Source: Escherichia phage OSYSP
Direction: 5' to 3' (one strand)
DNA: 64,000 nucleotides
Sequence record: MF402939
In this document: positions 1 through 64,000 of the stretch, in pieces
Layout: every line of letters begins with the position of its first letter
Numbering within the stretch: position 1 is the first letter of the stretch
Position numbers and translations under genes: made by a program
The notes under the pieces: model-generated
Databases searched by the model: none
Seen by the model: only the letters and a program-made list of their open reading frames with translations
What the model was told of the DNA's origin: nothing

Positions 1-159
1 ATGTGGGAAGACTGTCCAATACTTCTTGCGGTTGTTCTTCACACGTTGCCGATGGTGACGTCTTAATGCTCGATCCACACATTTCTCCTAAAACTTGAGA
101 GATAAATGGAGTTTGCTCGACTACCTTGCGTAGCTGGGAGAAATCGTACCCAAACCCCA

Positions 160-528
160 TTATATCGCCTGAGTAAATGTACGACTAATAACGTCGTTCT
201 GTTGTTCACGCGTCAATGCGTTAAATCGAACAGCATAGCCAGAGACACGGATGGTCAACTGAGGATATTTTTCAGGATGTTTCTGTGCATCCAAAAGCTG
301 ATCACGGCTTAACACATTGACATTTAGGTGCTGACCACCCTCGACTTGAGGAACCACTTCCACATCTACAATGCGAAAGGCCTCAGAGTCAAAGTGAGGT
401 GTGATACCTTCTAGATCTTCAACTAGAACTTTCTGTTTAAGTTCACCATCTTTAGAATATAGTTGAATGATCTGATTGTTATGAACAATGTTAATTACGC
501 CAGACTTAAGACTTTGATATGCTTTCAT
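160..528 (-). CDS. GrcA/YfiD-like autonomous glycyl-radical cofactor protein
   Basis: 122-aa ORF; C-terminal half carries the glycyl-radical domain signature [11 protein letters not shown]...[20 protein letters not shown]...TFT as in E. coli GrcA and pyruvate formate-lyase C-terminus; GGGAGA just upstream of ATG. Confidence 0.8.
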
Positions 529-898
529 TAGATCTCCCTGATGTTAGAATTTGGCTCAGCTTTTTGTTAACCCAGAAGCAAGATAAAAACTGGAAGGCAG
601 GCTTGCTTATTATCTAATCACTAGATACTGTTGGGGGTGCTAGCATTCCGGTGAGATTGATGGTCTCGATTAGATAAATAAGCACTGGAACTTTGATTTT
701 AACGTTGCGATCTTCCAGGTCTGTTGCAACTACGTGATTGCTCACGCTAAGACAATGGCTATCTAAAGTCTTAGCTTCTACATTTATACTCCTGGGTAGC
801 ATGGAGTTGCAGTCTACTTCCTGCTGTCACGCCCGGCCATTTATAGAATGTGGACTCTCTTCTCAGCAGGATCTGGTACAATGACCTGATCCTCTGTT

Positions 899-974
899 TG
901 GTAGTTAGTAGTGGATTTGAACCACTGTAGTCGCTCCGTATGAAGGAGGTGCATAACCGCTCTGCCAACTAACT
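899..974 (-). tRNA. tRNA, anticodon CAT (Met or Ile2)
   Basis: Cloverleaf folded by eye: acceptor AGTTAGT/ACTAACT, T-arm AGTGG-TTCAAAT-CCACT, anticodon loop TTCATAC, encoded CCA. Confidence 0.55.
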
Positions 975-980
975 ATAATT

Positions 981-1056
981 TGGTACTCCGACTTGGGATC
1001 GAACCAAGATTTGACGATTATCGGTCGCCTGTTCTAACCTGTTGAACTATCAGAGC
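981..1056 (-). tRNA. tRNA-Ile (anticodon GAT)
   Basis: Acceptor GCTCTGA/TCGGAGT (two G-U pairs), D-arm GTTC..GAAC, anticodon arm GGCGA-CCGATAA-TCGTC, T-arm CTTGG-TTCGATC-CCAAG, CCA encoded; position 33 is C. Confidence 0.55.
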
Positions 1057-1057
1057 A

Positions 1058-1351
1058 TTACATCATTTCATCTAAGTAAGAGGTATACTGGTATTTAGCT
1101 TCCCCAGTTTTATCTACTTCGACTTCTGTTCTAGGTACTTTTCGTACCAGACCATGAATCATTTTGTACTGAATAGCCTTAGATGGTTCGTGATCTTTTG
1201 GAAATACTTGTTTAACCGTTACTACTTTGAATCCTTCACGAGGAGTTAGCACAACAACTTGATCACCTTCTTTAATTTTCCAGGACTCAGGAAATTCGTA
1301 AGTGTAGCGTTGACCACCAGTTTGGAACACGACAGAAAGATAACGTTTCAT
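1058..1351 (-). CDS. hypothetical protein (97 aa)
   Basis: ORF track; AAGGGA Shine-Dalgarno upstream; sits between tRNA genes, downstream of a consensus promoter. Confidence 0.6.
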   Translation of the reverse strand: MKRYLSVVFQTGGQRYTYEFPESWKIKEGDQVVVLTPREGFKVVTVKQVFPKDHEPSKAIQYKMIHGLVRKVPRTEVEVDKTGEAKYQYTSYLDEMM

Positions 1352-1381
1352 TTGGTTTCCCTTTCATTAATTTATATAAAT

Positions 1382-1410
1382 ATTATAACAAGAAATAAGA
1401 GAGAAGGCAA
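1382..1410 (-). promoter_or_regulatory. sigma70-type early promoter (TTGCCT-17-TATAAT)
   Basis: Read on minus strand; AT-rich upstream region; member of the repeated promoter family in this window. Confidence 0.6.
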
Positions 1411-1425
1411 ATGAATTTTTAAATT

Positions 1426-1500
1426 TGGTGCTCCCACCAGGAATCGAACCCGGTTCAGATGCTTACAAGGCAACTGCATCGCCAGCAATGCTTTAGGAGC
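1426..1500 (-). tRNA. tRNA-Thr (anticodon TGT)
   Basis: Acceptor GCTCCTA/TGGGAGC, anticodon loop CTTGTAA, T-arm CCGGG-TTCGATT-CCTGG, CCA encoded. Confidence 0.6.
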
Positions 1501-1667
1501 AATAAACCCGTTATTTCAACGGGATTTCTTTTTCAAATATAGGGGACTTATCAGACATTACTGTCATAGCCAACTGCTGTAGAAATTCGAATGAGAGTTT
1601 TAAACGTTCTTCTCCTAACTCAACCTCAACGCACTTCATTCGTTTATCTACTTTTAGCTTTAGATTA

Positions 1668-1889
1668 TCAGCCATCTTCGGATTCTCTTTGCTCAGCTAT
1701 TGCTAGCCAGTCTGGTAAAAGAAACTTCGTACGAAATTCTTCATATGTTTCTTCTGGATGAAAGCTATAGCCTTGTTTTTCATCATTTAATAAAACCGAA
1801 CCATCTTCTTGCTCATAAGCTCGGTATGTTTCACCAATAATTAAAACTCGTCTATTAGGATTTTTATTACGAAACTCAAAAACGTCCAT
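1668..1889 (-). CDS. hypothetical protein (73 aa)
   Basis: ORF track; AAGGA SD upstream. Confidence 0.55.
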   Translation of the reverse strand: MDVFEFRNKNPNRRVLIIGETYRAYEQEDGSVLLNDEKQGYSFHPEETYEEFRTKFLLPDWLAIAEQRESEDG

Positions 1890-1904
1890 AACGTTTCCTT
1901 AAAT

Positions 1905-1979
1905 TGGTGCGGGATACGAGAGTCGAACTCGTGTCTACTGGTTGGAAGCCAGTTATTCTAGCCACTGAACTAATCACGC
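1905..1979 (-). tRNA. tRNA-Gly (anticodon TCC)
   Basis: Anticodon arm ACTGG-CTTCCAA-CCAGT, D-arm GTTC-AGTGGCTA-GAAT, CCA encoded; one acceptor mismatch. Confidence 0.6.
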
Positions 1980-1985
1980 ATAAAT

Positions 1986-2061
1986 TGGCTGGAGAAGGAG
2001 GAATCGAACCTACCATTAACGGAGTCAAAGGCCGTTGTGCTAACCATTACACTACTCTCCA
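1986..2061 (-). tRNA. tRNA-Gln (anticodon TTG)
   Basis: Acceptor starts U1 (TGGAGAG/TTCTCCA) with discriminator G as in bacterial tRNA-Gln; anticodon loop CTTTGAC; CCA encoded. Confidence 0.6.
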
Positions 2062-2067
2062 AGTATT

Positions 2068-2143
2068 TGGCTGGGATGCCACGGATCGAACGTGGGACCT
2101 TCGGAGTCAGAGGCCGACGATCTGCCAATTGATCTACATCCCA
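2068..2143 (-). tRNA. tRNA-Gln (anticodon CTG)
   Basis: Acceptor TGGGATG/CATCCCA, anticodon loop CTCTGAC, T-arm CCACG-TTCGATC-CGTGG, discriminator G, CCA encoded. Confidence 0.6.
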
Positions 2144-2156
2144 ATAATTCTTTACT

Positions 2157-2351
2157 CTACGGAAATAGAGTAACTGGCTCAGGTTCTTCAAGGCGCTTAC
2201 CTTCATGATCTACTCGAATGACTCCGCATCCTTCGCAAACCACAACTGCACCATAACCTTCTTTGACTTCGGCTTCTGTAATCAGACCAGCTAAGTCACC
2301 AGTATCTTTACCCCACATATCAATGGAGCATTGTTTGCAGAAATCAGCCAT
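2157..2351 (-). CDS. small zinc-ribbon-like protein (64 aa, CxxC...CxxC)
   Basis: ORF track; two CxxC pairs; AGGA upstream. Confidence 0.55.
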   Translation of the reverse strand: MADFCKQCSIDMWGKDTGDLAGLITEAEVKEGYGAVVVCEGCGVIRVDHEGKRLEEPEPVTLFP

Positions 2352-2376
2352 ATTTTATTTCCTATTTAAGTTAATT

Positions 2377-2453
2377 TGGGGTGGCTAGTGGAATTCGAAT
2401 CCACATAGGCCTGATTCACAATCAGGATCATTAACCAATTATGATATAGCCAC
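2377..2453 (-). tRNA. tRNA-His (anticodon GTG)
   Basis: Acceptor GTGGCTA/TAGCCAC, anticodon arm CCTGA-TTGTGAA-TCAGG, T-arm GTGGA-TTCGAAT-TCCAC, discriminator C, CCA encoded. Confidence 0.7.
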
Positions 2454-2820
2454 AATTGAAAACTCGCAGGGTTAGCGAAACCATCCTCAATTAGCATGTT
2501 CTAGAATACTAATCAAGTTATCTCCTATTGCACGCAGCTCAAGACGAGTACGAATTTTCAATTGTGGCGGCTCTCAGAAACTCTTCTATTCTAGCCTCAG
2601 AAGCTTACCCCCGAACGCATGTCGGGAAAGTCTTTCCAAGCGCATCAAATAGCACCGTTACACTTTGAGCCATTGATGTATCAAGGAATAGAAGGACTTG
2701 AACCTTCATGAGTTAGACCATTTAACTCAACCGCTTTTAAGGTATATTTCTAGGAGTGGATGTTCCTAGTAAACCTATTGGGCAGTCCCGTCTACCAATT
2801 CCGGCATATTCCAAGAATTT

Positions 2821-3003
2821 TTATAAACCAGCGGAAGCCTCATTTAAAGCATCAACAATAGCCTGTTGTTGAGTCCATCCTCTACCAGTAGAATTAACGT
2901 GTGGAAGATATACTTCCCAATAACCGTCTTCTAGTAAGGTTATTTGTGCACTAAACTCTGTGCCATCAGTTAGTGTAACCTTCACAGTTTTCGTTAAAGA
3001 CAT
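2821..3003 (-). CDS. hypothetical protein (60 aa)
   Basis: ORF track only; weak SD. Confidence 0.4.
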   Translation of the reverse strand: MSLTKTVKVTLTDGTEFSAQITLLEDGYWEVYLPHVNSTGRGWTQQQAIVDALNEASAGL

Positions 3004-3019
3004 ATATTACCCTATAAGT

Positions 3020-3109
3020 TGGCAGAAGATAATGGAGTCGAACCATCACCGTATCACTACAGCGGGCTGGTTTTCAAGACCAGTTACGTACCACTACGTC
3101 CTATCTTCT
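3020..3109 (-). tRNA. tRNA-Ser (anticodon TGA), type II
   Basis: Acceptor AGAAGAT/ATCTTCT, anticodon arm CTGGT-CTTGAAA-ACCAG, long variable arm, CCA encoded. Confidence 0.6.
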
Positions 3110-3122
3110 AGTATTTATTATA

Positions 3123-3470
3123 CTAATAGTCACTCGTACTAGTGAAGTTTTCTACTTTTCCACAGATTTTACAAGTCCTACGATGATAATAGGTAATTTT
3201 TACTTTAGACCAGCCATCGTGATCATTACCTAGGTTTTCTGTTACTCCCCAAGTATGAGAACACTCATTTTCAATTTGCTTAGTAAGAGCGTTATAGCGA
3301 GTATAAAACTCCTCCTGAGCAATAGCAAATTCTTTCTGTAGTTTATCACGAGCAATAATAGCACGTTCCAGATATGTTAAATCAGGCATTCCAGCTTTTT
3401 CAGCTGCATCTATAATCTTATCTTCATCTAAAGATGCTAAAAACTCTAGAGCTTTATCTTTTGCTAGCAT
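3123..3470 (-). CDS. hypothetical protein (115 aa) with C-terminal zinc-ribbon-like motif
   Basis: ORF track; GAGGT SD; C-terminal C..H...CKICG. Confidence 0.6.
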   Translation of the reverse strand: MLAKDKALEFLASLDEDKIIDAAEKAGMPDLTYLERAIIARDKLQKEFAIAQEEFYTRYNALTKQIENECSHTWGVTENLGNDHDGWSKVKITYYHRRTCKICGKVENFTSTSDY

Positions 3471-3489
3471 TATTATTACCTCAATTGTT

Positions 3490-3580
3490 TGGCGGAAGAG
3501 GAGAGATTTGAACTCTCAAGCCGTTTTACCAGTCAGCCACTTTCCAAGCGGTTTTCGTCGCCAATTCGATTTGCTCTTCC
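3490..3580 (-). tRNA. tRNA-Ser (anticodon GGA), type II
   Basis: Acceptor GGAAGAG/CTCTTCC, T-arm GAGAG-TTCAAAT-CTCTC, anticodon loop TTGGAAA with 4-bp stem, long variable arm, CCA encoded. Confidence 0.5.
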
Positions 3581-3692
3581 AATAATAAGATGATGCCTCT
3601 ATCACACCAGGCAGTTACGCCTCGCTGGGATTCGAACCCATTAAAACAGCTCAACCGAGATAGTAGGTTTAATTTACTCTGACCATCAAATT

Positions 3693-3769
3693 TGGTGCGT
3701 GACAAGGGATTCGAACCCTCAAAACCCGACTTCTAAGGACGGTATGTATGCCAATTCCATCAATCACGC
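3693..3769 (-). tRNA. tRNA, anticodon TAG (Leu CUA reader?) with short variable arm
   Basis: Acceptor GCGTGAT/GTCACGC, anticodon arm CCGTC-CTTAGAA-GTCGG, T-arm GAGGG-TTCGAAT-CCCTT, discriminator A, CCA encoded; 77 nt, not the type II length expected for Leu. Confidence 0.45.
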
Positions 3770-3774
3770 GTATT

Positions 3775-3853
3775 TGGTGGAGGATAACGAATTCGAATCG
3801 TTCTGATGTCCTCGGTGCAAGCGAGGTGTCCACCCCTAGCAGACCCATCCCCC
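3775..3853 (-). tRNA. tRNA-Ala (anticodon TGC)
   Basis: Acceptor GGGGGAT/ATCCTCC with G3-U70 pair (Ala identity), anticodon arm CCTCG-CTTGCAC-CGAGG, T-arm AACGA-TTCGAAT-TCGTT, CCA encoded. Confidence 0.65.
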
Positions 3854-4092
3854 AAATTCTTTAGTTTACTAAGGCTATTAGCTCGGCGTAACTACAGCAC
3901 CTTCGCTTCGAGCGGAAGGAACCGCGTCATCTCGCAAACCCGATACACTATTCAGTTGCCGTTGAATCTAGTGGACTAATCTAGAACTTCTCCCGAATCG
4001 TAGGGATCGTGCTTTTTGGCAGCCAGTCCTAGGTCGAGCTAATACCTTAGTGAACTATGATGGGGATTTCTCCCCTATCAATTAATATAAAT

Positions 4093-4121
4093 ATTATAAC
4101 AAGAAATTAAGCATTAAGCAA
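4093..4121 (-). promoter_or_regulatory. sigma70-type promoter (TTGCTT-17-TATAAT) driving leftward transcription into ORF-free region 3854-4092
   Basis: Consensus hexamers with 17-nt spacer on minus strand; overlaps stop of CDS 4114-4473. Confidence 0.6.
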
Positions 4122-4473
4122 GTACATTTTTGCAGATTTCTTGTAGTTCCTTTACATCACGAACGTAAAGGTAGTCTGAACTTCCAGAGTGCATACTTTG
4201 CATAAACACACCCTCATCTGGCGCAGCATCCTTCAAAGTAATTCCTAACCAAAAAGCGGCAAAACGAGGTGTTACCTCACCTTGACTTGCCTTGAATACA
4301 TCGGCTTCTGTGATCTCCTGACCAGTAGAAAGTCCCATATACGGTACGTTCAGATCAATATCTTTGTAGAATTCAGCTAGGTCTTGTTCGAAGTCCCAAC
4401 CTTTAGAGATAGCGAACTCTATTGTTACATGACCGAAATAGCCTTGAACCTTGCTTGATAATTGCATTTGCAA
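4114..4473 (-). CDS. hypothetical protein (119 aa)
   Basis: ORF track; AAGGA SD. Confidence 0.6.
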   Translation of the reverse strand: MQMQLSSKVQGYFGHVTIEFAISKGWDFEQDLAEFYKDIDLNVPYMGLSTGQEITEADVFKASQGEVTPRFAAFWLGITLKDAAPDEGVFMQSMHSGSSDYLYVRDVKELQEICKNVLA

Positions 4474-4492
4474 TTCCTTATTTTGAGTTAAT

Positions 4493-4566
4493 TGGTACTC
4501 GGTGATAGAATCGAACTATCGCAACCGCCGTGTAAAGACGGGGTTCTCCCATTAAACTAACCGAGC
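4493..4566 (-). tRNA. tRNA-Val (anticodon TAC)
   Basis: Acceptor GCTCGGT/ACCGAGT, anticodon arm CCGTC-TTTACAC-GGCGG, T-arm GATAG-TTCGATT-CTATC, CCA encoded. Confidence 0.6.
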
Positions 4567-4699
4567 AAAAGATTTGCTACTAAAAATGCTTCGAACAGAA
4601 ATTCACAAAATCCCGCTAAAAACATACCTATTGTAAAATCGGCAGAAAATACATAGGAATCTTTTATTTTCTGCTTCATTAAGTAAAACCAGATAGTCA

Positions 4700-5017
4700 T
4701 TAAAATCTCTCCATTCTAAAGCCAATGAAGTAAGGTGCATTACACGGAACATGCTTAAGATCTTTAAGGGTAATTTTACGTCCTAAGCGTCGTTCCATAC
4801 AAGTGAAACATAGAACAATATCTTTGGGCTGCTCTTTTCTTATCTGATCCCAGACCCAATCTTCAACCATACACATTTCATGGTATTGTTCACAGTCTCG
4901 ACAATAATGACACTGATGTTCTGGTACTTTTTGATTTTTAATACACAGTTCAGTAAAGCGTTTTCCGGCTCTGCCAGACATTTCTGATATTGTTTCTAGA
5001 ACTTTGTTAATATTCAT
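4700..5017 (-). CDS. cysteine/histidine-rich hypothetical protein (105 aa)
   Basis: ORF track; AAGGA SD; multiple CxxC/HxxC motifs. Confidence 0.6.
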   Translation of the reverse strand: MNINKVLETISEMSGRAGKRFTELCIKNQKVPEHQCHYCRDCEQYHEMCMVEDWVWDQIRKEQPKDIVLCFTCMERRLGRKITLKDLKHVPCNAPYFIGFRMERF

Positions 5018-5034
5018 AACAAATTCCTTTAAAT

Positions 5035-5113
5035 TGGTAGATCGCCTGGGACTCGAACCCAGAACCTTCCGATTAAAAGTCGGATGCTACTAAACCTATT
5101 GAGCTAGCGATCT
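5035..5113 (-). tRNA. tRNA-Lys (anticodon TTT)
   Basis: Acceptor AGATCGC/GCGATCT, anticodon arm TCCGA-CTTTTAA-TCGGA, T-arm CTGGG-TTCGAGT-CCCAG, CCA encoded. Confidence 0.6.
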
Positions 5114-5114
5114 A

Positions 5115-5282
5115 TTAATAACCATTGTATACTTCTTTAATAGAGTGAACTTTCAAGTAAGGGTGATTAGTACTAAACTCTACCATTACTTCATCCCAAT
5201 TTTTACCATAATGAGCAAGTAAGGATTTTGATGTATTCTTACCTAAACGTTTGTCACTTACTACTAATCGAAATACTTTCAT
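5115..5282 (-). CDS. small hypothetical protein (55 aa)
   Basis: Not in ORF track (under 60 aa); ATG preceded by GAGGA at 7-nt spacing; fills gap between two tRNAs. Confidence 0.4.
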   Translation of the reverse strand: MKVFRLVVSDKRLGKNTSKSLLAHYGKNWDEVMVEFSTNHPYLKVHSIKEVYNGY

Positions 5283-5302
5283 TTCGAAATCCTCTATTAA
5301 AG

Positions 5303-5380
5303 TGGAAGCGGGTGCAGGAATCGAACCTACCTCTTTCTAGCTTATGAGACTAGCGATCTCTACCAGAGATCTAACCCGCA
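5303..5380 (-). tRNA. tRNA, anticodon CAT (Met or Ile2)
   Basis: Anticodon arm CTAGT-CTCATAA-GCTAG, T-arm GTAGG-TTCGATT-CCTGC, CCA encoded; position 1-72 is T-T. Confidence 0.55.
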
Positions 5381-5386
5381 ATTGTT

Positions 5387-5464
5387 TGGTCTCCGTGGGA
5401 GGATTTGAACCCCCGACCCTATCGCCCCAAACGAAACGCTCTGGCCAAACTGAGCTACACGGAG
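5387..5464 (-). tRNA. tRNA-Pro (anticodon TGG)
   Basis: Acceptor CTCCGTG/CACGGAG, D-arm GCTC..GAGC, anticodon loop TTTGGGG, T-arm GGGGG-TTCAAAT-CCTCC, CCA encoded. Confidence 0.55.
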
Positions 5465-5468
5465 AATA

Positions 5469-5627
5469 TTATTTCTTTAACCACAGCAAAGATAAGCCCA
5501 GCATACTAAAACCGCTAACTAATCCGATACATTTTTCTTCTATAGTAAGAGTATCTAGATTAAATGCTGTTATAGCTATTGGCATACACCATAATGCCAT
5601 AAAAACTTGAGCTATCTTGTGTTTCAT
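5469..5627 (-). CDS. small hydrophobic peptide (52 aa, likely membrane)
   Basis: Not in ORF track; ATG with AAGGA SD immediately downstream of promoter 5660-5688; translation MKHKIAQVFMALWCMPIAITAF... is hydrophobic. Confidence 0.4.
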   Translation of the reverse strand: MKHKIAQVFMALWCMPIAITAFNLDTLTIEEKCIGLVSGFSMLGLSLLWLKK

Positions 5628-5659
5628 TTTGCTTTCCTTCTCTTCACTTTATAAAATAT

Positions 5660-5688
5660 ATTATACAGAGAATTAAGCAGAATAGCAA
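5660..5688 (-). promoter_or_regulatory. sigma70-type early promoter (TTGCTA-17-TATAAT)
   Basis: Consensus hexamers on minus strand with AT-rich upstream element. Confidence 0.65.
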
Positions 5689-5999
5689 ATGAATTTTTAA
5701 TAAATTTACTTATTGTGTAGGCCACCTGGAGGCTATGAACCCCACGGCTGACAAAGAAGTTTGCGAGACCTCTCTTAAATGCCAGAATAGACCCGCCTAT
5801 CTATCGGAACCTACTCAATAAGTAAACTTTCGTTTACTTACGCCCCGTTAGAGGGACTTTAGCGACTAGAACCGGCCGGAAACTTTATCGCCTTGTTTAT
5901 TAAGAAGTCCGTTCTCTAGGAAGCAGAAATCTAAATTTGGTGGAGTTTGGGAGACTACGTGTTACTTCCTCTGTCCGAAGTAGGACAGTGCTTAACCGT

Positions 6000-6191
6000 T
6001 TAGCTGAACCCCTTTAAATATTTATACGTTTTATCTAACAACTCTTGTTTAGAGATTATACCATCACGATATTCAGTAATAAAATTATCTATGTTGGAGT
6101 CCTTTGATACAACGTTATCAGATAGCTCTGTGAATTTATTTGCTAAAAGATCTAATTCTTTGTAATTCACAAAACCTCCAGAATATGTCAT
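6000..6191 (-). CDS. hypothetical protein (63 aa)
   Basis: ORF track; no clear SD. Confidence 0.35.
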   Translation of the reverse strand: MTYSGGFVNYKELDLLANKFTELSDNVVSKDSNIDNFITEYRDGIISKQELLDKTYKYLKGFS

Positions 6192-6431
6192 TCTAGTCAG
6201 GACTTGAACCTGCTATCACTTGTGCGGACTTACGAGAACCATTCTTTCACTCGAATCGAACGAGCTTCTGCCCTAGCCAAGCTGGTTTCCCCATCAACCA
6301 CGCTAGAATGTTTGATTGTTTTCAGTGCAAGAGTCCGAGTCTTGGACACGACCGCTTCGCAAATACATAGGCAGCTTATCATGAGTCGGCACTTCCGAAT
6401 TGCTAGCTCCGTGTTCTGCACTGAAATTTTG

Positions 6432-6779
6432 TTAATTTAATAGTAAAGTACGATCTACTTCACCATTAATTGTTCGGCATTCTTCTGGGATTGCCGGTGT
6501 AGTCTTATATTCCCACCATTCAGAACCATCATATTCACCACGTTCTAACCAAGTTCCATCGGTAAACCATACGTTACCATAAAGCAATTGTCCGCCGAAA
6601 CCAGAATCATATTTAAAGTCTAGATTATCTAGAAAATCTTCAATATCTTTTTCTGTATAACCTACGGGTAATACCCAAACTTCTTTATCCCCATAATAAC
6701 CGAATTCTATCTTAATACACTTAACTTCAGAATTAGTATTCTTTAGGGCAAGTAACAATTCTTCTTTAGCATTAATCAT
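6432..6779 (-). CDS. hypothetical protein (115 aa)
   Basis: ORF track; weak SD. Confidence 0.55.
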   Translation of the reverse strand: MINAKEELLLALKNTNSEVKCIKIEFGYYGDKEVWVLPVGYTEKDIEDFLDNLDFKYDSGFGGQLLYGNVWFTDGTWLERGEYDGSEWWEYKTTPAIPEECRTINGEVDRTLLLN

Positions 6780-6805
6780 AGCGTATTTCTCGTGCTAGTT
6801 TAGTT

Positions 6806-6882
6806 TGGCGCGACCGATGGGATTCGAACCCACATTCTCTCCCGTGACAGGGGAGTACCATTACCAAGCCAGCCCCGGTCGC
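6806..6882 (-). tRNA. tRNA-Asp (anticodon GTC)
   Basis: Acceptor GCGACCG/CGGTCGC, anticodon arm CTCCC-CTGTCAC-GGGAG, T-arm GTGGG-TTCGAAT-CCCAT, discriminator G, CCA encoded. Confidence 0.7.
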
Positions 6883-6891
6883 ATAATTCAT

Positions 6892-7077
6892 TTACTCAGC
6901 TTTGAGTTTTTCAATAGCTGCATTAAGTTCCTTAAGAAACTCTTTTCGTACATTAAGACGATTAAGACTTACTAGTATATCATGTTTAAGTTCTTCGATG
7001 TATTTCTTCTCAACTTCAATATTGTTGATAGTGCTATCACGATGAACTTCTAGCTGTGCAATTACATTCTTGGACAT
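6892..7077 (-). CDS. hypothetical protein (61 aa, predicted coiled coil)
   Basis: ORF track; GAGGA SD. Confidence 0.5.
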   Translation of the reverse strand: MSKNVIAQLEVHRDSTINNIEVEKKYIEELKHDILVSLNRLNVRKEFLKELNAAIEKLKAE

Positions 7078-7104
7078 GCTTGTTTCCTCAGTTATTAATG
7101 AAAA

Positions 7105-7177
7105 TGGTATCTGTGGCTGAATTCGATGTCAGCAATGATAGCTGGTTGGCTACCGGTTTACTTAACTCTACACAGAA
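7105..7177 (-). tRNA. tRNA-like element, non-canonical (possible TCA-containing anticodon loop)
   Basis: 3' CACAGAT-A-CCA pairs with 5' TTCTGTG; stem CAGC/GCTG flanks loop TATCATT; D-arm and T-loop are atypical. Confidence 0.3.
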
Positions 7178-7179
7178 TT

Positions 7180-7262
7180 TGGCGGGCCGTGTAGGATTCG
7201 AACCTACGTTGTCTTTCGACATGGATTAACAGTCCACCGCCAAACCGCTTGGCTAACGACCC
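7180..7262 (-). tRNA. tRNA, anticodon GTT (Asn-type anticodon arm) with extended variable hairpin
   Basis: Acceptor GGGTCGT/ACGGCCC, D-arm GCCA-AGCGGTT-TGGC, anticodon arm GTGGA-CTGTTAA-TCCAT, 13-nt variable hairpin GTCGAAAGAC, T-arm GTAGG-TTCGAAT-CCTAC, CCA encoded. Confidence 0.55.
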
Positions 7263-7269
7263 TAAAATT

Positions 7270-7345
7270 TGGACGACCGCATGAGATTTGAACTCACATA
7301 AAAAGGATTTGCAATCCTTCGCCTAAGCCATTCAGCCAACGGTCG
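7270..7345 (-). tRNA. tRNA-Cys (anticodon GCA)
   Basis: Acceptor CGACCGT/GCGGTCG, anticodon arm AAGGA-TTGCAAA-TCCTT, T-arm GTGAG-TTCAAAT-CTCAT, CCA encoded. Confidence 0.65.
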
Positions 7346-7523
7346 ATTTATCTTGTTTTTCGAGATCTTCAAATTCTAAATCATTGAAGTTCCCTAGAGT
7401 ACGTGTATAGAACCCGTCTCCTGAGTCATAGCCTGATTTAGCACAATCACACATTTTAAATTCACGAAGATGTGTGAAGACATGTTCAGAACCACAACAC
7501 TTAAATATAACTAATCGTTTCAT
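7332..7523 (-). CDS. hypothetical Cys-containing protein (63 aa)
   Basis: ORF track; start overlaps stop of upstream ORF; last codons overlap the 5' end of tRNA-Cys. Confidence 0.45.
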   Translation of the reverse strand: MKRLVIFKCCGSEHVFTHLREFKMCDCAKSGYDSGDGFYTRTLGNFNDLEFEDLEKQDKSTVG

Positions 7524-7760
7524 TTACTCTCCAGTAGGATTATCTAAGGTATACTGAGTAGCTACTCCAGCTACATCTAGCAGACTTCCCATATTCCTAA
7601 TAACTCTAGAGATTGCGTCACCTTCGGCAGTTTCTGTAAACACCTTAAGTCTTAAGAAATCGCCACCACCATCCATACCAGAGAAAATATTTAGTAAGCG
7701 AAGCATTACCAACTTACGTTCATTCAATTCTTGTTCTGTCATGTTGCTTCTCCAGTTCAA
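7524..7760 (-). CDS. hypothetical protein (78 aa)
   Basis: ORF track; GGAGA SD. Confidence 0.6.
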   Translation of the reverse strand: MNWRSNMTEQELNERKLVMLRLLNIFSGMDGGGDFLRLKVFTETAEGDAISRVIRNMGSLLDVAGVATQYTLDNPTGE

Positions 7761-7792
7761 TTTATGTAATTATTATATAGAACTTTTGGAAA

Positions 7793-8065
7793 CTAAGCAA
7801 CTACATTTTTTAAGAATTTGATGCCTTTCTTTTTCTTCTTATATTTCCACGTTAATGGATTTTGTCGATTATGAACGCTTGAGATCTTTGTCTCGTCAAA
7901 GTTCTTCAATATCATGTAATCACAGGATAATTGTTCTAGTGGAATGTGATCACCGTCAAAAGCGTATACATAAGGCTGTTGACTAGCACGATAATGATAG
8001 ACTTTGTTAATTCTACGTTTCAGCGACTTATCCGCGCAGTAAATAAAGAAGTTTTCAGGATGCAT
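7793..8065 (-). CDS. hypothetical protein (about 90 aa)
   Basis: ORF track ORF 7793-8080 trimmed to internal ATG (MHPENFF...) that has AGGAG at 6-nt spacing; the first ATG abuts the tRNA 3' end. Confidence 0.5.
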   Translation of the reverse strand: MHPENFFIYCADKSLKRRINKVYHYRASQQPYVYAFDGDHIPLEQLSCDYMILKNFDETKISSVHNRQNPLTWKYKKKKKGIKFLKNVVA

Positions 8066-8082
8066 CAGCATCTCCTTCAATT

Positions 8083-8157
8083 TGGTGCACCCTGTTCGAA
8101 TTGAACGAACCTCTCAAGCTCTTCAGGCAAGCGCTAATCCATCTCAGCTAAAGGTGC
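8083..8157 (-). tRNA. tRNA, probable anticodon GAA (Phe?), weak anticodon stem
   Basis: Acceptor GCACCTT/AGGGTGC, T-arm GTTCG-TTCAATT-CGAAC, loop CTGAAGA at standard positions 32-38 but stem has two T-T mismatches; CCA encoded. Confidence 0.4.
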
Positions 8158-8163
8158 AAATTT

Positions 8164-8234
8164 TGGCAGGGGTAAAGGTATTCGAAACCTTTTCATGGGT
8201 TTTGGAGGCCCATTTGCAACCTATGCGTACCCCA
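8164..8234 (-). tRNA. tRNA-Trp (anticodon CCA), compact D-arm
   Basis: T-arm AAGGT-TTCGAAT-ACCTT, anticodon arm TGGGC-CTCCAAA-ACCCA, 3' TACCCCT-G-CCA; T1-T72 mismatch. Confidence 0.45.
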
Positions 8235-8243
8235 ATTGTTAAT

Positions 8244-8318
8244 TGGCACACCCACGGAGAATTGAACTCCGATTCTCAGATTGAAATCCTGATGTCCTAG
8301 CCATTAGACGATAGGTGC
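8244..8318 (-). tRNA. tRNA-Glu (anticodon TTC)
   Basis: Acceptor GCACCTA/TGGGTGT (G-U pairs), anticodon arm TCAGG-ATTTCAA-TCTGA, T-arm CGGAG-TTCAATT-CTCCG, CCA encoded. Confidence 0.6.
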
Positions 8319-8326
8319 ATTAAATT

Positions 8327-8414
8327 TGGTGGGCGTTAATGGAGTCGAACCACTCGAGTCGCAATGACCAGGGATTTACAATCCCCTCCGCTACCACTTA
8401 CGGAATAAACGCCC
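8327..8414 (-). tRNA. tRNA-Tyr (anticodon GTA), type II
   Basis: Acceptor GGGCGTT/AACGCCC, anticodon arm GGGGA-TTGTAAA-TCCCT, long variable arm, T-arm TGG-TTCGACT-CCA, CCA encoded. Confidence 0.7.
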
Positions 8415-8542
8415 ATATTTAGAAGCATTCAAATACTTGTTTAAACACTTTTAAATATGTTTCCAAATTAGATAACTATTATATCAAGTTTTAAGGCACT
8501 GAGCAAGTCAGATTTTGAAGAACTTGCTCAGTGCTGTATTAG

Positions 8543-8818
8543 TTAGTCGAACTTAGGAGTGACAATTAAAGAGAATGGGAGTTCGAAAACTTCTTCACCC
8601 TCATTACTAACAGTAACTACACGACCTTTAAGTTCAGACATTGAAATATCAATATCAGCTTTTGCATCTGGAGCCATTCCAGCTTCAACACATTTAGCTT
8701 TAACTTCCGGAAGGAGTTCTACATCGTAGAAATAAAGCCATTCAATCTCACCTTCCCAGCCTTCCCAGGATTTACAGATTGCACTTTCAATACCAGTTGC
8801 TATAACACGATTTTGCAT
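8543..8818 (-). CDS. hypothetical protein (91 aa)
   Basis: ORF track; AGGAG SD; followed on minus strand by a 13-bp-stem hairpin (about 8470-8515). Confidence 0.6.
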   Translation of the reverse strand: MQNRVIATGIESAICKSWEGWEGEIEWLYFYDVELLPEVKAKCVEAGMAPDAKADIDISMSELKGRVVTVSNEGEEVFELPFSLIVTPKFD

Positions 8819-8908
8819 TCGTTAACTCCTTCATCAATTTATATAACTATTATATCAGAAATTTAAAGTAAAAGGCAAGTACATTTTTAAAAATTCTGTT
8901 CGGAGGAG

Positions 8909-9115
8909 CTAAACTCCAGATTCTTCGGCCAAGTCTAGACTAATAAGAGTTATAGCCATAATTGCTGCACCGTGTTCTTTTTCTCCGGTGTTTTTAGCAG
9001 AGCCTATAATATCCTTAATCTGTTCGTAATAACTTTTTACTTCTTGTTCAATGCCTGCCTCGGCTATCATGCCTTTAGTCATGAATCGTTGCATGGTAAT
9101 TTCAGGATTAGCCAT
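8909..9115 (-). CDS. hypothetical protein (68 aa)
   Basis: ORF track; ATG overlaps stop of upstream small ORF (ATGGCTAA). Confidence 0.55.
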   Translation of the reverse strand: MANPEITMQRFMTKGMIAEAGIEQEVKSYYEQIKDIIGSAKNTGEKEHGAAIMAITLISLDLAEESGV

Positions 9116-9275
9116 GTTGTTTCTCCAGTTTCATTTTTAATAGTTTACAGATGAAATCAACGTCTTCATCTGTGCCTAAGTCTCTATCTTCAAGGGTCGC
9201 CTTGAAGTTTTTCGTCAATTCCATAAGGATGACTTCCCTAGAACGACGTGTTGGTGGCGGAGGAGGTCTATACAT
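9108..9275 (-). CDS. small proline-rich hypothetical protein (55 aa)
   Basis: Not in ORF track; ATG with AAGGA SD; stop overlaps next start; translation MYRPPPPPTRRSREV... Confidence 0.4.
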   Translation of the reverse strand: MYRPPPPPTRRSREVILMELTKNFKATLEDRDLGTDEDVDFICKLLKMKLEKQHG

Positions 9276-9290
9276 CTTAATTCCTTAATT

Positions 9291-9367
9291 TGGTAGGGGT
9301 GGTGGGATTCGAACCCACAAAACCTGAATTTTAAGTCCAGTACCTATGCCAATTCGATTACACCCCC
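9291..9367 (-). tRNA. tRNA, anticodon TAA (Leu UUA reader?) with short variable arm
   Basis: Acceptor GGGGGTG/CACCCCT, anticodon arm CTGGA-CTTAAAA-TTCAG, T-arm GTGGG-TTCGAAT-CCCAC, discriminator A, CCA encoded; 77 nt. Confidence 0.45.
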
Positions 9368-9474
9368 ATGTAATCAGTTTATTAGTTGATACATATTATA
9401 GCCTAAAGAAAACCCTACTACTAATCCTACGAACCAACCAATATAATAATCTTTTAATTTCACGGGTGTCAACC

Positions 9475-9654
9475 TCATTCAATATCTAGAGAAATACCAC
9501 AGGTAGGATTAATGCCTGTGCCTTTGCACGTAGGACAAACCCAGATATTACAGAATGTATCCCCTGCTTCTGCATCAGAACTTTCTCCAACTCCTAGACA
9601 GTCAGGACAGGCACATTCTTCTAGCTCTTGCTTGAGTTCTTGAAACTTAGACAT
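9475..9654 (-). CDS. small zinc-ribbon protein (59 aa, two CxxC pairs)
   Basis: Not in ORF track; ATG with AAGGA SD; translation MSKFQELKQELEECACPDCLG...CPTCKGTG. Confidence 0.45.
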   Translation of the reverse strand: MSKFQELKQELEECACPDCLGVGESSDAEAGDTFCNIWVCPTCKGTGINPTCGISLDIE

Positions 9655-9663
9655 ATAGTTTCC

Positions 9664-9852
9664 TTATTCAATTACTTTTGAGGCTTCAAGGGAGTCGATA
9701 TAGTGTACGTTTTCTACCATAATCATATAATCTGCCACTTTATCCATAGCCTGAACTTCAGAGGTAGCCCTGGCTAACCTATATCCTTTTTTATATTCAT
9801 CCGGGTATTCCCTATCTGGAATAAACACAACACAAACTAGGTATAGTTCCAC
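9664..9852 (-). CDS. hypothetical protein (62 aa)
   Basis: ORF track. Confidence 0.45.
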   Translation of the reverse strand: MELYLVCVVFIPDREYPDEYKKGYRLARATSEVQAMDKVADYMIMVENVHYIDSLEASKVIE

Positions 9853-9873
9853 TTGTAACCTCTCTAATCAAGA

Positions 9874-9951
9874 TGGTGGCTCCCCGAGGATTCGAACCTA
9901 CGTACCTTCCGGTTATGAGCCGGGTGCTCATACCATATGAGCTTGAGAACC
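9874..9951 (-). tRNA. tRNA, anticodon CAT, initiator-like anticodon arm
   Basis: Acceptor GGTTCTC/GGGAGCC, anticodon arm CCGG-CTCATAA-CCGG followed by GAAGG as in initiator tRNA; T-stem imperfect; CCA encoded. Confidence 0.45.
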
Positions 9952-9957
9952 AGAATT

Positions 9958-10046
9958 TGGCGGAAGAAGTGGGAATCGAACCCACAAGGCTATATTTCAA
10001 ACCGACAGATTAGCAATCTGCTGCAATACCGTTATGCTATTCTTCC
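9958..10046 (-). tRNA. tRNA-Ser (anticodon GCT), type II
   Basis: Acceptor GGAAGAA/TTCTTCC, anticodon arm GCAGA-TTGCTAA-TCTGT, long variable arm, T-arm GTGGG-TTCGATT-CCCAC, CCA encoded. Confidence 0.65.
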
Positions 10047-10067
10047 GAATTTATAAGATATATTATA

Positions 10068-10586
10068 TTAGAAATTTAGCTTCATAGCAAGAAAATTTTT
10101 CAAGTTTTCGGTAGACATCTCATCCACATCTACAGGAGAAACAAATCCATTTAATTGTCTAGCAAATTTTTCACCAGCAGGATCATTATCCCCAACAGCT
10201 ACCAATTTAAAAGGTAGTAATTTCAATTGCTTTAACAACGCTTTTCCTGGAGAAGAACCCAACATTGCCAGGGCTGGATAACCAGCGTTATGTAATGCTA
10301 CTGCCTTAAATACAGATTCAGCAATCAATACTACTTTTTCATCCCCAGTGAGGGTTTCTAGCCCCCATACACACTGTGTAGTAGAATAAGTAAAATATCT
10401 AGCTTCAAAGGGGCACTTACCATGACCTTTTGGAGCAGAAGGATTATACGTCTGATAGCCTCTCAACATCCCAGAGAAGTCATACAATGGGACTGTTAGC
10501 CATCCTTCCGGACTTAACCAGCAATGATACTTATCTGTATCAAACCCTCTAGATAAGAGATGTTCTGTTAGTTCATCAACAGTCAT
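10068..10586 (-). CDS. small Toprim-domain protein (about 172 aa)
   Basis: Start moved to ATG (MTVDEL...) after GAGAGAGG SD, because the first ATG of track ORF 10068-10637 lies inside the promoter; motifs IAESV...GSS...LVAVGDNDPAGEKFA match a Toprim fold. Confidence 0.6.
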   Translation of the reverse strand: MTVDELTEHLLSRGFDTDKYHCWLSPEGWLTVPLYDFSGMLRGYQTYNPSAPKGHGKCPFEARYFTYSTTQCVWGLETLTGDEKVVLIAESVFKAVALHNAGYPALAMLGSSPGKALLKQLKLLPFKLVAVGDNDPAGEKFARQLNGFVSPVDVDEMSTENLKNFLAMKLNF

Positions 10587-10616
10587 ATTAGATTCCTCTC
10601 TCAAATTTATAAATAT

Positions 10617-10645
10617 ATTATACAGAGAATTTAGCATTCAAGCAA
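10617..10645 (-). promoter_or_regulatory. sigma70-type early promoter (TTGCTT-17-TATAAT) with downstream ATAAATTTGAGAGAGG box
   Basis: Consensus hexamers and conserved downstream element on minus strand. Confidence 0.65.
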
Positions 10646-10761
10646 TTGAATTTTTTAACTTTTTAGAGGAAAATCATAGGATGCTTAAGGGTAGCAGGTA
10701 AGTGATCAGGACCGAAATTTGTGACCCCACTAAAAATCTGGGGGCAATTTTTAAAGACCCC

Positions 10762-10790
10762 TTGACATTTTCGCCGGGGTAATGTAAAGT
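10762..10790 (+). promoter_or_regulatory. sigma70-type promoter (TTGACA-17-TAAAGT) for the plus-strand low-complexity cassette
   Basis: Perfect -35 hexamer, 17-nt spacer, 4/6 -10; about 60 nt upstream of AGGAGG-ATG at 10853. Confidence 0.55.
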
Positions 10791-10852
10791 ATATGTTATG
10801 GATGAGTGATCAAAGAGACACACATTTTCTATATACTAGGAGGTGTCAAAAA

Positions 10853-11833
10853 ATGACAGAAGAAGTAGCTAAGAGTCCTGAAACCGTCGCTAGCGTAGCA
10901 GCAGAACTGCATCGTCACGAGGAATCAGATAAGAAAAAGTGGGAGAAAGTCAAAGCCTACGAGGAAAAACATCGTGAACACGATGAAGATGATGAAGAAG
11001 ATGACGATGATGAACATTGTCATAAATATGGAAAACATAAAATGCAAGAACCAGTAAACGTATTTACTAACGGCTTCCCTGGCATGGGTGCATTCCCAGC
11101 TAACGCAAGTGCTTTCGGTGGAGAAGGTATGGGTCTATTCGGAGCTATCCTAATCGGTGCTCTATTAACAGGCGGATTTGGTGGTTTTGGTGGTTTTGGT
11201 CGCGGTGCTGGCGTTGCCGCTGAAGGGACTGCTGTGGACGCGATCCTTTCTAACCAAGATACTGCAAGTATTCTAGCTGCAATCAATACTACTCGTACAG
11301 AAGCTAACCAGGGCACTGGGGCTGTTCTAAGCGCAGTAAACGGTGTGGGAGCTGCTCAAGCTGCTAGCACTCAGCAAGTTCTGACTACTGTCTACGGTAC
11401 AGGTGCTAATCTGTCAAACCAGATCTGTGCTGAAACTCGTAACGTTATTCAGGGTCAGTTCGATCTTTCTCGTCAGATGGATCAATCTTTCGCTGCTAAC
11501 CAGATAGCACGTGCTCAAGATAAGTTTGACTCTGCTCAGATTGCTTTCCAGCAGTCTATTCAGACTAACAACCAGTTCGCCGCTGTTCAGGCTCAGATGT
11601 GTGCTAACCAGAACGCTATCGAACGTCAGCTTGCTGAATGTTGCTGTGAGCTTCAGACTGCGATCGCTGGTGTAACTACTGCGCGTATTCAGGACGAACT
11701 GAATGAATGCCGTCTGCGTGAAGCAATCGCTCAAGGTAGTGGTGCAAATGGTCAGGTAATCAACCAAATCGCTGTAAGTCTTGGTGCTATCACTCAGACT
11801 CTGGCTGGTCTGCAGGCTAAACTGCCGGCTTAA
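10853..11833 (+). CDS. low-complexity protein (326 aa): acidic/His-rich N-terminus, Gly-rich hydrophobic segment, Ala/Gln/Asn-rich C-terminal domain
   Basis: Start set at ATG after AGGAGG (9-nt spacing) rather than track start 10793; segments EDDEEDDDDEHCHKYGKHK, GLFGAILIGALLTGGFGGFGGFGRGAG and CCC triplet; ctg/cgt/gct-biased codons; opposite strand to neighbours. Confidence 0.7.
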   Translation: MTEEVAKSPETVASVAAELHRHEESDKKKWEKVKAYEEKHREHDEDDEEDDDDEHCHKYGKHKMQEPVNVFTNGFPGMGAFPANASAFGGEGMGLFGAILIGALLTGGFGGFGGFGRGAGVAAEGTAVDAILSNQDTASILAAINTTRTEANQGTGAVLSAVNGVGAAQAASTQQVLTTVYGTGANLSNQICAETRNVIQGQFDLSRQMDQSFAANQIARAQDKFDSAQIAFQQSIQTNNQFAAVQAQMCANQNAIERQLAECCCELQTAIAGVTTARIQDELNECRLREAIAQGSGANGQVINQIAVSLGAITQTLAGLQAKLPA

Positions 11834-11854
11834 AATTAAGGGGAGGAGCCCATT

Positions 11855-12271
11855 ATGAGTAAATATGGTTTTGTAAACAACGGATTTAATCAACAAATGG
11901 GCTCCCAGCAGCCCGTTCCGGGTCTGGATAATCCTTACCTACAACAGTTGCAACAGCGTTTAGCAGAAGCTCAACAGATGCAGCAACAACTCCAGCAAAA
12001 CCCTGGAAGTGTGAGTCCTATGCAAATGATGCAGCAAATGAGCGGGCAGTCGCAAATGCCTCAACAAATGCAGCAACAGGTGCCTCAGCAGCAAGTTCAG
12101 CAACAAACCCAACAACCGCAGGTTTCTGCGGAAGGACAGGCAGTACTAGCCCTTTTCGAAGATTTCGCAAAGACAGAGGATGGGAAACAGCTTGTATCAC
12201 TTATGGGTAAGTTTAATAGCTTCTGCCAAAGCCAAGTTGCAAAAGCTCAAAATGGTGATAATAACTCCTAA
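11855..12271 (+). CDS. glutamine-rich low-complexity protein (138 aa)
   Basis: ORF track; AAGGGGAGGAG SD; long Q/M-rich tracts (QQMQQQLQQ...QQMQQQVPQQQVQQQTQQPQ). Confidence 0.65.
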   Translation: MSKYGFVNNGFNQQMGSQQPVPGLDNPYLQQLQQRLAEAQQMQQQLQQNPGSVSPMQMMQQMSGQSQMPQQMQQQVPQQQVQQQTQQPQVSAEGQAVLALFEDFAKTEDGKQLVSLMGKFNSFCQSQVAKAQNGDNNS

Positions 12272-12280
12272 GGAGGAATT

Positions 12281-12475
12281 ATGTGTTGCAGAAAATCTGT
12301 TTCGTGCTGCCCAATGCCTGTAGCACGTTGTTGCTCTCCAGCAATGTTTACACAAATACCGGCGTTCAATCCCTTTGCCTTTAAGCCTATTCTTATCCTG
12401 CCCCCTAGAGTAGATTTTCAGTCAAGATTGGCCTCCCGTATGGGTGGTTGCTGTAACAAGAGTATATGGTTCTAA
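12281..12475 (+). CDS. small cysteine-rich protein (64 aa; CC doublets)
   Basis: ORF track; AAGGAGG SD; MCCRKSVSCCPMPVARCCSP...GGCCNKS; followed by an intrinsic terminator. Confidence 0.55.
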   Translation: MCCRKSVSCCPMPVARCCSPAMFTQIPAFNPFAFKPILILPPRVDFQSRLASRMGGCCNKSIWF

Positions 12476-12490
12476 AGAACCAAACAATAA

Positions 12491-12526
12491 AGCCCCTAGT
12501 CGAAAGACTTAGGGGCTTTTTCTTTT
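12491..12526 (+). terminator. rho-independent terminator ending the plus-strand cassette
   Basis: Hairpin AGCCCCTAG-loop-CTAGGGGCT followed by a T-run. Confidence 0.7.
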
Positions 12527-12536
12527 GCCTTAAATA

Positions 12537-12571
12537 CAGAAAAGCCCGCGCTCTCGGAGAAAACGCGGGCT
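12537..12571 (-). terminator. rho-independent terminator after the SPFH gene
   Basis: Hairpin GCCCGCG-loop-CGCGGGC followed by TTTT on minus strand; convergent with the previous terminator. Confidence 0.6.
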
Positions 12572-12595
12572 TAGTTCGAAGATTACGTGTAACTA

Positions 12596-13543
12596 TTACT
12601 TGTTACGCATATCCATGATCATTTGACCATCATAGCCAGTGCCAACTACAGTCTGAGGTACACCACCTTGATATTTCTGAGCACGAATCATCTCAACTTC
12701 CAGTTGTTTCCAACGAATCATCTCAGGAGTAATGGTACGTTGCAGTGCGGCGTTAGCTTCAGCTTCTTTCTTAGCTGCGTACAGTTTAGCATCTGCGTCA
12801 CGTTCATTAGCAATAGCTTGGTTATTGCGAGCTTCACGATCTGCTTCTGCTTGTTTAACTTTTTGCTGTGCTTCCTGTTCAACGCGGGCAAGTTCAGCTT
12901 TCGCAGCGTTAACTTGCTCTTCACGAACTTTGGTATTCTGTACCTGTTCCATGATTACCGGTGGCAAAGTAATATCTTGAAGAAACACCTGCTTAACTGT
13001 GTAACCATATGGGCGTGCATACTCTTCAACTTCCTGTTGAATTGCAGTTTGCAATTGAGCCTGAATTTTAGCATCAAACAAATCTTGTGCTTTAGGTACA
13101 GACTTACCAAACTCACAAATAGTAGATAGTAATTTTTCAGTTACATATTTGTCTAACGCTTGATCCTGAGTACCTGCATTAATACGGTTAATCGGTGCCT
13201 TAGAACCATCAAACTGCAACATAACAGTCAGATCAACAGTGGATTTAAACTTATCCTGACTAGGAACCTGAAGTTTATCTAATTTTACAGCAATATCTTT
13301 TGTACTAAAAGTATCGAAAGATGCAAACGGGTTTACAATATGGAAACCAGGTAATACTGGATTAGGGTCTACTTTACCCAGGAATGTTTGAGTTTTAACC
13401 GTACCATCAGAAACAATAGTATATGAATTAAAAGCTAGGATTAAACCTGCTAAACCAACTACAGCACCAATACCCCAACGTTTAATAGTGCGAATTACTT
13501 TTTGCTCAGAAGTCAGTTCTTTCATATTTTTAGTATTAAACAT
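12596..13543 (-). CDS. SPFH/band-7 (HflK/HflC-like) membrane protein
   Basis: 315 aa; N-terminal hydrophobic helix (IGAVVGLAGLILAF), then SPFH-like core and long Ala/Glu/Gln-rich coiled coil; AAGGA SD. Confidence 0.6.
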   Translation of the reverse strand: MFNTKNMKELTSEQKVIRTIKRWGIGAVVGLAGLILAFNSYTIVSDGTVKTQTFLGKVDPNPVLPGFHIVNPFASFDTFSTKDIAVKLDKLQVPSQDKFKSTVDLTVMLQFDGSKAPINRINAGTQDQALDKYVTEKLLSTICEFGKSVPKAQDLFDAKIQAQLQTAIQQEVEEYARPYGYTVKQVFLQDITLPPVIMEQVQNTKVREEQVNAAKAELARVEQEAQQKVKQAEADREARNNQAIANERDADAKLYAAKKEAEANAALQRTITPEMIRWKQLEVEMIRAQKYQGGVPQTVVGTGYDGQMIMDMRNK

Positions 13544-13580
13544 ATATTTCCTTTGTTTTAGTTACAGTTAATAAAATTGA

Positions 13581-13652
13581 CCGAGGTGACAGGATTCGAA
13601 CCTGCATAAAGGAATTTAGAAGACTCCTGCCTCTCCCTTAGACTACACCCCG
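13581..13652 (-). tRNA. tRNA-Arg (anticodon TCT), CCA not encoded
   Basis: Acceptor CGGGGTG/CACCTCG, anticodon arm GGAGT-CTTCTAA-ATTCC, T-arm GCAGG-TTCGAAT-CCTGT. Confidence 0.55.
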
Positions 13653-14152
13653 TTTAAGTATTTTTAAGAACTCTCGTAAAAACTCTTAAAAATACAGACG
13701 ATACCGGGAGAGTCATAAGTCTCACTCATTAAGTATTTCAAGACAAAATACAGTAACGTCTATTATTTTCCAGTTTAAGTCAGGGTGACTTAGTGGTTAT
13801 GTCCTGCGGTATATTGAGGACTCGGTTAGGCTTGGGGTCATGACTTCCCGCCTTTTGCTGCTACTCAACAGGAGTTATCGCGAATTACCTGTGCTATTGT
13901 GCACCATTAGTGACATCTCTCATGTCAGCATTTCCCACTTTGTGGATAGCTTGAAAAACTACTCCGATATGGAGAAAGAACTTCACTATCCTAGAATACC
14001 TTCTAAAGTTCTTCTTTAGCCTGGACATAGTTAAATCGTAATAAAACTATTCAGCAGACTGGTTGGTTAGTCTGGAACCAACTACCGCGTGGTTTAGGCA
14101 GTGCGCAACTAACCTCGGAAGCTTTTACGTTAAAAGCATCAGTTATCCAGTT

Positions 14153-14230
14153 CTTACCGACCGTAGGATTCGAACCTACATCTTCCACCAGTTACGGCTT
14201 GATAATACCAATTATACTAGGACGGCAGTG
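14153..14230 (-). tRNA. tRNA-like element, non-canonical (no foldable anticodon stem)
   Basis: T-arm GTAGG-TTCGAAT-CCTAC, D-loop-like AATTGGTA, acceptor GCCGTCC/GGTCGGT with one mismatch; no anticodon arm can be formed. Confidence 0.3.
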
Positions 14231-14449
14231 TTACTACATAAGTGATTTCCACACCCCACTATTTATAAATTAGAGAAGAGTTTAGGGGAGAGGTTTCAGA
14301 CGCCTCATTTTACACGTTCTAGCCACTAACCGGGATTGCCGCCCCCTGTGTACTAGTTTTACAACTAACCCACCGACTCTATTCAATGCGCTCCGGTTGG
14401 GATTCTGCACTCAGCGTAATCGGCTCGCTGTTCCCTAATTTATGAATAT

Positions 14450-14478
14450 ATTATACAGAATTTATAAGCATTTAGCAA
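14450..14478 (-). promoter_or_regulatory. sigma70-type early promoter (TTGCTA-17-TATAAT)
   Basis: Consensus hexamers on minus strand. Confidence 0.6.
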
Positions 14479-14486
14479 ATAAATTT

Positions 14487-14930
14487 TTAATTAAATTCGC
14501 CAGCAATCTGAGCAGCAGTACCACCATCATAACGCCCGGGAAATTCTTCCTTAATCGCTTTCATCAGCATACCTTTTGTAATTCCAGGGTTTAGCTTAAC
14601 TAATTCTGCAAAGTATTTACGAATCTCAGTATCAGATAACTGAGGAGGCAGATACTCCTGCAACCACTTATTTAGAATGTATTCATACTGAGCGGACTGC
14701 AAGCTATAACTATCAAGATCTTGACCATGAAGTTTAGCTTTCATCTGGTTAATGCTTTTTAGTTGAGCTTTGAGATAAGACACAAATTGTTCAGAAGTGA
14801 TGAAATCTTTATCAATACGCTGAAGATCCCCGATTATGGTCTGATAGCTTTTAGCGACTTCTTTATCAGAACCATTAAACTTAGAATCCTGCAAAGCTCT
14901 ACGCAAAACATCTAAAATATTCTCTTCCAT
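14487..14930 (-). CDS. GatB/YqeY-domain-like protein (147 aa)
   Basis: ORF track; size and motifs (GITKGMLMKAIKEEFPGRYDGGTAAQIAGE) resemble YqeY-family proteins; start overlaps stop of upstream small ORF. Confidence 0.5.
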   Translation of the reverse strand: MEENILDVLRRALQDSKFNGSDKEVAKSYQTIIGDLQRIDKDFITSEQFVSYLKAQLKSINQMKAKLHGQDLDSYSLQSAQYEYILNKWLQEYLPPQLSDTEIRKYFAELVKLNPGITKGMLMKAIKEEFPGRYDGGTAAQIAGEFN

Positions 14931-15100
14931 TATTTCATTCCTAACGCTTGGTTAAAAGATTGTTCTGTCATAACTGCTGAGACTTTGGCGAAATCAAACT
15001 TTTTAGGGTTCGTAGTGATCTCAGCAACGTTAGAAGTTTTAACAGTTTTCGTAGTACGAAAACCGCGAGTGTTAACACCAATAATTACAACTGATTTCAT
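14930..15100 (-). CDS. small hypothetical protein (56 aa)
   Basis: Not in ORF track; ATG with GAGGA SD downstream of promoter 15132-15160; stop TAA overlaps next ATG. Confidence 0.4.
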   Translation of the reverse strand: MKSVVIIGVNTRGFRTTKTVKTSNVAEITTNPKKFDFAKVSAVMTEQSFNQALGMK

Positions 15101-15131
15101 ATTTCGCTTCCTCTCATTAATTTATGGAAGT

Positions 15132-15160
15132 ATTATACGGAAATTTAAGTATTTAAGCAA
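15132..15160 (-). promoter_or_regulatory. sigma70-type promoter (TTGCTT-17-TATAAT)
   Basis: Consensus hexamers on minus strand. Confidence 0.6.
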
Positions 15161-15168
15161 GTAAATTT

Positions 15169-15636
15169 TTAAGTTTTAGTGACAACAGGTTTATAAAACG
15201 TATGTCCCTTAATCTTAGTTGTTTTCTTAAACTTCTTTGTCCAGTAAGGTTTATCTTTACCACTATGGAAGTATAGTGCTCCATATGTAGGATCTTGTGG
15301 TAAATCAACGTAGTATATCACTCTAGCTAAATTCTTAGCGGTTTGCCAAGCCTCATCAGTTTTATCAACTTTTGGTCTCTTAGATACCCAAGAGAACTGG
15401 TTAGACTGATATACTACTTTACAGTAGGAATCTGGGAATTTACCGGAGTTTACACGGTTTTTAGTAACGTGTGCAATCGCCGTCATTCCCTTTATGCCCT
15501 CACCACGACTTTCGAAATAGATATTTTTAGCAATGCAATCTATTTCTTTTGCATCGTGCGATGCCTGACTACTAAAGCTGAAGGTAAGGGCAGCTACTAA
15601 AAGCAAAGCTGCCTTCATTCTTTTTACTCCTGCCAA
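15169..15636 (-). CDS. secreted cell-wall hydrolase, SleB/CwlJ-like domain, with signal peptide
   Basis: 155 aa; N-terminal signal peptide (MKAALLLVAALTFSFSSQA); core resembles the SleB/Hydrolase_2 family; start overlaps upstream gene. Confidence 0.55.
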   Translation of the reverse strand: MAGVKRMKAALLLVAALTFSFSSQASHDAKEIDCIAKNIYFESRGEGIKGMTAIAHVTKNRVNSGKFPDSYCKVVYQSNQFSWVSKRPKVDKTDEAWQTAKNLARVIYYVDLPQDPTYGALYFHSGKDKPYWTKKFKKTTKIKGHTFYKPVVTKT

Positions 15637-15941
15637 TCATATTCAACACGATTGGGGTTTTCTTTGTACCCTAAGTCAAGCAAATCATTACGCATATGTT
15701 GCTTAGCTACTGGGTTCGAGGTTACTAGTACCACTTTCTTTGGTCTCTGCCCAAATTCTAAGAGTAAACGAAGAATTTGATAACCTTCCATACCATCTAC
15801 AGCCAAGTCATTATCCATATAAACGAAGTGGCCTGTGGTATCAGTTTTATTCAGAAACTCTACAGCGGCTTCTGGGGTTCGAATGATAATGTCCATTCCG
15901 TGAAGATTACGCACATCATCAATCAAAATATGAAAAGTCAT
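15624..15941 (-). CDS. stand-alone receiver (CheY-like REC) domain-like protein
   Basis: 105 aa; HILIDDV...VYMDNDL...DGMEGYQILR...VVLVTSNP pattern resembles a response-regulator receiver fold; GAGG SD. Confidence 0.45.
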   Translation of the reverse strand: MTFHILIDDVRNLHGMDIIIRTPEAAVEFLNKTDTTGHFVYMDNDLAVDGMEGYQILRLLLEFGQRPKKVVLVTSNPVAKQHMRNDLLDLGYKENPNRVEYDWQE

Positions 15942-15971
15942 AATAGCCTCGTTTCATCAATTTAAAAATAT

Positions 15972-16000
15972 ATTATACAGATAACTTAATAAATTAGCAA
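15972..16000 (-). promoter_or_regulatory. sigma70-type promoter (TTGCTA-17-TATAAT)
   Basis: Consensus hexamers on minus strand upstream of the receiver/hydrolase/YqeY operon. Confidence 0.6.
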
Positions 16001-16383
16001 ATACATTTTTAAATTGTGAAACTAGTAAACCGATAAACAGCCTAGAGGCGCCACAGGCCATATCTTATGAGCCATGTACCTTTGATCTAGGGTTTGAATC
16101 ATCAACGAATACTTTGCATCTTTTAGCTTTAGAAGTTTAGAAGTTTGAGTTCTTTAAACTTTTCAGCTTTCATACTTAAATGTTGATCTTTGAAGTTGTG
16201 TCGGTAATATCAACGACGCTTTGTTCTTACGTGTCAGCTTAAAAGGCTGGTGTAATAAACATAATCTCCAATAGATTATACTTTATAGTATGGTCAGCGG
16301 TCTTATTTAACCTCGTATTTCAACCGCTGCTGCGAGGTAAGATGCTTGGGCTTTCGTCTACCGATTTACTAGCTTTTAAATTA

Positions 16384-17022
16384 TTACTCTACTTCAATAA
16401 AGGTAGAGGCGTTAGACTCGGACAGAACAAAGTCAACATTTGTTGCAAAGTCCTGGTATTCCTCGTCATGCTGCTTAATCAGCTTCTCCAGTTCCAGCGG
16501 ATCAATCAAGAATGGAGTATTCTTGAGTTCTAGCAGATTGAGCTGCATTTTAACTTCATCTTCGGAAGTTTTCTTATCGCGGGTAGCCATGCTATCCTGC
16601 AAACGCTCATATTTAGCATCAAACTGTGCTTTCTGCGTATTAAACTTAACCGTAGCGGCATGGAACTGCTTACGCATGTTAGCCAACAGCTGAGCTTTAA
16701 GCTCCATAGAACGCTTAGCTTCAATTGCTTCCGCAACAGTCATCTTACGAGAGCCAATCTCAACGATTGTTTCCGCATTGCTCTTAATCAGAGCAGCTTT
16801 GATACAATCACGCTGGGACATCATATCTAGGAGAGATTGGAAATCTGCCTTAATACGAGCAGATAGATCGTCTACTTCGATTGCAGCGCCAACTACAACC
16901 TTATTTTTATCCTTACCTTCACCAACAGCGATCAGAAGCTGTTGTTCAGTAGCTTTACGGATTTTAGCTTCCAGAGATTTGATAGTTGCCAGAGCGCGAG
17001 TTTTAGAAATACGAGTAGTCAT
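16384..17022 (-). CDS. hypothetical protein (212 aa)
   Basis: ORF track; AAGGA SD. Confidence 0.65.
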   Translation of the reverse strand: MTTRISKTRALATIKSLEAKIRKATEQQLLIAVGEGKDKNKVVVGAAIEVDDLSARIKADFQSLLDMMSQRDCIKAALIKSNAETIVEIGSRKMTVAEAIEAKRSMELKAQLLANMRKQFHAATVKFNTQKAQFDAKYERLQDSMATRDKKTSEDEVKMQLNLLELKNTPFLIDPLELEKLIKQHDEEYQDFATNVDFVLSESNASTFIEVE

Positions 17023-17075
17023 TATTTGCTTCCTTATATGAAGTTTGAGATTTGAATTTGTTTAAATTTGATCTA

Positions 17076-17258
17076 TTACAGACCAATTGCCAGCAGAGTG
17101 CGCAGAACAGTATCATTACTGTTATCAATTTTAGGATTAGCACGATTTAACAGATCAAAGATTTTCTGGATACCTGATTGACGTTCAGCCATACGACGGA
17201 TACCCAGATTACGAGTAGCTTTCTTACCATTTTTACGAACATTTTTAGATACTGGCAT
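17076..17258 (-). CDS. small basic hypothetical protein (60 aa)
   Basis: ORF track; AAGGA SD; downstream of promoter 17299-17327. Confidence 0.5.
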   Translation of the reverse strand: MPVSKNVRKNGKKATRNLGIRRMAERQSGIQKIFDLLNRANPKIDNSNDTVLRTLLAIGL

Positions 17259-17298
17259 ATTTGTTTTCCTTTTATTGTTTTCTCAAATTTATGAATAT

Positions 17299-17327
17299 AT
17301 TATACAGAATTTTGGAGCCGGAAGCAA
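17299..17327 (-). promoter_or_regulatory. sigma70-type promoter (TTGCTT-17-TATAAT)
   Basis: Consensus hexamers on minus strand. Confidence 0.6.
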
Positions 17328-17328
17328 A

Positions 17329-18030
17329 TCAAATTTTCATTTTTTCGATCATAGCTGCAACACAATAGCTTTCAACTAAGGCATCAAATGCAGGATCATG
17401 CTTAACCGGATAGATCCCATAACGAATGGTGTCCATCTTCTCCATTTTAGCTATTGCCCAGCTAATACCTTCGGTCTCTAGAGCCTTATAACTGTATCCA
17501 GCTTGCATCCAGAGATTACGAAGAGATCGAACATTACCCAAATTCCAGAATTTCCACGGAACTACCTCTTCATTGGTTCCAGCATGGAACGTGTTTGCAG
17601 AGTATATAGTCATATCAAACTCTGGGCCATTGCCATAATACAAAGCATTTTCGCCTAGAGCCAACTCCATAATATTTTGAGTCATAGAGAAGGCAGCATA
17701 GTTTGAGCCTAATTTATTAGTGCAATGATGTTTACCATTTTGGAAGGCAATCAGTTTTGGATTACGTTCCTTCATAGCTTCCATAATGTGAATAGCAGAC
17801 GGGCTATTTTTAGCTTGATCCATCCAGAATGCTAGAGTAGATGCTGTAACTTTGGCACCAGAATTAAGCTGATCCTGCACATCCAAAGTAACAAATACTA
17901 AGTCAGGGTCTTTATCAATCCCATGCATAGCCACAAAAGCGAAAGAAGGCATTGCAATATGAGTAGTACCACAATCTCCTGGAGTTCCTAGAGATTCAAT
18001 ATCTAGCATACCAAATGGTTTTACTTTCAT
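17329..18030 (-). CDS. DEDDh-type 3'-5' exonuclease-like protein
   Basis: 233 aa; MLDIESLG (Exo I D-x-E) and HDPAFDALVESY (Exo III H-x4-D) motifs; AAGGA SD. Confidence 0.5.
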   Translation of the reverse strand: MKVKPFGMLDIESLGTPGDCGTTHIAMPSFAFVAMHGIDKDPDLVFVTLDVQDQLNSGAKVTASTLAFWMDQAKNSPSAIHIMEAMKERNPKLIAFQNGKHHCTNKLGSNYAAFSMTQNIMELALGENALYYGNGPEFDMTIYSANTFHAGTNEEVVPWKFWNLGNVRSLRNLWMQAGYSYKALETEGISWAIAKMEKMDTIRYGIYPVKHDPAFDALVESYCVAAMIEKMKI

Positions 18031-18058
18031 AACTTATCCTTTATTGTGTAGAAAACTA

Positions 18059-18295
18059 TTAAAGAGCTGTCTCTTTAATAGACTCCCACTTCTTGGGGTC
18101 TTTAAAACCAGGAAGCATATCCTCACTGACATCCCAGTTCTCTTCCATAGAGAAGTCGGGCCATTCATTCCAGCTACCTTCCAGCTCTTCATAACAGGTA
18201 TCTATTACCTCATGACTAGAAAGTCGTGTATAATCCCTAGCTGACTTATGTGTGCTAGCACGGTTAAAATCATTCTTTGCTACAAAATTACGCAT
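18059..18295 (-). CDS. hypothetical acidic protein (78 aa)
   Basis: ORF track; GGAGA SD. Confidence 0.55.
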   Translation of the reverse strand: MRNFVAKNDFNRASTHKSARDYTRLSSHEVIDTCYEELEGSWNEWPDFSMEENWDVSEDMLPGFKDPKKWESIKETAL

Positions 18296-18336
18296 AGTTT
18301 CTCCAAATAAGAGGGGCTTTCGCCCCCTGATTTAAA

Positions 18337-18552
18337 TTACTTGCCCAGCAGTTTAAGGATATTTTCCATAATAGTTTGGGCAGATTTTTCACTCTTGTTG
18401 GTTTCAGCCAACTTTAAAGCGAGTTCTTCCTGCTGTTTCTGAATATCCGCAGCAATTTTTTGATCAGCCTCAATACGAGCTTGAAGCTCATCAGTGATAG
18501 TGGTAAAGGAAGCAACGATTTCAGTAACGGAACGTGGTTTCTTAGAGAACAT
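18337..18552 (-). CDS. hypothetical protein (71 aa, coiled coil)
   Basis: ORF track; AAGGA SD. Confidence 0.55.
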   Translation of the reverse strand: MFSKKPRSVTEIVASFTTITDELQARIEADQKIAADIQKQQEELALKLAETNKSEKSAQTIMENILKLLGK

Positions 18553-18616
18553 AAAAAATATCCTTGATTAGTTAGAGAATCAGTAGATTGTAGGGGCTCT
18601 CGCCCCTATTTATCTA

Positions 18617-19132
18617 TTACTTCGCTTTACGCTTGCGAGCTGGTTTAGCAGATTTACGAGCAGAATCACCCGTGAACTTAATACCTACACCGTAACACAG
18701 AGCACGAACATTATCCTTGCTATATTCTACGCCAAAGATATTTGGCTTAACAGAACCAAACTGGCCACGAGTATCACGCAGTACATCTGCCGTTGGTTTA
18801 CGCTTCTGGTTAACTGCTTTCTCATAGTCTTTCATGGCCATGCCATTACGAGAGAACAATTCAGCTCCAGCATTGAAACTCAGTGTTACTGAAACAGATT
18901 TGTGGCCATAACCCTGTACATAGGTCACAAGGCGGGCTACAGAACGAGTAGCATTCTTAGCCTTCGGCTTTTGACGAATCGGAGCCGGACGATTCAGTGC
19001 CTGTGCAGCTTGAGCATCAGTAGGGTGCTTGCGCAGGTGGCGTTCCAGACGAGCTTTGCGGTTAGCCTCAGTCTGCGGGAAAGTTTTAACTGTAGTAGCT
19101 GCTTGAGTTTTTGCGTTTTTCTGCTTAGCCAT
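18617..19132 (-). CDS. basic hypothetical protein (171 aa), possible nucleic-acid binding
   Basis: ORF track; Lys/Arg-rich termini; AAGGA SD. Confidence 0.6.
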   Translation of the reverse strand: MAKQKNAKTQAATTVKTFPQTEANRKARLERHLRKHPTDAQAAQALNRPAPIRQKPKAKNATRSVARLVTYVQGYGHKSVSVTLSFNAGAELFSRNGMAMKDYEKAVNQKRKPTADVLRDTRGQFGSVKPNIFGVEYSKDNVRALCYGVGIKFTGDSARKSAKPARKRKAK

Positions 19133-19170
19133 TATTTGTTTTCCTTTTTGTTTATCAATTTATGAAGTAT

Positions 19171-19199
19171 ATTATACGAGAATTTGAAGCGTTTAGCAA
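19171..19199 (-). promoter_or_regulatory. sigma70-type promoter (TTGCTA-17-TATAAT)
   Basis: Consensus hexamers on minus strand. Confidence 0.6.
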
Positions 19200-19207
19200 A
19201 TGAATTT

Positions 19208-19657
19208 TTAATTTATTAACTGTAATCTTCTTTTAATTTCAGACCTTACCTGCATCAAAAGAACTCCCAAAGTATTATCCCCGATGCCTCGGCAAACACC
19301 CCAATATGTATCTCCCCAGGTATTTCCTTCAATCAAAGTTGCACTTTCTGTTGCTAACAGTTTATCTCTCAAATCAGGGATTGCAAACTTTAACCGTAAA
19401 AGCTCTAGCATTACATCATCTTTTACCTTATCCCAGTCAGAGCGTAGAGTTAATTTACGTCCTCTACGTTTAGCAACTCCTGCATTCAGGGAGCGTAGTA
19501 CATGAGCTACATCATCTTTTTGGTCGGATTTTATAGCCTGAAAAGCATGTTCTACAGTATCAGCATGCCATATTTCATTTAGATATTCGAAAGTAATTGG
19601 TGATAAATAAAAGTTAGATAAGAAACTATAAGCACCTTTAAATTCAGTAATCTTCAT
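19208..19657 (-). CDS. NADAR (YbiA-like, DUF1768) domain protein
   Basis: 149 aa; matches YbiA pattern: YSFLSNFY, W..DTVEHAFQAIK, KRRGRK, LL.LKF, LLAT....LIEGN..GD.YWG...G.G.N.LG.LLM.VR. Confidence 0.75.
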   Translation of the reverse strand: MKITEFKGAYSFLSNFYLSPITFEYLNEIWHADTVEHAFQAIKSDQKDDVAHVLRSLNAGVAKRRGRKLTLRSDWDKVKDDVMLELLRLKFAIPDLRDKLLATESATLIEGNTWGDTYWGVCRGIGDNTLGVLLMQVRSEIKRRLQLIN

Positions 19658-19938
19658 TTTTTACGCCCCGCATCTTTAGCCTCTTCGGCTGTATAGATAT
19701 ACTGATAAGCCCCTTTGGAGTAGGCTGGAGCAGTACACATTTTCTTACGCTCAATCTCTTCTTGAGCTTTTCTTTCGCGTTCAGCTAATTCTTCATCCAG
19801 ATAAACTAAACGTTGTTCTGGAGGAGGTGGAAGACGTGTTTCTGGCTCACCAATATTAGCCTTTCTTATTTGACGAGGTGATTGTGCACGTTTTCTCAAC
19901 GGTTTAAATCCTAATGAATTTGAGTTATAAATTCGCAT
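19654..19938 (-). CDS. hypothetical protein (94 aa)
   Basis: ORF track; GAGGAGG SD; translationally coupled to NADAR gene (ATGA overlap). Confidence 0.6.
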   Translation of the reverse strand: MRIYNSNSLGFKPLRKRAQSPRQIRKANIGEPETRLPPPPEQRLVYLDEELAERERKAQEEIERKKMCTAPAYSKGAYQYIYTAEEAKDAGRKK

Positions 19939-20014
19939 AAAGCCCTCCTCACTTTCAATACGAATATTATACTAAATTAGAGGGCTTTAAGCAAGAAGAT
20001 TTTTAATTTATTTA

Positions 20015-20491
20015 TCACATCTCGGCCATTTCAGCTTCAGTAATAACTGTGTTACACAGTGCATCTACAGCTTCATTACCACTAATACCAGAATGTCCTT
20101 TAACCTTAATAAAGGTAGGATTAGTATTATGAAAGTTGATATACTGCTGTGTTAATTTAAATGCTTCCTGCCAAAGTTCTAGATTAAGAGGAACTTCACC
20201 ATCTGCTTTCTTCCAGCCTTTCCTTTGCCAAGAAAACATCCAACTTTCCATACCATTTTTGCAATAAGCAGAGTCAGTATAGATAACAATTGGTCTATTA
20301 TCTTTTTTAACGGACCAACGTAGAGCTTCTACAATAGCTGTGAGTTCCATCTCATTATTTGTAGTTTTAGGACTATAACCAGATTTAGAGCCTAAACGAT
20401 CGTCGTTATCATCATAGACAATAAAACCCCAAGCACCTGGGCCTGGGTTAGACTTACAAGCACCATCTGTGTAAATGTGGAAAACCGACAT
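20015..20491 (-). CDS. rnhA: ribonuclease H (RNase HI family)
   Basis: 158 aa; IYTDGAC..NPGPG, ELTAI, TDS.Y, W...W...GWK, GHSG...NE.VD motifs. Confidence 0.85.
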   Translation of the reverse strand: MSVFHIYTDGACKSNPGPGAWGFIVYDDNDDRLGSKSGYSPKTTNNEMELTAIVEALRWSVKKDNRPIVIYTDSAYCKNGMESWMFSWQRKGWKKADGEVPLNLELWQEAFKLTQQYINFHNTNPTFIKVKGHSGISGNEAVDALCNTVITEAEMAEM

Positions 20492-20691
20492 TATTTTTCA
20501 CCTTCTGTTATCTCTTTAGTTTTTGACTGGGTAGGAGGCTTGGGTTTTATAGCCTCTAACTCTCTATCCAGAAATTCCTCTATTGCTCTATCTACAAAAT
20601 AATCATATGGTAAATGATAATATTCTGATAGAGTAAGAAGTTTGAGTTCTTGCTTTTCTGTTAAATAAACTTTCTTTCTAAAGAGTCCCAT
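20491..20691 (-). CDS. hypothetical protein (66 aa)
   Basis: ORF track; GGAGA SD; coupled to rnh. Confidence 0.55.
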   Translation of the reverse strand: MGLFRKKVYLTEKQELKLLTLSEYYHLPYDYFVDRAIEEFLDRELEAIKPKPPTQSKTKEITEGEK

Positions 20692-20785
20692 ATGTGTATC
20701 TCCAATTTATAAAATATATTATATTTAAATTTCACTAAATAAGCAAATGAAATTTAAATATAATAGCCCCGAAGGGCTATTTGAG

Positions 20786-21625
20786 TTAAGAAGACATCTT
20801 AGCTTTAAGAGCTGGGTGAGGGTCGTACCCCTCTAAATGGAATGACCAAGCTGCCGTATTATTTTCTAATAAATCGTAAAGATCTACAAACTCTGGCATT
20901 ACTAGAGTTGGCAGAGGGCGTGGCTTGCGTTTTACCTGTTCTTCTACCTGTTCCATGTGGTCATTATAGATATGAGTATCACCGCCGCTAAAGATAAGAT
21001 AACGAGGTTTTAATCCTGTCAGTTTTGCTAATATATGCGTTAATAAAGCATAACTAGCAATATTGAAAGGTAAACCGAGGAAACAATCCACAGAGCGTTG
21101 TGTCCATTTAAGATCTAGGTATCCATCGTTACTTACATAGCACTGGAAGCCGTAGTGACAAGGTGGTAATGCCATTTTATCAAGTTCAGCTACGTTCCAT
21201 GCAGAAACTAGATGTCTGCGGCCATGGGGATTATTCTTGAGTCCTTCAATAAGCTCTAGAATCTGATCTCGCCCACCAAAGTTACGCCACTGTTTACCAT
21301 ATACCGGTCCTAGATTACCCTTATCATACCCCATACTTATAGCTTGGTCTTCATAATTTGGAGTCCAGATGGTCCACTGTCCTTCGTCACGCCCAAATGT
21401 GAATACACGTAGATCATGAAGATTTGTGGAACCAGACAAGAACCATAAAAGTTCTCCTACTACTGATTTCCAGGCCAGGCGTTTAGTAGTTACAGCCGGG
21501 AACCCTTCACGTAGATCGAACTTAGCATAGGAATCAAAAATTGAAACTGTGCCTGTTCCTGTACGGTCATTACGGGGTTCACCTAATAAAATTACATCTG
21601 TCAAAATTTTTAAGTATTGTTGCAT
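20786..21625 (-). CDS. thyA: thymidylate synthase
   Basis: 279 aa; ThyA signatures (LAWKSVVGELLWFLSG, active-site PPCH, FQCYV, FLGLPFNIASYALL). Confidence 0.9.
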   Translation of the reverse strand: MQQYLKILTDVILLGEPRNDRTGTGTVSIFDSYAKFDLREGFPAVTTKRLAWKSVVGELLWFLSGSTNLHDLRVFTFGRDEGQWTIWTPNYEDQAISMGYDKGNLGPVYGKQWRNFGGRDQILELIEGLKNNPHGRRHLVSAWNVAELDKMALPPCHYGFQCYVSNDGYLDLKWTQRSVDCFLGLPFNIASYALLTHILAKLTGLKPRYLIFSGGDTHIYNDHMEQVEEQVKRKPRPLPTLVMPEFVDLYDLLENNTAAWSFHLEGYDPHPALKAKMSS

Positions 21626-22158
21626 TAATAAGTAACCAATTCCTGTACAAATCGCAGGCTGTTATCACTGTTTGCGCCAACTGCATAGACTAATCGAGTG
21701 GATTCATAGTTATAATCCAGTATCATACTATCTAAGTGTATATCTGCCTCTAGCTTCTGTTCGCTAAAGATTGTAGATACAAAAGCACTTTCTATATGCC
21801 CATGTTGGTACATTTCTAGAAGAAGATTAGCTCCACCTAGAACTACTGTTTGCTGATCTTTTAGAAAAGTAGGTAATGTATCACCTATCATTGATATGGG
21901 AGTGTAAATATCATGCGTAATATCGTCTGGCAATGGACGATCAGCACGAATAAATAGGTCAGAAGCTCCAATCATACGTTCCCTAACGGCATATGGAAGA
22001 GCTAAATAAGTACCTGCCCCAATAATAATATTATCAGGATTTAGTACATCTAATTGTGAATAAAAAGCATCTAGTTCTTCTTTAAAAGAACCCCAGGGAA
22101 GTTTACCACGGAGGCCGAACTCCCCATTCGGCCCAACTGCATACATTGCTGTAATCAT
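21625..22158 (-). CDS. dihydrofolate reductase-like protein
   Basis: 177 aa; N-terminal MITAMYAVGPNGEFG...LPW pattern; sits between thyA and nrdB as in T5-like phages. Confidence 0.65.
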   Translation of the reverse strand: MITAMYAVGPNGEFGLRGKLPWGSFKEELDAFYSQLDVLNPDNIIIGAGTYLALPYAVRERMIGASDLFIRADRPLPDDITHDIYTPISMIGDTLPTFLKDQQTVVLGGANLLLEMYQHGHIESAFVSTIFSEQKLEADIHLDSMILDYNYESTRLVYAVGANSDNSLRFVQELVTY

Positions 22159-23300
22159 AGGAAATCTCCAAATTCATTGCCCAGATCTTTCAGAGTATCA
22201 GTAGAGGTCTCAGTTACCTGACCTACACGGTAGGCTGCACCAATCTGGATTTCTTGTGGAGCAGGCTGTAGGGAAGTAGTATCCAACCAGTTCATGATCC
22301 ACGGAATAGGGTTTTTGGTGATTACTGGTAAGTGATTAGGCCATTCTACACCAATGTGCATAAATGCATTACGCCCCACAAAGTACAAGTATTCTTCTAG
22401 AAGTTCTGCATTCAAACCAATCAGACTACGACCTTTGAAAATGAAATGACCCCATTCAATTTCAGTTTTCAGAGTTTTCAGAAGCTGTGCTGGTGCTTTA
22501 GCCACTGCTTCATCTACCAGATCTTTGTCAAACTGCTGGAACATAATCTGGATGATTGTTTTAGACATCTGCGTGTGAAGGGCCTCATCCTTAGCAATCA
22601 ACTGCAGATTTTTAGCAATACCTTGCAGGATATCGTTCTCTGCTAACGCAAAGGTACATGCAAAGGATGCGTAGAATTGCATTGCTTCTAGACCGTAGAT
22701 TGCAAAATAAGCATCTAACAGTTTAGCCTGAGTTTCACGCTTAACTTCAGGGAACTCAGTTTCTGGGTATGTATTGTCACCACGATGATCACGTACTGCG
22801 ATGAAATACTGACCTAACTGATACAGTTCATCGAACAGTTCAACAGAATCTGCGATACGTGCGAATGCTTCTTGGTTTTTGGTTACAGAATCAATAAATT
22901 CTGCTGGATCAGTCAGCACATTACGAATAATATTGCTATAGGCACGGCTATGCAGGTCTTCGAAGTAGCTCCACTGCTTTAGCATTCCTTCCAATTCTGG
23001 ACGACTTACAAGTGGCATAATAGCTGCTTCAGGAGCACGACTGATAAAGGAATCTGTTTGGGTCTGCCATGCTAAGTTCAGGAGTGTAATTTCCTGAATT
23101 TCACGTGGGAGGTTAGGCCATTGTTTCTTATCTGCTTCCAGACTGATTTCAGTTTCAGTCCAAAATTGAGAGCGTTGCAGAAGTGCCAGACGCTCTAATT
23201 CTGGATGTGCTACACGCACATAATCTGCGATACCTAGAGAATCGCCCAGGAAAAGATCAGCGTTAGTATGATCCCAATTCAGGTTTAGTAAAGTAGTCAT
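22155..23300 (-). CDS. nrdB: ribonucleotide reductase class Ia beta subunit
   Basis: 381 aa; ferritin-like di-iron radical protein pattern; directly downstream of nrdA. Confidence 0.8.
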   Translation of the reverse strand: MTTLLNLNWDHTNADLFLGDSLGIADYVRVAHPELERLALLQRSQFWTETEISLEADKKQWPNLPREIQEITLLNLAWQTQTDSFISRAPEAAIMPLVSRPELEGMLKQWSYFEDLHSRAYSNIIRNVLTDPAEFIDSVTKNQEAFARIADSVELFDELYQLGQYFIAVRDHRGDNTYPETEFPEVKRETQAKLLDAYFAIYGLEAMQFYASFACTFALAENDILQGIAKNLQLIAKDEALHTQMSKTIIQIMFQQFDKDLVDEAVAKAPAQLLKTLKTEIEWGHFIFKGRSLIGLNAELLEEYLYFVGRNAFMHIGVEWPNHLPVITKNPIPWIMNWLDTTSLQPAPQEIQIGAAYRVGQVTETSTDTLKDLGNEFGDFL

Positions 23301-23407
23301 TGATTTTCCTCTTTCTCACTATTTCAGGAATATTATAGCAAATCAGGTAGCGATTAGCAAGTAAAATTTCAAAGAAAAAGGAGACCCGAAGATCTCCTTG
23401 TTTTTTA

Positions 23408-25738
23408 TTATAGCTGGCAACCACCAGAAGCACAACCCGCTGCTTCTTCTCCAGCACCTCCACCATTTGCGGTATTGAAGTTAGCATAATACCAAGTTTT
23501 CCACCCATACTTAACAGCAGTCATGAAATCACGAACTACTACTGGGCCAGGAATAATTTCATTCTCAAACTTGGTGTAGTCATAGTACATATTCGTGCTG
23601 ATAGACTGACTGAAGAATTTCTGCATAGTTGCTACCCATTTGATCCACTCGATACGATCTACATCATAAGCCAATTTATAGCTCATTAACGTTTCCCAAT
23701 CGGTTGCACCTGGAGCAATTGCAATTACTTTATTTACTGCACTACCTTTGATAGATACAATCTTACGAGGTGGTTCGATAGAGTTAGTAACACCTAACAG
23801 AACAGAAGAACTTTCTCCCGGCATCTGAGCAGTCAGAACAGAGTTACGCATACCATATTTCAGAATATCTGCACGCAGAGACTCCCAATCCATTTCTAGA
23901 CCTACGGATACCAGTTCATCAACAGTTTTCTTGTACGTGTCGATTACCAGAATTCCTTTAGATGGTTTAGTACGATCAAACCACTCACATGCGCCCTGTT
24001 CTTTAGCCAGGCGTACGGAGGCTTTATGCAGGAAGTAAGATAGTTTTTCAGCCTCACGGTGGATCCAGTTACGAGCTTCAATACCTTCGTAAGCCAGACC
24101 TTCTGCTGCCATTGCACCTGCTGCGTTCATTAGTCCAATACCAACATTACGACGTTTCTTAGCTGTATATTCCATAGTTGGGAACGGATAATCCTGAATT
24201 TCAATAATTGTATCAACGAATTTCAGAAGGATATAGCAAGTTTTTTCCCACTCAGCCAGAGATTCCATGCGCCCAAGTACAACACCACCTAAGTTACACA
24301 GAGATACTTCACCAATATCCTCCGGCTTCATTTGATCAAGCTGCTCTTTTGTCTTGTACAGCTCTGTAATGTGATGGAACGGGCGTGTAGGCTGAGTAAT
24401 CTCAACACAAAGGTTTGTCATACGGATCGGATCAAGGAAGTTACCGTGACGATTAGATTCCCCGATGTGATGAGCATACATACGTCCTGTTTCCATTCGG
24501 ATACGTAGCCAAGTATCTAGGATTTCTTTTGCAGAGACTTTAGGAGCTGCTGGAACTGTTTTTCCTTCGTGGTCGATCTTTGTAAGAGATGCCACACGTT
24601 TCTCCGCTGCCACGTAGGTTTCTTCAAATTTGGCCTCGTCATCACTATAAAACGCTTCATGAACTTCTGGAGCATAGAAGTATGACATTAGCGTAATATC
24701 TTCGTTTTTAAGATAACGTTTTAACAAAAGATTGTTAAAGCTCAGAGAATAATCCATCTTATCGATTTTATTCTCATCTGTAGCACGTTGTTGCTTAACC
24801 TGCATCAATTGAATGATTTCAGGGTCGAAGTACGGATAAGACACTGTGGCAGAACCACCACGAGTTTGCTGGGTATTGGCCTTTACTGAGCGGTCAATGT
24901 GTCGATAATATGGCAGTTTTCCGGAATGCGGGAATGCCCCATTTCGCACCGGATCAGCAATTGATCGGCTTTCAAGATGATACCCGATTCCCGCCCTGGC
25001 TGCGACCATTTTGAAGACGATGTGCTCGGCGGTGTCGATTGAATCCAACGTGTCAGTGGAATCCACGAGGCAGCAACTAGCAAATCCACGGTCACTAGAG
25101 CGCAGACCAACCAGTGGCGGCGTAGGAACGTTGATTTTGTGGAGTGACATTGCGTTGTAGAGGTCGATTGCATCTAGAATTGTCCAGTTAGGTTGAGATA
25201 GCATCGCCATTGCCATACCCATGTAGGCAAACTGCGGAGTTTCATAAATTTCACCAGTGGCTATGTTACGACGGGAATACTTATCAAAGAACTGCTTCAG
25301 TCCACCACTAGTAAAAAGTCGGTCACGATCATGGTCGATAACCTGATTCAGAGCTTCAAATTGCTCATCGGTAATCCATGCACTCATGTCTTCCCATGCA
25401 CCTACGCTAACCATATGGTCATGGAAGAAGCGTAGAGAAGGTGGTTCGAAAGAGTCATAAAGGCGCTTACGCATTTGCGCAAGACGTAATTCCTTTGCTG
25501 GCACATCGTATGCTGGATTATCTTTAATAAGACTTTCAGCAGCTTTAATTAATGCATCCATCAGAGTGTCGGAATCTACAACCCCTTTAGGCAGAGTTTT
25601 TTGAGCAGCCATAGTAATGGCTGACCAACTTACATCAACTGTTTTGCAACCATACTCTGCCCAACCATTGAGTTTTTCAGGAGCAAAGTCTTCTACAGTA
25701 CCGTCACGTTTAATTACTTTTTCAATGCGATGGCTCAT
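23408..25738 (-). CDS. nrdA: ribonucleotide reductase class Ia alpha subunit
   Basis: Start set at ATG (MSHRIEKVIKRDG, ATP-cone) with AAGGA SD; the longer track ORF (to 25843) would start upstream of the apparent promoter; C-terminal Cys pair. Confidence 0.85.
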   Translation of the reverse strand: MSHRIEKVIKRDGTVEDFAPEKLNGWAEYGCKTVDVSWSAITMAAQKTLPKGVVDSDTLMDALIKAAESLIKDNPAYDVPAKELRLAQMRKRLYDSFEPPSLRFFHDHMVSVGAWEDMSAWITDEQFEALNQVIDHDRDRLFTSGGLKQFFDKYSRRNIATGEIYETPQFAYMGMAMAMLSQPNWTILDAIDLYNAMSLHKINVPTPPLVGLRSSDRGFASCCLVDSTDTLDSIDTAEHIVFKMVAARAGIGYHLESRSIADPVRNGAFPHSGKLPYYRHIDRSVKANTQQTRGGSATVSYPYFDPEIIQLMQVKQQRATDENKIDKMDYSLSFNNLLLKRYLKNEDITLMSYFYAPEVHEAFYSDDEAKFEETYVAAEKRVASLTKIDHEGKTVPAAPKVSAKEILDTWLRIRMETGRMYAHHIGESNRHGNFLDPIRMTNLCVEITQPTRPFHHITELYKTKEQLDQMKPEDIGEVSLCNLGGVVLGRMESLAEWEKTCYILLKFVDTIIEIQDYPFPTMEYTAKKRRNVGIGLMNAAGAMAAEGLAYEGIEARNWIHREAEKLSYFLHKASVRLAKEQGACEWFDRTKPSKGILVIDTYKKTVDELVSVGLEMDWESLRADILKYGMRNSVLTAQMPGESSSVLLGVTNSIEPPRKIVSIKGSAVNKVIAIAPGATDWETLMSYKLAYDVDRIEWIKWVATMQKFFSQSISTNMYYDYTKFENEIIPGPVVVRDFMTAVKYGWKTWYYANFNTANGGGAGEEAAGCASGGCQL

Positions 25739-25820
25739 TTGGCTTTCCTTTTTATAGTTATCAGGATTTAGGAAATAGTTTACTTTATTCTCAGTCATTT
25801 GGCAAATAAAATTTTCTGAT

Positions 25821-25856
25821 AGAAAAGGCCCGAGTATTTTCATACCCAGGCCTTAT
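25821..25856 (-). terminator. rho-independent terminator upstream of nrdA
   Basis: 10-bp stem (two G-U) plus T-run on minus strand after stop of CDS 25860-26102. Confidence 0.45.
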
Positions 25857-25859
25857 GTA

Positions 25860-26102
25860 TTACCAGTCTAGCTTTTTAGCTTGTTCAATTACTTTAGCTC
25901 TAGCTACTTCTTTTAATAGAATATCTATGGAAGTGCTTAGCTCATTATAGTTGAACGGTTTATTCGGATTTGAGGTTACAATTTTCCACGCTAGGGTAGT
26001 CTTAGGACTTTCTTCCCCTTCCTTACGTGTAATCATATTAGCAGCACTCAGTGAAGTACGATGTATTTTAGTTTTACGGTGTAGGTGTACGACGTTTCCC
26101 AT
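25860..26102 (-). CDS. hypothetical protein (80 aa)
   Basis: Track ORF 25860-26171 trimmed to ATG located 1 nt after phoH stop. Confidence 0.5.
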   Translation of the reverse strand: MGNVVHLHRKTKIHRTSLSAANMITRKEGEESPKTTLAWKIVTSNPNKPFNYNELSTSIDILLKEVARAKVIEQAKKLDW

Positions 26103-26103
26103 A

Positions 26104-26865
26104 TTACACCTTCCCCATGTCTTTAAAAATATCGTAGAATGCTTTAGACTCAGCAGAACGAACGTTATCAATCAATTCGATCATTGAGAATGGAGCATTT
26201 TCATATTTCTCATAAACTTCCATAAGAAGTGCTAGACCTGAGTCACCTTTAATGTCTTTCTGAGCTATATCTCCGCAGATAATTAAACGGCAGTCTTGTC
26301 CCACACGAGTTAGGAGACAAACCATTGCCTCAACGGAAATATTCTGAGCTTCATCGACAATTACATAGGAGTTGTTGAAAGTTCTGCCACGAGCATGTTC
26401 TATAGCCAAAAATTTAATTTTCTGACGTTCGACATATCCCTTATAGGCATGATCACCGATGGCCCATTTCATACCATCAGCTATTGGCTCCAACCAAGGC
26501 TCTAGCTTTTCTGCTAGATCACCAGGAAGCATACCAAGAGACTTACCTAGAGGTTCATTAGGACGTACGAGAATCACTTGCTCAATATCTGAGTGAATGT
26601 CTACGAGTTCCTGAGCTGCAAGAACGGACGGGATAAAGGTTTTACCGGTACCTGGCTCACCGATGCCCACAGTCACTGTGTTGTTCTTGATCATATTGAT
26701 ATATGATTTTTGCTCTCGGTTTTTACCTACTAGGGATTTAGCAACTGGGTTAGCGTAATCATTAGAAAAATCAGCCTGAATTACGTTATTCTCATATTTG
26801 TTGCCACGCTTTCTTGAACCATTGCGGTTCTCTCTTTTTTGACGTGCTTTTCCCATAAATAACAC
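26104..26865 (-). CDS. phoH: PhoH-like ATPase
   Basis: 253 aa; Walker A GEPGTGKT and PhoH-like core; AGGAG SD. Confidence 0.85.
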   Translation of the reverse strand: MLFMGKARQKRENRNGSRKRGNKYENNVIQADFSNDYANPVAKSLVGKNREQKSYINMIKNNTVTVGIGEPGTGKTFIPSVLAAQELVDIHSDIEQVILVRPNEPLGKSLGMLPGDLAEKLEPWLEPIADGMKWAIGDHAYKGYVERQKIKFLAIEHARGRTFNNSYVIVDEAQNISVEAMVCLLTRVGQDCRLIICGDIAQKDIKGDSGLALLMEVYEKYENAPFSMIELIDNVRSAESKAFYDIFKDMGKV

Positions 26866-26929
26866 TCCTATAGTGTACTTCGCTAACAGAGGATCAACAA
26901 AAAGATCTTGTTTATCAACTTACAAATAT

Positions 26930-26958
26930 ATTATACCAGTATATGCAGTAAAAAGCAA
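26930..26958 (-). promoter_or_regulatory. sigma70-type early promoter (TTGCTT-17-TATAAT) for phoH-nrd operon
   Basis: Perfect hexamers on minus strand; divergent control region 26866-27226 also holds promoters near 27004-27032 (+) and 27060-27090 (-). Confidence 0.7.
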
Positions 26959-27168
26959 CTACAATTTTAAATAAGCCTATGATATTGCATTTAAATAAAA
27001 AATTTGCTTGCTTTTAATGGGAAATGTATGATATTAGATAATCATTTTATATCGCGTACATAGGCGCGTGATTATACTATTTTAAGTACAAAATAGCAAA
27101 TAAATTTTTTAACAATTTGCTAACCTTTTAGCACAGATCAAAATACAATATCTAAGAGAAAAATTATA

Positions 27169-27198
27169 TTGACATTTGCCCTTGAATAAGCTATAATA
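27169..27198 (+). promoter_or_regulatory. sigma70 promoter (TTGACA-18-TATAAT) for nrdD
   Basis: Perfect -35 and -10 hexamers. Confidence 0.7.
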
Positions 27199-27226
27199 GT
27201 AGTCTTAGTTAGAGAAGGAGAGTATA

Positions 27227-29101
27227 ATGAATCGCAATGATGAACTAAAATACAAGGAAATGCAGTCCTTGATTAGAAACTGCAAAGAAATTATTGAGGG
27301 TTCTGCTGATGAAGAGCTTCTCTTTAATAATGCGAATAAACCCTCTGAGCGTTTCCCTACACAAAGGGATATGCTTGCAGGGGAATTGAGTAAATATCTG
27401 ATTCTAGAAGAAATGCCAATTCAGATTCGAAATGCTCATATGATTGGTGATATTCACTTTCATGATGCTGATTACGCTGCTTTAGGCATGACTAACTGTT
27501 GTCTAGTAGCCCTGGAAGATATGTTGAAAAATGGTATGAAAGTTGGTAATGCTGAAATTAGCACTCCAAATTCTATTACTACTGCGGCTGCTATTACAGC
27601 TCAGATTATCACACAGGTTAGCTCCCATCAGTATGGTGGTACTTCTGTAGACCGATTAGATGAAGTATTGGCTCCTTATGTTCGTAAGTCTTACGATAAG
27701 AATCATGCGTTTGCAAAACGTTGGACTAAGGACGAAGCCAAAGCATCAGTAATGGCTACGGAGATGACTGAAAAAGAAGTCTATGATGCTTGTCAGGGTC
27801 TAGAGTATGAAATCAATACGATGTTCAACTCTAATGGTCAGAGTCCATTTATTACCTTTGGTTTTGGTCTAGGAACTTCTTGGGAATCACGTCTAGTACA
27901 GAAAGCAATACTGAAAGTACGTATGGATGGCCTAGGCATCAATAAACGTACAGCTATCTTTCCTAAACTGGTGTTTGTTCTGCGCGATGGCGTAAATATG
28001 AAGCCAGGAGATGTTAATTATGACATCAAGAAGTTAGCTATGAAATGTACTGCTGAACGTATGTATCCAGACTATATCAGCTATGATAAGGTTGTGGAAG
28101 TTACTGGTGACTATAAAGTTTCTATGGGCTGCCGTTCATTCCTAGCTGCTGCAGAAGATGGTGAAACTGCCGGTCGTAATAACTTAGGTGTTGTTTCTGT
28201 AAACTTGCCTAGAATTGCTATCGAAGCTGAAGGGAATATTGATCTATTCTTTGATTTGCTTGAGTTACGTGTGGATACAGCGTTAAAAGCATTGGAGTGG
28301 AGGGTTGATCGCTTAAAATACATTCAAGCTAAAGCCGCACCCATCCTCTATATGTCAGGAGCCTTTGGATTACGCTTAGGGCCTGATGAGTATGTATTCG
28401 ATCATTTCTATAACCGTGCTTCTGTATCTCTGGGGTATATTGGTTGCCATGAAATGCTACAGTTCATGTTTGGCAAAGATGTAGATACAATGTCAGATAC
28501 CTGTATTAAGTTTGTACAACGTGTTCTACAGTATATGCGGGATAGAGTGGATCAGAAGAAGGAAGAGACTCAGTTAGGCTATAGTCTGTATGCTACACCA
28601 TCTGAATCCTTATGTGATCGTTTCTGTCGTTTAGATCGTGAATATTTTCCAGAGCATGAAGATATTCTTGGTAAAGGTTACTACACTAACTCACACCACC
28701 TCGATGTGGAGCGTAAGGTTGCTCCAAACGTGAAGTTTGACTATGAATCTAATTTTACTCCAATTGCATCTGGTGGGTGTATTTCCTACGTGGAATTACC
28801 AGACATGAAACGATTCCCAGATGCACTGGAATGGGTTATTAACTATGCTGCTAGTAAGGTTCATTACTTCGGTATTAATACTCCAGTGGATTCCTGTGGT
28901 AAATGTGGATTCTTAGGTGAAACAGTAGCATCCGAAGATGGATTCAAGTGCCCTATCTGTGGTAATCATGACCCTGAAACTCTTGAAGTAACTCGTCGAG
29001 TTTGTGGGTATCTTGGAAATCCAGGCGCTCGTCCATTTAACCCAGGCAAACAACATGAGGTTATGGGCAGGGTGAAACATCAGGATATTCGAGCTAAATA
29101 A
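27227..29101 (+). CDS. nrdD: anaerobic ribonucleoside-triphosphate reductase (class III)
   Basis: 624 aa; C-terminal glycyl-radical motif RVCGYLG and preceding Cys cluster (CGKCGF...CPICG); AAGGAGAG SD. Confidence 0.85.
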   Translation: MNRNDELKYKEMQSLIRNCKEIIEGSADEELLFNNANKPSERFPTQRDMLAGELSKYLILEEMPIQIRNAHMIGDIHFHDADYAALGMTNCCLVALEDMLKNGMKVGNAEISTPNSITTAAAITAQIITQVSSHQYGGTSVDRLDEVLAPYVRKSYDKNHAFAKRWTKDEAKASVMATEMTEKEVYDACQGLEYEINTMFNSNGQSPFITFGFGLGTSWESRLVQKAILKVRMDGLGINKRTAIFPKLVFVLRDGVNMKPGDVNYDIKKLAMKCTAERMYPDYISYDKVVEVTGDYKVSMGCRSFLAAAEDGETAGRNNLGVVSVNLPRIAIEAEGNIDLFFDLLELRVDTALKALEWRVDRLKYIQAKAAPILYMSGAFGLRLGPDEYVFDHFYNRASVSLGYIGCHEMLQFMFGKDVDTMSDTCIKFVQRVLQYMRDRVDQKKEETQLGYSLYATPSESLCDRFCRLDREYFPEHEDILGKGYYTNSHHLDVERKVAPNVKFDYESNFTPIASGGCISYVELPDMKRFPDALEWVINYAASKVHYFGINTPVDSCGKCGFLGETVASEDGFKCPICGNHDPETLEVTRRVCGYLGNPGARPFNPGKQHEVMGRVKHQDIRAK

Positions 29102-29108
29102 GCTAATC

Positions 29109-29142
29109 AGCCAGGTTGCTAGTCGACCTGGCTTTTATTTTA
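29109..29142 (+). terminator. rho-independent terminator after nrdD
   Basis: 8-bp stem AGCCAGGT/ACCTGGCT followed by TTTTATTTTATTT. Confidence 0.65.
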
Positions 29143-29143
29143 T

Positions 29144-29172
29144 TTGCTTTCAGCTAAAAATTTATGTATAAT
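29144..29172 (+). promoter_or_regulatory. sigma70 promoter (TTGCTT-17-TATAAT) with downstream ATAAATTTGAGGGGAG box
   Basis: Consensus hexamers. Confidence 0.65.
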
Positions 29173-29200
29173 AGATTTATAAATTTGAGGGGAGAAAGAT

Positions 29201-29482
29201 ATGAGCGAATTGCTTCCGAAAGTAGATGTTTCTCATCTTGGAGAGCCTAGTGAAGAACGTAAGGCTCTTGATTGGTTGGGTGGATTTGATTATCGTCGTG
29301 TTGTTGCAACATGGAATGATAAGAAAGTTAAGAAGTTTCGGGTACATTATGTAGGTAAAGACAAGTGGCTCTGGATTGATTATGAAGAATCGAAGGGGTC
29401 TACTAAGGCTGTGAAAATTTATTGTATGTATGGGTATTATTATGCTCACTGTGACAAGAATGAATTTACAGTACAGAACTAA
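29201..29482 (+). CDS. hypothetical protein (93 aa)
   Basis: ORF track; GAGGGGAG SD. Confidence 0.6.
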   Translation: MSELLPKVDVSHLGEPSEERKALDWLGGFDYRRVVATWNDKKVKKFRVHYVGKDKWLWIDYEESKGSTKAVKIYCMYGYYYAHCDKNEFTVQN

Positions 29483-29491
29483 GGAACAAGA

Positions 29492-29698
29492 ATGAAAAAC
29501 GTAAAACACCTTAAATATCGCTTAATTTACAACGGACGTATGGAAACAGAAGATCTGGCCCAATTAGCTATTAATTCTAATGAGGTTACAGTGCGTGCAC
29601 TGGCAATTGAAAAGTTGCGTGCTTCTTATGAAAGTCGTATTATGGAATTAGAGGAGAAACTTTATGGCATTCTCGAAGCCGATGCTACCCGGCAGTGA
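29492..29698 (+). CDS. hypothetical protein (68 aa)
   Basis: ORF track; AAGGA SD. Confidence 0.5.
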   Translation: MKNVKHLKYRLIYNGRMETEDLAQLAINSNEVTVRALAIEKLRASYESRIMELEEKLYGILEADATRQ

Positions 29699-29885
29699 TT
29701 TAAACACCGCTTTGGAAAACGCACTAATGCAGCACTGGGAAACTGGTTATAAGGATGGTGTTGAATCCTGCGCTACTATGCTAGAAGTTATTGCTAGTAC
29801 CTTAGTGGAGAAAGGTAATAAAGAATTGGCTGAGCTATTAGACAGTATTGGGCAAAACTTTAGAGAACAGGTGAAAAATGCGTAG
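29664..29885 (+). CDS. hypothetical protein (73 aa)
   Basis: ORF track; GAGGAG SD; overlaps previous ORF by 35 nt. Confidence 0.45.
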   Translation: MAFSKPMLPGSDLNTALENALMQHWETGYKDGVESCATMLEVIASTLVEKGNKELAELLDSIGQNFREQVKNA

Positions 29886-30702
29886 ATTAATTATTATCAG
29901 TGGTGCAGGTTTGAGTGTTGAAAGCGGTGTACGAGCCTTCCGTACTGATACTGCTAGTGGTAAAGCATTGTGGGATGATTATGATTTAGAAGAGGTATGT
30001 AGTATTCATGCCTTTCGTGGTAACTTTTATCATAAAACCCATATGTTTTACAACAAGCGACGTGAAGAGCTAAAAACTGTTGAGCCTAACCTTGCGCATC
30101 TTCGTATTGGTGAGTGGTATAAGAAATATCCGGGTCAAGTAGTAAATTTGACTACTAACGTTGATGACCTTATTGAGCGTGCTGGTGTTCCCCATAATGA
30201 TATTCTCCACATTCATGGATACTTAAAGGAGGTTGTTGTAGCTGATAGCTACAATAGTAGTAATAAACGAATTATTGATGTTGGGTATAACTCTATTGAT
30301 CCGGATGATTATAAATGGGTTAAACCTAATGTAATCTTCTTTGGGGAGCATGCTCCAGCGTACGCAGAAATGTACAATATTTTTGATGGTATTACCAGTC
30401 AAGATATGGTCGTTGTAGTTGGTTGCTCTAACCAAGTAATTAACTTCTACTGGGAATTATTCCCTGTTCTTAACCGTACTGCTGCGAAACTTATGGTGGT
30501 TAACTACTACGATAGTGCCCTAGCGGCAGAACCAGGTTATCAAGGTATGACTCGTAGTGAGATGTACCAGTTGGAAGAACGCGGTATCCCCTACTGGAGT
30601 AAAGGTGCGGTAGATGCTTTCAGTGATCCTGGTTTTATTGCTCGTGTAGAAGCTCATCTAGAGGGTAGACCTTATATGCCGGGAAAACAGATATGTCCAT
30701 AG
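29878..30702 (+). CDS. Sir2 (sirtuin)-like NAD-binding protein
   Basis: 274 aa; N-terminal IISGAGLSVESGVRAFR matches the sirtuin GAGxS..SGIP.FR NAD-binding motif; TTNVDDL and HIHG motifs; no zinc-binding Cys pairs seen. Confidence 0.6.
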   Translation: MRRLIIISGAGLSVESGVRAFRTDTASGKALWDDYDLEEVCSIHAFRGNFYHKTHMFYNKRREELKTVEPNLAHLRIGEWYKKYPGQVVNLTTNVDDLIERAGVPHNDILHIHGYLKEVVVADSYNSSNKRIIDVGYNSIDPDDYKWVKPNVIFFGEHAPAYAEMYNIFDGITSQDMVVVVGCSNQVINFYWELFPVLNRTAAKLMVVNYYDSALAAEPGYQGMTRSEMYQLEERGIPYWSKGAVDAFSDPGFIARVEAHLEGRPYMPGKQICP

Positions 30703-30875
30703 TTAAATCTGTGTATACACATCCAGATGATATATTTGTATGGGCGGATGGTAGTTGGTGCTATCGATGTGAGTTATGGGAAATGGACTATAAATCTGAT
30801 GACTATGGTGTCATATATGTTGATACGGTTGAGTATGATACGTTCTTAGAAAGGGACAAAAATGGAAATAAGTAA
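30693..30875 (+). CDS. hypothetical protein (60 aa)
   Basis: ORF track; overlaps both neighbours by a few nt. Confidence 0.4.
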   Translation: MSIVKSVYTHPDDIFVWADGSWCYRCELWEMDYKSDDYGVIYVDTVEYDTFLERDKNGNK

Positions 30876-31368
30876 TACTCCAATTATTTTTCTAGATATT
30901 GATGGGGTGCTCAACTCGAGCATCTCCCATCACCATGCACCTGATGATGAAAAGATTTTCTTTGGAAGTGACTGGGTTTTTAAACCGCTTCTCAAGGCTT
31001 TTCAGGACTTTATTCGTCCTTCCCCAATAATGATTGTTGGGGTATCTTCATGGTTCTCTGTCAGGAATGAGATGGAGAACGTTCAGATTATGACCGGATT
31101 AGATCTTATCGATCGTTTTCTTGGTACAACGGATTTTACTGGTGGTGGGCTATCTAGGGGTAATTCTGTTCTTCGCTTCGTTGAAAAACACAAGCTCAAA
31201 CATTGGTGTGTGCTGGATGATGCTGGTGCTATGATGTATCAGTATCCAACGGTTATAGTCAATGGTAGAACTGGAATAAATCTTCAAGATTTAAGAGCTG
31301 TTAGCTATATGTTAGAATTTAGTCCAGATCTTGAAATGTGTAAAGCCCTACAACAATTTAAGGTGTAA
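30862..31368 (+). CDS. HAD-superfamily phosphatase-like protein (possible deoxynucleotide monophosphatase)
   Basis: 168 aa; N-terminal FLDIDGVL motif (DxDx(T/V) nucleophile) typical of HAD hydrolases. Confidence 0.55.
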   Translation: MEISNTPIIFLDIDGVLNSSISHHHAPDDEKIFFGSDWVFKPLLKAFQDFIRPSPIMIVGVSSWFSVRNEMENVQIMTGLDLIDRFLGTTDFTGGGLSRGNSVLRFVEKHKLKHWCVLDDAGAMMYQYPTVIVNGRTGINLQDLRAVSYMLEFSPDLEMCKALQQFKV

Positions 31369-31370
31369 AT

Positions 31371-31799
31371 ATGTTCAATAATGTATTCTCTAAAGAGGCT
31401 AACCCGATATTGGTTAATTTTTGGCGTACTCTTCCAGCCAACCTGTACAATGAGGCTATTAATGCTCTGAAAATATGGTGTGAGAATAATGAAATCTCCT
31501 TTGCTTTTAAAGGCGAGATTGAGGAGGCTCCCTGTATTGGTTTAATTGTGCAGGTGGAGGATGGTCTTGAAGAGATTGTCGGCTGGAAAGAGTTGGATGA
31601 AATGGGCTTGGTTTTTGCGTTAAACTATAAGCTATTTATGCCCAATAAACACCGTATTGTTGTTAACTATAAAACCAATGAATCTCCTGGTTTTCAAGTT
31701 AATGAACGGTATGGTTGGTCTTACTCACCAGAAGAAGTAAATGATGGTATCCAAAAACTTCGTCGTTTTGGTTATCAAATTCCGGGTTTAACCGCCTAA
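31371..31799 (+). CDS. hypothetical protein, paralog A (142 aa)
   Basis: ORF track; AAGGTG SD; shares PCIG...W.ELD.MGL..ALN..LF.P motif with next ORF. Confidence 0.6.
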   Translation: MFNNVFSKEANPILVNFWRTLPANLYNEAINALKIWCENNEISFAFKGEIEEAPCIGLIVQVEDGLEEIVGWKELDEMGLVFALNYKLFMPNKHRIVVNYKTNESPGFQVNERYGWSYSPEEVNDGIQKLRRFGYQIPGLTA

Positions 31800-31808
31800 G
31801 GGGGCACA

Positions 31809-32207
31809 ATGGAACAAGTATATTGGCGTCAGATTGATCCTAGTTTGGTGAAGCGTGCGGAGAAGCTGCTACAACGTTGGTTGGGGGTAAGACAAGCCTC
31901 CTTCACTTTTCCGGAGCAGCAAATAGACGATCCCTGTATTGGTGTTTTCCTATCAGGCTACGCTAGGGAATGGGAATGGGAATTGGATTGGAATGAGTTG
32001 TCTGCTATGGGTTTAATTGTTGCCCTAAATTTCTCTTTGTTCCATCCACGTGGTTTGGCTATATGTCGTATGCCTGATGATGGTTGTTCACCCCATCTTT
32101 TACAGGTGGAAGATGATATTTGGGAGTACACTCCAGATATTCTCAAAGAAGCTAAAGAACAGTTAAACCATGTTGGGATCTATGTTCCAGGCTTGAATGA
32201 TGAATGA
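31809..32207 (+). CDS. hypothetical protein, paralog B (132 aa)
   Basis: ORF track; AAGGGGG SD; similar to preceding ORF. Confidence 0.6.
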   Translation: MEQVYWRQIDPSLVKRAEKLLQRWLGVRQASFTFPEQQIDDPCIGVFLSGYAREWEWELDWNELSAMGLIVALNFSLFHPRGLAICRMPDDGCSPHLLQVEDDIWEYTPDILKEAKEQLNHVGIYVPGLNDE

Positions 32208-32231
32208 TTTTTATTAGCTGAACTCTGATTA

Positions 32232-32256
32232 CCGAGTCATTTTGGCTCGGTTTTAT
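32232..32256 (+). terminator. possible intrinsic terminator
   Basis: CCGAG-loop-CTCGG hairpin followed by TTTTAT. Confidence 0.35.
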
Positions 32257-32298
32257 CCGTACTCAAGACCAATGATAGCACCATCCGGAAAATTTTAC

Positions 32299-32327
32299 TT
32301 GCAGGATGCCCAAAATCTTGATATAAT
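32299..32327 (+). promoter_or_regulatory. sigma70 promoter (TTGCAG-17-TATAAT, extended -10 TGATATAAT)
   Basis: Hexamers read directly; followed by about 500 nt of ORF-free leader. Confidence 0.6.
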
Positions 32328-32826
32328 ATTTATATTGAATTGAGAGACATTAGTAAAAATTGATTTTGCTAATTTTTCTTGTTTACAATCCGCGATACGG
32401 AACAGTTAGGCTGCCCCATTAAGGGTTGTTTTAACTGTTACGTGTTAGTTTTTAAACAAATAATTAATAGAATACTTAGCGATCTGCGTCCCGTAGGAAC
32501 CCTGGTAAGGCCTCGAAGCAACCTAGATAGAGGTGGTTGTGAAGTGAGACGGGAGGAGTGAAAAACTCCGAGACGTGATTCTGTAAGTTATATTGCATCT
32601 AGTATGAGCTAGTATATGAAGCATTAGGTGAGCAAATCTGGCTTAGCGGCCATCCTCAAGGATTTGTGCGGTATAGCAAAGCAGCAGCGCAGCGTGAAAG
32701 TGGAAGTTGCCACCCCACTTCAGTATTTGCGATTAATTTGTTGAGAAATTGACAGTAACAGTTGTTCTATTCTTTCTGAATAGTCCTAAAGAAAACTTAT
32801 TTCATTTCCAATACAGGAGTATTGTT

Positions 32827-35616
32827 GTGTTTTCAATCCTACAAGGTCATGCAGGATTTCATCGCGATTTAGCCACAGGCAATTGGCGAGAAGTTAAGGC
32901 AGAAGATTATCTTTTTGCTAAAAGATTTTCCTCAAAGCATCCTGAAGGTAAACCAGCTTCAATGCCCTTCAAGTTTGATGTAATTGACGAAGTTGATCCT
33001 CAAACCCTAGTAGAAATGCTTCCTCTTATGAGACGTTTAACGTCTGATCCTCATATCGTTGCGGTACGAGGTAGATGTCTTGCACCTAAAAATAATGTGC
33101 GACGTAAGAAGGGCAACTTTAATGTATCTAATCCAAGTCATATAATCGCAATGGATGTGGATGGTATTGTAGATACAGGAGGTTGTAACAAGTTTGATCT
33201 TGTTGGCATGGCGCGTCATATTATTAGGATGTTGAATAGTATTAGTGAGGATATGTTTCCTCTTGATGCAGGGTTTATTGCTCATGCATCGTCTTCGGCT
33301 GGACTAAAACCAGGTATCCGAATGCATTTAATACTAGAATCTAATGTTAAAGTTACACAGGGTCAGATCAAGTTCTTATTTACATCTATCAACGAAAGTA
33401 GTAGACAAAAGTATGGTTTTGATATTGCCGACTTAGCTTATTACTCTTCAGTACAGCTCCACTATTTTGCAGATCCTTTATTTATTGATGGTATAGTTGA
33501 TCCGTTTAAAGCGGAGGATGCTTCACGTCTGGTATTTGTTAAGGGTTCTAAAGTAAATTTACCTAATAATCTAGTTGACTATGAAACAACTAGAGGGGAG
33601 TTTAAAGAGGAATTCTACTCTTTACTCGATCAAATTAAAGGTAAAAAAGCTGCCTCTGATAAAGTAGAAGAAACCATCAGCGAGTTAGAGGAAGCTGAGG
33701 ATGGTGTATATCTACGTATTATTCCTAAACTCTATCACCGAGCACTAGAGGATGGTGTAGATTTTGGTTGGCTAGAGAAGGAGATCCGCCCAGCTTTATC
33801 TGAGTATATTGCAACTAAAGATAATAGTCGTAATATTCAGGATTATTTTAATAACGGTCGAAAACAGGCTCTGAAAGCATTTGTTAATAATTCTAAACGT
33901 GATATACCTGATGTTTTAAAAGGTATTCCACTTAAAAAGCTAGAAACTAACTCTCTAGAAACAGATAATTTCTTGAAATTAAACACTGTGCCACCAGAAG
34001 GTTATATGACTTTTGTAAAAGCAAGTCTAGGTACAGGTAAAACCACGGCGGTTGTGCGTTGGTTAGATTCAGGAGTTATTAAAGGTAATTTCTTAGCAAT
34101 TACCAATACTAGGGCACTGGTGTCTTCAAATGCCAAGAAATTTAGTGCAGGACAATATGATAAGTCTGTAGATATGCTTAATTTTAAGCGTGGTGCTATT
34201 GACCGTATGTCCACAACTATCCACTCTTTACATAAGTTTAAGAGTTTTATTGGTCAAATTGATGCAATCTTTATCGATGAATGTGATGCAGTAATGAATG
34301 ACCTATTATTCGCCCCGGTTGTTAAGCAACGTCGTGAGTGTATTCAGGTTCTTCGTGATATTCTTGCAACTGCAAAAATCATTATACTATCCGATGGTGA
34401 TATTAGTGCGGAAACAATTGAAGCATATGGTTCTTTGATTGAGTTCGATAAACCAGTTGCATTCTATAATCATCACCGTAAGATGCTGTCAAAAGCCCAC
34501 GCTTATGAGTTTCCAGATGAATCCAGTATTTGGGTTGCACTTCAGACTTCTCTAGAGATGGGGGAGAAATCTATTCTAGTATCTGATTGTGGCCCTGATG
34601 AGCTGAATGAGAAGGGTATGGCACTGCGTCGTAACACGGGTGCGTTAGTTAAGGAAATCCATTCAAACTCTACCTCAGATGTGGATATTCGACGTATTCT
34701 GGATTATACAACTAATGAGCTAATTGATCAACAAATTGATTGCTTATTATGTAGTCCATCCGTAACGAGCGGTGTTGACTTCAACTATTTTGATAACGTA
34801 TTCGTTATTACTAGAACCAGTAATCAAGCGCCAAACATGCGTTTTCAAGCAATCAGGCGCGACCGTGGTGCTCAGAATATCTATTATTTTATTGATAAAT
34901 CCACTAGTGGGTTCTCTGCAGGTTCTGAACAATATAATATTGATGAAGGTTGGCTGGAGTTAGCACAGCAATTATACGCACGTCGTAGAGAGCTGGAATC
35001 TAGAAACTATACTAGTACCTTACGGTATTACTTGCTTGATCAGGGTGCAACTATTGATATTTTCAGCGAAAGCTGGGGAACTATTGAAGGTGCTGGTAAA
35101 GAATATACAGAAGAGCGAATCAAAGCTATTCTGCATTCAACTCCAGATTATTGTGCCCCACGTCATGCAGATGCATATGAAGCTAAACTACTTCTTGTTC
35201 GCTATTATCATCTTGAGTCTATTAAAGATGTAACAGTTGAGCATGTTGAACAATATATCAAAGATAAACCGAATGATCGAGCTGCATTCTTCCATAAGAT
35301 GCACGAGATGTTCTGGGAAGATATTAAAAAGTGTTCAAATGTGACCATTAAACCATTCATAGAGGCTCTGAAAGGTAAGAAGAAAGACTTCTTCCTTAAA
35401 ACAGGTCAGAGTGCTAACCCAAAATATGCTAGAATGTATCTTGGTATGATGGGTATTGGTAAGGATATGAACACTGAAAATATCGTAGACTGGTATAGAA
35501 CCTATTGTAAAATCGAGTGTATGCCAATTCCATATAAGTTCATGACTGACGAGGAAAAACATATGCACGATGAAGCAATGTCAGAGCTAGGTGCTAGAAA
35601 TGACAGTGAAGAATAA
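32827..35616 (+). CDS. large DExD-box NTPase/helicase-like protein (putative replication origin-binding type)
   Basis: Walker A LGTGKTT, Walker B IFIDECD, downstream CSPSVTSGVDF; start tentatively GTG at 32827 after AGGAG (track start is ATG 32749). Confidence 0.7.
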   Translation: MFSILQGHAGFHRDLATGNWREVKAEDYLFAKRFSSKHPEGKPASMPFKFDVIDEVDPQTLVEMLPLMRRLTSDPHIVAVRGRCLAPKNNVRRKKGNFNVSNPSHIIAMDVDGIVDTGGCNKFDLVGMARHIIRMLNSISEDMFPLDAGFIAHASSSAGLKPGIRMHLILESNVKVTQGQIKFLFTSINESSRQKYGFDIADLAYYSSVQLHYFADPLFIDGIVDPFKAEDASRLVFVKGSKVNLPNNLVDYETTRGEFKEEFYSLLDQIKGKKAASDKVEETISELEEAEDGVYLRIIPKLYHRALEDGVDFGWLEKEIRPALSEYIATKDNSRNIQDYFNNGRKQALKAFVNNSKRDIPDVLKGIPLKKLETNSLETDNFLKLNTVPPEGYMTFVKASLGTGKTTAVVRWLDSGVIKGNFLAITNTRALVSSNAKKFSAGQYDKSVDMLNFKRGAIDRMSTTIHSLHKFKSFIGQIDAIFIDECDAVMNDLLFAPVVKQRRECIQVLRDILATAKIIILSDGDISAETIEAYGSLIEFDKPVAFYNHHRKMLSKAHAYEFPDESSIWVALQTSLEMGEKSILVSDCGPDELNEKGMALRRNTGALVKEIHSNSTSDVDIRRILDYTTNELIDQQIDCLLCSPSVTSGVDFNYFDNVFVITRTSNQAPNMRFQAIRRDRGAQNIYYFIDKSTSGFSAGSEQYNIDEGWLELAQQLYARRRELESRNYTSTLRYYLLDQGATIDIFSESWGTIEGAGKEYTEERIKAILHSTPDYCAPRHADAYEAKLLLVRYYHLESIKDVTVEHVEQYIKDKPNDRAAFFHKMHEMFWEDIKKCSNVTIKPFIEALKGKKKDFFLKTGQSANPKYARMYLGMMGIGKDMNTENIVDWYRTYCKIECMPIPYKFMTDEEKHMHDEAMSELGARNDSEE

Positions 35617-35833
35617 AAAATGGGAAACAAGGAAGTTTCCAGTAAAAGAACGTAAAGTTCCTGTTTATGATACTTCGGAAAAGCTATGTAGGGTGGTACC
35701 GCACAGATTAGCTGGCATCCCTAACATATCCGAATGGTTACTTAAACAACGGAGGACTAACGTATCTCTTCGCATAGGGTTTGAGTTAGATAAAGTATAT
35801 GCTGAACTTTCTTCTTTGCTCAAAGAATCATAA
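35600..35833 (+). CDS. hypothetical basic protein (about 77 aa)
   Basis: Track ORF 35591-35833 trimmed to ATG with AGGTG SD; overlaps end of helicase gene. Confidence 0.4.
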   Translation: MTVKNKKWETRKFPVKERKVPVYDTSEKLCRVVPHRLAGIPNISEWLLKQRRTNVSLRIGFELDKVYAELSSLLKES

Positions 35834-35842
35834 AAAATTTAT

Positions 35843-35871
35843 TTGCTTTCAGGAAAATTTTTCTGTATAAT
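35843..35871 (+). promoter_or_regulatory. sigma70 promoter (TTGCTT-17-TATAAT) with ATAAATTTGAGAGAGGAG box
   Basis: Consensus hexamers. Confidence 0.65.
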
Positions 35872-35902
35872 AGATTCATAAATTTGAGAGAGGAGTTTAA
35901 AT

Positions 35903-36607
35903 ATGGCTGGTTCTCACAGAAAGAAACATATCCATGAAATCCCGGATGAAGTCTTTAAAAAAGTTATAGAGCATCTGGAGAACGGTGGTACTAAGAAAGC
36001 AGCATGTGAAATGCTAGGCGTATCATCCAATCCAACTATGGAAAGGATGATTGAAGAGTGGCAAGACCGCCAGATTCAAGTTGCCGAAATGAAGAAAAAG
36101 AAACGTGGTACACTCATTGAAGGTATTGAGTTGGCCAACGTTATTGAACAGTATCTATCTGGCGATTCTTTTGAAGAGATTGCCGATCGTAATTACCGCT
36201 CTGTAGCAATGGTTAAATCTGTTCTGGAACGCTATGGTGCTCTGCTTCGTTTGAATGATATTGTAGATCCATTGAGTCCTCCAATTATTCCTGACGATGC
36301 TGTGGCAGAAGAATTTGAGGTAGGTGAGCTTGTTTGGGTTCCTGGATACCAGTGTATCGGTGAAATCAAAAAAGCAATGGATAACCCTGTTGGTTGTTAC
36401 CGTGTATGGCTCTTATCAGAAGGCAAACAACAGAACGTTCATTATATGAATTATGAGCTGGCTTCTGTTAAACACCTGGAAAAGCTAGGGGTTGATGTAA
36501 AGTCTCTGGGGTACAAATGGTCCCGGGAAGAAGTTATCACACTGATTAACGAAGCTGTTAAGGCTGCCTTGAAACTTGATAAAGATAAAGGAAAACGCCG
36601 TGAGTAG
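35903..36607 (+). CDS. putative DNA-binding protein with helix-turn-helix motifs
   Basis: 234 aa; HTH-like GGTKKAACEMLGVSSNPTMERMI and a second sigma-region-4-like segment; GAGAGGAG SD. Confidence 0.6.
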   Translation: MAGSHRKKHIHEIPDEVFKKVIEHLENGGTKKAACEMLGVSSNPTMERMIEEWQDRQIQVAEMKKKKRGTLIEGIELANVIEQYLSGDSFEEIADRNYRSVAMVKSVLERYGALLRLNDIVDPLSPPIIPDDAVAEEFEVGELVWVPGYQCIGEIKKAMDNPVGCYRVWLLSEGKQQNVHYMNYELASVKHLEKLGVDVKSLGYKWSREEVITLINEAVKAALKLDKDKGKRRE

Positions 36608-36851
36608 ACTAACTGATTTACTTAAAGATGGGGAAGTAAAAACGCTATATCGTAGAAGCTGGGATAACGATAATTACGGCTTAGTGTTACTAACTTTAGA
36701 TGCTGACTCGGATGTAGCTACTCAACATACCTGGGTAGCCGGTAACTATCCATATAGCGAGGCTGTTTCATTAACAGTATGCGAAGCTATTGCAGATGAT
36801 TGGGAGGTTGCCAGCATCGATGATATGCGTGCTGTTGGCCTGCTGGAGTAA
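36600..36851 (+). CDS. hypothetical protein (about 83 aa)
   Basis: Track ORF 36576-36851 trimmed to GTG after AAAGGA SD; overlaps stop of upstream gene. Confidence 0.45.
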   Translation: MSRLTDLLKDGEVKTLYRRSWDNDNYGLVLLTLDADSDVATQHTWVAGNYPYSEAVSLTVCEAIADDWEVASIDDMRAVGLLE

Positions 36852-36954
36852 CTACTTAAAAATTTCAGTTGCTTAATCCTACAATTCTTGATATAATATT
36901 CTCATAGTTTGAAAGAACTATTCTGTTTAATTCTTAATTAAGGAAATATAAAAT

Positions 36955-37365
36955 ATGACTACTCCAACTCAGTGGACTGATGAACTGTTCGAAAAAATGT
37001 CTTCCGAATACGTTGCTCGTATGGAGCAATTCCCAGAGGATGAACGTCCGGGTGTTAGCATGGAAATTGTTAGCGAAATTGCCCAGGAAAATGGTGTAAC
37101 TCCGAACGGTTTTCGTATGAAGCTGACTAAAGCAGGTTTGTATATCAAGAAAGCTGCTGGTTCTACTTCTAAATCTAGCGCATCTACTGGAGAAAAAGCT
37201 TCCGGTGGTTCTCGTACCTCCAAAGCCCAAGCTCATGCTGATCTTCGTTCAGCATTCTCTGATGCTGGCTTAGCGCCAGATTTTCTGGATGATGCAATTA
37301 TCGACAAACTGACCGGTAAAGCGGCTGCTCATCTGGCAGAAGCAATCCGAGCTATCACTAAGTAA
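36955..37365 (+). CDS. hypothetical protein (136 aa) with Ser/Thr/Ala-rich linker
   Basis: ORF track; AAGGA SD; ctg/cgt/gct-biased codons. Confidence 0.65.
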   Translation: MTTPTQWTDELFEKMSSEYVARMEQFPEDERPGVSMEIVSEIAQENGVTPNGFRMKLTKAGLYIKKAAGSTSKSSASTGEKASGGSRTSKAQAHADLRSAFSDAGLAPDFLDDAIIDKLTGKAAAHLAEAIRAITK

Positions 37366-37401
37366 TTTTAGATAAATCCACCAACAAAAGGAACTATAGC
37401 T

Positions 37402-37698
37402 ATGACTAAAGCTGAAATTATTGCACAGTGCGAAAAATTTGGTGAGTTTTATCTTCATTACGAGAAACTTCGTCAGAAAGGAACCACGTATCTTCAGGGT
37501 ACAATGGAATTTGATCCGGCCCAAGATAAATATCTGGCTGAGCGTATTAAACGCGAACGTATTCGTAAAGCGAAAGATGATGAAATCCTTGTCTTCTCTC
37601 GTACTAATGATAGCTTCCGTTTTATTCCTGTCGAGAAAGTTCGTCGTGTGACTAGCCTCCAATCAGAGTTAGATCGTGCTTCTCCAGTAGGCCGATAA
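37402..37698 (+). CDS. hypothetical protein (98 aa)
   Basis: ORF track; AAAGGA SD. Confidence 0.65.
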   Translation: MTKAEIIAQCEKFGEFYLHYEKLRQKGTTYLQGTMEFDPAQDKYLAERIKRERIRKAKDDEILVFSRTNDSFRFIPVEKVRRVTSLQSELDRASPVGR

Positions 37699-37748
37699 GA
37701 AAACAATTAGCCCCTATATGGGGCTTTTTGTGTATTTGGGATATGTAA

Positions 37749-38057
37749 ATGAGCGAACAGGTAAATCAAAACTATGAAGGACACGTTGATGACCAGTCCA
37801 TCATACTTTGGGAGAAGGAGGGGGAACAAGTAAGATTAACAGTATCTGAATTTCGTGGGAATCTATACATGGGTATTCGTTACTGGCTTCTTGATATTAA
37901 TGATGAGTGGTTTCCAACGAAATCTGGCTTCTCTTTTCCTTACACCCTAGAAACAACATCACAGCTTTTCTATGCGTTTACACAGATTCTTAGCGAATCT
38001 GAGGTTTTACATGAAGTACAGAAACGAGCTGAAGAACTCAAAGCCAAGAATGCCTAG
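37749..38057 (+). CDS. hypothetical protein (102 aa)
   Basis: ORF track; followed by terminator. Confidence 0.6.
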   Translation: MSEQVNQNYEGHVDDQSIILWEKEGEQVRLTVSEFRGNLYMGIRYWLLDINDEWFPTKSGFSFPYTLETTSQLFYAFTQILSESEVLHEVQKRAEELKAKNA

Positions 38058-38073
38058 TTCTTGGCTTTTTCTT
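38042..38073 (+). terminator. rho-independent terminator
   Basis: 9-bp stem AGCCAAGAA/TTCTTGGCT plus TTTTTCTTT. Confidence 0.65.
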
Positions 38074-38084
38074 TATAAATGTAT

Positions 38085-38113
38085 TTGCTTTCAACTCAGT
38101 TTTGTTATATAAT
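38085..38113 (+). promoter_or_regulatory. sigma70 promoter (TTGCTT-17-TATAAT)
   Basis: Consensus hexamers. Confidence 0.65.
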
Positions 38114-38144
38114 ATTTATATAAATTAATGAGAGATATAAATAA

Positions 38145-39116
38145 ATGACTAATGTAAAAGAATTTATTAAACGCTGTCAAGAAGCATATTATCAAGGCAT
38201 GTCTTTAATCTCTGATGAGGAGTATGATCGCCTGGTAAAACGCTTCCCGTTAGAGGAAGAGATCGGGCCTAAGGGTGATATTCCACATCTATATCGTATG
38301 TATTCTTTACAGAAAGTTTACTATAACCGTGGAGATAAACCACCATTCAATCCTTTAGGTCAGGTGGAAACCGATAAGTTAGATGGTTGTGCAATTTCTC
38401 TGCTATATATTAATGGCGAATTTGTTCAAGCACTAACTCGTGGTAATGGTATTCTGGGGAATGATGTCACAAGCAACGTAAGATTGCTGAACATTCCTAA
38501 AAAGATTTCCCAAAAAGTACCTACTCAAATCACTGGTGAAGTTCTAATTACAAAAGAAGTAGAAAATAAACGTAACTTTGCCTCTGGTGCTATTAACCTC
38601 AAAGATAGCGATGCTTTCGTACAACGCATTGGAGAAGGCGGTTTAATCTTTGTTGCTTATGGTATCCAGTGTTCTGCTGAATCTGTAGGTATTACAGAAG
38701 CATATTTAAAAGATATGCTTTGGCTAGAGAATGAGAACTTCTTAACAGTCGTTAATGTGCGTTCCTTTTTTAAATGGATTCCGACGGACGGTAAAGTTGT
38801 TCGTATTAATGACAACAACAAATTCTTCCGCGAAGGCTGGACTAATAAATTCCCTCGTGGAGCATTCGCTATTAAAGAGGATGAAGAAGGCGAGATTACA
38901 ACTCTTACTAAAGTTGAATGGCAGGTAGGGGCTTCTGGTAAAGTAACTCCAGTTGGTTATTTCGAACCGGTAATTATTGATGATGCTACGATTGTTAAAG
39001 CGACTCTTAATAACGTTGATTATATTAACTCTCTCGATCTAGAGATCGGTTGCCAGATTCGAGTGATTCGTGCTGGTGGTGTAATCCCGTGCATAGTAGA
39101 GCGAGTATATGATTAA
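38145..39116 (+). CDS. NAD-dependent DNA ligase, N-terminal adenylation/OB-fold part (split ligase subunit A)
   Basis: 323 aa; adenylation-lysine motif KLDGCA and LigA-like N-terminal pattern; ends before Zn-finger/HhH/BRCT modules. Confidence 0.7.
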   Translation: MTNVKEFIKRCQEAYYQGMSLISDEEYDRLVKRFPLEEEIGPKGDIPHLYRMYSLQKVYYNRGDKPPFNPLGQVETDKLDGCAISLLYINGEFVQALTRGNGILGNDVTSNVRLLNIPKKISQKVPTQITGEVLITKEVENKRNFASGAINLKDSDAFVQRIGEGGLIFVAYGIQCSAESVGITEAYLKDMLWLENENFLTVVNVRSFFKWIPTDGKVVRINDNNKFFREGWTNKFPRGAFAIKEDEEGEITTLTKVEWQVGASGKVTPVGYFEPVIIDDATIVKATLNNVDYINSLDLEIGCQIRVIRAGGVIPCIVERVYD

Positions 39117-39166
39117 TACATAACCCTTTGCTACCCATCTACCATATCGGAATTATAAAGTGGTTA

Positions 39167-39195
39167 TTGACATTTTCGCCGCTTAGGTATATACT
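39167..39195 (+). promoter_or_regulatory. sigma70 promoter (TTGACA-17-TATACT) between ligase parts
   Basis: Hexamers read directly. Confidence 0.55.
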
Positions 39196-39259
39196 ATTAT
39201 CATTCAGTTGAGGGATAGAAAGTTATGGCGAGGGTAAGCAAAGTTAGTTAAAATTGTAG

Positions 39260-39289
39260 TTGCTAAATGCTTAAATACTTGCTATAATA
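39260..39289 (+). promoter_or_regulatory. sigma70 promoter (TTGCTA-18-TATAAT) between ligase parts
   Basis: Consensus hexamers. Confidence 0.6.
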
Positions 39290-39318
39290 TTTATATAAAT
39301 TGATAAGGAAGAAATTTG

Positions 39319-40095
39319 ATGAAAATCGAAATTCCAACACAATGTCCCTCTTGTGGTTCTAAGCTAGATCTTGTCAACGGACAATTATTCTGTCGTAATA
39401 AGTCCAACTGTCCAGCGCAATCAAGTAAGTTAATTGAGAACTTCTGTACAAAAATGAAGTTAAAGGGCTTTGGCCCGAAAACTATTGAAAAGCTGGAGCT
39501 GACTAAGATTTCAGAACTATTTTACCTAACCGAAGAAGATTTGGTTAGAGCCGTGGGTAGCAAGGTTGCCGCTAAGTTAATTAGCGAATTAAATACTAAA
39601 GTTCGTGGAGACATTGACTTTGGTTCAGTTCTCGGTTCTTTAGGAATCCCTCTAATTGGAGAGGTTGCAGCAAAGAAATTGTCCCAAAATTGCACCAGTT
39701 TTCAAGATGTGAGAGCTGATGGCAAAGCTGGAGAAAACTATAAAGCCTGGCTAAATTCCCCACAAGGCAAGGATGTTATCGAATTACCGTGGAAATTCTC
39801 AAATGGTATTAAGGGTGCTAAAGCTGACATCATTACTGATGGTCTAGTAGCCCAACCAAACGGAATAACGGTGTGTATTACCGGATCTTTGCAAGATTTT
39901 GCAAATCGAACGGATGCAACAAACTATTTAGAAGGTCTAGGATACACGGTTAAGAAATCCGTTACCAAAGACGTCAAATACCTAATCTGTGAGGATGAAT
40001 CGAAGCGTTCTTCCTCATCTTATAAGAAAGCCGAAACGAATGGGATAGAAATCCTGTCGATTAAAGAACTATTGGAGAAAAATAATAATGTCTAA
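39319..40095 (+). CDS. NAD-dependent DNA ligase, C-terminal part (Zn-finger, HhH, BRCT-like; split ligase subunit B)
   Basis: Start at ATG after AAGGAAG; N-terminal CPSCGS...C..KSNCP zinc finger as found after the OB-fold in LigA. Confidence 0.65.
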   Translation: MKIEIPTQCPSCGSKLDLVNGQLFCRNKSNCPAQSSKLIENFCTKMKLKGFGPKTIEKLELTKISELFYLTEEDLVRAVGSKVAAKLISELNTKVRGDIDFGSVLGSLGIPLIGEVAAKKLSQNCTSFQDVRADGKAGENYKAWLNSPQGKDVIELPWKFSNGIKGAKADIITDGLVAQPNGITVCITGSLQDFANRTDATNYLEGLGYTVKKSVTKDVKYLICEDESKRSSSSYKKAETNGIEILSIKELLEKNNNV

Positions 40096-40855
40096 ACTGA
40101 ACTGGAACGTAGAAGGTGTAACCGAGTCTCTGAAAGCAAAAGCCACTGCTCTGGGTGTTGCTGTAATCTCTCAAGAACAAGTAGCTGCTATCGCTGCTGA
40201 ACTGGCTGCTGAAACTGGCAAAGACGTTACCGCTCGCTCTGTTGGCTCTAAGCTGCGTAAAGAAGGTTTCGAAGTACAGAAAGCTAACGAAGTACAGAAA
40301 TCTCCGTGGACTCCTGAGCAGGAAGCTGAACTGGTTGATTTCCTGAACGCTCATGCTGGTCAGTATACCTATGCTGAAATCGCTGCTGCTGTAGCTGGTG
40401 GTCAATTTGGTGCTAGGCAGGTACAGGGTAAGATCCTGAGTCTGGAAATGACCGCTTCTGTTAAACCAACTGAAAAAGCAGCTGCTGTTCGTTCCTTCAC
40501 TCCTGATGAAGAAACTGATTTTGTTAATCAGGTTGTTGCTGGTGCTACTATTGAAGCTATCGCTGCTCACTTCGGTCGTAATATCAAGCAGATCCGTGGT
40601 AAAGCTCTGAGCCTGCTTCGTGAAGGTCGTATCGCTGCTATGCCGGTACAGGAAACTTCAAGTGCTAAAACTCGTGAAGATCTGCTAGAAGGTCTGGATC
40701 TGGTTAACATGACCGTTGCTGAGATCGCTGAGAAAACTGGTAAGTCTGAGCGTGGTGTTAAATCTATGTTGTCTCGTCGTGGTCTGGTTGCTAAGGACTA
40801 TGATGGTGCCGCTAAGCGTGCTAAACTGGATGCAAAAGCTGCGGCTGCTGAATAA
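40088..40855 (+). CDS. hypothetical protein (255 aa) with three internal HTH-like repeats
   Basis: ORF track; GGAGAAAAA SD; repeated segments (EIAAAV..., IEAIAAHFGRNIKQIRGKALSLLREGRI, VAEIAEKTGKSERGVKSMLSRRGLV); strongly biased codon usage. Confidence 0.7.
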   Translation: MSKLNWNVEGVTESLKAKATALGVAVISQEQVAAIAAELAAETGKDVTARSVGSKLRKEGFEVQKANEVQKSPWTPEQEAELVDFLNAHAGQYTYAEIAAAVAGGQFGARQVQGKILSLEMTASVKPTEKAAAVRSFTPDEETDFVNQVVAGATIEAIAAHFGRNIKQIRGKALSLLREGRIAAMPVQETSSAKTREDLLEGLDLVNMTVAEIAEKTGKSERGVKSMLSRRGLVAKDYDGAAKRAKLDAKAAAAE

Positions 40856-40874
40856 TCTGGTAAATTAAACCTAA

Positions 40875-40905
40875 GGGGAGGGGGCTATGCTCCTTCCCCT
40901 TTTTG
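40875..40905 (+). terminator. strong rho-independent terminator (10-bp stem, loop CTATG, TTTTT)
   Basis: GGGGAGGGGG-CTATG-CTCCTTCCCC-TTTTT; the first ATG of track ORF 40887 lies in the loop. Confidence 0.7.
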
Positions 40906-40937
40906 CATTTAGAAGGCACGAAAGCGTGCAAAGGAGA

Positions 40938-42410
40938 ATGACCTTGTTTAACGTGCAAGCTGTAGTGTTGAAGATGCTTCTAGCTTCCGAACAGAAGCAA
41001 ATAGCATTGGAAACATTCTCAAAACTGCATAAAGATCATTTTAATGACGCTTTCTCCTCAATTTACCAAGCCGTCCAGAATTATTATAAAAAATATAACA
41101 CAATGCCGTCCATTGACGCACTGATGCTTGAGGCTAATAGGAACGCCCGCCTTTCTCAAGCTCTAGTCGTTTTAGCTAACACTCAAATTCCAGAAGTTAG
41201 CATGGAACAGGCACTTGAAGTCCTAGAGGCCGAGTATACACAGGATTTATTCCTGAAGCTTCTAGAAACAGACGTGCTTCAAGATTTAACAATGCTGGAT
41301 CAGGGAGAAATTCTTAACCGAGTTGCCTCCCTTCACTTAAAATTAGAAGAGAAAGTAACGAATACTGGAAAAGTATTCAACGCAGATAATATGCGTATTT
41401 TCCAGAGAGAAGAAGATACCAAACTGAACTTAATCGCTCTTGGTATTTGTAATGAGTTCGACGCTCAAATTGGTTTAGCTCGCACAGAAACGTTACTGCT
41501 TGGTGGTTGGCGTGGTACTGGTAAATCCATTATCTGTTCAAACATACAGGTTCAGCAATATTTGAATGGGGATATTGCTCCATACTTCTCAATTGAGATG
41601 AAAGAACATGAAGTATTTAGACGTAATCTAGCCATGTTAGCTGGTGTATCAGCACTAGCAATGCGTAATAATACTCTAGAAGGTGCAGCTCTGTTGAGAT
41701 TAGCCAGAACTAGAGCTAGGATGTTTAACGGTGGTGAAGAGCTCTTCGATAACTTCGTTAAACAGTATACAATGGCTAAGATGAGTGATTTCTACGACAT
41801 GGAGAGTAAGCTAATAGAAGGGTATGAGCTACATACTCCTATGATTATTGTTTATGACCCTGAGCTGTCTATTACAACAGTTGACGTAGAATTAAATAAA
41901 TTAGTTGCTAGATATGGGGATAAAGTTACAGTAGCTTTACTGGACTATATTAACCAAACCCGACTTCCAGACTCTAAAACCATTGATATGTATGACTGGA
42001 AAGAACAGATGGTTGTTAGCTCGTCTTTCAAATCTATCTGCCAGAAACATAACGTGGCTGGTGTAGCTCCTTACCAGATTGATCAAGATGGTAGAACACG
42101 TATGTCAAAAGGGATTCTTGATTCCGCAGACATGGCTGCTAATCTTAATGCTGCAAAAGCTGATAATGGTCAAGGTGCTATTATGTTTGACTTCGTTAAG
42201 ACTCGTTCTTCTGATAGCGTGAAGTTTATGCCTAAAATGAACTGGGAAACCCTGCGGATGGATAACACTACCAACCTAGCAATGGAAGATATATCTCAAA
42301 TGGAAGCTGAGTTCGTTATCCCTATTGAGAAGGATAAGCCGGCTCAATCTAAACGTGCTAAGAAAGACAAAGCTGAAAATTCAACAGGTGAACAGGCCAG
42401 CGATATATGA
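40938..42410 (+). CDS. DnaB-like replicative helicase
   Basis: Walker A GGWRGTGKS and RecA-like core; start uncertain (ATG 40938 after AAAGGAGA, or ATG 40887 inside the terminator hairpin). Confidence 0.7.
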   Translation: MTLFNVQAVVLKMLLASEQKQIALETFSKLHKDHFNDAFSSIYQAVQNYYKKYNTMPSIDALMLEANRNARLSQALVVLANTQIPEVSMEQALEVLEAEYTQDLFLKLLETDVLQDLTMLDQGEILNRVASLHLKLEEKVTNTGKVFNADNMRIFQREEDTKLNLIALGICNEFDAQIGLARTETLLLGGWRGTGKSIICSNIQVQQYLNGDIAPYFSIEMKEHEVFRRNLAMLAGVSALAMRNNTLEGAALLRLARTRARMFNGGEELFDNFVKQYTMAKMSDFYDMESKLIEGYELHTPMIIVYDPELSITTVDVELNKLVARYGDKVTVALLDYINQTRLPDSKTIDMYDWKEQMVVSSSFKSICQKHNVAGVAPYQIDQDGRTRMSKGILDSADMAANLNAAKADNGQGAIMFDFVKTRSSDSVKFMPKMNWETLRMDNTTNLAMEDISQMEAEFVIPIEKDKPAQSKRAKKDKAENSTGEQASDI

Positions 42411-43297
42411 GTAGAATAACAGAACTACTTGATCTGAAAGGCATTGAATATAAAGACACAGGTGGGGACATCCTCATCTGTTGTCTCAATCCAGATCATG
42501 ACGATAAACACCCAAGTTTGCGTATTGACCCTGAAACAGGTATTATGCACTGCTTGAGTTGTGGCTTCGGTAAAGGTATACCGAGCATTTACCATTATTT
42601 TAATGAGACTCAGTACCGACAGTCCCCAAGGCTATCGCAAGTACGTAAAAAGATTTCAGAGATTAGGAATGGATCAACGAATCTTGCAATTCCTGAATCT
42701 GCTTACCTTTTCGAAGGTGATTTCCGAGGTATAAGTTCTAAGACCTTGAAGAAATATTTTGCTTTCCAACACCAAGCAGACTGGGAAGGCAGAATTGTAT
42801 TCCCAATCACAGATGCTGTTGGACGCAATATCCTATTTTTGGGTCGTTCTATAAACAGTTCTGCCCCTCCTAAATACTTAGTAAAACCAAAACAAGTTTC
42901 ACCGCCAATTTTTCCTGTACGATATAATACTCCAGTCCTTATTCTAGTTGAAGGCATCTTTGATATGCTGAACCTAGAGGATAATGGTATAGACTATGCT
43001 TCTTGCTGCTTTGGTACACATCAGTTTACTTCGGATAACATTGCAGATAAGTTCAGTCCTTATATTATCGCCGGTGTAAAAGTTGTTGTTATCTTACTAG
43101 ATAATGATGCTTCTGGTAATAAAGCTGCCCAGGCTCTAGCAAAATTAATTCGTACAAAAACACGTTTAACACCTGTAGTTGCTAACTTCTTACTTCCAGA
43201 GGGTAAGGATCCTGGTGATTTAAATAAAGAAGAAGTCGATACGTTAGCAAAACGTATTGAAATTTTAGTTGCTGAATCACTTAAAGATTTGGTATAA
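42407..43297 (+). CDS. DnaG-like DNA primase (zinc-binding plus Toprim)
   Basis: 296 aa; zinc motif CCLNPDHDDKHPS...HCLSCGFGKG; Toprim motifs ILVEGIFDML and LLDNDASGNKAAQ; ATGA overlap with helicase. Confidence 0.8.
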   Translation: MSRITELLDLKGIEYKDTGGDILICCLNPDHDDKHPSLRIDPETGIMHCLSCGFGKGIPSIYHYFNETQYRQSPRLSQVRKKISEIRNGSTNLAIPESAYLFEGDFRGISSKTLKKYFAFQHQADWEGRIVFPITDAVGRNILFLGRSINSSAPPKYLVKPKQVSPPIFPVRYNTPVLILVEGIFDMLNLEDNGIDYASCCFGTHQFTSDNIADKFSPYIIAGVKVVVILLDNDASGNKAAQALAKLIRTKTRLTPVVANFLLPEGKDPGDLNKEEVDTLAKRIEILVAESLKDLV

Positions 43298-43359
43298 TAT
43301 ATTGGTAAGTTAGAGAAGAAACACTGAAGTTATACTTACTTACCAAGAGGAGATTAAAT

Positions 43360-45927
43360 TTGAAAATCGCAGTAGTTGATAAAGCTCTAAATAACACTCG
43401 TTACGATAAACATTTCCAGCTATACGGCGAGGAAGTTGATGTATTCCATATGTGTAACGAGAAGTTGTCCGGTCGTTTGCTCAAAAAGCATATTACTATC
43501 GGGACTCCGGAAAACCCATTTGACCCGAATGATTATGATTTTGTTATACTGGTAGGTGCCGAACCTTTTCTGTACTTTGCAGGTAAGAAAGGTATTGGTG
43601 ATTATACCGGTAAACGTGTAGAGTATAATGGATATGCTAACTGGATTGCTAGTATCAGCCCAGCCCAGTTACACTTTAAACCTGAAATGAAACCAGTTTT
43701 TGATGCAACAGTAGAGAATATCCACGATATTATCAATGGTCGTGAGAAGATTGCAAAAGCTGGTGATTACCGTCCTATTACTGACCCTGACGAGGCAGAA
43801 GAATATATCAAGATGGTGTATAATATGGTTATCGGACCTGTCGCATTCGACTCCGAAACCTCAGCACTATACTGTCGAGATGGTTATCTGCTTGGTGTTT
43901 CTATATCTCACCAAGAGTATCAGGGTGTATATATTGATTCTGATTGTCTCACAGAGGTTGCAGTATATTATCTCCAGAAAATTCTAGATAGTGAAAACCA
44001 CACTATTGTTTTTCACAACTTGAAGTTTGATATGCACTTTTATAAGTACCATCTGGGACTTACTTTTGATAAAGCACATAAAGAACGCAGGCTCCATGAT
44101 ACCATGTTGCAGCACTATGTTCTAGATGAACGTCGTGGTACTCATGGCTTGAAATCTCTAGCAATGAAGTATACCGATATGGGTGACTATGACTTCGAAC
44201 TAGATAAGTTCAAAGATGATTACTGCAAAGCACATAAAATCAAGAAAGAAGATTTCACCTATGATTTAATTCCATTTGATATTATGTGGCCGTATGCTGC
44301 GAAAGATACAGATGCTACTATACGTTTGCACAACTTCTTTTTACCAAAAATTGAGAAGAATGAAAAACTTTGCAGTCTGTACTATGATGTTTTGATGCCT
44401 GGTTGCGTATTCTTGCAACGTGTTGAGGATCGTGGAGTACCTATCTCTATTGATCGTTTGAAAGAAGCTCAGTATCAATTGACCCATAATTTGAATAAAG
44501 CCCGTGAGAAACTGTACACTTATCCAGAAGTTAAACAGCTAGAACAAGGTCAGAATGAAGCATTTAACCCGAACTCTGTTAAGCAACTTCGTGTTCTTCT
44601 GTTCGATTATGTTGGTTTGACTCCAACTGGTAAGTTAACAGATACGGGTGCAGATTCTACAAACGCAGAAGCTCTGAATGAGTTGGCAACCCAGCATCCT
44701 ATTGCTAAAACTCTTCTAGAGATTCGTAAGCTGACTAAGCTGATCTCTACTTATGTTGAGAAGATTCTACTGAGTATTGATGCAGATGGTTGCATTCGTA
44801 CTGGTTTCCATGAACATATGACTACTTCTGGTCGTCTGAGTTCTTCTGGTAAACTGAACCTGCAACAGCTACCTCGTGATGAATCTATTATTAAGGGTTG
44901 TGTAGTTGCACCACCTGGATACCGTGTAATCGCGTGGGACTTAACAACTGCGGAAGTTTACTATGCTGCTGTTCTATCTGGTGATAGAAATATGCAACAA
45001 GTATTTATCAACATGAGAAATGAACCCGATAAATACCCTGACTTCCACTCTAACATCGCCCACATGGTATTTAAATTGCAATGTGAACCTCGTGATGTTA
45101 AGAAGCTGTTCCCAGCTCTACGTCAGGCAGCTAAGGCAATTACCTTTGGTATTTTGTATGGTTCTGGCCCGGCTAAAGTAGCACATTCTGTTAACGAAGC
45201 ATTGCTAGAGCAAGCAGCCAAAACTGGTGAACCGTTTGTTGAATGTACTGTTGCAGATGCTAAAGAGTACATTGAGACTTACTTTAGTCAATTCCCACAG
45301 CTTAAGCGTTGGATTGATAAGTGCCACGATCAGATCAAGAATCATGGGTTTATCTATAGTCACTTTGGTCGTAAACGTCGTCTGCATAATATCCATTCCG
45401 AAGACCGTGGCGTTCAGGGTGAAGAAATTCGTTCTGGATTTAACGCAATCATTCAGTCTGCTTCTTCTGATAGTCTCCTTTTAGGTGCTGTAGATGCAGA
45501 TAATGAGATCATTTCTCTTGGCTTAGAACAAGAGATGAAGATTGTTATGCTGGTTCATGACTCCGTAGTTGCTATTGTTCGCGAGGATTTGATCGACCAG
45601 TACAATGAAATCCTGATTCGTAATATTCAGAAAGACCGTGGTATCAGTATTCCTGGCTGTCCTATTGGTATTGATTCAGATTCTGAAGCTGGAGGTTCTC
45701 GTGACTATTCTTGTGGTAAGATGAAGAAACAGCATCCATCAATTGCTTGTATTGATGATGACGAATATACTCGTTACGTTAAAGAAATGCTACTTGATGC
45801 AGATTTCGAGTATAAGAAATTAGCTGCAATGGATAAAGAACATCCAGACCACAGCAAGTACAAGGATGATAAGTTTATTGCTGTATGTAAAGATCTGGAT
45901 AACGTGAAAAGGATTCTCGGTGCTTAA
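43360..45927 (+). CDS. family A DNA polymerase with 3'-5' exonuclease domain
   Basis: 855 aa; TTG start after GAGGAG; exo motifs FDSETSALY and HNLKFDMHF; pol motifs RQAAKAITFGILYGSGPAKVA and VHDSVV. Confidence 0.85.
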   Translation: MKIAVVDKALNNTRYDKHFQLYGEEVDVFHMCNEKLSGRLLKKHITIGTPENPFDPNDYDFVILVGAEPFLYFAGKKGIGDYTGKRVEYNGYANWIASISPAQLHFKPEMKPVFDATVENIHDIINGREKIAKAGDYRPITDPDEAEEYIKMVYNMVIGPVAFDSETSALYCRDGYLLGVSISHQEYQGVYIDSDCLTEVAVYYLQKILDSENHTIVFHNLKFDMHFYKYHLGLTFDKAHKERRLHDTMLQHYVLDERRGTHGLKSLAMKYTDMGDYDFELDKFKDDYCKAHKIKKEDFTYDLIPFDIMWPYAAKDTDATIRLHNFFLPKIEKNEKLCSLYYDVLMPGCVFLQRVEDRGVPISIDRLKEAQYQLTHNLNKAREKLYTYPEVKQLEQGQNEAFNPNSVKQLRVLLFDYVGLTPTGKLTDTGADSTNAEALNELATQHPIAKTLLEIRKLTKLISTYVEKILLSIDADGCIRTGFHEHMTTSGRLSSSGKLNLQQLPRDESIIKGCVVAPPGYRVIAWDLTTAEVYYAAVLSGDRNMQQVFINMRNEPDKYPDFHSNIAHMVFKLQCEPRDVKKLFPALRQAAKAITFGILYGSGPAKVAHSVNEALLEQAAKTGEPFVECTVADAKEYIETYFSQFPQLKRWIDKCHDQIKNHGFIYSHFGRKRRLHNIHSEDRGVQGEEIRSGFNAIIQSASSDSLLLGAVDADNEIISLGLEQEMKIVMLVHDSVVAIVREDLIDQYNEILIRNIQKDRGISIPGCPIGIDSDSEAGGSRDYSCGKMKKQHPSIACIDDDEYTRYVKEMLLDADFEYKKLAAMDKEHPDHSKYKDDKFIAVCKDLDNVKRILGA

Positions 45928-46417
45928 TTTCAAATTGCCCGTCTATGCGTTACGGGCGTTTGTATCAATTGAGCAAGAAGGTGATTATTCCGTAATTACA
46001 ACAAGGTATAATAAATATGTGCTAGATAACAGGAAGTTGCCTGGCACGTTTTCTCAACGTAGGCTTATTCTATTTGAGAAACGGAAAGAATTACCATACA
46101 AGCTCTACCCTATTAGAGGTAGAATATCAATGTTGTCTCAATTAGTTGGGTCAAAGCGTAGCCAATTTATAGATTCTGATGGAAATCTTATTAACTGGAA
46201 GAAAACTACGTTCTATGATGTTGTCACCTCTAAAGTTTTGCATTCAGCTAGAATTTATAATGGAAAATACCAATGCTATGTGGCTAAAGTCCCTTATCCA
46301 TTTGTATTATCCTATGTTCCAGCTTATATAAGCTATATTCTGGTAAATAATAGCCATGTTATTTATCAAGTCCATCAAGAGGAGCCTGAAATTCCTAGAC
46401 TTAGAATAAAATTATGA
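45920..46417 (+). CDS. hypothetical protein (165 aa)
   Basis: ORF track; GTG start after AAAGGA; overlaps polymerase stop; AT-rich codon usage unlike neighbours. Confidence 0.5.
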   Translation: MLNFKLPVYALRAFVSIEQEGDYSVITTRYNKYVLDNRKLPGTFSQRRLILFEKRKELPYKLYPIRGRISMLSQLVGSKRSQFIDSDGNLINWKKTTFYDVVTSKVLHSARIYNGKYQCYVAKVPYPFVLSYVPAYISYILVNNSHVIYQVHQEEPEIPRLRIKL

Positions 46418-47766
46418 AGGTTGTTATATCTAATAAAGCCTATTTCAAGCCCGATGATGAACTTTGGGATTATTGTAGTAAGCAAACCACTTATCACATA
46501 GAGACAATGACTAGTAAATACCCTATTATGTATAAGAATAGTGGTGTTGTTGCCAAAGAGATTAAGTGGATTCCTATTACGCGTCTGGACTTACTAGATG
46601 CTAAAGGAGTAAAATACGAATTAGTCGATAAACGTACATTAGCTCCGGTAGACATACCAAAACCTAAGTTCAAATTGCGCGAAGAAGATCAACTTCCAAT
46701 ATACGAAGAGTGCGATGATACCTGTATTATTAATGGTAAGCCTGGATTTGGTAAAACTATCCTAGCCCTTGCACTTGCGTATAAATTTGGTCAGAAAACT
46801 TTGGTAATCTGTACGAATACATCCATTCGTGAAATGTGGGCGGCAGAAGTTCGTAAATGGTTTGGGTTTGAACCAGGCATCATAGGTTCTGGGAAATACA
46901 ATATTGATCCACCAATTGTAGTCAGTAATATTCAAACAGTGAATAAACACGCGAATAATCTTTCTAAAGTATTCGGTACTGTTATAGTTGATGAAGTTCA
47001 CCATTGTGTGGCTACAACTTTCACTAACTTCCTAGAAATATCATGTGCTCGCTATAAAATTGGACTATCCGGTACACTAAAACGAAAAGATGGTTTACAA
47101 GTTATGTTCAAAGATTTCTTTGGATATAAGATATTTAGCCCGCCGGTTAATAATACTGTTGCACCTACAATCCATAGGTACTCCGTGCCTGTTGAGCTAT
47201 CAGGAAACCAAAACGTGCCGTGGGCATTACGTGCTAACGATGTGTATAATCATCCTGAATATCGAGAGACTATTATAAACCTAGCACATTTATATGTGAA
47301 TATGGGACATAAAGTACTCATTGTAAGTGATAGAACAGAGTTAATCCAAACAGTACTAGAAGCACTATCTCAGAGAGGAGTCACAACCTATGAGATTATT
47401 GGCGCAACTCACTTAGATGACCGATTAAAAATTCAGGAAGATATAGCAAAAGGTGGGCCTTGTGTGCTTGCAGCAGCTCAAAGTATCTTCTCTGAGGGTA
47501 TTTCCCTTAATGAGCTATCTTGTTTAATAATGGGAAGCCTTATTAATAATGAATCTCTCATTGAACAGCTTGCAGGCCGTGTTCAACGTATTGTCGATGG
47601 TAAACTCGACCCTATTGTTGTAGATCTAATTATGAAAGGTGGCACTGGACTAAGACAGGCTTCTGGACGTATGGCAGTATATCGTAACAACGGGTGGAAA
47701 ACTATTACTATGACTCCGGAGAAAGCAGTTCAATTAGCTAAAATTGCATTTGGCAACAGCTCATAA
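46414..47766 (+). CDS. SF2 (SNF2/DEAD-like) helicase
   Basis: 450 aa; Walker A GKPGFGKT, Walker B VDEVHH, C-terminal helicase motifs; ATGA overlap. Confidence 0.8.
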   Translation: MKVVISNKAYFKPDDELWDYCSKQTTYHIETMTSKYPIMYKNSGVVAKEIKWIPITRLDLLDAKGVKYELVDKRTLAPVDIPKPKFKLREEDQLPIYEECDDTCIINGKPGFGKTILALALAYKFGQKTLVICTNTSIREMWAAEVRKWFGFEPGIIGSGKYNIDPPIVVSNIQTVNKHANNLSKVFGTVIVDEVHHCVATTFTNFLEISCARYKIGLSGTLKRKDGLQVMFKDFFGYKIFSPPVNNTVAPTIHRYSVPVELSGNQNVPWALRANDVYNHPEYRETIINLAHLYVNMGHKVLIVSDRTELIQTVLEALSQRGVTTYEIIGATHLDDRLKIQEDIAKGGPCVLAAAQSIFSEGISLNELSCLIMGSLINNESLIEQLAGRVQRIVDGKLDPIVVDLIMKGGTGLRQASGRMAVYRNNGWKTITMTPEKAVQLAKIAFGNSS

Positions 47767-47778
47767 ATGATGTATAAT
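47749..47778 (+). promoter_or_regulatory. sigma70 promoter (TTGGCA-18-TATAAT)
   Basis: Hexamers at end of helicase gene; downstream ATAAATTTGAGAGAGAG box. Confidence 0.5.
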
Positions 47779-47851
47779 ATATACATAAATTTGAGAGAGA
47801 GAAAGTTTCGGATTGATAAGAAAGTCCGAAGCAGAAAAATAAAAATTTTAG

Positions 47852-47881
47852 TTGCTAAATTCTCTCGAAATCTAGTATAAT
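47852..47881 (+). promoter_or_regulatory. sigma70 promoter (TTGCTA-18-TATAAT)
   Basis: Consensus hexamers; downstream ATAAATTCGAGGAG box. Confidence 0.6.
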
Positions 47882-47988
47882 ATATACATAAATTCGAGGA
47901 GAAAACAAAAATTAAATTCTTCGATTATGAAAAGCTATACTTACTAGCTAGAGGAAATTCCGACCTAATTATTAAGCTATTCAAAAGA

Positions 47989-48273
47989 ATGCTTACGGAG
48001 CCTGATGCTCACCAATTATTGGTCGGTTCCTCATTCATTTTGAATGAATCAACAATAGTTGATAATCCAAATAAATTGTCTAATAGACAACTGGCAGAAT
48101 ATCTAGGAATTTTAAGTCTACGAAATTATGCCGAATACAAGTTTACAAACGATCCTAGTTTGGACATACAATATGTTCCAGTATGGATACCACGTTTAGT
48201 AATCGACACTAACCCACTAATCGCAATTAACAAATCGAAATTAATCTTTAAAGAGGAAATAAAATATGGCTAA
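47989..48273 (+). CDS. hypothetical protein (94 aa), doubtful
   Basis: ORF track only; no SD; overlaps start of next gene. Confidence 0.25.
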   Translation: MLTEPDAHQLLVGSSFILNESTIVDNPNKLSNRQLAEYLGILSLRNYAEYKFTNDPSLDIQYVPVWIPRLVIDTNPLIAINKSKLIFKEEIKYG

Positions 48274-49039
48274 GTCTTGGGGCGAAACTACTGGCGGTTC
48301 TAACGATAAAATCGAATTCCTGAAGTTCAACAACGGTATCACTCGTGTTCGTATCGTTTCTGGTGTTCTTCCACGTTATGTCTATTGGCTGACTAATAAA
48401 GAGGGTAGCGTAGCTCCTTTCGAATGTCTCCGTTTTAACCGTGACAAAGAGAGTTTTGTTCGTGGTAAAGCTGATCCGGTTCATGAGATGGGCTTCTTTG
48501 AGAAAGAGCTGGATAAAGATGGTAATCGCGTTCCGCTGAAACCGAAGAAAAACTATATCGCTTTTGTTATCGACCGTTCTGATAACAAACTGAAAGTAAT
48601 GGAAGTCAAAGCTACTATTCTGAAAGGCATCCAGTCTATCATGAAGCAGTTGAATCTGGCAACTCCGTTTGATATTGATATTTCTATCGAGAAAAAAGGT
48701 AAAGGTTTCGATACTGAGTATGATGTACAGCAGATTGCTGCTATGCAGTTCCAGATTAAGCTGCAAGATCCTAACAGTGCAGAATCTAAGCAATATGCTG
48801 CGGATGTAGATCTGATTGGTGAAGCTATGTGTGACGAAGATGGCGACATCATTAAGTTCGAAAAAGTTCCTTCTCTGGAACAAACTTATCCGGTTCCTAC
48901 CTATGAAGAGCAGAAAGAAGCAATTCAAGCCTTCATGGAAGGTCGTGAGAATAAAGATGATGATGCCAAGTCTGGTAACAGCACTGCTGGTTCCCAGAAA
49001 GGTATTGATCACGAAGCTGCAAGCGATCTGGATGACTAA
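48266..49039 (+). CDS. putative ssDNA-binding protein (acidic C-terminal tail)
   Basis: 257 aa; strong SD AAAGAGGAAA; highly biased codons; acidic C-terminus ...HEAASDLDD typical of phage SSBs; function inferred. Confidence 0.7.
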   Translation: MAKSWGETTGGSNDKIEFLKFNNGITRVRIVSGVLPRYVYWLTNKEGSVAPFECLRFNRDKESFVRGKADPVHEMGFFEKELDKDGNRVPLKPKKNYIAFVIDRSDNKLKVMEVKATILKGIQSIMKQLNLATPFDIDISIEKKGKGFDTEYDVQQIAAMQFQIKLQDPNSAESKQYAADVDLIGEAMCDEDGDIIKFEKVPSLEQTYPVPTYEEQKEAIQAFMEGRENKDDDAKSGNSTAGSQKGIDHEAASDLDD

Positions 49040-49046
49040 TAAATAG

Positions 49047-49070
49047 AGGGGCTTCGGCCCCTTTCTTTTT
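49047..49070 (+). terminator. rho-independent terminator
   Basis: AGGGGC-TTCG-GCCCCT hairpin followed by TTCTTTTT. Confidence 0.7.
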
Positions 49071-49075
49071 AACCA

Positions 49076-50053
49076 ATGAGAATATTATTTAGTGCTGATC
49101 ATCATATCAAACTAGGACAGGATAAAGTTCCAAAGGAATGGCAGAAGCGTCGCTTCCTGATGCTAGGAGAACGGTTAAATGATATATTCCATAATCATAA
49201 CTGTGATCTTCATATTGCTGGTGGTGATATACTTGATGTTGCCGACCCGTCGTCAGAAGAAATAGAACTGCTTGAACAGTTCATGTCAAGACTTGACCAT
49301 CCAGGCAAAATCTTTACTGGAAATCATGAAATGTTAACTAAAACCATTTCGTGTCTATATCATTATGCGGGGGTTATTAATAAAGTAACTAGTGGGAAGT
49401 GGGAAGTAATTACCAAACCATATCGTTCCCCTGAATTTGATATTGTTCCGTATGATGAAATCCATAAGTCTAAGTGGAAACCATCTGAATCAAAACTATG
49501 TTTCACGCATGTTCGTGGTGAAATCCCTCCACATGTAAAACCAGAAATTGATCTAACTAAGTACAACTGTTATGATACTGTAATTGCTGGCGATTTACAT
49601 TCTTATACTAATAGCCAGACTATCGGATCTACTAGACTCCTCTACCCAGGGTCTCCATTAACTACATCGTTCCATAGAGAACGCACAAAAGGTACAAATG
49701 GTTGCTTTATCATTGATACCGACACATTAAAAGTAGAATGGATTGAACTAGGTGATTTACCACAACTGATCCGTAAAACAATCGGAGCAGGTGAAGAGAT
49801 GGAACCTAGTGATTATGATCGTGTAGTCTACGAAGTTACTGGTGACGTTGTTCAATTAAAGTCTATCAAAGACTCTGATTTATTAGATAAGAAGATTAAC
49901 CATCGAGTTACTAAAGATGCTAAGTTAAATCTTGTTGATCTTGATATGTTGGGCGAACTTGAACTTTACTTCCGTGAAGTCGAGAAGCTATCTCAAGGCG
50001 ACATTGATAGAATCTTGGCTAGAGCTGCGAAATATGTCAAAGATTACAATTAA
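49076..50053 (+). CDS. SbcD/Mre11-like nuclease (calcineurin-like phosphoesterase)
   Basis: 325 aa; N-terminal ILFSADHH metallophosphatase motif and later GNHE and GDLH motifs. Confidence 0.75.
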   Translation: MRILFSADHHIKLGQDKVPKEWQKRRFLMLGERLNDIFHNHNCDLHIAGGDILDVADPSSEEIELLEQFMSRLDHPGKIFTGNHEMLTKTISCLYHYAGVINKVTSGKWEVITKPYRSPEFDIVPYDEIHKSKWKPSESKLCFTHVRGEIPPHVKPEIDLTKYNCYDTVIAGDLHSYTNSQTIGSTRLLYPGSPLTTSFHRERTKGTNGCFIIDTDTLKVEWIELGDLPQLIRKTIGAGEEMEPSDYDRVVYEVTGDVVQLKSIKDSDLLDKKINHRVTKDAKLNLVDLDMLGELELYFREVEKLSQGDIDRILARAAKYVKDYN

Positions 50054-51872
50054 GACACTAAAATTTAGTAACGTTATGTCTTACGGTAAGGACATCGTAA
50101 TTCATTTCGATAAGAATCCAGTTACTCAACTAATCGGTGGCAATGGGCTAGGGAAATCTACTATCGCCACGGTTATAGAAGAGCTGTTCTATAATAAGAA
50201 CTCACGTGGTATTAAGAAAGATGCTCTGTTCTCTTGGTCTTCTCCGAAAAAAGAGTATGATATGCACGCTTACTTCTCAAAAGATGAAGATGAGTATGAA
50301 TTGCATAAAGTAGTTAAATCAACTGCTAAGGTTACACTCATTAAGAATGGAGAAGATATTAGTGGGCATACGGCAACCCAAACATATAAGATGATTGAAG
50401 AAATTATGGGGGGTGACTTTCAAACATTCACCAAACTGATTTATCAATCAGTGGGTTCTAATCTAGACTTCCTAAAAGCAACAGATGCAACACGTAAGGC
50501 TTTTCTTGTTAACTTGTTCAATCAAGAGCAATACAAAGAAATGTCAGAAACTATTAAGGCTGACCGTAAAGAAATAGCAAATACCTTAAATAATTTGCAG
50601 GGCCAGATGGCTGTAATTACGAAAATCCTTAATGGAAAAAATAATCTAGGAACTTTGCAGGAACCTGTAGAGGTGCCGGAGTTTGATGAAGAGCCATTAG
50701 CACAAGAACTTACTGAATCGAAAATTAAGGCGGCATTAGCCAAGTCTCAAGAGGCTAATATTACTAAGTTGCGTAATTTGGACAAAGCTGTACAAGTTGC
50801 CGAACAATCTTTCGAACCTTTCAAAAATTTGCCCGCGCCCACCGACCAAAGTGAAGAGATCTCGAGTGTTACGCGTGACCTAACGATTGTGACCTCACGT
50901 GCGAGCGAAGTTAAGAAACGTTATCAGAAGTTCAAGCAAGAGGCTTCAAATACTGAATGCCCTACTTGCGGTACTCATCTGGATACAACTGCTGCCCAAA
51001 AAGCAATGGATATGGCTAGAACAGAATATGATCCTCTGTTCAAAGAGAAGCAATCTCTTGAAGCTAAGCTAGAACAGTTGAAGAAAGAACAACTTGAGTA
51101 CGTTGCGTATACTAGAGCAAAGGATGCTTTGGATAAAGCGGTGGTAGCTAGAGACGAGTTCAAAAATTCAATGAGTGATGCTTCTTTTGAAGAACTCAAT
51201 GTGCAAATCCTACAGGTGCAAATCCGACAATTAGAACAGGAAATCGCTGATGGCCGCTCTAAGGTTGCAATTGCCAAAGAGCATAATGCAAATGTCGAAT
51301 TAGCCAACGCAAAATATAAAGCGAAACTAGAACAGATTGAGAAAGCTGAAGCAGAAATGTCTGAGATTACTTCCAAACTTGATGGAGTAGCCGAAGCTGT
51401 AGCTGATCTTGATATTCTAATTGCTGCTTTGAAAAATCTGGTGGGATATAAACTAGAGCATAGTGTGAAAGTATTCGAAGAATTAATTAATAAATACCTT
51501 TCTATTATGACTGGAGGTAAATTCGCACTTGGATTTGAACTTGATGAAACGAAGTTACAAGTAGTAATCTTCAATGATGGAAATCGTACCAGTATGGAGA
51601 ACTGCTCTACTGGTCAGCAAAGTAGAATTAATCTAGCAACCCTGTTAGCTATTCGTATGCTGTTAACATCTATTAGTAAAGTTAATATTAATCTTCTATT
51701 CCTTGATGAAGTAATTAGCTTTATTGATACGAAAGGACTTGATACTCTCGTTGAACTATTAAATGAGGAAGAAAGTCTAAATTCTATCATTGTTTCTCAT
51801 GGGCATACGCATCCATTAGCTCATAAGATTACTGTCAAAAAAGATGCAGAAGGATTTTCCTACTTAGAATAA
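50034..51872 (+). CDS. SbcC/Rad50-like ATPase
   Basis: Start at ATG (MSKITIKTLKF...) overlapping sbcD-like stop; Walker A GGNGLGKST; long coiled coil; C-terminal LLFLDEVISFID (Walker B/D-loop). Confidence 0.75.
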   Translation: MSKITIKTLKFSNVMSYGKDIVIHFDKNPVTQLIGGNGLGKSTIATVIEELFYNKNSRGIKKDALFSWSSPKKEYDMHAYFSKDEDEYELHKVVKSTAKVTLIKNGEDISGHTATQTYKMIEEIMGGDFQTFTKLIYQSVGSNLDFLKATDATRKAFLVNLFNQEQYKEMSETIKADRKEIANTLNNLQGQMAVITKILNGKNNLGTLQEPVEVPEFDEEPLAQELTESKIKAALAKSQEANITKLRNLDKAVQVAEQSFEPFKNLPAPTDQSEEISSVTRDLTIVTSRASEVKKRYQKFKQEASNTECPTCGTHLDTTAAQKAMDMARTEYDPLFKEKQSLEAKLEQLKKEQLEYVAYTRAKDALDKAVVARDEFKNSMSDASFEELNVQILQVQIRQLEQEIADGRSKVAIAKEHNANVELANAKYKAKLEQIEKAEAEMSEITSKLDGVAEAVADLDILIAALKNLVGYKLEHSVKVFEELINKYLSIMTGGKFALGFELDETKLQVVIFNDGNRTSMENCSTGQQSRINLATLLAIRMLLTSISKVNINLLFLDEVISFIDTKGLDTLVELLNEEESLNSIIVSHGHTHPLAHKITVKKDAEGFSYLE

Positions 51873-51875
51873 AAC

Positions 51876-52358
51876 ATGGCTGTAGATAGTAGAGAGAAAG
51901 GTAAACGTGGTGAATATCAGGTAAGGGATATTCTACGTGAGCGTACAGGTCTTGAGTGGGAACGTGTTCCTGGCTCTGGTGCTTTTGGCCAGAGCCACGG
52001 ACTGAAGGGTGACATCTACCTTCCACCACAAAGCGGACACATTAGTAAATACTGCTTCGAAGTTAAGTGGTATAAAGATGATAATATATCAAGTAATTTA
52101 TTTAATGTTGGTGAATCCACTCTAGAGAAGTGGTGGCAGCAGTGCTCACGTGAAGGTGAGCAGATGAACTCCAAACCTGCATTAATATTCAAAAAAGACA
52201 GAGGACAGTGGTTAATAGCTTTGGATAGCTCAGACCCGATGGTTGACAACTTAATGAGTCGTACCCATATGGTGTTAAATAAGAAAGGCATGGAAATCGT
52301 AATCGGTTTATTTGAGCCGTGGCTACATAATGCATCTGTTGAGGACTTAATTAAATAA
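51876..52358 (+). CDS. PD-(D/E)XK nuclease-like protein (Holliday-junction-resolvase-like)
   Basis: 160 aa; GEYQVRDIL...GSGAFG...GDIYLP...FEVK pattern resembles archaeal Hjc-type nucleases. Confidence 0.55.
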   Translation: MAVDSREKGKRGEYQVRDILRERTGLEWERVPGSGAFGQSHGLKGDIYLPPQSGHISKYCFEVKWYKDDNISSNLFNVGESTLEKWWQQCSREGEQMNSKPALIFKKDRGQWLIALDSSDPMVDNLMSRTHMVLNKKGMEIVIGLFEPWLHNASVEDLIK

Positions 52359-53233
52359 TGAGTAAATCCTGGGGAAAATTTATTGAAGAAGAGGAAGCTG
52401 AAATGGCTTCCCGTCGTAACCTAATGATTGTCGATGGAACTAACTTAGGCTTTCGCTTCAAACATAACAACAGTAAAAAACCATTTGCCTCAAGTTATGT
52501 TTCCACTATTCAATCTTTAGCAAAATCCTACTCCGCAAGAACTACGATTGTTCTAGGTGATAAGGGGAAATCTGTATTTCGTCTAGAACATCTACCAGAG
52601 TATAAAGGTAATCGTGATGAAAAGTATGCACAACGTACAGAAGAAGAGAAAGCACTGGATGAACAGTTCTTTGAGTATTTGAAAGATGCTTTCGAGTTGT
52701 GTGAAACTACATTCCCAACTTTTACCATTCGTGGTGTAGAAGCAGATGATATGGCAGCTTATATTGTTAAACTCATCGGGCATCTTTATGATCACGTTTG
52801 GTTGATTTCTACCGATGGTGACTGGGATACGTTATTAACGGATAAAGTTTCTCGATTTTCTTTTACTACACGTCGTGAGTATCATCTTCGTGATATGTAT
52901 GAACATCATAATGTTGATGATGTTGAGCAGTTTATCTCCCTGAAAGCAATTATGGGTGATCTAGGGGATAATATTCGCGGCGTTGAAGGTATTGGGGCAA
53001 AACGCGGATATAATATTATTCGTGAGTTTGGTAACGTACTAGATATTATTGATCAGCTTCCACTGCCTGGAAAACAGAAATATATACAGAATCTGAATGC
53101 ATCGGAAGAACTGCTTTTCCGAAACTTGATTCTGGTTGATTTACCGACGTATTGTGTAGATGCTATTGCTGCCGCAGGGCAAGATGTATTAGATAAATTT
53201 ACAAAAGATATTTTGGAGATTGCAGGACAATGA
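52358..53233 (+). CDS. flap endonuclease / 5'-3' exonuclease (T5 D15-like)
   Basis: 291 aa; N-terminal LMIVDGTNLGFRF and downstream EADDMAAY, TDGDWD, GVEGIGAKRG motifs of the FEN family. Confidence 0.85.
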   Translation: MSKSWGKFIEEEEAEMASRRNLMIVDGTNLGFRFKHNNSKKPFASSYVSTIQSLAKSYSARTTIVLGDKGKSVFRLEHLPEYKGNRDEKYAQRTEEEKALDEQFFEYLKDAFELCETTFPTFTIRGVEADDMAAYIVKLIGHLYDHVWLISTDGDWDTLLTDKVSRFSFTTRREYHLRDMYEHHNVDDVEQFISLKAIMGDLGDNIRGVEGIGAKRGYNIIREFGNVLDIIDQLPLPGKQKYIQNLNASEELLFRNLILVDLPTYCVDAIAAAGQDVLDKFTKDILEIAGQ

Positions 53234-53676
53234 TTAAAATTAAATTAACTCACCCAGATTGTATGCCTAAGATTGGTTCCGAAGATGCCGCAGGTATGGA
53301 TCTGCGAGCATTCTTTGGTACTAACCCTGCCGCAGATTTACGTGCTATTGCACCAGGCAAATCCTTAATGATTGACACCGGTGTCGCGGTGTCAATTCCG
53401 CGAGGCTGGTTCGGTTTGGTGGTTCCTCGTAGCTCTTTAGGTAAGCGCCATTTGATGATTGCAAACACCGCAGGGGTGATCGACTCAGACTATCGTGGTA
53501 CTATTAAGATGAACCTCTATAATTACGGTTCTGAAATGCAAACTCTGGAGAATTTCGAGAGACTTTGTCAGCTAGTAGTGCTACCACACTATTCAACTCG
53601 TAATTTTGAAATAGTTGACGAACTAGAGGAGACTATTCGTGGAGAAGGTGGATTTGGAAGCTCAGGAAGCAAATAA
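53230..53676 (+). CDS. dut: dUTPase
   Basis: 148 aa; motifs AAGMDLRA, PRSSLG, GVIDSDYRG, C-terminal GGFGSSG. Confidence 0.85.
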   Translation: MIKIKLTHPDCMPKIGSEDAAGMDLRAFFGTNPAADLRAIAPGKSLMIDTGVAVSIPRGWFGLVVPRSSLGKRHLMIANTAGVIDSDYRGTIKMNLYNYGSEMQTLENFERLCQLVVLPHYSTRNFEIVDELEETIRGEGGFGSSGSK

Positions 53677-53896
53677 TTTTACTGATCCTAATATGGTAGG
53701 TATTGATACTAATATGTCGGCTTATCAGATTAAAACTGAACCAGAAAAGTATGTACTGAAAACAGACAAAGAAGGTAATGTTACTTTCTGGGATCCTGAA
53801 GGTTTTGTGGAGCTTTGTACTAATAGTGACAACGAGCATTTAAAAATACTATTAACCATTTATAATCTTGGTATTATAGAAGGTTGTAGAAGCTAG
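53639..53896 (+). CDS. hypothetical protein (85 aa), start uncertain
   Basis: ORF track; GTG start overlapping dut; no convincing SD. Confidence 0.3.
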   Translation: MEKVDLEAQEANNFTDPNMVGIDTNMSAYQIKTEPEKYVLKTDKEGNVTFWDPEGFVELCTNSDNEHLKILLTIYNLGIIEGCRS

Positions 53897-53902
53897 TTAT
53901 AG

Positions 53903-53940
53903 AAAAACCCCAGCGGATTTTGTCCGCTGGGGTTTCTTTT
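53903..53940. terminator. bidirectional rho-independent terminator between convergent early and tail modules
   Basis: CCCCAGCGGA-loop-TCCGCTGGGG hairpin flanked by A-run on the left and T-run on the right. Confidence 0.75.
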
Positions 53941-53953
53941 TACTATGTATACA

Positions 53954-56863
53954 TTATGAGTTATCTGGCTTAATGAGCTCACTCACAAGTTTTTTCAGTT
54001 CGGTTAATTCTTGCTCAAGTTTGTTAACTTTATCAGCTTGATAACGAAATGCACAAGCTAAATCCGCCATAATTACGTTATTATCAAGAGCTAATGTATC
54101 GTCCGCTTTATCAACAACAATTTGACGGTCTACATATTCTTCACCTTCTTCATTAACACCTATAACATCTGCAAAAATATCCCCGCCAGGAATTAATTTT
54201 ACATATTCCGGGTCTATTTTTAGTAGGTCTTGGGCTATTAAACCAAATCGCTGGATGTTGCTTCCATTGTATTTAAACATTGTAGGCAGCCACTGCATAA
54301 CGCGATCATAGCTTTCTTTTCCATCTGTATAAATTATATCATGCTTTAAATCTCTGTCAGAGTTGGCGGCCTTTTGAAAAATGAAATTTCCACTTGATGA
54401 CCATGTAGTTATATCGTTTGATGCTGGCTGAAACTGGAAGTTACAGAAAAAATTGCCATCACCACGAAGCCTTAACGAGCAAAAAGGCCAAGCATTATTT
54501 CCCTGTGGGATAAGACCCCAAGTTGCACGAATTGGATAACCACCAGTTGATTGTGTACCCCATGAAAGTCCAGGCGCCCATCCACCATCATTGTTAGGAA
54601 TAATCTCGCCCCAAACAAGAGCATTACCCCAATAGTTAGGATCATCCCAGCCCATTTGTTGGGTTTTGCCAGTGTATTGGGCGGAATGAGTTCTGCCGTC
54701 AGGGTAAAACTTGTGCATATAGGCCTGTATCCCTGCTTGATACAATTCTATTCCAAAAGATTCAATGTGTGTGTCGCCTCTTCTGATTAAACCAGCGATA
54801 GCGTAATCGTCATACCAATTGTAACGACTTACACCAGTCCATGTGTTTATGGGTGGATTCATGGTTGAAAATAGTTGTGACGCATTGCGTTCATTCCCGT
54901 CTGCATAAATACCAGCCCCCGGAGCTAATGAGATTGATTTTGCTCCTGAAAAAGTACCATTTTCATTAAATTGATAATAGTGAAACAAGTTATTATGAAA
55001 CACACCTATTGTATGTTTTCCTACGCCTACTTGAGTTTCGAAATAAGACTGAGAAGAACCAATATCCTCGCCTTGTGTGTTCTTTAATTTTGAATGGTAT
55101 ATACCTGCGTTTGCAGTATTTGCATTTTCCGTTTCATTTTCAACATTAAGGCTTAGAAATTTTGGTGCATGTTTTTCGCCAAGTCCTATATTGTTTCTAA
55201 TACCATTCGCATCCTTAGCACCCGTACCACCAAATTGAATACCTAGTGGTAGCCATTGATTGGTTGTAGCATCATAAACGCCCCAATGATCCCCACCATC
55301 TGGAATGGTTAGATACTTGTTTTTATTTGGGGAATATAAAACTGTTTCACCAGAAGTCTGAAACAGCCTATCAACTCCTAAATTATATCTAGCACCTTCA
55401 AGTGTATCCGCTCCAGTACCACCAGCAATAATTGATAATGGAAGAGATTCCCATGAGATACCATCACCATTTATGTTTTTCTGGAGTACAATAAGCCCAT
55501 CATCTCGCATAACAAATCTATATAATCTATTATGCGAGTATAAAAAAGTATGAACCCCATCCTGCACAAGTGAGTCTATAAGGAGCGTCTGACGAGAAGC
55601 ATTAATATCCGACAGATCTGAAAGATTATTTTCTTTTAGTAACGATTTACCAATAATACCTTCAGCTTTTCCAGCAGCCACTTCTGCACGTCCAGCGTCG
55701 GTAGATGCGCTTTGTGCGCTACTAGCAGCATTACTAGCTTGTTGCCCGGCCTCAACAGCACTGTTACCCGCTTGTGTAGCGGAAATAGCAGCGGCGTCTT
55801 TTAGCACGGTAGTTTCGGACACAGCGGCATCCTTAATTGCTTGCGTCTCGCTTACTGCACTATCCTTAATAGTCTGTGTGTCAGACTTTAATTTTTCAAC
55901 ATCTGCTTTTAAAGCTGTTGTTTCACCTACAGCGGCATCCTTAATTGCTTGCGTCTCGCTTACTGCACTATCCTTAATAGTCTGTGTGTCAGACTTTAAT
56001 TTTTCAACATCTGCTTTTAAAGCTGTTGTTTCACCTACAGCGCTATCTTTAATTAGTTGAGTATCTGATTTTAGTTGCTCAACATCTGATTTTAAGCCTT
56101 GAATAGTGGTTACTGACTGACTAGCTGAGGTTGCAGAACTAGCTGCGTTAGTCTCACTATCTTTGGCTTTAGTCTCACTAGTTTTAGCATTTGTTTCACT
56201 AGTTTTAGCATTTGTTTCAGAGGTTTTTGCAGCAGACGCTGATGTAGCAGCTTGTGTAGAGAATGTTTCCGCCTCATTCCTAAAACCACTGGAATCCGCA
56301 GCGGAAGCGGCAGCATTAGTCTCACTGATTTTTGCTTTATCTTCACTAATTTTTGCAACAGCAGCAGATGCAGCAGCATTAGTCTCACTGATTTTTGCTT
56401 TATCTTCACTAGCCTTTGCATTAATTTCGCTAGTTTTAGCTTTATCTTCACTAGCCTTTGCATTAATTTCGCTAGTTTTAGCTTTATCTTCACTAGTCTT
56501 TGCATTAGTTTCGGATATTTTAGCTGCTGCAGCGGATTCTGCAGACTTATTGGCTGACGTTGCGGACTGAGTAGCAGAAGTAGCTGATTGGGTAGCCGAT
56601 GCTTCAGAAGCTTCCGCGGAAATCGCAGCTTCCTGTTCAGAATTCTTAGCATTAAGCTCTGAAGTCTTAGCAGCTATTTCAGAATCTTTTGCAGCCGCAG
56701 CAGATTTAGCAGTGGCCTCTATAGAAGATACTAACTCATTAGCAGTAATAGAGCTAATAGAATTTCCAAGAGTTACTGTGTATCTAGGAAATTTACTAGC
56801 AGTAGCTTTAGTATCATCAATATTTAATATTTGTTGTACAATAATCTTAGTAGTTATTGCCAT
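53954..56863 (-). CDS. L-shaped tail-fibre-like protein with repeat array and C-terminal intramolecular chaperone (peptidase S74-like) domain
   Basis: 969 aa; N-terminal Ala/Ser/Glu-rich tandem repeats; C-terminal ...DLKHDIIY...LIAQDL...DLACAFRYQ block resembles auto-cleaving chaperone domains of phage fibres. Confidence 0.75.
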   Translation of the reverse strand: MAITTKIIVQQILNIDDTKATASKFPRYTVTLGNSISSITANELVSSIEATAKSAAAAKDSEIAAKTSELNAKNSEQEAAISAEASEASATQSATSATQSATSANKSAESAAAAKISETNAKTSEDKAKTSEINAKASEDKAKTSEINAKASEDKAKISETNAAASAAVAKISEDKAKISETNAAASAADSSGFRNEAETFSTQAATSASAAKTSETNAKTSETNAKTSETKAKDSETNAASSATSASQSVTTIQGLKSDVEQLKSDTQLIKDSAVGETTALKADVEKLKSDTQTIKDSAVSETQAIKDAAVGETTALKADVEKLKSDTQTIKDSAVSETQAIKDAAVSETTVLKDAAAISATQAGNSAVEAGQQASNAASSAQSASTDAGRAEVAAGKAEGIIGKSLLKENNLSDLSDINASRQTLLIDSLVQDGVHTFLYSHNRLYRFVMRDDGLIVLQKNINGDGISWESLPLSIIAGGTGADTLEGARYNLGVDRLFQTSGETVLYSPNKNKYLTIPDGGDHWGVYDATTNQWLPLGIQFGGTGAKDANGIRNNIGLGEKHAPKFLSLNVENETENANTANAGIYHSKLKNTQGEDIGSSQSYFETQVGVGKHTIGVFHNNLFHYYQFNENGTFSGAKSISLAPGAGIYADGNERNASQLFSTMNPPINTWTGVSRYNWYDDYAIAGLIRRGDTHIESFGIELYQAGIQAYMHKFYPDGRTHSAQYTGKTQQMGWDDPNYWGNALVWGEIIPNNDGGWAPGLSWGTQSTGGYPIRATWGLIPQGNNAWPFCSLRLRGDGNFFCNFQFQPASNDITTWSSSGNFIFQKAANSDRDLKHDIIYTDGKESYDRVMQWLPTMFKYNGSNIQRFGLIAQDLLKIDPEYVKLIPGGDIFADVIGVNEEGEEYVDRQIVVDKADDTLALDNNVIMADLACAFRYQADKVNKLEQELTELKKLVSELIKPDNS
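55821..56096. repeat. tandem 108-bp repeat (about 2.5 copies, 36-aa units) inside tail fibre gene
   Basis: Two identical copies (55821-55928, 55929-56036) plus a diverged third copy. Confidence 0.8.
56174..56215. repeat. tandem 21-bp repeat inside tail fibre gene
   Basis: TCACTAGTTTTAGCATTTGTT x2, then partial copy. Confidence 0.7.
56399..56524. repeat. tandem 42-bp repeat (3 copies, 14-aa units) inside tail fibre gene
   Basis: Two identical 42-bp units (56399-56440, 56441-56482) plus a diverged third. Confidence 0.8.
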
Positions 56864-57285
56864 TATCTAGTTACCCCATCACTGATAAATACTTTACCCT
56901 CCATTATACGAAAAGAACTAATAGCTGATCCTATGACGTCTCGTGTCATAATTATATCATAGTATCCTGCAAAACGTTGGCGAGGGTTATACTTATCTCT
57001 CTCTTTGGTAGCTTTTTCGCCAATATTATCTACTGCCTCTACAGGTAAACTTATAGCTATAGCACCTTGAGCAGCATCAGTAATTTTAGTAGTAAAAGAT
57101 GCCAAAGTTTCCGCATTCTCATCAAGCCCGGCCTTTATAGTACCCCTTAGGGAATACCCTGTTAAGTTAACAGGGGTATTTGTAGGTGGATAAGTACTAT
57201 CATCAACATCTAAGAATTGCATCATTAGACCATAAGGTACTTTCTCATCTATCACTAAGTCTATAACTCTATTTTCAGTACTCAT
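56863..57285 (-). CDS. tail collar-like protein (140 aa; same length and position as T5 p132)
   Basis: ORF track; ATGA overlap with fibre gene; assignment by size and synteny only. Confidence 0.5.
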
Positions 57286-57291
57286 TATTTA

Positions 57292-59364
57292 TTACCTTAT
57301 ATGGATATACCCACTATTTAGGTCTATCTTCATCTTGTAGTATGCCTCAGGATTTCCTGATAACGCAGCGTTCCTATCATAAATGATGTTAACACCGATC
57401 TGAGATAAGAAAGCATTTCCTGCTACAATTTTATCTGCCGTCACCGTCCCGTTAACAATCATGTTTCCGTGGAGAACCATTGCAGGGTTAACCCAACCAG
57501 ACCCGTTCCATTGCCTTGTAAATGCTGATTGTGGGGCATTACTGTTAAATTCAGTTAATACATCATATTTAACTGGAGGAGAACCGAAGTTACTTTGAAA
57601 GAAGGAATTAGCTTGTCCATCATCCCAACCACCTAAACCTGCTATACCTACAGAGTACATCCCAGGACCACGTTGTCCATCATGCCCTATAGTACCTTCA
57701 GTACCACTCCACTGAACCACATCTGACCAGCTAGTACCCTCTAATAACCTATTAGTAACTGGATCAAGTGTACCCGTAGTCGCATAGATATTTTGTGTCA
57801 TATCTGTACGGTTAGGTGGAGTTTTTGACCAACCAGGAGGTGGATAATCTTGTTCTAGTGGTTTAGCAGGTAGAGATGTTGCTAACTTATAAACAAATAC
57901 TGTCTGTTTACCTTGTAAACCAGTTTCAATATCTACGTCACCATTTGGTGTCCCAATTACTACACCACTAGAGATACGCAAGGTAGTACCATCATAACGT
58001 ATCCATTGTGTAGCGTTACCAATGTCTAATTTAGCTTTGGCAGAGGTATTATCCATACCCATCCAAATACCGGAGTTATTATCCCCCCAAGATTTACCTT
58101 GAGTGTAAATTGCTGGGTTATCCTTACCAGATAAGTTAGTCATAATAAAGTTCGCAGCATTAATATCTCTAGTAATTACTTTACCATCAACGTTAACAAC
58201 ACGGTTTATAGGGTCGAAAGAAATAGGTGCTTTTCCTTCTTCATCCAGTAGACCAATGTTAATAGCACCAGTAGCTGCGTCGATTAAGAATGTCTGTCTC
58301 CAGATTTCTCCATCTTTCATGCTACCCTTAATAAAGGCATAATTAACGTCAATACCTGTCTCATTGACAAAGCTATTGTCTAGAGGAGTATCTTCATTCA
58401 ATATAAATGTTACAGGAGCTGATTCTGTTATATCTTGCTTATTTGGTCCCCAGGCAATTGATGATACCTTAAAAGTATGCTCAACTTTCCATGGGAATGA
58501 TATAATCGTTGCAGCTCTAGCAGCCCCAACGTTTATCTTTTGAGCTTTATCCCAGCCAGTCTTAGCGTATTCTTCAGAGTTTATATAAGTAACCAGAAAT
58601 TCACGGACATTAGCACCCGCACCACGTTCCCAGTCCCACTCTATTCTGACATCATATCGTTCCTTACCATCTGCAATTCGTGCAGCTTTAAAGGCAATGT
58701 TAGTAGGTGCAGTAGGTGGTACAAAATTATAAGCTACAGTGAAAACGCTAGGATATTCATAATAACCAGATGAGTCAACTGTAACACCATCTGGCATCGT
58801 AACTTGACCAGATATTCTGATCTTATAGTCGCCAACGGGAACACCACCAAATTTGATAGTAGGTCCCAGCGCGCCTATATAGTATTTAACCCATTCACTA
58901 TCTTCTGATGCAGTACTTTTTAATTCAATAGTGCAGTAACTAGCTTCACCAGTAGTCTCTACAACAACTATTGGAGCACCAACACCAACGTCAACGGGTT
59001 CTGATTCAGATCTTGCTGCAGTAATTATTGGCTTTTCCTTTGTTCTAAAGTTAGTTTCATTAGAGAGGTTTATACCAATTTTTGCATTTAAAAGTTCTGA
59101 GTCGATAATTGAATCATAGAAAGCCCCCTGAACCTGGTAGGTGGTTGAGGGGGTTAAATTATTAATCATTACGAAGAAAGTATCTATACCGGTATAATCA
59201 CGTCTATCTATACTTTCTCCTATTTTTAACCAAAAAGATCTACCAATAACATCATAATCAGTATAAATGGAGTGCTGGACATAAGCCAAAGTATATCCAG
59301 TCATTATACTATTTAAGACCATTTTGGCTGGTGCATTATTTGAAATCATTAAATGGATGCCCAC
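57292..59364 (-). CDS. baseplate/central-fibre protein (T5 pb4-like by size and position)
   Basis: 690-aa ORF between hub and collar genes; assignment by synteny. Confidence 0.6.
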   Translation of the reverse strand: MGIHLMISNNAPAKMVLNSIMTGYTLAYVQHSIYTDYDVIGRSFWLKIGESIDRRDYTGIDTFFVMINNLTPSTTYQVQGAFYDSIIDSELLNAKIGINLSNETNFRTKEKPIITAARSESEPVDVGVGAPIVVVETTGEASYCTIELKSTASEDSEWVKYYIGALGPTIKFGGVPVGDYKIRISGQVTMPDGVTVDSSGYYEYPSVFTVAYNFVPPTAPTNIAFKAARIADGKERYDVRIEWDWERGAGANVREFLVTYINSEEYAKTGWDKAQKINVGAARAATIISFPWKVEHTFKVSSIAWGPNKQDITESAPVTFILNEDTPLDNSFVNETGIDVNYAFIKGSMKDGEIWRQTFLIDAATGAINIGLLDEEGKAPISFDPINRVVNVDGKVITRDINAANFIMTNLSGKDNPAIYTQGKSWGDNNSGIWMGMDNTSAKAKLDIGNATQWIRYDGTTLRISSGVVIGTPNGDVDIETGLQGKQTVFVYKLATSLPAKPLEQDYPPPGWSKTPPNRTDMTQNIYATTGTLDPVTNRLLEGTSWSDVVQWSGTEGTIGHDGQRGPGMYSVGIAGLGGWDDGQANSFFQSNFGSPPVKYDVLTEFNSNAPQSAFTRQWNGSGWVNPAMVLHGNMIVNGTVTADKIVAGNAFLSQIGVNIIYDRNAALSGNPEAYYKMKIDLNSGYIHIR

Positions 59365-62198
59365 TCCACAGACTGTTCTCCATCATCCCCTTCTGCCCTA
59401 ATACGAAAATACAATTTTCTATTTATACCTAGAGCACCGCTGTTCTGGAGAGCAAAGTCTGCCTTATTATATGTTAATAAATAGTCATAAGTATACTGAT
59501 TTTCAATACGTACACTTCTTAACATCCTATTTTGTGAATCGTGTATTTCAAGGGTATAAAATATACTCTCTATTATATCTTCTTCAGGTATTCTATCCCA
59601 GGCTAGTTTCACATCTGGGCCAACAAACTCAGTTACATCTCCAGAAGCAGTATTAGTTACCCTAAAATTAGATACTACACTAAGGTTTTTAGCAGAGTTA
59701 AGTTCTATAGACAGAGTCACCGGGGAACTTCTTCTACCATTAATATCTACTGCCCTTATCTCAAATATAGCCAGACCTGCTGGTTCCCCAATTATTTCTT
59801 GGACCATACGTTCGTTAGGATTGGTCTCTAACTGTTGTATTATGTAAGGTTCGGCATGGCCTGAGTGCACAATAGAGTAGTAAACTACATTATTGGTTAG
59901 ACTCGGAAGCCAGGATAACTCACCATTTTTACCTATAGAGCCTACTAAACCGCCAGGAGTAGGAGTATATTTAAAGTCTCTAGGAGGAAGGACATTGTTA
60001 CTAATATCAGGAATATCATTACCGCTATTATCAACCTGCTCAGAGTTGATGAATACATCCTCTCCATACTCCTGTAAGGTAACATTTATCTTACCCTCTC
60101 TAGAGTTTTCAACCTCATCAACTAGGAAATACTTTTTGTTCCACCCGTAACGGTCATACGTGAATGCAATAGCATCATTGGGTTCAATCCCTATGAACTG
60201 GTATGGTAATGAGAAAGAAAGTGTTCTTGAGTATCTGGATTTCTTAAGTTCTCTATCCGCAAAACTTCTTGCAGTATAGTAGTTAGTAATATTAGCAAAA
60301 GATAGTTGTAATTTTTTATCTAGGTTCTTGTCCTGTTCCTTATACTTGGAATTATAGAATGTAATAGAATTAGTTTTCCAGCTAAGGGCGGGATCTACGA
60401 TAGATGCTTGAACTGAGTTGAATTTATTTCTACCAGTAGTATCTGATAGCTCCAAATCACCGTAAGTATCTAGAAAATTAATCTCTAAGGGAGTATTAGA
60501 GTATTTTTCTACAGTAACCCTATACTGACCAGATAAATTGTTAATAGCCCCACCATAGGACTCTAACAAACCTTGCACATTTTTAAATACTGATTCAGAT
60601 GTATCCAAAATAGTATTCATTTGTACTATTTGTCTATTTTCTGCTAGTGGATCAGTCCACCCAACGTATCTCCAATATGGCTGCCAAGATACCTGATAGG
60701 ATTCATCTATAATATCTAAAATAGCTGCCTCCTGTATTAATTGCTGAAGAGGGAACTGATCAATGGTAATATTAGCGCCATATCTATCAGAGGTTAAGTA
60801 ATCAAGTGTTTGCCAAATACCATTTAAACTAGTACTATTAGCAGTTACTCTACCATCAGAATGATAGACTTTTACTTTTTTACCTTGAATTTCAGCACTA
60901 ACTTCTGGAATCTCAGTCCTATTTTCATTAATAGTGAAGCGCACCACTGCGTATGCAGTATCTAGTAGCTTATATCTAGCATCCCAGTACTCCGGCCCAT
61001 TGCCATTCATATTCTGAAGGTAGAATCCACGTTCTTTAGCTATATCTACTAGTACTTCAGAGGCTGTTTGATCAGATTTTCCGTGATAAGTCCAAATCCT
61101 TATGTCACCATTTCCATCATTATACTTATACTCTTGACCATGGACGGATGGACTACTAGAAGAGGTTCCAGATGCTATCCTCTGCATTGTATCTCCTGCT
61201 ATTTTTTTAGTACCAAAGCAGGTTCTAGCGGAGCTATCATTAGCATCTACGCAGATCATAGGATTATCACCGAAGGAGAAATCAAGAAAACCATCAATCT
61301 CCCCCTCAGCAAAGGCGTATACGACATAAACTATGTTGGGATTGTGTAGTTCTGTATCAGCAAAAATAGGTATTCCAGGAATTTTTTGAACCCCATAAAC
61401 CACCGGTATGTATTTAGCAGCAAGGTTAAAATCTATATCCACTTCCTTAGTGACAGTTTCATAGTATTTTTTAAGGCTGTAGCTTCTAGATAAACCAAAT
61501 AATTTTTTCTTTGATTTTAGCTTGTATCTTTCTTCTTGAACCTGATATTTTGCTAGGATAGAGATACTTTTATTAGAGTGGAAGAAGCCGTAGTCTTCTT
61601 GATACTCTGGTCTTTTAGCACCATTAGATGGTACTAACTGTCCAGCTACAACTTCAAGCCCCCTATGGGAAGCGTCATCAGTATATCTACCATTAACTCT
61701 ATCAAAGTCATAGAATTGGTTAGAACAATTCCAGGTAATTGTAGAGGTTCCTACTCCAGAGGTACTAATGTTATCTTTAATACCCCCTCCAGTAATCCTC
61801 CCCCTAAAATATAGTAAAGGACCATTTGTATCTGGGTCTACTGGCAGAATAGAACCATCTTCAGTAATAATTGCTTGATGAATTGATACGGTTCTATCTA
61901 AGAAGGATACACCATTTTGTACTAGTTTTAGTACTTCATCCTGAGCTGTACCAGTAATAGTAAAAGATAGACTACCAATAGATAAATCTCTATTTTGTTT
62001 ATGTGAGCTAATAGACTTAACTTTACCCGCCTGGTATAAGATGCCATTATATAGTACATCCCTAAAATAATCAGTTAAATAAATAAAAGCAGTACTAGTA
62101 CCAGTAGAGCCAGGTAACTCTAGAGAAATTAGACTAGCAGTTTTTATTCTGCTATTATTTTTTAAGTAGTTTCTAGCACTATCTAGTATTTTTTTCAT
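59349..62198 (-). CDS. baseplate hub protein (T5 pb3-like; 949 aa)
   Basis: 949-aa ORF immediately downstream of Dit-like gene; same length as T5 pb3; assignment by size and synteny. Confidence 0.65.
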   Translation of the reverse strand: MKKILDSARNYLKNNSRIKTASLISLELPGSTGTSTAFIYLTDYFRDVLYNGILYQAGKVKSISSHKQNRDLSIGSLSFTITGTAQDEVLKLVQNGVSFLDRTVSIHQAIITEDGSILPVDPDTNGPLLYFRGRITGGGIKDNISTSGVGTSTITWNCSNQFYDFDRVNGRYTDDASHRGLEVVAGQLVPSNGAKRPEYQEDYGFFHSNKSISILAKYQVQEERYKLKSKKKLFGLSRSYSLKKYYETVTKEVDIDFNLAAKYIPVVYGVQKIPGIPIFADTELHNPNIVYVVYAFAEGEIDGFLDFSFGDNPMICVDANDSSARTCFGTKKIAGDTMQRIASGTSSSSPSVHGQEYKYNDGNGDIRIWTYHGKSDQTASEVLVDIAKERGFYLQNMNGNGPEYWDARYKLLDTAYAVVRFTINENRTEIPEVSAEIQGKKVKVYHSDGRVTANSTSLNGIWQTLDYLTSDRYGANITIDQFPLQQLIQEAAILDIIDESYQVSWQPYWRYVGWTDPLAENRQIVQMNTILDTSESVFKNVQGLLESYGGAINNLSGQYRVTVEKYSNTPLEINFLDTYGDLELSDTTGRNKFNSVQASIVDPALSWKTNSITFYNSKYKEQDKNLDKKLQLSFANITNYYTARSFADRELKKSRYSRTLSFSLPYQFIGIEPNDAIAFTYDRYGWNKKYFLVDEVENSREGKINVTLQEYGEDVFINSEQVDNSGNDIPDISNNVLPPRDFKYTPTPGGLVGSIGKNGELSWLPSLTNNVVYYSIVHSGHAEPYIIQQLETNPNERMVQEIIGEPAGLAIFEIRAVDINGRRSSPVTLSIELNSAKNLSVVSNFRVTNTASGDVTEFVGPDVKLAWDRIPEEDIIESIFYTLEIHDSQNRMLRSVRIENQYTYDYLLTYNKADFALQNSGALGINRKLYFRIRAEGDDGEQSVEWASI

Positions 62199-62809
62199 AA
62201 ACTTTCCCGTAAATTTAATGAGATGCCGGAATATGTTCCGTTATTATTTAATGTAGATCCGAAAGCATCACCATTCATGAGTTTTGTTCTAAACAGTATC
62301 CCATTAAATACTGGTTTTTCAGCTCCAGTAGTCGTTACAAATAAATCAGGGTATACGTTAATAGACCATGAATTACCAGATCTATTAAATGATGTTATTT
62401 TATAAACTTTTGGGTGATTGGATAATTTAAATAAATCACCTGGTTTAGGGATGCCGGTAAGAACACCTTTTGTATCCATAGTAATATTGGAACCTTTTTG
62501 TCCTGCTGGTATATTTACTAAGTTAGTATTGCCCCTAACCCTAAAAGCCTCATACTGAGGTAATATAACATCAATGTAGCCTCCTGTCCTCTTATACTCT
62601 AGAATAAAGGAATCTAGAACACTATATTCATCAGGAAACAATTCTGGGTAAGAAATATTTATACCCCAGTACTGAGCAGATACCTTAACTTCGTTAACTT
62701 TACCATTAGGTAACTCATCACGAATTACTGGGTCATTATCAATCAGGTTAACACTTTCGAATCCTAATCCTGAAAGTTCTGGATTCGTGTATGGGTCTGG
62801 TAATCTCAT
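62195..62809 (-). CDS. distal tail protein (Dit; T5 pb9-like, 204 aa)
   Basis: 204-aa ORF downstream of tape measure gene; size and position as in T5. Confidence 0.6.
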   Translation of the reverse strand: MRLPDPYTNPELSGLGFESVNLIDNDPVIRDELPNGKVNEVKVSAQYWGINISYPELFPDEYSVLDSFILEYKRTGGYIDVILPQYEAFRVRGNTNLVNIPAGQKGSNITMDTKGVLTGIPKPGDLFKLSNHPKVYKITSFNRSGNSWSINVYPDLFVTTTGAEKPVFNGILFRTKLMNGDAFGSTLNNNGTYSGISLNLRESL

Positions 62810-62918
62810 AGTTAATTTCTCCTCTTAGATACAATTATTATAATAGTATTAGAAAATTTTATCAAGAAATTTTTATTTTTCCATATAGAAAAGGAGGACT
62901 CAAAGTCCTCCTCCAGTT

Positions 62919-64000
62919 TTAAGAATTTCCTAGTGTTTTTAGGCTAGCACCATTCTCATTCAGAGCTAGTTCTACTGCATCCCTCAGAGCACCGCTATTA
63001 CTAGAGGCGAACTCTCTAAAACTAGCAGCATCCATAGCACTAATATTCAGGATGATAGGTCTTCCTGAGATTGAATTAGAGGAATTTTTTAACTCATCAT
63101 TAGGTGTAGCTTTCATAGGAATCATAGGTGTAATTACTTCTGTACCATGTTCTCCCATCTGGTAGCTAACCCCTGGGTACATATTACCACCTTCGGCACG
63201 AGGCACAAATGAATTAGCATTACCAATACCTTGATCACCACGTATATAGGATAGTTCCCCAGCGTTAGCAGACATAGATACATCAATGTTCTTCTGACGC
63301 TCTCCAAGAGTTAAATAACTAGTAGTATCCGCTCCAGAATCTGCAATACTTGACATACTAGAGGCAGAGGATGCCTGCGCTAATGCCAGAGCACCTGCTA
63401 ATCCTGCCGCTACCATCAGAGGGATAGAGAACGGGTATGGTACAGCTGTTGCTGCCTGCATAACTGCTACTGCAGTTTGGATGATAATCTGCTTCTTAGC
63501 TGCATCTTGTTGAATCTTCAGCTTTTCAGCTTCTAGCTTCTTCAATTTAGCTTTAGATGCTTCTGATTTACCATCACGTTTCTGCTCCGCTGCGATAGCT
63601 GCATCAATAGCACTAACCTGCTGACTAGTACTGTATTGAATCATAGAAGCCACAGTTTGCATACCAGAAGCAATCAAGGAAGTAGTATCTAGAGATCCCT
63701 GAGAGAACTGAATCATAGCATTAGTTAAGTTACCCATACTTTGTGCTACTGCAGTTGCTTCAGAATTTAGCTCAGATAGCTTAGAGATTGCTTGGTCATA
63801 AGAAGCCATTCTATTTTGCATATCAGCAAAATCTTTATCTTCTCCAGATAATCCCGTTGTAGGAGTGTACACAGCACCTACAGAGGATCCTACCTGTTGT
63901 TGCATTTGAGCATTACGTTGCGCCGTTAAAGCAGACATTTGAGCCCTTGTCTTAGCTATTTCAGCATTCCAGCGCATTTGCTCGTTAGCATTACCTTTGG
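62919..64000 (-). CDS. tape measure protein, C-terminal part (gene continues beyond window end)
   Basis: Open on minus strand to the window edge; Ala/Gln/Ser-rich coiled coil and Gly-rich C-terminus; first gene of the tail module. Confidence 0.65.
   Translation of the reverse strand, partial: KGNANEQMRWNAEIAKTRAQMSALTAQRNAQMQQQVGSSVGAVYTPTTGLSGEDKDFADMQNRMASYDQAISKLSELNSEATAVAQSMGNLTNAMIQFSQGSLDTTSLIASGMQTVASMIQYSTSQQVSAIDAAIAAEQKRDGKSEASKAKLKKLEAEKLKIQQDAAKKQIIIQTAVAVMQAATAVPYPFSIPLMVAAGLAGALALAQASSASSMSSIADSGADTTSYLTLGERQKNIDVSMSANAGELSYIRGDQGIGNANSFVPRAEGGNMYPGVSYQMGEHGTEVITPMIPMKATPNDELKNSSNSISGRPIILNISAMDAASFREFASSNSGALRDAVELALNENGASLKTLGNS

What the first reader, a model, noticed from the sequence alone, without database searches (positions are those of the whole stretch)
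160..528. GrcA-like glycyl-radical 'spare part' protein 27 kb from a class III RNR gene (nrdD)
CDS 160-528 is unmistakably a GrcA/YfiD-type glycyl-radical domain. Such proteins can replace the oxygen-damaged glycyl-radical C-terminus of glycyl-radical enzymes. The phage also encodes NrdD (27227-29101), whose own glycyl-radical motif (RVCGYLG) is oxygen-labile. No NrdG activase gene is evident in this window.
Basis: partly seen in the sequence, partly recalled or inferred. Interest (0 to 1): 0.55.

Follow-up and report, generated by a model that had tools for sequence, protein, structure and literature searches.

The report
Phage GrcA-type glycyl-radical spare-part protein
A T5-like phage carries a small, intact gene of the GrcA/Y06I "spare part" family, which most likely repairs the host's oxygen-damaged pyruvate formate-lyase rather than the phage's own anaerobic ribonucleotide reductase. 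The family has been known in phage T4 since 2001, so the finding is real but ordinary.

Summary
Observation confirmed. Window 160-528 (minus strand) is an intact 122-aa ORF. Its C-terminal 62 residues are a PFL-type glycyl-radical domain with the RVSGYAVRF motif (radical Gly97, codon 238-240).

The window is a T5-like phage (Demerecviridae). The gene is the orthologue of T5.056 (93% aa) and occurs in about 430 T5-like records. It is a full-length homologue (50% identity, PHROG 1209) of T4 vs.6/Y06I. Y06I and E. coli YfiD/GrcA are the two proteins shown biochemically to restore oxygen-cleaved pyruvate formate-lyase after activation by host PflA.

The domain is 76-84% identical to E. coli PflB, TdcE and GrcA. 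It has no significant similarity to the phage's NrdD C-terminus, which carries a Zn-ribbon and RVCGYLG. The hinted "spare part for NrdD" reading is therefore not supported.

NrdD (27227-29101) is real. No NrdG or PflA activase exists in the window or in the rest of a close relative's genome, so both phage glycyl-radical proteins must depend on host activases.

One indirect link is plausible but untested: repaired PFL makes formate, which is the reductant of E. coli-type NrdD.

Verdict: a known kind of gene, inconsistently annotated in T5-like genomes. Low novelty.

The parts
160..528 (-). GrcA/Y06I-type autonomous glycyl-radical protein, 122 aa (orthologue of T5.056)
   Evidence: ORF; Pfam, NCBIfam, PHROG and PDB matches; 93% aa identity to T5.056 and 100% to Salmonella phage LVR16A
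345..528 (-). N-terminal half (residues 1-61). Phage-type and divergent from YfiD's N-terminus. Predicted as a small beta sheet.
   Evidence: Shares the MKAYQ start and overall pattern with T4 Y06I and other phage and bacterial members. AF2 pLDDT is 80-90 for residues 1-50, with strands 2-6, 12-16, 19-26, 29-37 and 51-54. It is more variable among T5-like orthologues: 24 variable positions against 8 in the C-terminal half.
163..344 (-). Glycyl-radical domain (residues 62-122), equivalent to PflB 698-759 and YfiD 66-127
   Evidence: HMMER alignments; identity matrix; 34 invariant columns; Foldseek best hit is the 6owr YfiD NMR structure, and other GRE C-termini fit at rmsd 0.6-1.1 A
238..240 (-). 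Codon of the predicted radical glycine Gly97 within RVSGYAV
   Evidence: The heptapeptide is identical to the PFL-AE substrate peptide RVSG734YAV (PMC10665898).
534..538 (-). Shine-Dalgarno-like GGGAG, 5 nt upstream of the ATG
   Evidence: Sequence read directly
1382..1410 (-). Candidate early promoter (TTGCCT-17-TG-TATAAT) for the unit ORF 1058-1351, tRNA-Ile, tRNA-Met, ORF 614-802, grcA-like gene. Inferred.
   Evidence: Consensus scan. Its position corresponds to promoter P11 annotated upstream of T5.058 in T5.
27227..29101 (+). Phage class III ribonucleotide reductase NrdD (624 aa). It is not a target of the spare part but a possible indirect beneficiary through formate.
   Evidence: Pfam NRDD 571.8 bits. 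54% identity to E. coli NrdD, retaining the equivalents of C175, M382 and C384 (C91, M300, C302). Gly594 codon at 29006-29008 and Zn-ribbon cysteines at 557/560/575/578.

Best explanation
The gene encodes a phage version of the autonomous glycyl-radical cofactor (YfiD/GrcA in E. coli, Y06I/vs.6 in T4).

Proposed mechanism. It is expressed early from the T5-type tRNA/early region. The host pyruvate formate-lyase activating enzyme PflA (radical SAM) recognises the RVSGYAV loop and abstracts a hydrogen from Gly97. The C-terminal 62-residue domain then occupies the place of the glycyl-radical domain of host PflB, and probably TdcE, whose own domain has been cleaved at Gly734 by oxygen or is otherwise inactive. 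This passes the radical to Cys419 and restores conversion of pyruvate (or 2-ketobutyrate) to acyl-CoA plus formate. The N-terminal half probably helps docking to damaged PFL, as YfiD's N-terminus does.

Benefit to the phage. Host fermentative energy and acetyl-CoA supply continue during infection in microaerobic habitats after host gene expression has been shut off. Formate, the reductant of the phage's E. coli-type NrdD, also continues to be made.

What is shown and what is inferred. Shown here: sequence, fold and family membership, conservation, and absence of a phage activase. Shown by others for T4 Y06I and YfiD: activation by PflA and rescue of cleaved PFL. Inferred for this protein: all biochemical steps and the benefit to the phage.
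For: (1) The domain is PFL-type: Pfam, NCBIfam and PDB hits and 76-84% identity to PflB, GrcA and TdcE over 62 aa.

(2) The RVSGYAV heptapeptide is identical to the minimal PflA substrate. Gly97 and 33 other positions are invariant across 68 phage and bacterial homologues.

(3) It shows full-length homology to T4 vs.6/Y06I: 50% identity, E 6e-35, and the same PHROG. Y06I and YfiD are the two biochemically validated PFL spare parts (PMC8683613).

(4) The AF2 model places Gly97 at the tip of a beta-hairpin (92-95/98-101) followed by a C-terminal helix. The best structural match is the YfiD NMR structure.

(5) The gene is under purifying selection and conserved in about 430 T5-like records at 80% identity or more. 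Its GC of 40% equals the window's 39.4%, so it is an old resident gene.

(6) No PflA- or NrdG-like radical-SAM gene is found in the window or in the rest of the genome of the close relative GEC_vB_N3. Activation must therefore use a host enzyme, as for Y06I.

(7) GrcA restores formate production to catalytically dead PflB G734A in vivo (PMC12338860).
Against: No experiment exists on any T5-like orthologue.

The protein scores below NCBIfam's curated GrcA cutoffs: 118.7 against 170 for TIGR04365, and 116 against 158 for GrcA3. Validated T4 Y06I is also below cutoff at 151.1.

The N-terminal half, which in YfiD matters for binding cleaved PFL and for radical installation, is very divergent here and is predicted as folded rather than disordered.

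T4 Y06I is a weaker proxy than it looks. Its 3' half is 97.8% identical in DNA to E. coli grcA, so the published assay essentially tested the host's own radical domain. The T5-type domain differs from each host paralogue at 10-15 of 62 positions.
Confidence: 0.75

Rival explanations
1. Spare part for the phage's own class III ribonucleotide reductase. The small protein would replace the oxygen-cleaved glycyl-radical C-terminus of NrdD.
For: Both genes are in the same phage. Both carry an R-V-x-G-Y core. PMC8683613 speculates that spare parts for other GREs may exist.
Against: There is no significant similarity between the two domains (blastp E 27; 9/60 identities when anchored on the glycine). 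The NrdD radical domain is built on a CX2C...CX2C Zn-ribbon that this cysteine-free protein lacks. The protein is 76-84% identical to PFL-type domains. The loop is the PflA substrate sequence, not the NrdG one. The genes are 26.7 kb apart on opposite strands.
Confidence: 0.03
2. Radical donor or booster for intact host PFL/TdcE rather than a repair part. The phage would use it to raise PFL flux, and so formate and acetyl-CoA, irrespective of oxygen damage. The main selective benefit would be formate supply to the formate-dependent phage NrdD.
For: GrcA restores formate production to full-length inactive PflB G734A in vivo. The window NrdD keeps the E. coli-type C175/M382/C384 triad. E. coli and T4 class III RNRs use formate as electron donor (PMC4390871). 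PflB and TdcE are the formate-generating enzymes (abstract of PMC5600444). Every phage group seen with the GrcA-like gene (T5-like, T4-like, KVP40-like, 350-kb jumbo phages) also has NrdD-bearing members.
Against: Co-occurrence could not be computed genome by genome. Many NrdD phages lack the gene (2926 against 1581 records). No experiment links the two. Host formate pools may not be limiting.
Confidence: 0.15
3. Decoy or inhibitor. The protein would sequester host PflA or occupy PFL non-productively to shut down or redirect host fermentation.
For: It carries the exact PflA recognition loop and a divergent N-terminal half. T5 is known for broad host shut-off (background knowledge).
Against: All 34 invariant radical-domain positions, including Gly97, are strictly conserved, which a simple decoy would not need. 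The T4 homologue is catalytically productive.
Confidence: 0.05
4. Remnant of a captured host pflB/tdcE gene: a non-functional pseudogene fragment.
For: Many GenBank records name it 'pyruvate formate-lyase' or '2-ketobutyrate formate-lyase'.
Against: The ORF is intact with an SD sequence and ATG. It matches a phage family of the same length end to end. There is no further PFL similarity anywhere in the window. It is conserved in hundreds of genomes with a far less variable C-terminal half. Its GC content equals that of the phage.
Confidence: 0.01

Closest known systems
Bacteriophage T4 Y06I (gene vs.6), autonomous glycyl radical cofactor
   Same: Same size (120 against 122 aa). Homologous over the full length (50% identity, MKAYQ start, same PHROG 1209). 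Identical RVSGYAVRF loop. Encoded by a large virulent enterobacterial phage that also has NrdD.
   Different: The T4 radical domain is 95% (aa) and 97.8% (nt) identical to E. coli grcA, which points to a recent exchange with the host. The T5-type domain is equidistant from grcA, pflB and tdcE (about 75% nt) and closest to TdcE in protein (84%). T4 encodes its own NrdG; T5-like phages encode no activase. The N-terminal halves are only weakly similar.
E. coli YfiD/GrcA (PDB 6owr; TIGR04365)
   Same: Stand-alone protein of about 14 kDa. The C-terminal 62 aa are 79% identical. It is the best sequence and structure match in the PDB.
   Different: The profile match covers only positions 58-125, and the score (118.7) is below the equivalog cutoff (170). 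The N-terminal 55 residues are not recognisably aligned. That region is predicted as an ordered beta sheet here, whereas YfiD residues 1-60 are disordered in NMR.
C-terminal glycyl-radical domain of PflB and TdcE (formate C-acetyltransferases)
   Same: 76% (PflB 698-759) and 84% (TdcE) identity. Same loop and the same C-terminal helix sequence ([18 protein letters not shown] as in TdcE).
   Different: Lacks the roughly 700-residue catalytic barrel with Cys418 and Cys419, so it cannot be an enzyme on its own.
Class III RNR NrdD glycyl-radical domain
   Same: Belongs to the same Pfam Gly_radical superfamily. R-V-x-G-Y core.
   Different: No significant pairwise similarity. NrdD has a Zn-ribbon and RVCGYLG and is activated by NrdG, not PflA.

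Membership tests
Glycyl radical domain (Pfam PF01228) | Score above the gathering threshold, with the conserved radical glycine in the RVxG[FWY] loop | tested here: met
   66.4 bits against a cutoff of 22.2. RVSGYAV with Gly97 is invariant in 68 homologues.
Phage Y06I/vs.6 family (PHROG 1209) | Full-length homology to T4 Y06I-type proteins of about 120 aa | tested here: met
   PHROG 1209 E 5.6e-47 over residues 1-122 of a 121-position profile. 50% identity to T4 vs.6 over the full length, E 6e-35.
GrcA/YfiD equivalog (NCBIfam TIGR04365, GrcA2, GrcA3) | Whole-protein score at or above the curated cutoff | tested here: not met
   118.7 against 170; 116 against 158; 90 against 145. As calibration, validated T4 Y06I also fails (151.1) while E. 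coli GrcA passes (234). The cutoff therefore delimits bacterial GrcA, not function.
GrcA/YfiD equivalog | Small stand-alone protein whose C-terminal half duplicates PFL residues ~693-759 | tested here: met
   122 aa. Residues 61-121 align to PflB 698-758. Fold match to 6owr and to GRE C-termini.
GrcA/YfiD equivalog | N-terminal half homologous to YfiD residues 1-60 | tested here: inconclusive
   The HMM alignment starts at residue 54. The multiple alignment shows a shared loose pattern (M-x-G/A-Y/I-Q start, R-E/D-V before the domain) but low identity.
GrcA/YfiD functional class (spare part) | Glycyl radical installed by PflA; restores activity of O2-cleaved PFL | not testable with these tools
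   Known only for YfiD and T4 Y06I. Here there is only the identical PflA substrate heptapeptide.
Full-length pyruvate/2-ketobutyrate formate-lyase (TIGR01255), as many records name it | Catalytic barrel of about 750 aa with the Cys-Cys active site | tested here: not met
   84 bits against a cutoff of 994; only profile positions 683-743 match. No other PFL-like sequence in the window.
NrdD-type radical domain (hypothetical NrdD spare part) | Zn-ribbon CX2C...CX2C plus RVCGYLG, with similarity to the NrdD C-terminus | tested here: not met
   No cysteines. Blastp against the window NrdD gives E 27. 9/60 identities when anchored on the glycine.

The most novel reading that the evidence does not exclude
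T5-like phages carry two glycyl-radical proteins (NrdD and the GrcA-like protein) but no activase. The GrcA-like protein may exist mainly to keep host PFL/TdcE producing formate, the obligatory reductant of the phage's E. coli-type NrdD. Host fermentation would then be coupled to phage dNTP synthesis in low-oxygen habitats such as the gut. Its distinct, apparently folded N-terminal domain and TdcE-like radical domain would adapt it to this role.
Probability: 0.2. Interest if true: 0.45.

Novelty: already known. Interest (0 to 1): 0.2.

Why it matters
It matters mainly for annotation and phage physiology. The gene is labelled inconsistently in hundreds of T5-like genomes: 'acetyltransferase-related', 'ribonucleotide reductase subunit', '2-ketobutyrate formate-lyase', or 'unknown function' in PHROGs. 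It should be named an autonomous glycyl-radical cofactor.

It is a clean example of a virulent phage carrying a repair part for a host central-metabolism enzyme. T5-like phages would also offer a second, evolutionarily independent radical domain with which to test the spare-part mechanism and its possible formate link to anaerobic dNTP synthesis. No new principle is involved.

Tried and rejected
(1) NrdD spare-part idea: rejected by direct comparison.

(2) Pseudogene fragment: rejected.

(3) Phage-encoded activase. tblastn with T4 NrdG, E. coli NrdG and PflA, plus a CX3CX2C scan of the window and of the remaining genome of GEC_vB_N3, found nothing.
- The only motif hit in a real gene is the 97-aa T5.055 homologue just downstream (CICSCWMCGNPRK). 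It is too small for a radical-SAM enzyme and has no Pfam match.
- Collection-wide counts agree. NrdD is in 2926 phage records and NrdG in 2273. For Salmonella phages the gap (399 against 126) is about the number of T5-like records.

(4) Literature search for any treatment of the T5-like gene found none in the held library. Only T4 Y06I is covered.

(5) Rfam scan of 1-15000: only tRNAs.

(6) Pfam and PHROG searches on neighbouring small ORFs: families of unknown function only.

(7) A genome-by-genome GrcA x NrdD co-occurrence table could not be built, because the search tools list at most 60 records.

It was repeated without that row.

Full report
**1. What is there**

Window 160-528 holds a 122-aa ORF on the minus strand, running from ATG at 526-528 to TAA at 160-162. 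A GGGAG Shine-Dalgarno-like sequence lies 5 nt upstream.

The translation is [122 protein letters not shown].

- Pfam Gly_radical: 66.4 bits, E 3.7e-18.
- Best solved relatives: E. coli GrcA (6owr, E 1.8e-29) and PflB (E 1.4e-26).
- The radical glycine of the RVSGYAV loop is Gly97, codon 238-240.

**2. Whose genome is it**

The first 3 kb match 467 phage records. The best are Salmonella and Escherichia T5-like phages of the Demerecviridae, at 94-96% nt identity.

The protein is 100% identical to that of Salmonella phage LVR16A and 93% identical to T5.056 of phage T5. About 430 records carry it at 80% aa identity or more.

The gene sits in the T5 early/tRNA region. There are 23 tRNA genes at 899-13652, all on the minus strand. 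A strong promoter-like site at 1382-1410 corresponds in position to T5 promoter P11.

GenBank names for the gene are inconsistent: 'putative acetyltransferase-related protein', 'ribonucleotide reductase subunit', '2-ketobutyrate formate-lyase', 'pyruvate formate-lyase'. A T5-like Providencia phage calls it 'Radical cofactor'.

**3. Not a pseudogene fragment**

- Full-length E. coli PflB and TdcE match the window only inside this ORF.
- The ORF matches the 121-position phage family PHROG 1209 end to end.
- Its GC content (40.1%) equals that of the window (39.4%).
- Among 32 T5-like sequence clusters, the C-terminal half varies at 8 positions and the N-terminal half at 24.

**4. Family relations**

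tblastn finds the protein in 1581 phage records: T5-like, T4-like (vs.6), KVP40-like and about 350-kb jumbo phages of enterobacteria, vibrios and aeromonads.

It aligns with T4 vs.6 over its whole length (50% identity). T4 vs.6 is Y06I. Together with E. coli YfiD, Y06I was shown by Wagner et al. (2001) to receive a glycyl radical from PFL activase and to restore activity to oxygen-fragmented PFL. These remain the only two validated spare parts (PMC8683613; PMC13450708).

In a 68-sequence alignment of phage and bacterial members, 34 positions of the C-terminal domain are invariant, including Gly97.

The protein scores below NCBIfam's GrcA equivalog cutoffs (118.7 against 170). T4 Y06I does too (151.1), whereas E. 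coli GrcA scores 234. The cutoff therefore delimits bacterial GrcA rather than function.

**5. Which enzyme does it fit**

| Comparison (C-terminal 62 aa unless stated) | Identity |
|---|---|
| E. coli TdcE | 84% |
| E. coli GrcA | 79% |
| E. coli PflB | 76% |
| Phage NrdD, blastp | E 27, no significant alignment |
| Phage NrdD, anchored on the glycines | 9/60 identities |

NrdD's radical loop follows a CX2C...CX2C Zn-ribbon (C557/C560/C575/C578). The small protein has no cysteine at all.

The RVSGYAV heptapeptide is exactly the minimal substrate of PflA used in structural and EPR work (PMC10665898).

An AlphaFold2 model (mean pLDDT 78) puts Gly97 at the tip of a beta-hairpin followed by the C-terminal helix. 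Foldseek's best PDB hit is the YfiD NMR structure, and other GRE C-termini superpose at 0.6-1.1 A.

The target is therefore host PFL (PflB and/or TdcE), not NrdD.

**6. The NrdD/NrdG part of the finding**

ORF 27227-29101 (+) is a genuine class III RNR: NRDD 571.8 bits and 54% identity to E. coli NrdD. It has RVCGYLG with Gly594.

No NrdG or PflA homologue exists in the window or in the remainder of the genome of the close relative GEC_vB_N3.

In the phage collection, NrdD occurs in 2926 records and NrdG in 2273. For Salmonella phages the gap (399 against 126) is about the number of T5-like records.

T5-like phages thus carry two glycyl-radical proteins and no activase. I infer that they rely on host NrdG and PflA. 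The NrdD C-terminus (RRVCGYLGNPGARPFNPGKQ) is close to that of E. coli (RRVCGYLGSPDARPFNAGKQ), which is consistent with this.

**7. Mechanism proposed**

The steps below are inferred for this protein and demonstrated only for its homologues.

- The gene is expressed early.
- Host PflA installs the radical on Gly97.
- The domain replaces the cleaved or inactive radical domain of PflB/TdcE and passes the radical to Cys419.
- Acyl-CoA and formate production resume.

In YfiD the N-terminal 60 residues are disordered, yet they matter for binding cleaved PFL and for radical installation. Here the N-terminal half is very divergent and is predicted as a five-stranded sheet with pLDDT 80-90. This is the main structural difference and the main uncertainty.

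**8. A possible indirect link to NrdD**

- E. coli and T4 class III RNRs use formate as electron donor (PMC4390871).
- The window NrdD keeps the equivalents of E. coli C175, M382 and C384 (C91, M300, C302).
- PflB and TdcE are the cell's formate generators (PMC5600444 abstract).

Keeping PFL alive could thus feed the phage reductase. This is plausible but untested, and many NrdD phages lack the gene.

**9. Evolutionary aside**

The 3' half of T4 vs.6 is 97.8% identical in DNA to E. coli grcA, which looks like a recent exchange. The T5-type gene is about 75% identical to grcA, pflB and tdcE alike. The T5-type domain is therefore an older, independent lineage, and the T4 experiment is a less direct proxy for it than the shared family name suggests.

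**10. Verdict**

The GrcA-type identification is supported. The hinted NrdD-repair role is not supported. The kind has been known since 2001 and the gene is already annotated, if badly, in hundreds of genomes. Novelty is low and interest is modest.

Noticed in passing
window 1-83 (minus strand, runs off the left edge); L008:27414-27707 (-) in GEC_vB_N3; T5.055: The gene immediately downstream of the GrcA-like gene encodes a roughly 97-103-aa basic protein with a CICSCWMCGNPRK cysteine cluster. The cluster formally contains CX3CX2C. The protein has no Pfam match and belongs to PHROG 4499 (unknown function). It is too small to be a radical-SAM activase, but its position next to a glycyl-radical gene is curious.
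   Followed up: partly
L007:23558-23920 (T4 vs.6) against L004:1567-1950 (E. coli grcA): The 3' 185 nt of T4 vs.6 are 97.8% identical in DNA to E. coli K-12 grcA, while the 5' half has no DNA match. T4 Y06I therefore looks like a chimera of a phage-type N-terminus and a recently exchanged host radical domain.
   Followed up: partly
window 27227-29101 against L003:8962-10686 (T5 nrdD): The reference T5 NrdD (574 aa) has a 50-aa in-frame deletion (window residues ~393-442). That segment is present in the window's NrdD and in E. coli NrdD, so the T5 reference copy may be impaired.
   Followed up: no
window 529-898: A 370-bp segment lies between tRNA-Met and the GrcA-like gene. It carries a 62-aa ORF (614-802, minus strand, PHROG 19031, unknown function). 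The segment is absent in T5, where tRNA-Met ends 13 bp before the gene.
   Followed up: partly
window 9877-9951 and 14155-14226 (minus strand): Two extra tRNA-model hits in Rfam (40.3 and 35.5 bits) were not called by ARAGORN. They may be degenerate or tRNA-like stable RNAs such as those annotated in T5.
   Followed up: no
window 25860-32207: NrdD is flanked by PhoH, DUF7430, a Sir2-family protein (29878-30702), a HAD_SAK_2 domain protein (30862-31368) and two tandem DUF7415 proteins (31371-32207). NrdA and NrdB lie at 22155-25843.
   Followed up: no
proteins P0083 and P0074 (metagenomic, bacterial-type GrcA N-termini): Some bacterial-type GrcA sequences carry a PflB-like rather than GrcA-like C-terminal domain (NVMNREMLLDAMEHPEKY...TKEQQQDVITRTFTQ). 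This suggests gene conversion between grcA and pflB, or assembly chimeras.
   Followed up: no

What the first reader, a model, noticed from the sequence alone, without database searches (positions are those of the whole stretch)
900..10050. Large tRNA cluster with several non-canonical members
About 26 tRNA genes were folded by eye on the minus strand. Unusual features: three separate CAT-anticodon tRNAs (899-974, 5303-5380, 9874-9951; Met, initiator-like and possibly Ile2); two tRNAs with Leu-type anticodons TAG and TAA but type I length (3693-3769, 9291-9367); a GTT-anticodon tRNA with a 13-nt variable hairpin (7180-7262); a 73-nt tRNA-like element whose loop contains TCA, possibly opal-suppressor-like (7105-7177); and several 1-72 mismatches. 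These could alter decoding or act as decoys for host tRNA-targeting nucleases.
Basis: seen in the sequence. Interest (0 to 1): 0.55.

Follow-up and report, generated by a model that had tools for sequence, protein, structure and literature searches.

The report
T5-type phage tRNA gene cluster

Summary
The window comes from a T5-like phage (Tequintavirus, about 93% identical to phage chee24). Positions 899-10046 are its tRNA-rich region. It holds 25 tRNA genes on the minus strand, all with an encoded CCA end, plus a 73-nt tRNA-like RNA. Every flagged item is already annotated in T5 (NC_005859) or phage 5 (AJ604531):
- The three CAU tRNAs are Met, initiator fMet and Ile2.
- The 73-nt element is T5 "RNA3", 100% identical. 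It is not a tRNA by covariance model, and its UCA does not sit in an anticodon loop.
- The 77-nt Leu(UAG) and Leu(UAA) are the phage 5 L1 and L2 alleles. L2 is recorded there as an effective amber suppressor.
- The 83-nt Asn is the phage 5 allele, also recorded as a suppressor.

I add three results. The short-variable-loop Leu tRNAs keep the E. coli LeuRS identity set and covary strongly across Demerecviridae. The Asn variable-arm hairpin covaries and also occurs in T4-like phages. Only fMet, the Trp-like gene and RNA3 have true 1-72 mismatches.

Published work shows that T5 tRNAs replace host tRNAs cut by PARIS AriB or depleted by retron-Eco7 PtuAB, and that a T5-like phage tRNA-Lys counters PrrC. 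The anticodon set also matches phage-enriched codons. Verdict: already known, low interest.

The parts
899..974 (-). tRNA-Met(CAU), elongator; equals T5 tRNAM
   Evidence: ARAGORN; Rfam 49.9 bits. 98.7% identical to T5 T5t01. A1-U72, C11:G24, U4-A69/A5-U68, A73.
981..1056 (-). tRNA-Ile(GAU)
   Evidence: This allele has no close match in T5 or chee24.
1426..1500 (-). tRNA-Thr(UGU)
   Evidence: 96% identical to T5. Its anticodon-stem 3' strand GCAUC is identical to T5 Thr, one of the three T5 tRNAs that together counter PARIS.
1905..2143 (-). tRNA-Gly(UCC) 1905-1979, tRNA-Gln(UUG) 1986-2061, tRNA-Gln(CUG) 2068-2143
   Evidence: Both Gln tRNAs have U1-A72 and G73.
2377..2453 (-). tRNA-His(GUG) with G-1:C73
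   Evidence: 100% identical to T5.
3020..3109 (-). tRNA-Ser(UGA), type II
   Evidence: ARAGORN. Rfam hits only the tRNA-Sec model, below threshold. 19-nt variable arm, G73.
3490..3580 (-). tRNA-Ser(GGA), weak or aberrant
   Evidence: ARAGORN only at lowered threshold. No Rfam tRNA match at E<=10. 100% identical to the annotated chee24 tRNA-Ser. T5 annotates its own tRNAS2(GGA) as not convertible to a suppressor, but the window allele has no BLAST match in T5.
3693..3769 (-). tRNA-Leu(UAG), type I length (5-nt variable loop); equals the phage 5/BF23 L1 allele
   Evidence: Identical to phage 5 tRNAL1 and chee24. T5 has an 85-nt type II allele in the same slot. Cloverleaf covaries across the family.
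3775..3853 (-). tRNA-Ala(UGC), 79 nt, G3.U70, G8G9, 7-nt variable loop
   Evidence: ARAGORN. No Rfam tRNA match. Matches the phage 5 tRNAA sequence apart from one extra G at the annotated 5' end; that gene is annotated as convertible to an amber suppressor.
4493..4566 (-). tRNA-Val(UAC)
5035..5113 (-). tRNA-Lys(UUU)
   Evidence: The allele differs from T5 Lys. It reads U39 C40 G41 where E. coli has U39 C40 A41 and T5 has A39 C40 C41.
5303..5380 (-). tRNA-fMet(CAU), initiator; equals T5 tRNAfM
   Evidence: 100% identical to T5 T5t14, annotated 'initiator tRNA fMet'. U1.U72 mismatch, A11:U24, G2-C71/C3-G70/G4-C69.
5387..5464 (-). tRNA-Pro(UGG)
   Evidence: C1-G72, A73.
6806..6882 (-). tRNA-Asp(GUC)
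7105..7177 (-). T5 'RNA3', a tRNA-like stable RNA that is not a tRNA
   Evidence: 100% identical to T5 misc_RNA rna3, 33877-33949. No Rfam match. Fold shows an acceptor-like stem, a T-like hairpin with an 8-nt loop and a 6-bp hairpin, z=-3.0. Present in 352 phage records, 351 of them at >=90% identity. One covarying pair, G-C to G.U to A-U, in the T-like stem.
7180..7262 (-). tRNA-Asn(GUU) with a 13-nt variable-arm hairpin; equals phage 5 tRNAN
   Evidence: 100% identical to phage 5 tRNAN, annotated as convertible to an amber suppressor. Variable-arm helix covaries.
7270..7345 (-). tRNA-Cys(GCA), U73
8083..8157 (-). tRNA-Phe(GAA)
8164..8234 (-). tRNA-Trp(CCA)-like, 71 nt, reduced D arm, U1.U72; equals T5 tRNAW
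   Evidence: Rfam 23.1 bits, below the gathering score. 98.6% identical to T5 T5t20, annotated as not convertible to a suppressor.
8244..8414 (-). tRNA-Glu(UUC) 8244-8318 and tRNA-Tyr(GUA) 8327-8414 (type II)
   Evidence: T5 tRNA-Tyr counters retron-Eco7 (PMC11555353).
9291..9367 (-). tRNA-Leu(UAA), type I length; equals phage 5 L2
   Evidence: Identical to phage 5 tRNAL2, annotated 'effective amber suppressor'. 291 phage records at >=99% identity. Cloverleaf covaries.
9874..9951 (-). tRNA-Ile2(CAU) candidate; equals T5 tRNAI2
   Evidence: Rfam 40.3 bits. ARAGORN only at lowered threshold. 97.4% identical to T5 T5t23 'tRNAI2(CAU)'. A8, and a T stem with two mismatches or a bulge.
9958..10046 (-). 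tRNA-Ser(GCU), type II
   Evidence: 100% identical to T5. No encoded CCA.

Best explanation
The region is the tRNA-rich region of a T5-like phage (Demerecviridae, Tequintavirus). It is an early-transcribed block of 25 tRNA genes, plus tRNA-Arg 3.5 kb away, mixed with small ORFs and several stable tRNA-like RNAs.

The tRNAs are ordinary decoders, presumably charged by host synthetases. They give the phage its own supply of adaptors for all 20 amino acids. That supply keeps translation running when host tRNAs are cut or depleted by defence nucleases, and it serves A/U-ending codons that the AT-rich phage uses far more than its host.

The 'odd' members are established alleles of this family:
- Met, initiator fMet and Ile2 carry the three CAU anticodons.
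- Leu(UAG) and Leu(UAA) have lost the long variable arm but keep the LeuRS identity set.
- Asn has gained a small variable-arm hairpin.
- The 73-nt element is the non-tRNA 'RNA3'. It is probably released from the Asn transcript by tRNA-processing enzymes because it keeps an acceptor/T-arm-like minihelix and an ACCA end. That last step is inference.

Shown here: gene content, structures, homology and covariation. Taken from the literature: anti-defence function in T5 and the T5-like phage SP15. Taken from GenBank annotation notes: suppressor activity. Inferred: that the same functions hold for these particular alleles.
For: - Identity of the region. It is 93.5% identical over 91% of its length to chee24 and its relatives, and 589 phage records match. 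Gene order is the same as in T5 and phage 5.
- One-to-one matches of the flagged items to annotated T5 or phage 5 features.
- Canonical identity elements: G-1:C73 in His, G3.U70 in Ala, U1-A72/G73 in Gln, U73 in Cys, C1-G72/A73 in Pro, G73 in Ser, Asn, Asp and Glu, and A73 in Leu and Tyr.
- Type I Leu. U8, A14, A15, G18G19, A20a, U48 and A73 are invariant in 8 sequences from 5 genera. 15 of 20 pairs show compensatory change and 98.8% of cells are paired, against 0 of 500 shuffles. These are the E. coli LeuRS determinants, and the long arm is not required by that enzyme (PMC9976931).
- Asn variable arm. 3 of 4 pairs are compensatory and 100% of cells are paired in the 6 phages that have the arm.
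- Suppressor notes for phage 5 tRNAN, tRNAL2 and tRNAA, and for T5 tRNAI2.
- Codon use in 50 window ORFs, per thousand: CUA 17.9, UUA 20.5, AUA 10.8, AGA 8.4. These are read by Leu(UAG), Leu(UAA), Ile2 and Arg(UCU). By my recollection of standard tables, E. coli uses them at roughly 4, 14, 4-5 and 2 per thousand.
- Anti-defence role of T5-family tRNAs: PMC11464382, PMC12409363, PMC11555353.
Against: - No expression or aminoacylation data exist for this particular phage.
- E. coli LeuRS failed to charge the only type I bacterial tRNA-Leu tested, S. coelicolor tRNALeu(CAA) (PMC6614811). Leucylation of the phage type I Leu tRNAs is therefore inferred from identity elements and a GenBank suppressor note, not shown.
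- The window's Asn allele keeps the host-like AriB site U36AAUC|C41, and its Lys differs from the host only at position 41. These alleles may not resist PARIS as the T5 alleles do.
- Ser(GGA), the Trp-like gene and Ala are poor or absent matches to the covariance model. T5 annotates its Ser(GGA) and Trp as non-suppressing, so some members may be weak or decaying.
- The Ile2 assignment rests on T5 annotation and partial determinants only.
Confidence: 0.9

Rival explanations
1. Codon-supply only. The cluster exists solely to match the tRNA pool to the AT-rich phage's codon usage, and the structural oddities are neutral drift. Defence evasion would be irrelevant for these alleles.
For: Half of the anticodons have U34. 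Phage-enriched codons (CUA, UUA, AUA, AGA, GUA, GCA) all have a cognate phage tRNA. The window's Asn keeps the host-like AriB cleavage-site sequence.
Against: T5 tRNA-region deletion mutants are viable but become sensitive to PARIS and retron-Eco7, and single tRNAs restore infection (PMC11464382, PMC11555353). PMC11464382 states that codon frequencies do not directly support the supply hypothesis. The two roles are also not mutually exclusive.
Confidence: 0.3
2. Decoy or competitor. The non-canonical members (type I Leu, long-arm Asn, RNA3, Trp-like) are not used in translation. They bind and titrate host tRNA-targeting nucleases or tRNA-modifying toxins.
For: PMC12409363 raises the possibility that over-expressed viral tRNAs inhibit AriB by competition. 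RNA3 and the other T5 'stable RNAs' have no known function. RNA3 is very strongly conserved, at >=90% in 351 of 352 matching records.
Against: Phage 5 notes say the 83-nt Asn and the 77-nt Leu(UAA) work as amber suppressors once given a CUA anticodon, so they are charged and used on ribosomes. Their cloverleaves and synthetase identity elements are under strong purifying selection. No binding data exist.
Confidence: 0.08
3. Recoding. The 73-nt element, or another member, is an opal (UGA) suppressor or otherwise changes decoding.
For: The element ends in ACCA, has an acceptor-like stem and contains UCA.
Against: No tRNA covariance-model match at E<=10. There is no D arm. The UCA can be placed in a 7-nt loop only by using the strand that otherwise forms the T-like stem, so the two structures exclude each other. 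U33 would be an A. UGA terminates 7 of 50 long ORFs normally. T5 annotates the element as an RNA of unknown function, not a tRNA.
Confidence: 0.02
4. Decay. The odd members are pseudogenes left by recombination and homing-endonuclease traffic in a dispensable region.
For: The region is dispensable in the laboratory (PMC11464382). Some records label members 'tRNA-Pseudo' or 'tRNA-OTHER'. Ser(GGA), Trp-like and Ala score poorly against the model. T5 notes say its Ser2 and Trp do not become suppressors.
Against: Leu and Asn show compensatory substitutions and conserved identity elements across genera and have suppressor activity. The Ala allele is annotated as a working suppressor. Decay is plausible only for the Trp-like and Ser(GGA) genes.
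Confidence: 0.1

Closest known systems
tRNA gene region of phages T5 (NC_005859/AY543070), BF23 and Salmonella phage 5 (AJ604531); the 'tRNA-rich region' of T5-like phages
   Same: Same gene order, same strand, same interspersed small ORFs and stable RNAs. Individual genes are 96-100% identical to T5, phage 5 or chee24 alleles. fMet, His, Cys, Ser(GCU), Arg and RNA3 are 100% identical to T5.
   Different: The allele mix is mosaic. Leu(UAG), Ala, Lys, Gly and Gln follow chee24/phage 5 rather than T5. Asn follows phage 5, not T5 or chee24. Ile(GAU) and Pro match neither T5 nor chee24. No HNH homing-endonuclease-sized ORF lies inside this copy, whereas T5 carries four (hegA, hegC, hegD, hegE) within the stretch examined and phage 5 carries hegB.
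Type I tRNALeu(CAA) of Streptomyces coelicolor and animal mitochondrial tRNALeu
   Same: A tRNA-Leu without the long variable arm (PMC6614811; PMC9976931).
   Different: The phage versions work in enterobacterial hosts whose own tRNA-Leu are all type II. They keep the E. coli-type set (A73, A14, A15-U48, G18G19, A20a). E. coli LeuRS did not charge the Streptomyces type I tRNA, and charging of the phage ones has not been tested in any source I could read.
[quoted passage not shown]
   Same: A variable-arm hairpin on a tRNA whose anticodon belongs to a type I family.
   Different: The phage Asn arm is short (3-4 bp, mostly with a GNRA-type loop). The tRNA keeps Asn features (GUU anticodon, G73), and nothing suggests mischarging with Leu or Ser.
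Phage T4 tRNA cluster and mycobacteriophage tRNA sets with nuclease-evading anticodon loops
   Same: Phage-encoded tRNA arrays proposed or shown to replace host tRNAs hit by anticodon nucleases. T4 also carries an Ile(CAU).
   Different: T4 has 8 tRNAs, whereas this set covers all 20 amino acids. The long-arm Asn is shared with some T4-like Karamvirus and Klebsiella phages, but a copy in T4 itself was not examined.

Membership tests
T5-family tRNA-rich region | High nucleotide identity and conserved gene order with the T5/BF23/phage 5 tRNA region | tested here: met
Canonical tRNA (Rfam RF00005 / ARAGORN cloverleaf) | Covariance-model score at or above the gathering score, or a default ARAGORN call, for Leu(UAG), Leu(UAA), Asn and the three CAU genes | tested here: met
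   Scores are 47.5, 57.4, 59.0, 49.9, 43.6 and 40.3 bits against a gathering score of 29.
Canonical tRNA (Rfam RF00005 / ARAGORN cloverleaf) | The same test for the 73-nt element 7105-7177 | tested here: not met
   No tRNA hit at E<=10 on an 88-nt stretch. No minus-strand ARAGORN call at lowered threshold.
Opal-suppressor tRNA | UCA anticodon at positions 34-36 of a 7-nt loop, with U33, inside a complete cloverleaf | tested here: not met
   Fold. The UCA lies in a stem strand. The alternative loop would have A33 and destroys the T-like arm. UGA is used as a normal stop.
Bacterial initiator tRNA-fMet | Unpaired 1-72 | tested here: met
   U1.U72 in 5303-5380.
Bacterial initiator tRNA-fMet | A11:U24 in the D stem, where elongators have Y11:R24 (my knowledge of E. 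coli initiator features) | tested here: met
   The D arm GATC...GATC gives A11:U24. The other two CAU tRNAs have C11:G24.
Bacterial initiator tRNA-fMet | Three consecutive G-C pairs at 29-41, 30-40 and 31-39 | tested here: not met
   The stem CUAGU/GCUAG gives A29-U41, G30-C40 and U31.G39. The discriminator is also U73, not A73. Assignment as initiator therefore rests on T5 annotation and the 1975 biochemistry cited in PMC4810235.
tRNA-Ile2 (lysidine-modified CAU) | CAU anticodon plus TilS acceptor-stem determinants C4-G69/C5-G68 (recalled from work on E. coli TilS) | tested here: inconclusive
   9874-9951 has U4-A69 and C5-G68. The Met gene 899-974 has U4-A69 and A5-U68, as in E. coli tRNA-Met. 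BLAST against E. coli genomes was uninformative. AUA is frequent in the phage, at 10.8 per thousand.
tRNA-Ile2 (lysidine-modified CAU) | Lysidine at C34 and charging with Ile | not testable with these tools
   Needs mass spectrometry or aminoacylation assays.
Type II (long-variable-arm) tRNA-Leu | Variable arm of more than 10 nt forming a stem-loop | tested here: not met
   The variable loop is 5 nt, GUUUU, in both window Leu genes. T5's allele has 13 nt.
Substrate of E. coli-type LeuRS | A73, U8:A14, A15-U48, G18G19, A20a (PMC9976931) | tested here: met
   All are present and invariant in 8 type I phage Leu tRNAs. Actual leucylation was not tested.
AriB (PARIS)-resistant phage tRNA alleles | Substitutions at or near U36AAUC|A41 relative to the host tRNA | tested here: inconclusive
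   Thr carries the T5-like change (G39). Lys differs only at position 41 (G). Asn is identical to host Asn in this hexamer.

The most novel reading that the evidence does not exclude
T5-like phages have switched tRNA structural class on purpose. They dropped the long variable arm from tRNA-Leu, giving type I Leu that enterobacterial LeuRS must still charge, against the published view that E. coli LeuRS charges only type II. They added a variable-arm hairpin to tRNA-Asn, and to tRNA-Thr in phage 5. The changed shape would let these tRNAs escape host defence nucleases or toxins that recognise tRNA shape, while staying good substrates for synthetases and ribosomes. The long-arm Asn allele spreads horizontally between Demerecviridae and T4-like phages because it carries such an advantage.
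Probability: 0.15. Interest if true: 0.55.

Novelty: already known. Interest (0 to 1): 0.2.

Why it matters
As a finding it matters little. It re-discovers the T5 tRNA-rich region, which has been sequenced and annotated since the 1980s-2000s and is now a textbook case of phage tRNAs countering PARIS, retron-Eco7 and PrrC.

One residual point has some value. Two structural alleles are genuine, conserved and widespread, yet I found no discussion of them in the searchable literature. The first is the type I tRNA-Leu, found across Demerecviridae and in one other phage genus. The second is a tRNA-Asn with a covarying variable-arm hairpin, shared with T4-like phages. The type I Leu contradicts the general statement that tRNA-Leu carries a long arm everywhere except animal mitochondria. 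Both would be simple substrates for testing how LeuRS, AsnRS and tRNA-targeting defence nucleases read tRNA shape.

Tried and rejected
- BLAST of the Ile2 candidate against 5,426 E. coli genomes, to assign it by similarity. Only weak partial hits to tRNA-Arg and tRNA-Met appeared, so it was uninformative.
- Literature searches for a description of short-arm tRNA-Leu or long-arm tRNA-Asn in T5-like phages. None was found. I found only the S. coelicolor type I Leu paper and general identity reviews.
- The 1975 paper on T5 Met/fMet tRNAs is not in the library, so it is cited only through PMC4810235's reference list.
- Reading the 73-nt element as a tRNA or suppressor. Rejected.
- A consensus promoter scan. 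The total number of sites is not above shuffles (23 against 25.0 +/- 4.6). The best minus-strand sites (10090-10062, 8878-8849, 5688-5660, 1410-1382) share the TTGC..-17/18-TATAAT form, and I read them as likely counterparts of T5's annotated early promoters, without mapping them. The scan alone proves nothing.
- A search for homing-endonuclease ORFs inside the cluster. No ORF of that size lies in 900-10050.
- The protein-homology and structure tools were not used, because the finding concerns RNA genes.

Full report
**What is there**

ARAGORN finds 23 tRNA genes in the window, all on the minus strand, and 22 of them lie in 899-10046. The Rfam tRNA model reaches its gathering score at 22 loci, 20 of them in the region, with E-values from 5e-12 to 5e-5. 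The two tools differ in a few places:
- Rfam adds a third CAT gene at 9877-9951 (40.3 bits). ARAGORN reports it only at a lowered threshold.
- Rfam misses the two type II genes Ser(UGA) and Tyr, which hit the tRNA-Sec model below threshold.
- Rfam misses Ala(UGC) entirely.
- A lowered ARAGORN threshold also recovers Ser(GGA) at 3490-3580.
- A weak Rfam hit of 23.1 bits marks a Trp(CCA)-like gene at 8164-8234.

tRNA-Arg(UCU) at 13581-13652 completes a set for all 20 amino acids.

**Where it comes from**

The 9.4-kb stretch is 93.5% identical over 91% of its length to Tequintavirus chee24 and its relatives, and it matches 589 phage records. Gene order is that of the classical tRNA gene region of T5, BF23 and Salmonella phage 5. 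The T5 RefSeq record and the phage 5 record AJ604531 carry detailed annotation, including notes on which tRNAs become amber suppressors when given a CUA anticodon.

**The three CAU tRNAs**

- 899-974 is 98.7% identical to T5 tRNAM.
- 5303-5380 is 100% identical to T5 tRNAfM, annotated "initiator tRNA fMet".
- 9874-9951 is 97.4% identical to T5 tRNAI2(CAU).

The structures fit these labels only in part. The fMet gene has a U1.U72 mismatch, A11:U24 and G2-C71/C3-G70/G4-C69. It lacks the three G-C pairs at the bottom of the anticodon stem and has U73. The Met gene has A1-U72, C11:G24 and U4-A69/A5-U68, as I recall for E. coli tRNA-Met. The Ile2 candidate has C5-G68, A8 and an irregular T stem.

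A BLAST of the Ile2 candidate against E. coli genomes gave nothing useful. Its identity therefore rests on T5 annotation, its suppressor note and the phage's heavy use of AUA, at 10.8 per thousand. That T5 encodes both Met- and fMet-accepting tRNAs was reported in 1975. I could only see that paper in the reference list of PMC4810235.

**The short Leu tRNAs**

Both window Leu genes are 77 nt with a 5-nt variable loop GUUUU. Rfam aligns Leu(UAG) end to end as a type I tRNA. They are identical to phage 5 tRNAL1 and tRNAL2, and L2 is annotated there as an "effective amber suppressor". T5 itself carries an 85-nt type II Leu(UAG) with a 13-nt arm in the same slot. Phage bobsandoy has an intermediate 9-nt version.

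The type I form is common. 291 records hold a copy at least 99% identical to Leu(UAA). It occurs in Tequintavirus, Epseptimavirus, Priunavirus, Novosibvirus, a Vibrio Jesfedecavirus and an Aeromonas Lahexavirus.

In an alignment of eight such genes the cloverleaf is 98.8% paired, and 15 of 20 pairs show changes on both sides. None of 500 shuffles and no slid register comes close. U8, A14, A15, G18G19, A20a, U48 and A73 are invariant. These are the E. coli LeuRS determinants, and the long arm is dispensable for that enzyme (PMC9976931). There is one caution. E. coli LeuRS did not charge the type I tRNALeu(CAA) of Streptomyces coelicolor, and those authors describe it as charging only type II (PMC6614811). 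Leucylation of the phage tRNAs is therefore likely but not demonstrated in anything I could read.

**The long-arm Asn**

The 83-nt Asn has the variable region GUC-GAAA-GAC-AAC. It is 100% identical to phage 5 tRNAN, annotated as convertible to an amber suppressor. 212 records carry it at 99% identity or more. T5 and chee24 instead have a 78-nt allele with a 5-nt loop.

Homologues with 13-15-nt arms occur in Providencia, Proteus and Salmonella Demerecviridae. They also occur in T4-like phages, namely Karamvirus KKP_3262 and a Klebsiella myovirus. Across the six sequences that have the arm, its helix is 100% paired. Three of its four pairs change on both sides (G-C to A-U, C-G to U-A, C-G to A-U). 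The hairpin is therefore a selected structural feature, not an alignment artefact. Phage 5 also has an 87-nt tRNA-Thr with a 15-nt variable region.

**The 73-nt element**

This element is 100% identical to T5 misc_RNA "RNA3, putative tRNA-like RNA" and sits in the same place, two bases after tRNA-Asn. Rfam gives no tRNA match even at E<=10 on an 88-nt stretch.

The minimum-free-energy fold has z=-3.0 and three elements. One is a 6-bp acceptor-like stem with U1.U72, A73 and CCA. The second is a T-like hairpin with an 8-nt loop CAUCGAAU. The third is a 6-bp hairpin with the loop CAACCA. About 16 unpaired bases sit where a D arm would be. The UCA lies in the hairpin's 3' strand. Placing it in a 7-nt loop needs the strand that forms the T-like stem, and would put A at position 33.

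The element is found in 352 records, 351 of them at 90% identity or more. In six variants, one pair of the T-like stem goes from G-C through G.U to A-U, while one variant breaks an acceptor pair. UGA ends 7 of 50 long ORFs. An opal-suppressor reading is therefore not supported. A processed tRNA-like by-product or small RNA of unknown role is the best description.

**The 1-72 pairs**

True mismatches occur only in fMet, the Trp-like gene and RNA3. Ile(GAU), Val, Glu and Leu(UAA) have G.U pairs.

**Function**

T5 deletion mutants that lack part of this region become sensitive to PARIS. T5 tRNA-Lys, together with Thr and Asn, restores infection, because AriB cuts the host versions between positions 40 and 41 while T5 tRNA-Lys was shown to resist cleavage (PMC11464382, PMC12409363). 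T5 tRNA-Tyr rescues infection from retron-Eco7 PtuAB, and the tRNA-Lys of the T5-like phage SP15 bypasses PrrC170 (PMC11555353).

The window's codon use also fits supply. CUA, UUA, AUA and AGA run at 17.9, 20.5, 10.8 and 8.4 per thousand. That is several-fold above what I recall for E. coli in three of the four codons.

The alleles here differ from T5's in ways that may matter. Thr keeps the T5-type stem. Lys differs from the host only at position 41. Asn is identical to the host in the AriB hexamer. A competitor or decoy role is mentioned only as a possibility in PMC12409363.

**Verdict**

Nothing indicates altered decoding. The type I Leu and arm-bearing Asn alleles are real and under selection, and I found no discussion of them in the literature I could search. 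That leaves a modest chance of something worth a bench test. Novelty: already known. Interest: 0.2.

Noticed in passing
It is 79 nt, has G8G9 instead of U8, and has a 7-nt variable loop. The Rfam tRNA model does not match it even at E<=10 on a 391-nt stretch, yet ARAGORN calls it at default and it keeps G3.U70. The phage 5 tRNAA sequence matches it apart from one extra 5' G and is annotated as a working amber suppressor.
   Followed up: partly
window 3490-3580 (-) and 8164-8234 (-): Ser(GGA) has no Rfam match and is found by ARAGORN only at low threshold. The 71-nt Trp(CCA)-like gene has a 3-bp D stem with a 5-nt loop, a C31.A39 mismatch and U1.U72. T5 notes say its own Ser(GGA) and Trp do not become suppressors, although the window's Ser(GGA) is the chee24 allele rather than T5's. 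Phage 5 carries a different, 77-nt Trp that does become a suppressor.
   Followed up: partly
window 2455-2815, 3873-4044, 5714-5814, 6186-6310, 13653-14282 (all -): All the other T5 'stable RNAs of unknown function' are present at 92-100% identity: RNAIII 2455-2560, RNAI 2565-2671, RNA1 2672-2815, RNA2H 3873-4044, RNAIV 5714-5814, RNA2 6186-6310 and RNAX 13653-14282. RNA1 contains a sub-threshold tRNA-like hit at 2683-2751 (23.9 bits). RNAX contains one above the gathering score at 14155-14226 (35.5 bits), with a poor acceptor stem and no CCA.
   Followed up: partly
window 900-10050 compared with L001 (chee24), L002 (T5), L003 (phage 5): The cluster is a mosaic of allelic cassettes. Ile(GAU) and Pro match neither T5 nor chee24. 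Asn matches phage 5 only. Leu(UAG), Ala, Lys, Gly and Gln match chee24 but not T5. fMet, His, Cys and Ser(GCU) are identical in all. T5 carries four HNH homing endonuclease genes (hegA, hegC, hegD, hegE) within the stretch examined, and phage 5 carries hegB. This copy has no ORF of that size.
   Followed up: partly
window 7262-7270; L002 10007-10525: Here Asn and Cys are 7 nt apart. In T5 and chee24 a 519-nt ORF (T5.069) sits between them and overlaps the 5' end of their different, 78-nt Asn allele. The alternative Asn allele and that ORF may travel together.
   Followed up: no
L007 302-386, L008 303-385 (T4-like Karamvirus and Klebsiella phages): The arm-bearing tRNA-Asn, with the same acceptor stem GGGUCGU/ACGGCCC, also occurs in Straboviridae. 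This suggests horizontal transfer of the allele between unrelated phage families.
   Followed up: partly
L003 1936-2022 (phage 5); L006 10658-10738 (bobsandoy): Phage 5 has an 87-nt tRNA-Thr(UGU) with a 15-nt variable region, annotated as an effective suppressor. Bobsandoy has a Leu(UAG) with an intermediate 9-nt variable region. Variable-arm length seems unusually labile in this phage family.
   Followed up: no
window 5035-5113 and 7180-7262 (-): At the PARIS AriB cleavage site (U36AAUC|N41), the window's Asn is identical to host tRNA-Asn and its Lys differs from the host only by A41G. The resistant T5 alleles differ at positions 39 and 41. This phage might therefore be PARIS-sensitive like Bas33 and Bas34, but that is an inference only.
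   Followed up: no
window 13578-13652 (-): tRNA-Arg(UCU) is followed by UCA rather than CCA. It is the only tRNA of the set without an encoded CCA end.
   Followed up: no

What the first reader, a model, noticed from the sequence alone, without database searches (positions are those of the whole stretch)
1382..47881. More than 30 near-consensus sigma70 promoters sharing a conserved downstream box
Promoters of the form A/T-rich upstream, TTGCTT/TTGACA, 17-18 nt, TATAAT recur on both strands, and most are followed by a conserved element approximating ATA(T)ATTnATAAATTTGAGAGAGG that merges into the ribosome binding site. This matches the strong early-promoter architecture known for T5. The shared downstream box may be a regulatory or RNA-processing site.
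Basis: partly seen in the sequence, partly recalled or inferred. Interest (0 to 1): 0.35.

Follow-up and report, generated by a model that had tools for sequence, protein, structure and literature searches.

The report
Known T5 early promoter family
The window is part of a T5-like phage genome, and the repeated motif is the long-known family of very strong T5 'early' promoters (including the counterpart of the N25 promoter studied as a model of transcription initiation); the shared 'downstream box' is the start of the transcript, which for N25 is already known to help RNA polymerase leave the promoter, so the finding is real but ordinary.

Summary
26 sites between 1358 and 47905 share a ~65-bp architecture: an A-tract at -45..-38, TTGCTW, a 17/18-bp spacer, TATAAT, an ATATTy discriminator, then ATAAATT(G)(A/G) from +1 and a purine-rich Shine-Dalgarno stretch. 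They score >=40 bits; the best of 30 shuffled windows scores 17.4. All are co-oriented with the downstream genes.

The window is a T5-like phage. Every member has a T5 orthologue already annotated as an early promoter or as 'repeat b/c'. Site 35843-35871 is the orthologue of P_N25.

The 'downstream box' is not an independent element:
- It never occurs away from a promoter.
- It sits 6-7 nt after the -10.
- It is kept where a tRNA follows.
- It is absent from T5 pre-early and late promoters.
- It is conserved in Klebsiella and Vibrio relatives while flanks diverge.

The published work read here shows that the native N25 initial transcribed sequence speeds promoter escape, and that the ATATT discriminator marks the early class. 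I found no support for an RNA-processing site. Verdict: already known; low interest.

The parts
1358..1421 (-). Early promoter (-46..+18); -35 TTGCCT 1410-1405, -10 1387-1382, predicted +1 1375; ATG at +25. T5P16 orthologue
4069..4132 (-). Early promoter; +1 4086 (ATTAATTGA); no ORF nearby, tRNA-Ala 233 nt downstream. T5 'repeat b copy 3'
5635..5699 (-). Early promoter; +1 5652; ATG at +26. T5P17 / repeat c1
7748..7811 (-). Early promoter; +1 7765; ATG at +24. T5P18
8454..8517 (-). Early promoter with degenerate box (CTAATTTGG); +1 8471; tRNA-Tyr 57 nt downstream. T5P19
8825..8889 (-). Early promoter (18-bp spacer); +1 8842; ATG at +25. T5P20
10037..10101 (-). Early promoter; +1 10054 (ATAAATTC); tRNA-Ser starts 8 nt after +1, so the box is kept without any translation signal. 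'P15b' in NC_005859
10593..10656 (-). Early promoter; +1 10610 (ATAAATTTGAGAGAGG); ATG at +25. 'P15a' in NC_005859 / repeat c2
14426..14489 (-). Early promoter; +1 14443; no ORF or tRNA for about 217 nt. T5 'repeat c copy 3'
15108..15171 (-). Early promoter; +1 15125; ATG at +26. T5P22
15948..16011 (-). Early promoter; +1 15965 (TTAAATTGA); ATG at +25. T5P23
17275..17338 (-). Early promoter; +1 17292; ATG at +35. T5 'repeat c copy 4'
19146..19210 (-). Early promoter; +1 19163; ATG at +32. T5P25
19940..20005 (-). Early promoter with weak box (TGAAAGTGA); ATG about +20. T5P26
20693..20757 (-). Early promoter; +1 20710; ATG at +20. T5P27 region
23307..23371 (-). Early promoter with weak box, directly after a terminator hairpin (23399-23378); ATG at +25 (381-aa ORF). 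T5P28
26906..26969 (-). Early promoter; +1 26923 (GTAAGTTGA); 67-nt leader to the 250-aa ORF (PhoH-like by synteny with T5). T5P30
29133..29196 (+). Early promoter directly after terminator 29109-29133; +1 29179; ATG at +23. T5P31 / repeat c5
32288..32352 (+). Early promoter (TTGCAG); box TTGAATTGA; long leader. T5P32
35832..35895 (+). Orthologue of T5 P_N25 (T5P33, repeat c6): TTGCTT-N17-TATAAT-AGATTC-ATAAATTTGAGAGAGGAG; +1 35878; ATG 35903
36858..36921 (+). Early promoter; +1 36904 (ATAGTTTGA); 51-nt leader. T5P34
38074..38137 (+). Early promoter after terminator 38040-38068; +1 38120; ATG at +26 (ligase A by synteny). T5P35 / repeat b4
39249..39312 (+). Early promoter, best-scoring member (62 bits); +1 39295; TTG start at +22 (ligase B by synteny). 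T5P37 / repeat b5
43258..43322 (+). Early promoter upstream of the DNA polymerase gene (18-bp spacer, box GTAAGTTAG); +1 43305; TTG start 43360. Annotated 'promoter' in NC_005859; probably the 'Ppol' of PMC7472727
47739..47802 (+). Early promoter (TTGGCA); +1 47785 (ATAAATTTGAGAGAGA); first of a tandem pair. T5 'repeat c copy 7'
47841..47905 (+). Early promoter (18-bp spacer); +1 47888; second of the tandem pair. T5P38
27071..27197 (.). Divergent promoter pair at the strand switch: 27099(-) TTGCTA-17-TATAAT with the upstream A-tract but no downstream box, and 27169(+) a perfect TTGACA-17-TATAAT.
39167..39195 (+). TTGACA-17-TATACT site without A-tract or box (T5P36 orthologue). Similar non-family sites lie at 9472-9443(-) and 3328-3300(-)

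Best explanation
These are the early-class promoters of a T5-like phage, read by host sigma-70 RNA polymerase. Each is a compact block of about 65 bp:
- an A-rich UP-type element (AAAAAtTt, -45..-38) for the alpha C-terminal domains;
- a -35 TTGCT(T/A);
- a 17-bp (rarely 18-bp) A/T-rich spacer with its own loose consensus;
- a perfect -10 TATAAT;
- an A/T-rich discriminator (ATATTy, -6..-1);
- a start at A;
- an initial transcribed sequence ATAAATT(G)(A/G), almost free of C on the non-template strand;
- at protein genes, a purine-rich Shine-Dalgarno stretch and a start codon at about +20 to +26.

It is part of the promoter. It tunes the late steps of initiation (open-complex properties, abortive cycling, speed of promoter escape), so that polymerase held by very strong upstream contacts can still clear quickly. 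Because it is specific to the early class, it probably also makes these promoters distinguishable to phage factors that turn early transcription down.

Shown here: the motif, its statistics, its class specificity, its conservation, and its orthology to annotated T5 promoters. Taken from the literature: the start point and escape function of N25, and the ATATT/gpT5.026 link. Inferred: that all 26 sites behave like N25.
For: Identity:
- The window is T5-like.
- All 26 sites have T5 orthologues annotated as early promoters, 'promoter', 'P15a/P15b' or 'repeat b/c'. Repeats b and c are exactly the -10, discriminator and transcribed box.

Statistics.

Orientation: all 26 are co-oriented with downstream genes or tRNAs, with a start codon at +20..+26 in 14 of 26 and at +32/+35 in two more.

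The box belongs to the promoter:
- It sits 6-7 nt after TATAAT.
- It never occurs autonomously: 31 copies of ATAAATT lie outside promoters against about 28 expected.
- It is retained at tRNA and long-leader promoters (5.9 against 6.5 matches of 7, p=0.11; random A/T-rich sequence gives 3.9). This includes a site only 8 nt upstream of tRNA-Ser.

Class specificity in T5: the architecture is present in about 26 of 34 promoters annotated 'early' and absent from pre-early P1-P5 and late P39/P40/P42.

Selection: the same layout occurs in Klebsiella phage K7_rec1 and in Vibrio phages Bennett and D21, whose polymerases are 77%, 58% and 49% identical. In orthologous promoters +1..+9 is 69% identical, against 37-38% in the flanks and 44% in the spacer.

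Function:
- PMC12464699: N25 is limited at the escape step. [quoted passage not shown] The transcript has no C until +30, which matches.
- PMC7472727: all known T5 early promoters carry ATATT in the discriminator. gpT5.026 lowers RNA polymerase affinity for -5/+2 and reduces early transcription. Ppol and P15A are early in vivo by primer extension.
Against: No transcript data exist for this particular phage. Start points other than N25's are inferred by analogy. The escape function has been tested only for N25, not for the family consensus ATAAATTGA. Two members (19994, 23360) have weak boxes, and eight promoters annotated 'early' in T5 lack the architecture, so the box is not obligatory for early expression. 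The uniform +20..+26 start codon spacing shows that translation also constrains the region from about +8 onward.
Confidence: 0.85

Rival explanations
1. The box is mainly a translation module: an A/U-rich 5' leader (a ribosomal protein S1 / standby site) joined to the Shine-Dalgarno sequence. On this view it is conserved for ribosome loading, not for transcription.
For: The start codon lies at +20..+26 in 14 of 26 sites. Positions +8..+18 are purine-rich and SD-like. Leaders are short and uniform.
Against: The ATAAATT core is kept where nothing is translated. Examples are site 10054, 8 nt before tRNA-Ser, and sites 14443, 4086, 47785 and 47888. There is no significant drop at ORF-distal promoters (p=0.11). 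The core is fixed relative to the -10 (6-7 nt), while its distance to the start codon varies from 19 to 34 nt. This could still be a secondary function for +8 onward.
Confidence: 0.2
2. The discriminator plus box is a class-specific target through which a phage factor shuts early promoters off or tunes them at the early-to-late switch. Candidates are the RNA polymerase-binding gpT5.026, the D5 protein, or another early product.
For: The box is restricted to the early class in T5. PMC7472727 proposes that the ATATT discriminator explains the different effect of gpT5.026 on early and late promoters. The core is conserved down to Vibrio phages. A D5 orthologue is encoded in the window at 40088-40855.
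Against: There is no dyad symmetry or other operator-like feature. gpT5.026 has only modest effects in vitro and does not bind DNA. No experiment has addressed +1..+9. This idea is compatible with the best explanation and is not exclusive of it.
Confidence: 0.2
3. The box is an RNA-processing or stability determinant, for example an RNase E site or a 5'-end signal.
For: It is A/U-rich and predicted unstructured. Read-through transcripts from upstream promoters would contain it internally.
Against: It starts at +1 of its own transcript. It never occurs outside the promoter context. It is positioned relative to the -10, not to any RNA feature. Leader folds are no better than shuffles, with one exception that lies outside the box.
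Confidence: 0.05
4. TAAATT at +2..+7 acts as a -10-like element that causes sigma-70-dependent promoter-proximal pausing near +16..+18.
For: TAAATT keeps the two most critical -10 positions (A at position 2, T at position 6) and is nearly invariant.
Against: It matches TATAAT at only 4 of 6 positions, and the variants do not drift toward TATAAT. N25 is a heavily used in vitro template, and the papers read here describe abortive cycling, not a sigma-dependent pause.
Confidence: 0.05
5. The similarity is only the residue of duplication or recombination of a promoter cassette, without selection on the downstream part.
For: The T5 record lists the elements as dispersed repeats b and c.
Against: Orthologous promoters in phages with 49-77% identical polymerases keep +1..+9 (69% identity) while the spacer and flanks have diverged to 37-44%. 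Similarity between paralogues stops at the motif edges.
Confidence: 0.03

Closest known systems
Bacteriophage T5 early promoters (P_N25, P25, P26, P28, P15a/b, Ppol; T5P6-T5P38 in AY587007)
   Same: They are orthologous position by position. They share the A-tract, TTGCTW, 17-bp spacer, TATAAT, ATATT discriminator and ATAAATT start. The N25 orthologue is identical over the core from about -48 to +24.
   Different: Nothing of substance. Identity over the 450-nt contexts is 81-99%. Six members are labelled only as repeats or left unlabelled in AY587007 but are annotated as promoters in NC_005859.
T4 early promoters (from my own knowledge; the review PMC2988021 appeared but was not read)
   Same: Both are a large family of very strong sigma-70 phage promoters with an upstream A-rich element and an extended consensus beyond the hexamers.
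   Different: As I recall, the T4 early consensus differs at -35 and has no conserved transcribed box. T4 changes promoter use through ADP-ribosylation, AsiA and MotA. None of this was tested here.
rrnB P1-type promoters with a UP element and a regulatory discriminator (from my own knowledge)
   Same: Promoter strength comes from the UP element plus a near-consensus core, and the discriminator modulates open-complex behaviour.
   Different: The rrn discriminators are G+C-rich and give short-lived complexes that sense ppGpp and NTPs. The T5 discriminator is A/T-rich, and the conserved block continues into the transcript.
Sigma-70-dependent pause elements in initial transcribed regions (lambda PR', discussed in PMC4005639)
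   Same: Both are a conserved A/T-rich hexamer just downstream of +1 on the non-template strand.
   Different: There is no evidence of pausing at T5 early promoters, and the match to the -10 consensus is only 4 of 6.

Membership tests
T5 early promoter class | Orthologous position to a promoter annotated or mapped in phage T5 | tested here: met
   All 26 sites align to T5 at 81-99% identity and overlap 'putative early promoter', 'promoter', 'P15a/P15b' or 'repeat b/c' features.
T5 early promoter class | -35 TTGCT(T/A), 17-18 bp spacer, perfect -10 TATAAT | tested here: met
   There are 20 exact TTGCTW-N17-TATAAT matches against 0.07 expected. The other members differ by one or two bases in the -35 or have an 18-bp spacer.
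T5 early promoter class | A-rich UP-type element immediately upstream of the -35 | tested here: met
   A is present in 24-26 of 28 sites at -45..-42, carrying 0.8-1.4 bits over -45..-37. AAAAWTK-N2/3-TTGC occurs 28 times against 0.94 expected.
T5 early promoter class | ATATT-type A/T-rich discriminator (PMC7472727) | tested here: met
   The first base after TATAAT is A in 26 of 28 sites. The consensus is A-T-w-T-w-y with almost no G or C.
T5 early promoter class | Start at A followed by an N25-like initial transcribed sequence (ATAAATT...) | tested here: met
   Counts at +1..+7 are A20, T24, A24, A24, A22, T23 and T26 of 26. 16 sites match ATAAATT exactly.
T5 early promoter class | Absent from pre-early and late promoters (class specificity) | tested here: met
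   In T5 itself, pre-early P1-P5 and late P39, P40 and P42 score low on all three blocks. The late-region site 62865(-) in the window lacks the box.
T5 early promoter class | Used by E. coli sigma-70 RNA polymerase with early kinetics in infection | not testable with these tools
   Only literature on T5 is available: N25 in vitro (PMC12464699), and Ppol and P15A by primer extension in vivo (PMC7472727).
Sigma-70-dependent promoter-proximal pause element | -10-like hexamer in the initial transcribed region that engages sigma region 2 | tested here: inconclusive
   TAAATT at +2..+7 matches TATAAT at 4 of 6 positions, including A2 and T6. No pausing data are available.
Autonomous RNA-processing / regulatory RNA motif | Occurs independently of promoters, or has a conserved RNA structure | tested here: not met
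   ATAAATT occurs 31 times outside promoters against about 28 expected. Leader folds have z-scores near 0. Rfam finds only tRNAs.

The most novel reading that the evidence does not exclude
The nearly invariant ATAAA(TT) at +1..+7, together with the ATATT discriminator, is more than an easy-escape sequence. It would be a sequence-specific, class-defining signal on the non-template strand, read by RNA polymerase once a phage protein has modified it (gpT5.026 or another early product). That would make it the cis element of the still unexplained early-to-late transcription switch across the Demerecviridae, from coliphages to Vibrio phages.
Probability: 0.12. Interest if true: 0.45.

Novelty: already known. 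Interest (0 to 1): 0.1.

Why it matters
It matters little as a discovery. These promoters have been studied for decades (from memory, cloned and sequenced in the Bujard laboratory in the 1980s), they are annotated in the T5 GenBank records, and N25 is a standard model for abortive initiation and promoter escape.

Three results have modest value:
1. A clean, quantified definition of the family: 26 members and a discrete score gap.
2. The demonstration that the conserved downstream part is the discriminator plus +1..+9, not the GAGAGAGG stretch, and that it is independent of translation.
3. The observation that this transcribed core is conserved in Klebsiella and Vibrio relatives and is specific to the early class.

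The third point supports, but does not prove, the idea that the box takes part in temporal class control, whose mechanism in T5 is still described as unknown (PMC7472727).

Tried and rejected
- **Generic sigma-70 scan.** At the 9-of-12 threshold the number of sites equals the shuffle expectation, so hexamers alone carry no signal. I replaced this with tests of the extended motif.
- **Quoted 3' half of the box.** Only 3 matches were found, so GAGAGAGG was rejected as a conserved element.
- **Rfam scan of the whole window.** It found only tRNAs.
- **Folding of seven leaders.** The 5'-terminal hairpins of the polymerase, 36904 and 26923 leaders are no better than shuffles (z between +0.3 and -0.9). 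Only 47805-47832 stands out, and it lies outside the box. The idea of a conserved 5' operator on the polymerase mRNA was not pursued further.
- **Original papers.** The Bujard-laboratory papers (J Bacteriol 1985; EMBO J 1986) are not held. Their content is cited only through PMC12464699 or marked as my own recollection.
- **Search for a T5 transcriptome or genome-wide start-site map.** Nothing relevant was found.
- **Two literature calls failed on term syntax.**
- **Not attempted:** a scan of metagenome or viral contig collections for the motif outside the Demerecviridae. I judged it unlikely to change the verdict.
Full report
**What the window is.** Megablast of 1000-9000 and of 35700-36000 against the phage collection finds hundreds of T5-like phages (Tequintavirus and relatives) at 92-99% identity, including T5 itself. 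The window corresponds roughly to T5 positions 27-91 kb. That covers the tRNA region, the early genes for nucleotide metabolism and replication, and the start of the late tail genes. Genes run on the minus strand up to about 27.1 kb and on the plus strand from there to about 54 kb, which matches the GC skew.

**Checking the observation.** A loose hexamer scan (at least 9 of 12 matches) finds no more sites than shuffled sequence. The top of that list, however, is dominated by TTGCTA-N17-TATAAT. A regular-expression listing shows about 30 sites that share far more than the two hexamers.

Against 200 dinucleotide-preserving shuffles:
- TTGCTW-N17-TATAAT occurs 20 times (0.07 expected).
- TATAAT-N6/7-ATAAATT occurs 16 times (0.04 expected).
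- AAAAWTK-N2/3-TTGC occurs 28 times (0.94 expected).

An iterated three-block PWM (upstream plus -35; spacer end, -10 and discriminator; transcribed block with a free offset) converges on 26 sites scoring 40-62 bits. The next candidate scores 13 bits. In 30 shuffled windows the best score was 17.4 bits. The PWM scores are inflated because the model was trained on these sites; the regex counts are not affected. The family is therefore discrete and real.

Seventeen members lie on the minus strand between 1358 and 26969, and nine on the plus strand between 29133 and 47905. This matches the limits of the finding exactly. Five further sites have good hexamers but lack the extended motif: 3328(-), 9472(-), 27099(-), 27169(+) and 39167(+).

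**Anatomy.** Information content and base counts aligned on the predicted start give this layout:
- an A-tract at -45..-38 (A in 24-26 of 28 sites at four positions);
- TTGCT(T/A) at -35..-30;
- an A/T-rich spacer with a loose consensus (..GCTtAAAtTtCTg);
- TATAAT;
- a discriminator A-T-w-T-w-y;
- A-T-A-A-A-T-T at +1..+7 (20, 24, 24, 24, 22, 23 and 26 of 26);
- G at +8 (14 of 26) and a purine at +9 (26 of 26);
- a purine-rich stretch to about +18.

C is almost absent from the non-template strand between -7 and +13.

That part is the variable Shine-Dalgarno region. The start codon lies at +20..+26 in 14 sites and at +32/+35 in two more. At protein genes, promoter, leader and ribosome site therefore form one compact cassette.

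**Is the box a separate element?** No.
- It lies 6-7 nt after the -10 in nearly all members.
- ATAAATT occurs 47 times in the window: 16 at the predicted +1 of family promoters and 31 elsewhere, which is the chance level (28.4, sd 5.7).
- It does not depend on translation. Ten members drive tRNAs or long leaders, and they match ATAAATT nearly as well as the sixteen ORF-proximal ones (5.9 against 6.5 of 7; Mann-Whitney p=0.11; random 75% A/T sequence gives 3.9).
- At 10054 the box is followed after 8 nt by tRNA-Ser.

**Relation to T5.** All 26 sites have T5 orthologues.
- Twenty overlap 'putative early promoter T5Pnn' features in AY587007.
- Four overlap only 'repeat b' or 'repeat c'. Extracting those repeats shows they are TATAAT, the discriminator and the transcribed box, for example TGTATAATAGATTCATAAATTTGAGAGAG.
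- The two unlabelled sites, and one of the repeat-only sites, are annotated in NC_005859 as 'promoter' (upstream of pol) and 'P15b'/'P15a'.
- Site 35843-35871 is T5P33 / repeat c6. Its sequence TATAATAGATTCAT is the oligonucleotide that PMC7472727 gives as -12..+2 of N25. This fixes +1 at the A of ATAAATT, window position 35878.

I scored all class-labelled T5 promoters with the window-trained PWMs. The architecture is present in about 26 of the 34 promoters annotated 'early'. It is absent from the five pre-early promoters, which use TTGACA-type -35 boxes and unrelated downstream sequence, and from the three late ones.

**Conservation beyond T5.** The DNA polymerase served as a guide to distant relatives. 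I fetched about 42 kb from each of three phages:
- Klebsiella phage vB_Kpl_K7_rec1 (polymerase 77% identical, 46% G+C);
- Vibrio phage Bennett (58%);
- Vibrio phage D21 (49%).

Each carries 7-11 sites with the same layout. The consensus downstream of the -10 is:
- ATTT.CATAA.TTGA.GA in K7_rec1;
- ATT..CATAAATTGAAGA in Bennett;
- ATA..TATAAA.T.AAGA in D21.

For five sets of orthologous promoters (helicase/N25, ligase A, ligase B, polymerase, the D10-3'/ssb region), mean pairwise identity by segment is:
- 0.69 for +1..+9;
- 0.56 for the discriminator;
- 0.55 for +10..+18;
- 0.44 for the spacer;
- 0.48 for the UP region;
- 0.37-0.38 for the flanks.

The -10 and the TTG of the -35 are identical by construction of the site selection. 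The transcribed core is therefore under selection and is not merely a duplication remnant.

**How it most likely works.** The upstream half (UP-type A-tract, -35, spacer, perfect -10) gives very strong polymerase binding. PMC12464699 describes N25 as limited at the escape step. [quoted passage not shown] It also notes canonical and spacer UP elements, and that the transcript lacks C until +30, which agrees.

PMC7472727 reports three things:
- All early T5 promoters known so far contain ATATT in the discriminator, whereas late ones do not.
- gpT5.026 binds the beta subunit, lowers affinity for the -5/+2 non-template segment, and reduces early transcripts in vivo.
- Ppol and P15A behave as early promoters by primer extension.

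The best-supported reading is that the 'downstream box' is the discriminator plus the initial transcribed sequence of the early-class promoter. It serves efficient start and escape, and it possibly also serves class-specific down-regulation. A contribution of the A/U-rich leader to translation from +8 onward is likely, but it cannot explain the +1..+7 core.

The rival ideas have little or no support (see the rival list): RNA processing, sigma-dependent pausing, and pure duplication.

**Novelty and scores.** The finding is correct but already known. The promoters are annotated in public T5 records, and N25 is a standard model promoter. From memory, it is also the basis of widely used expression vectors. 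Interest is therefore low (0.1).

The least conventional reading that remains open is that the invariant +1..+7 core is a sequence-specific class signal read by phage-modified polymerase throughout the Demerecviridae (probability about 0.12).

**Limits.** No transcript data exist for this phage. The original 1985/1986 papers could not be read. The function of the consensus box has been tested experimentally only for N25.

Noticed in passing
window 62809-62865 (-): This is a late-region promoter, TTGATA-N17-TATAAT, with no early-type box (T5P39 orthologue). It is followed by AAGAGGAGAAATTAACTATGAGA. As far as I remember, this stretch matches the 'RBSII' ribosome site of T5-promoter expression vectors. 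The T5 copy reads attaaagaggagaaattaactatgaga.
   Followed up: partly
window 27071-27197: A divergent promoter pair sits at the strand switch. 27099(-) has the early-type A-tract, -35 and -10 but a G+C-rich palindromic sequence (cacgcgcctatgtacgcgat) where the box would be. 27169(+) is a perfect TTGACA-N17-TATAAT in front of the 624-aa ORF (nrdD by synteny). These exceptions may mark differently regulated early genes.
   Followed up: no
window 14227-14443 (-): A strong family promoter (+1 at 14443) is followed by about 217 nt with no ORF and no tRNA called by ARAGORN. Rfam then reports a weak tRNA at 14155-14226 (35.5 bits), and another at 9877-9951 (40.3 bits), both missed by ARAGORN. T5 annotates a pseudo-tRNA in the first region. 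This may be a non-coding RNA or a degenerate tRNA.
   Followed up: no
window 47805-47832 (+): A stable hairpin (GUUUCGGAUU...AGUCCGAAGC, -14 kcal/mol, z = -4.6) lies between the tandem promoters 47750 and 47852. It has no U-tail, so it is not an obvious terminator.
   Followed up: partly
window 43305-43362 (+); L003 19930-19952: The DNA polymerase leader starts with a possible 5'-terminal hairpin (GUAAGU...ACUUAC). Vibrio phage Bennett has a hairpin of different sequence at the same place. Neither fold is better than shuffled sequence (z about 0.1-0.3), so this is weak. It recalls the translational operator of T4 polymerase mRNA (from memory).
   Followed up: partly
window 29109-29149, 38040-38090, 23355-23399, 43236-43274: Four family promoters start 10-20 bp after a terminator-like hairpin. 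This gives compact terminator-promoter junctions between early transcription units.
   Followed up: no
T5 record AY587007 (L001, L005): There is an annotation inconsistency. Four full family members are labelled only 'repeat b/c' and two are unlabelled in AY587007, while NC_005859 annotates three of these that were checked as promoters. Conversely, several features labelled 'early promoter' in AY587007 (P6, P7, P15, P24) show no recognisable promoter in my scoring.
   Followed up: partly
window 40088-40855 (+): This ORF is the orthologue of the T5 D5 protein, 51% identical to the 'D5 protein' of Vibrio phage Bennett. From memory, D5 is the DNA-binding factor needed for early shut-off and late transcription. 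It is transcribed from the ligase B promoter at 39260.
   Followed up: partly
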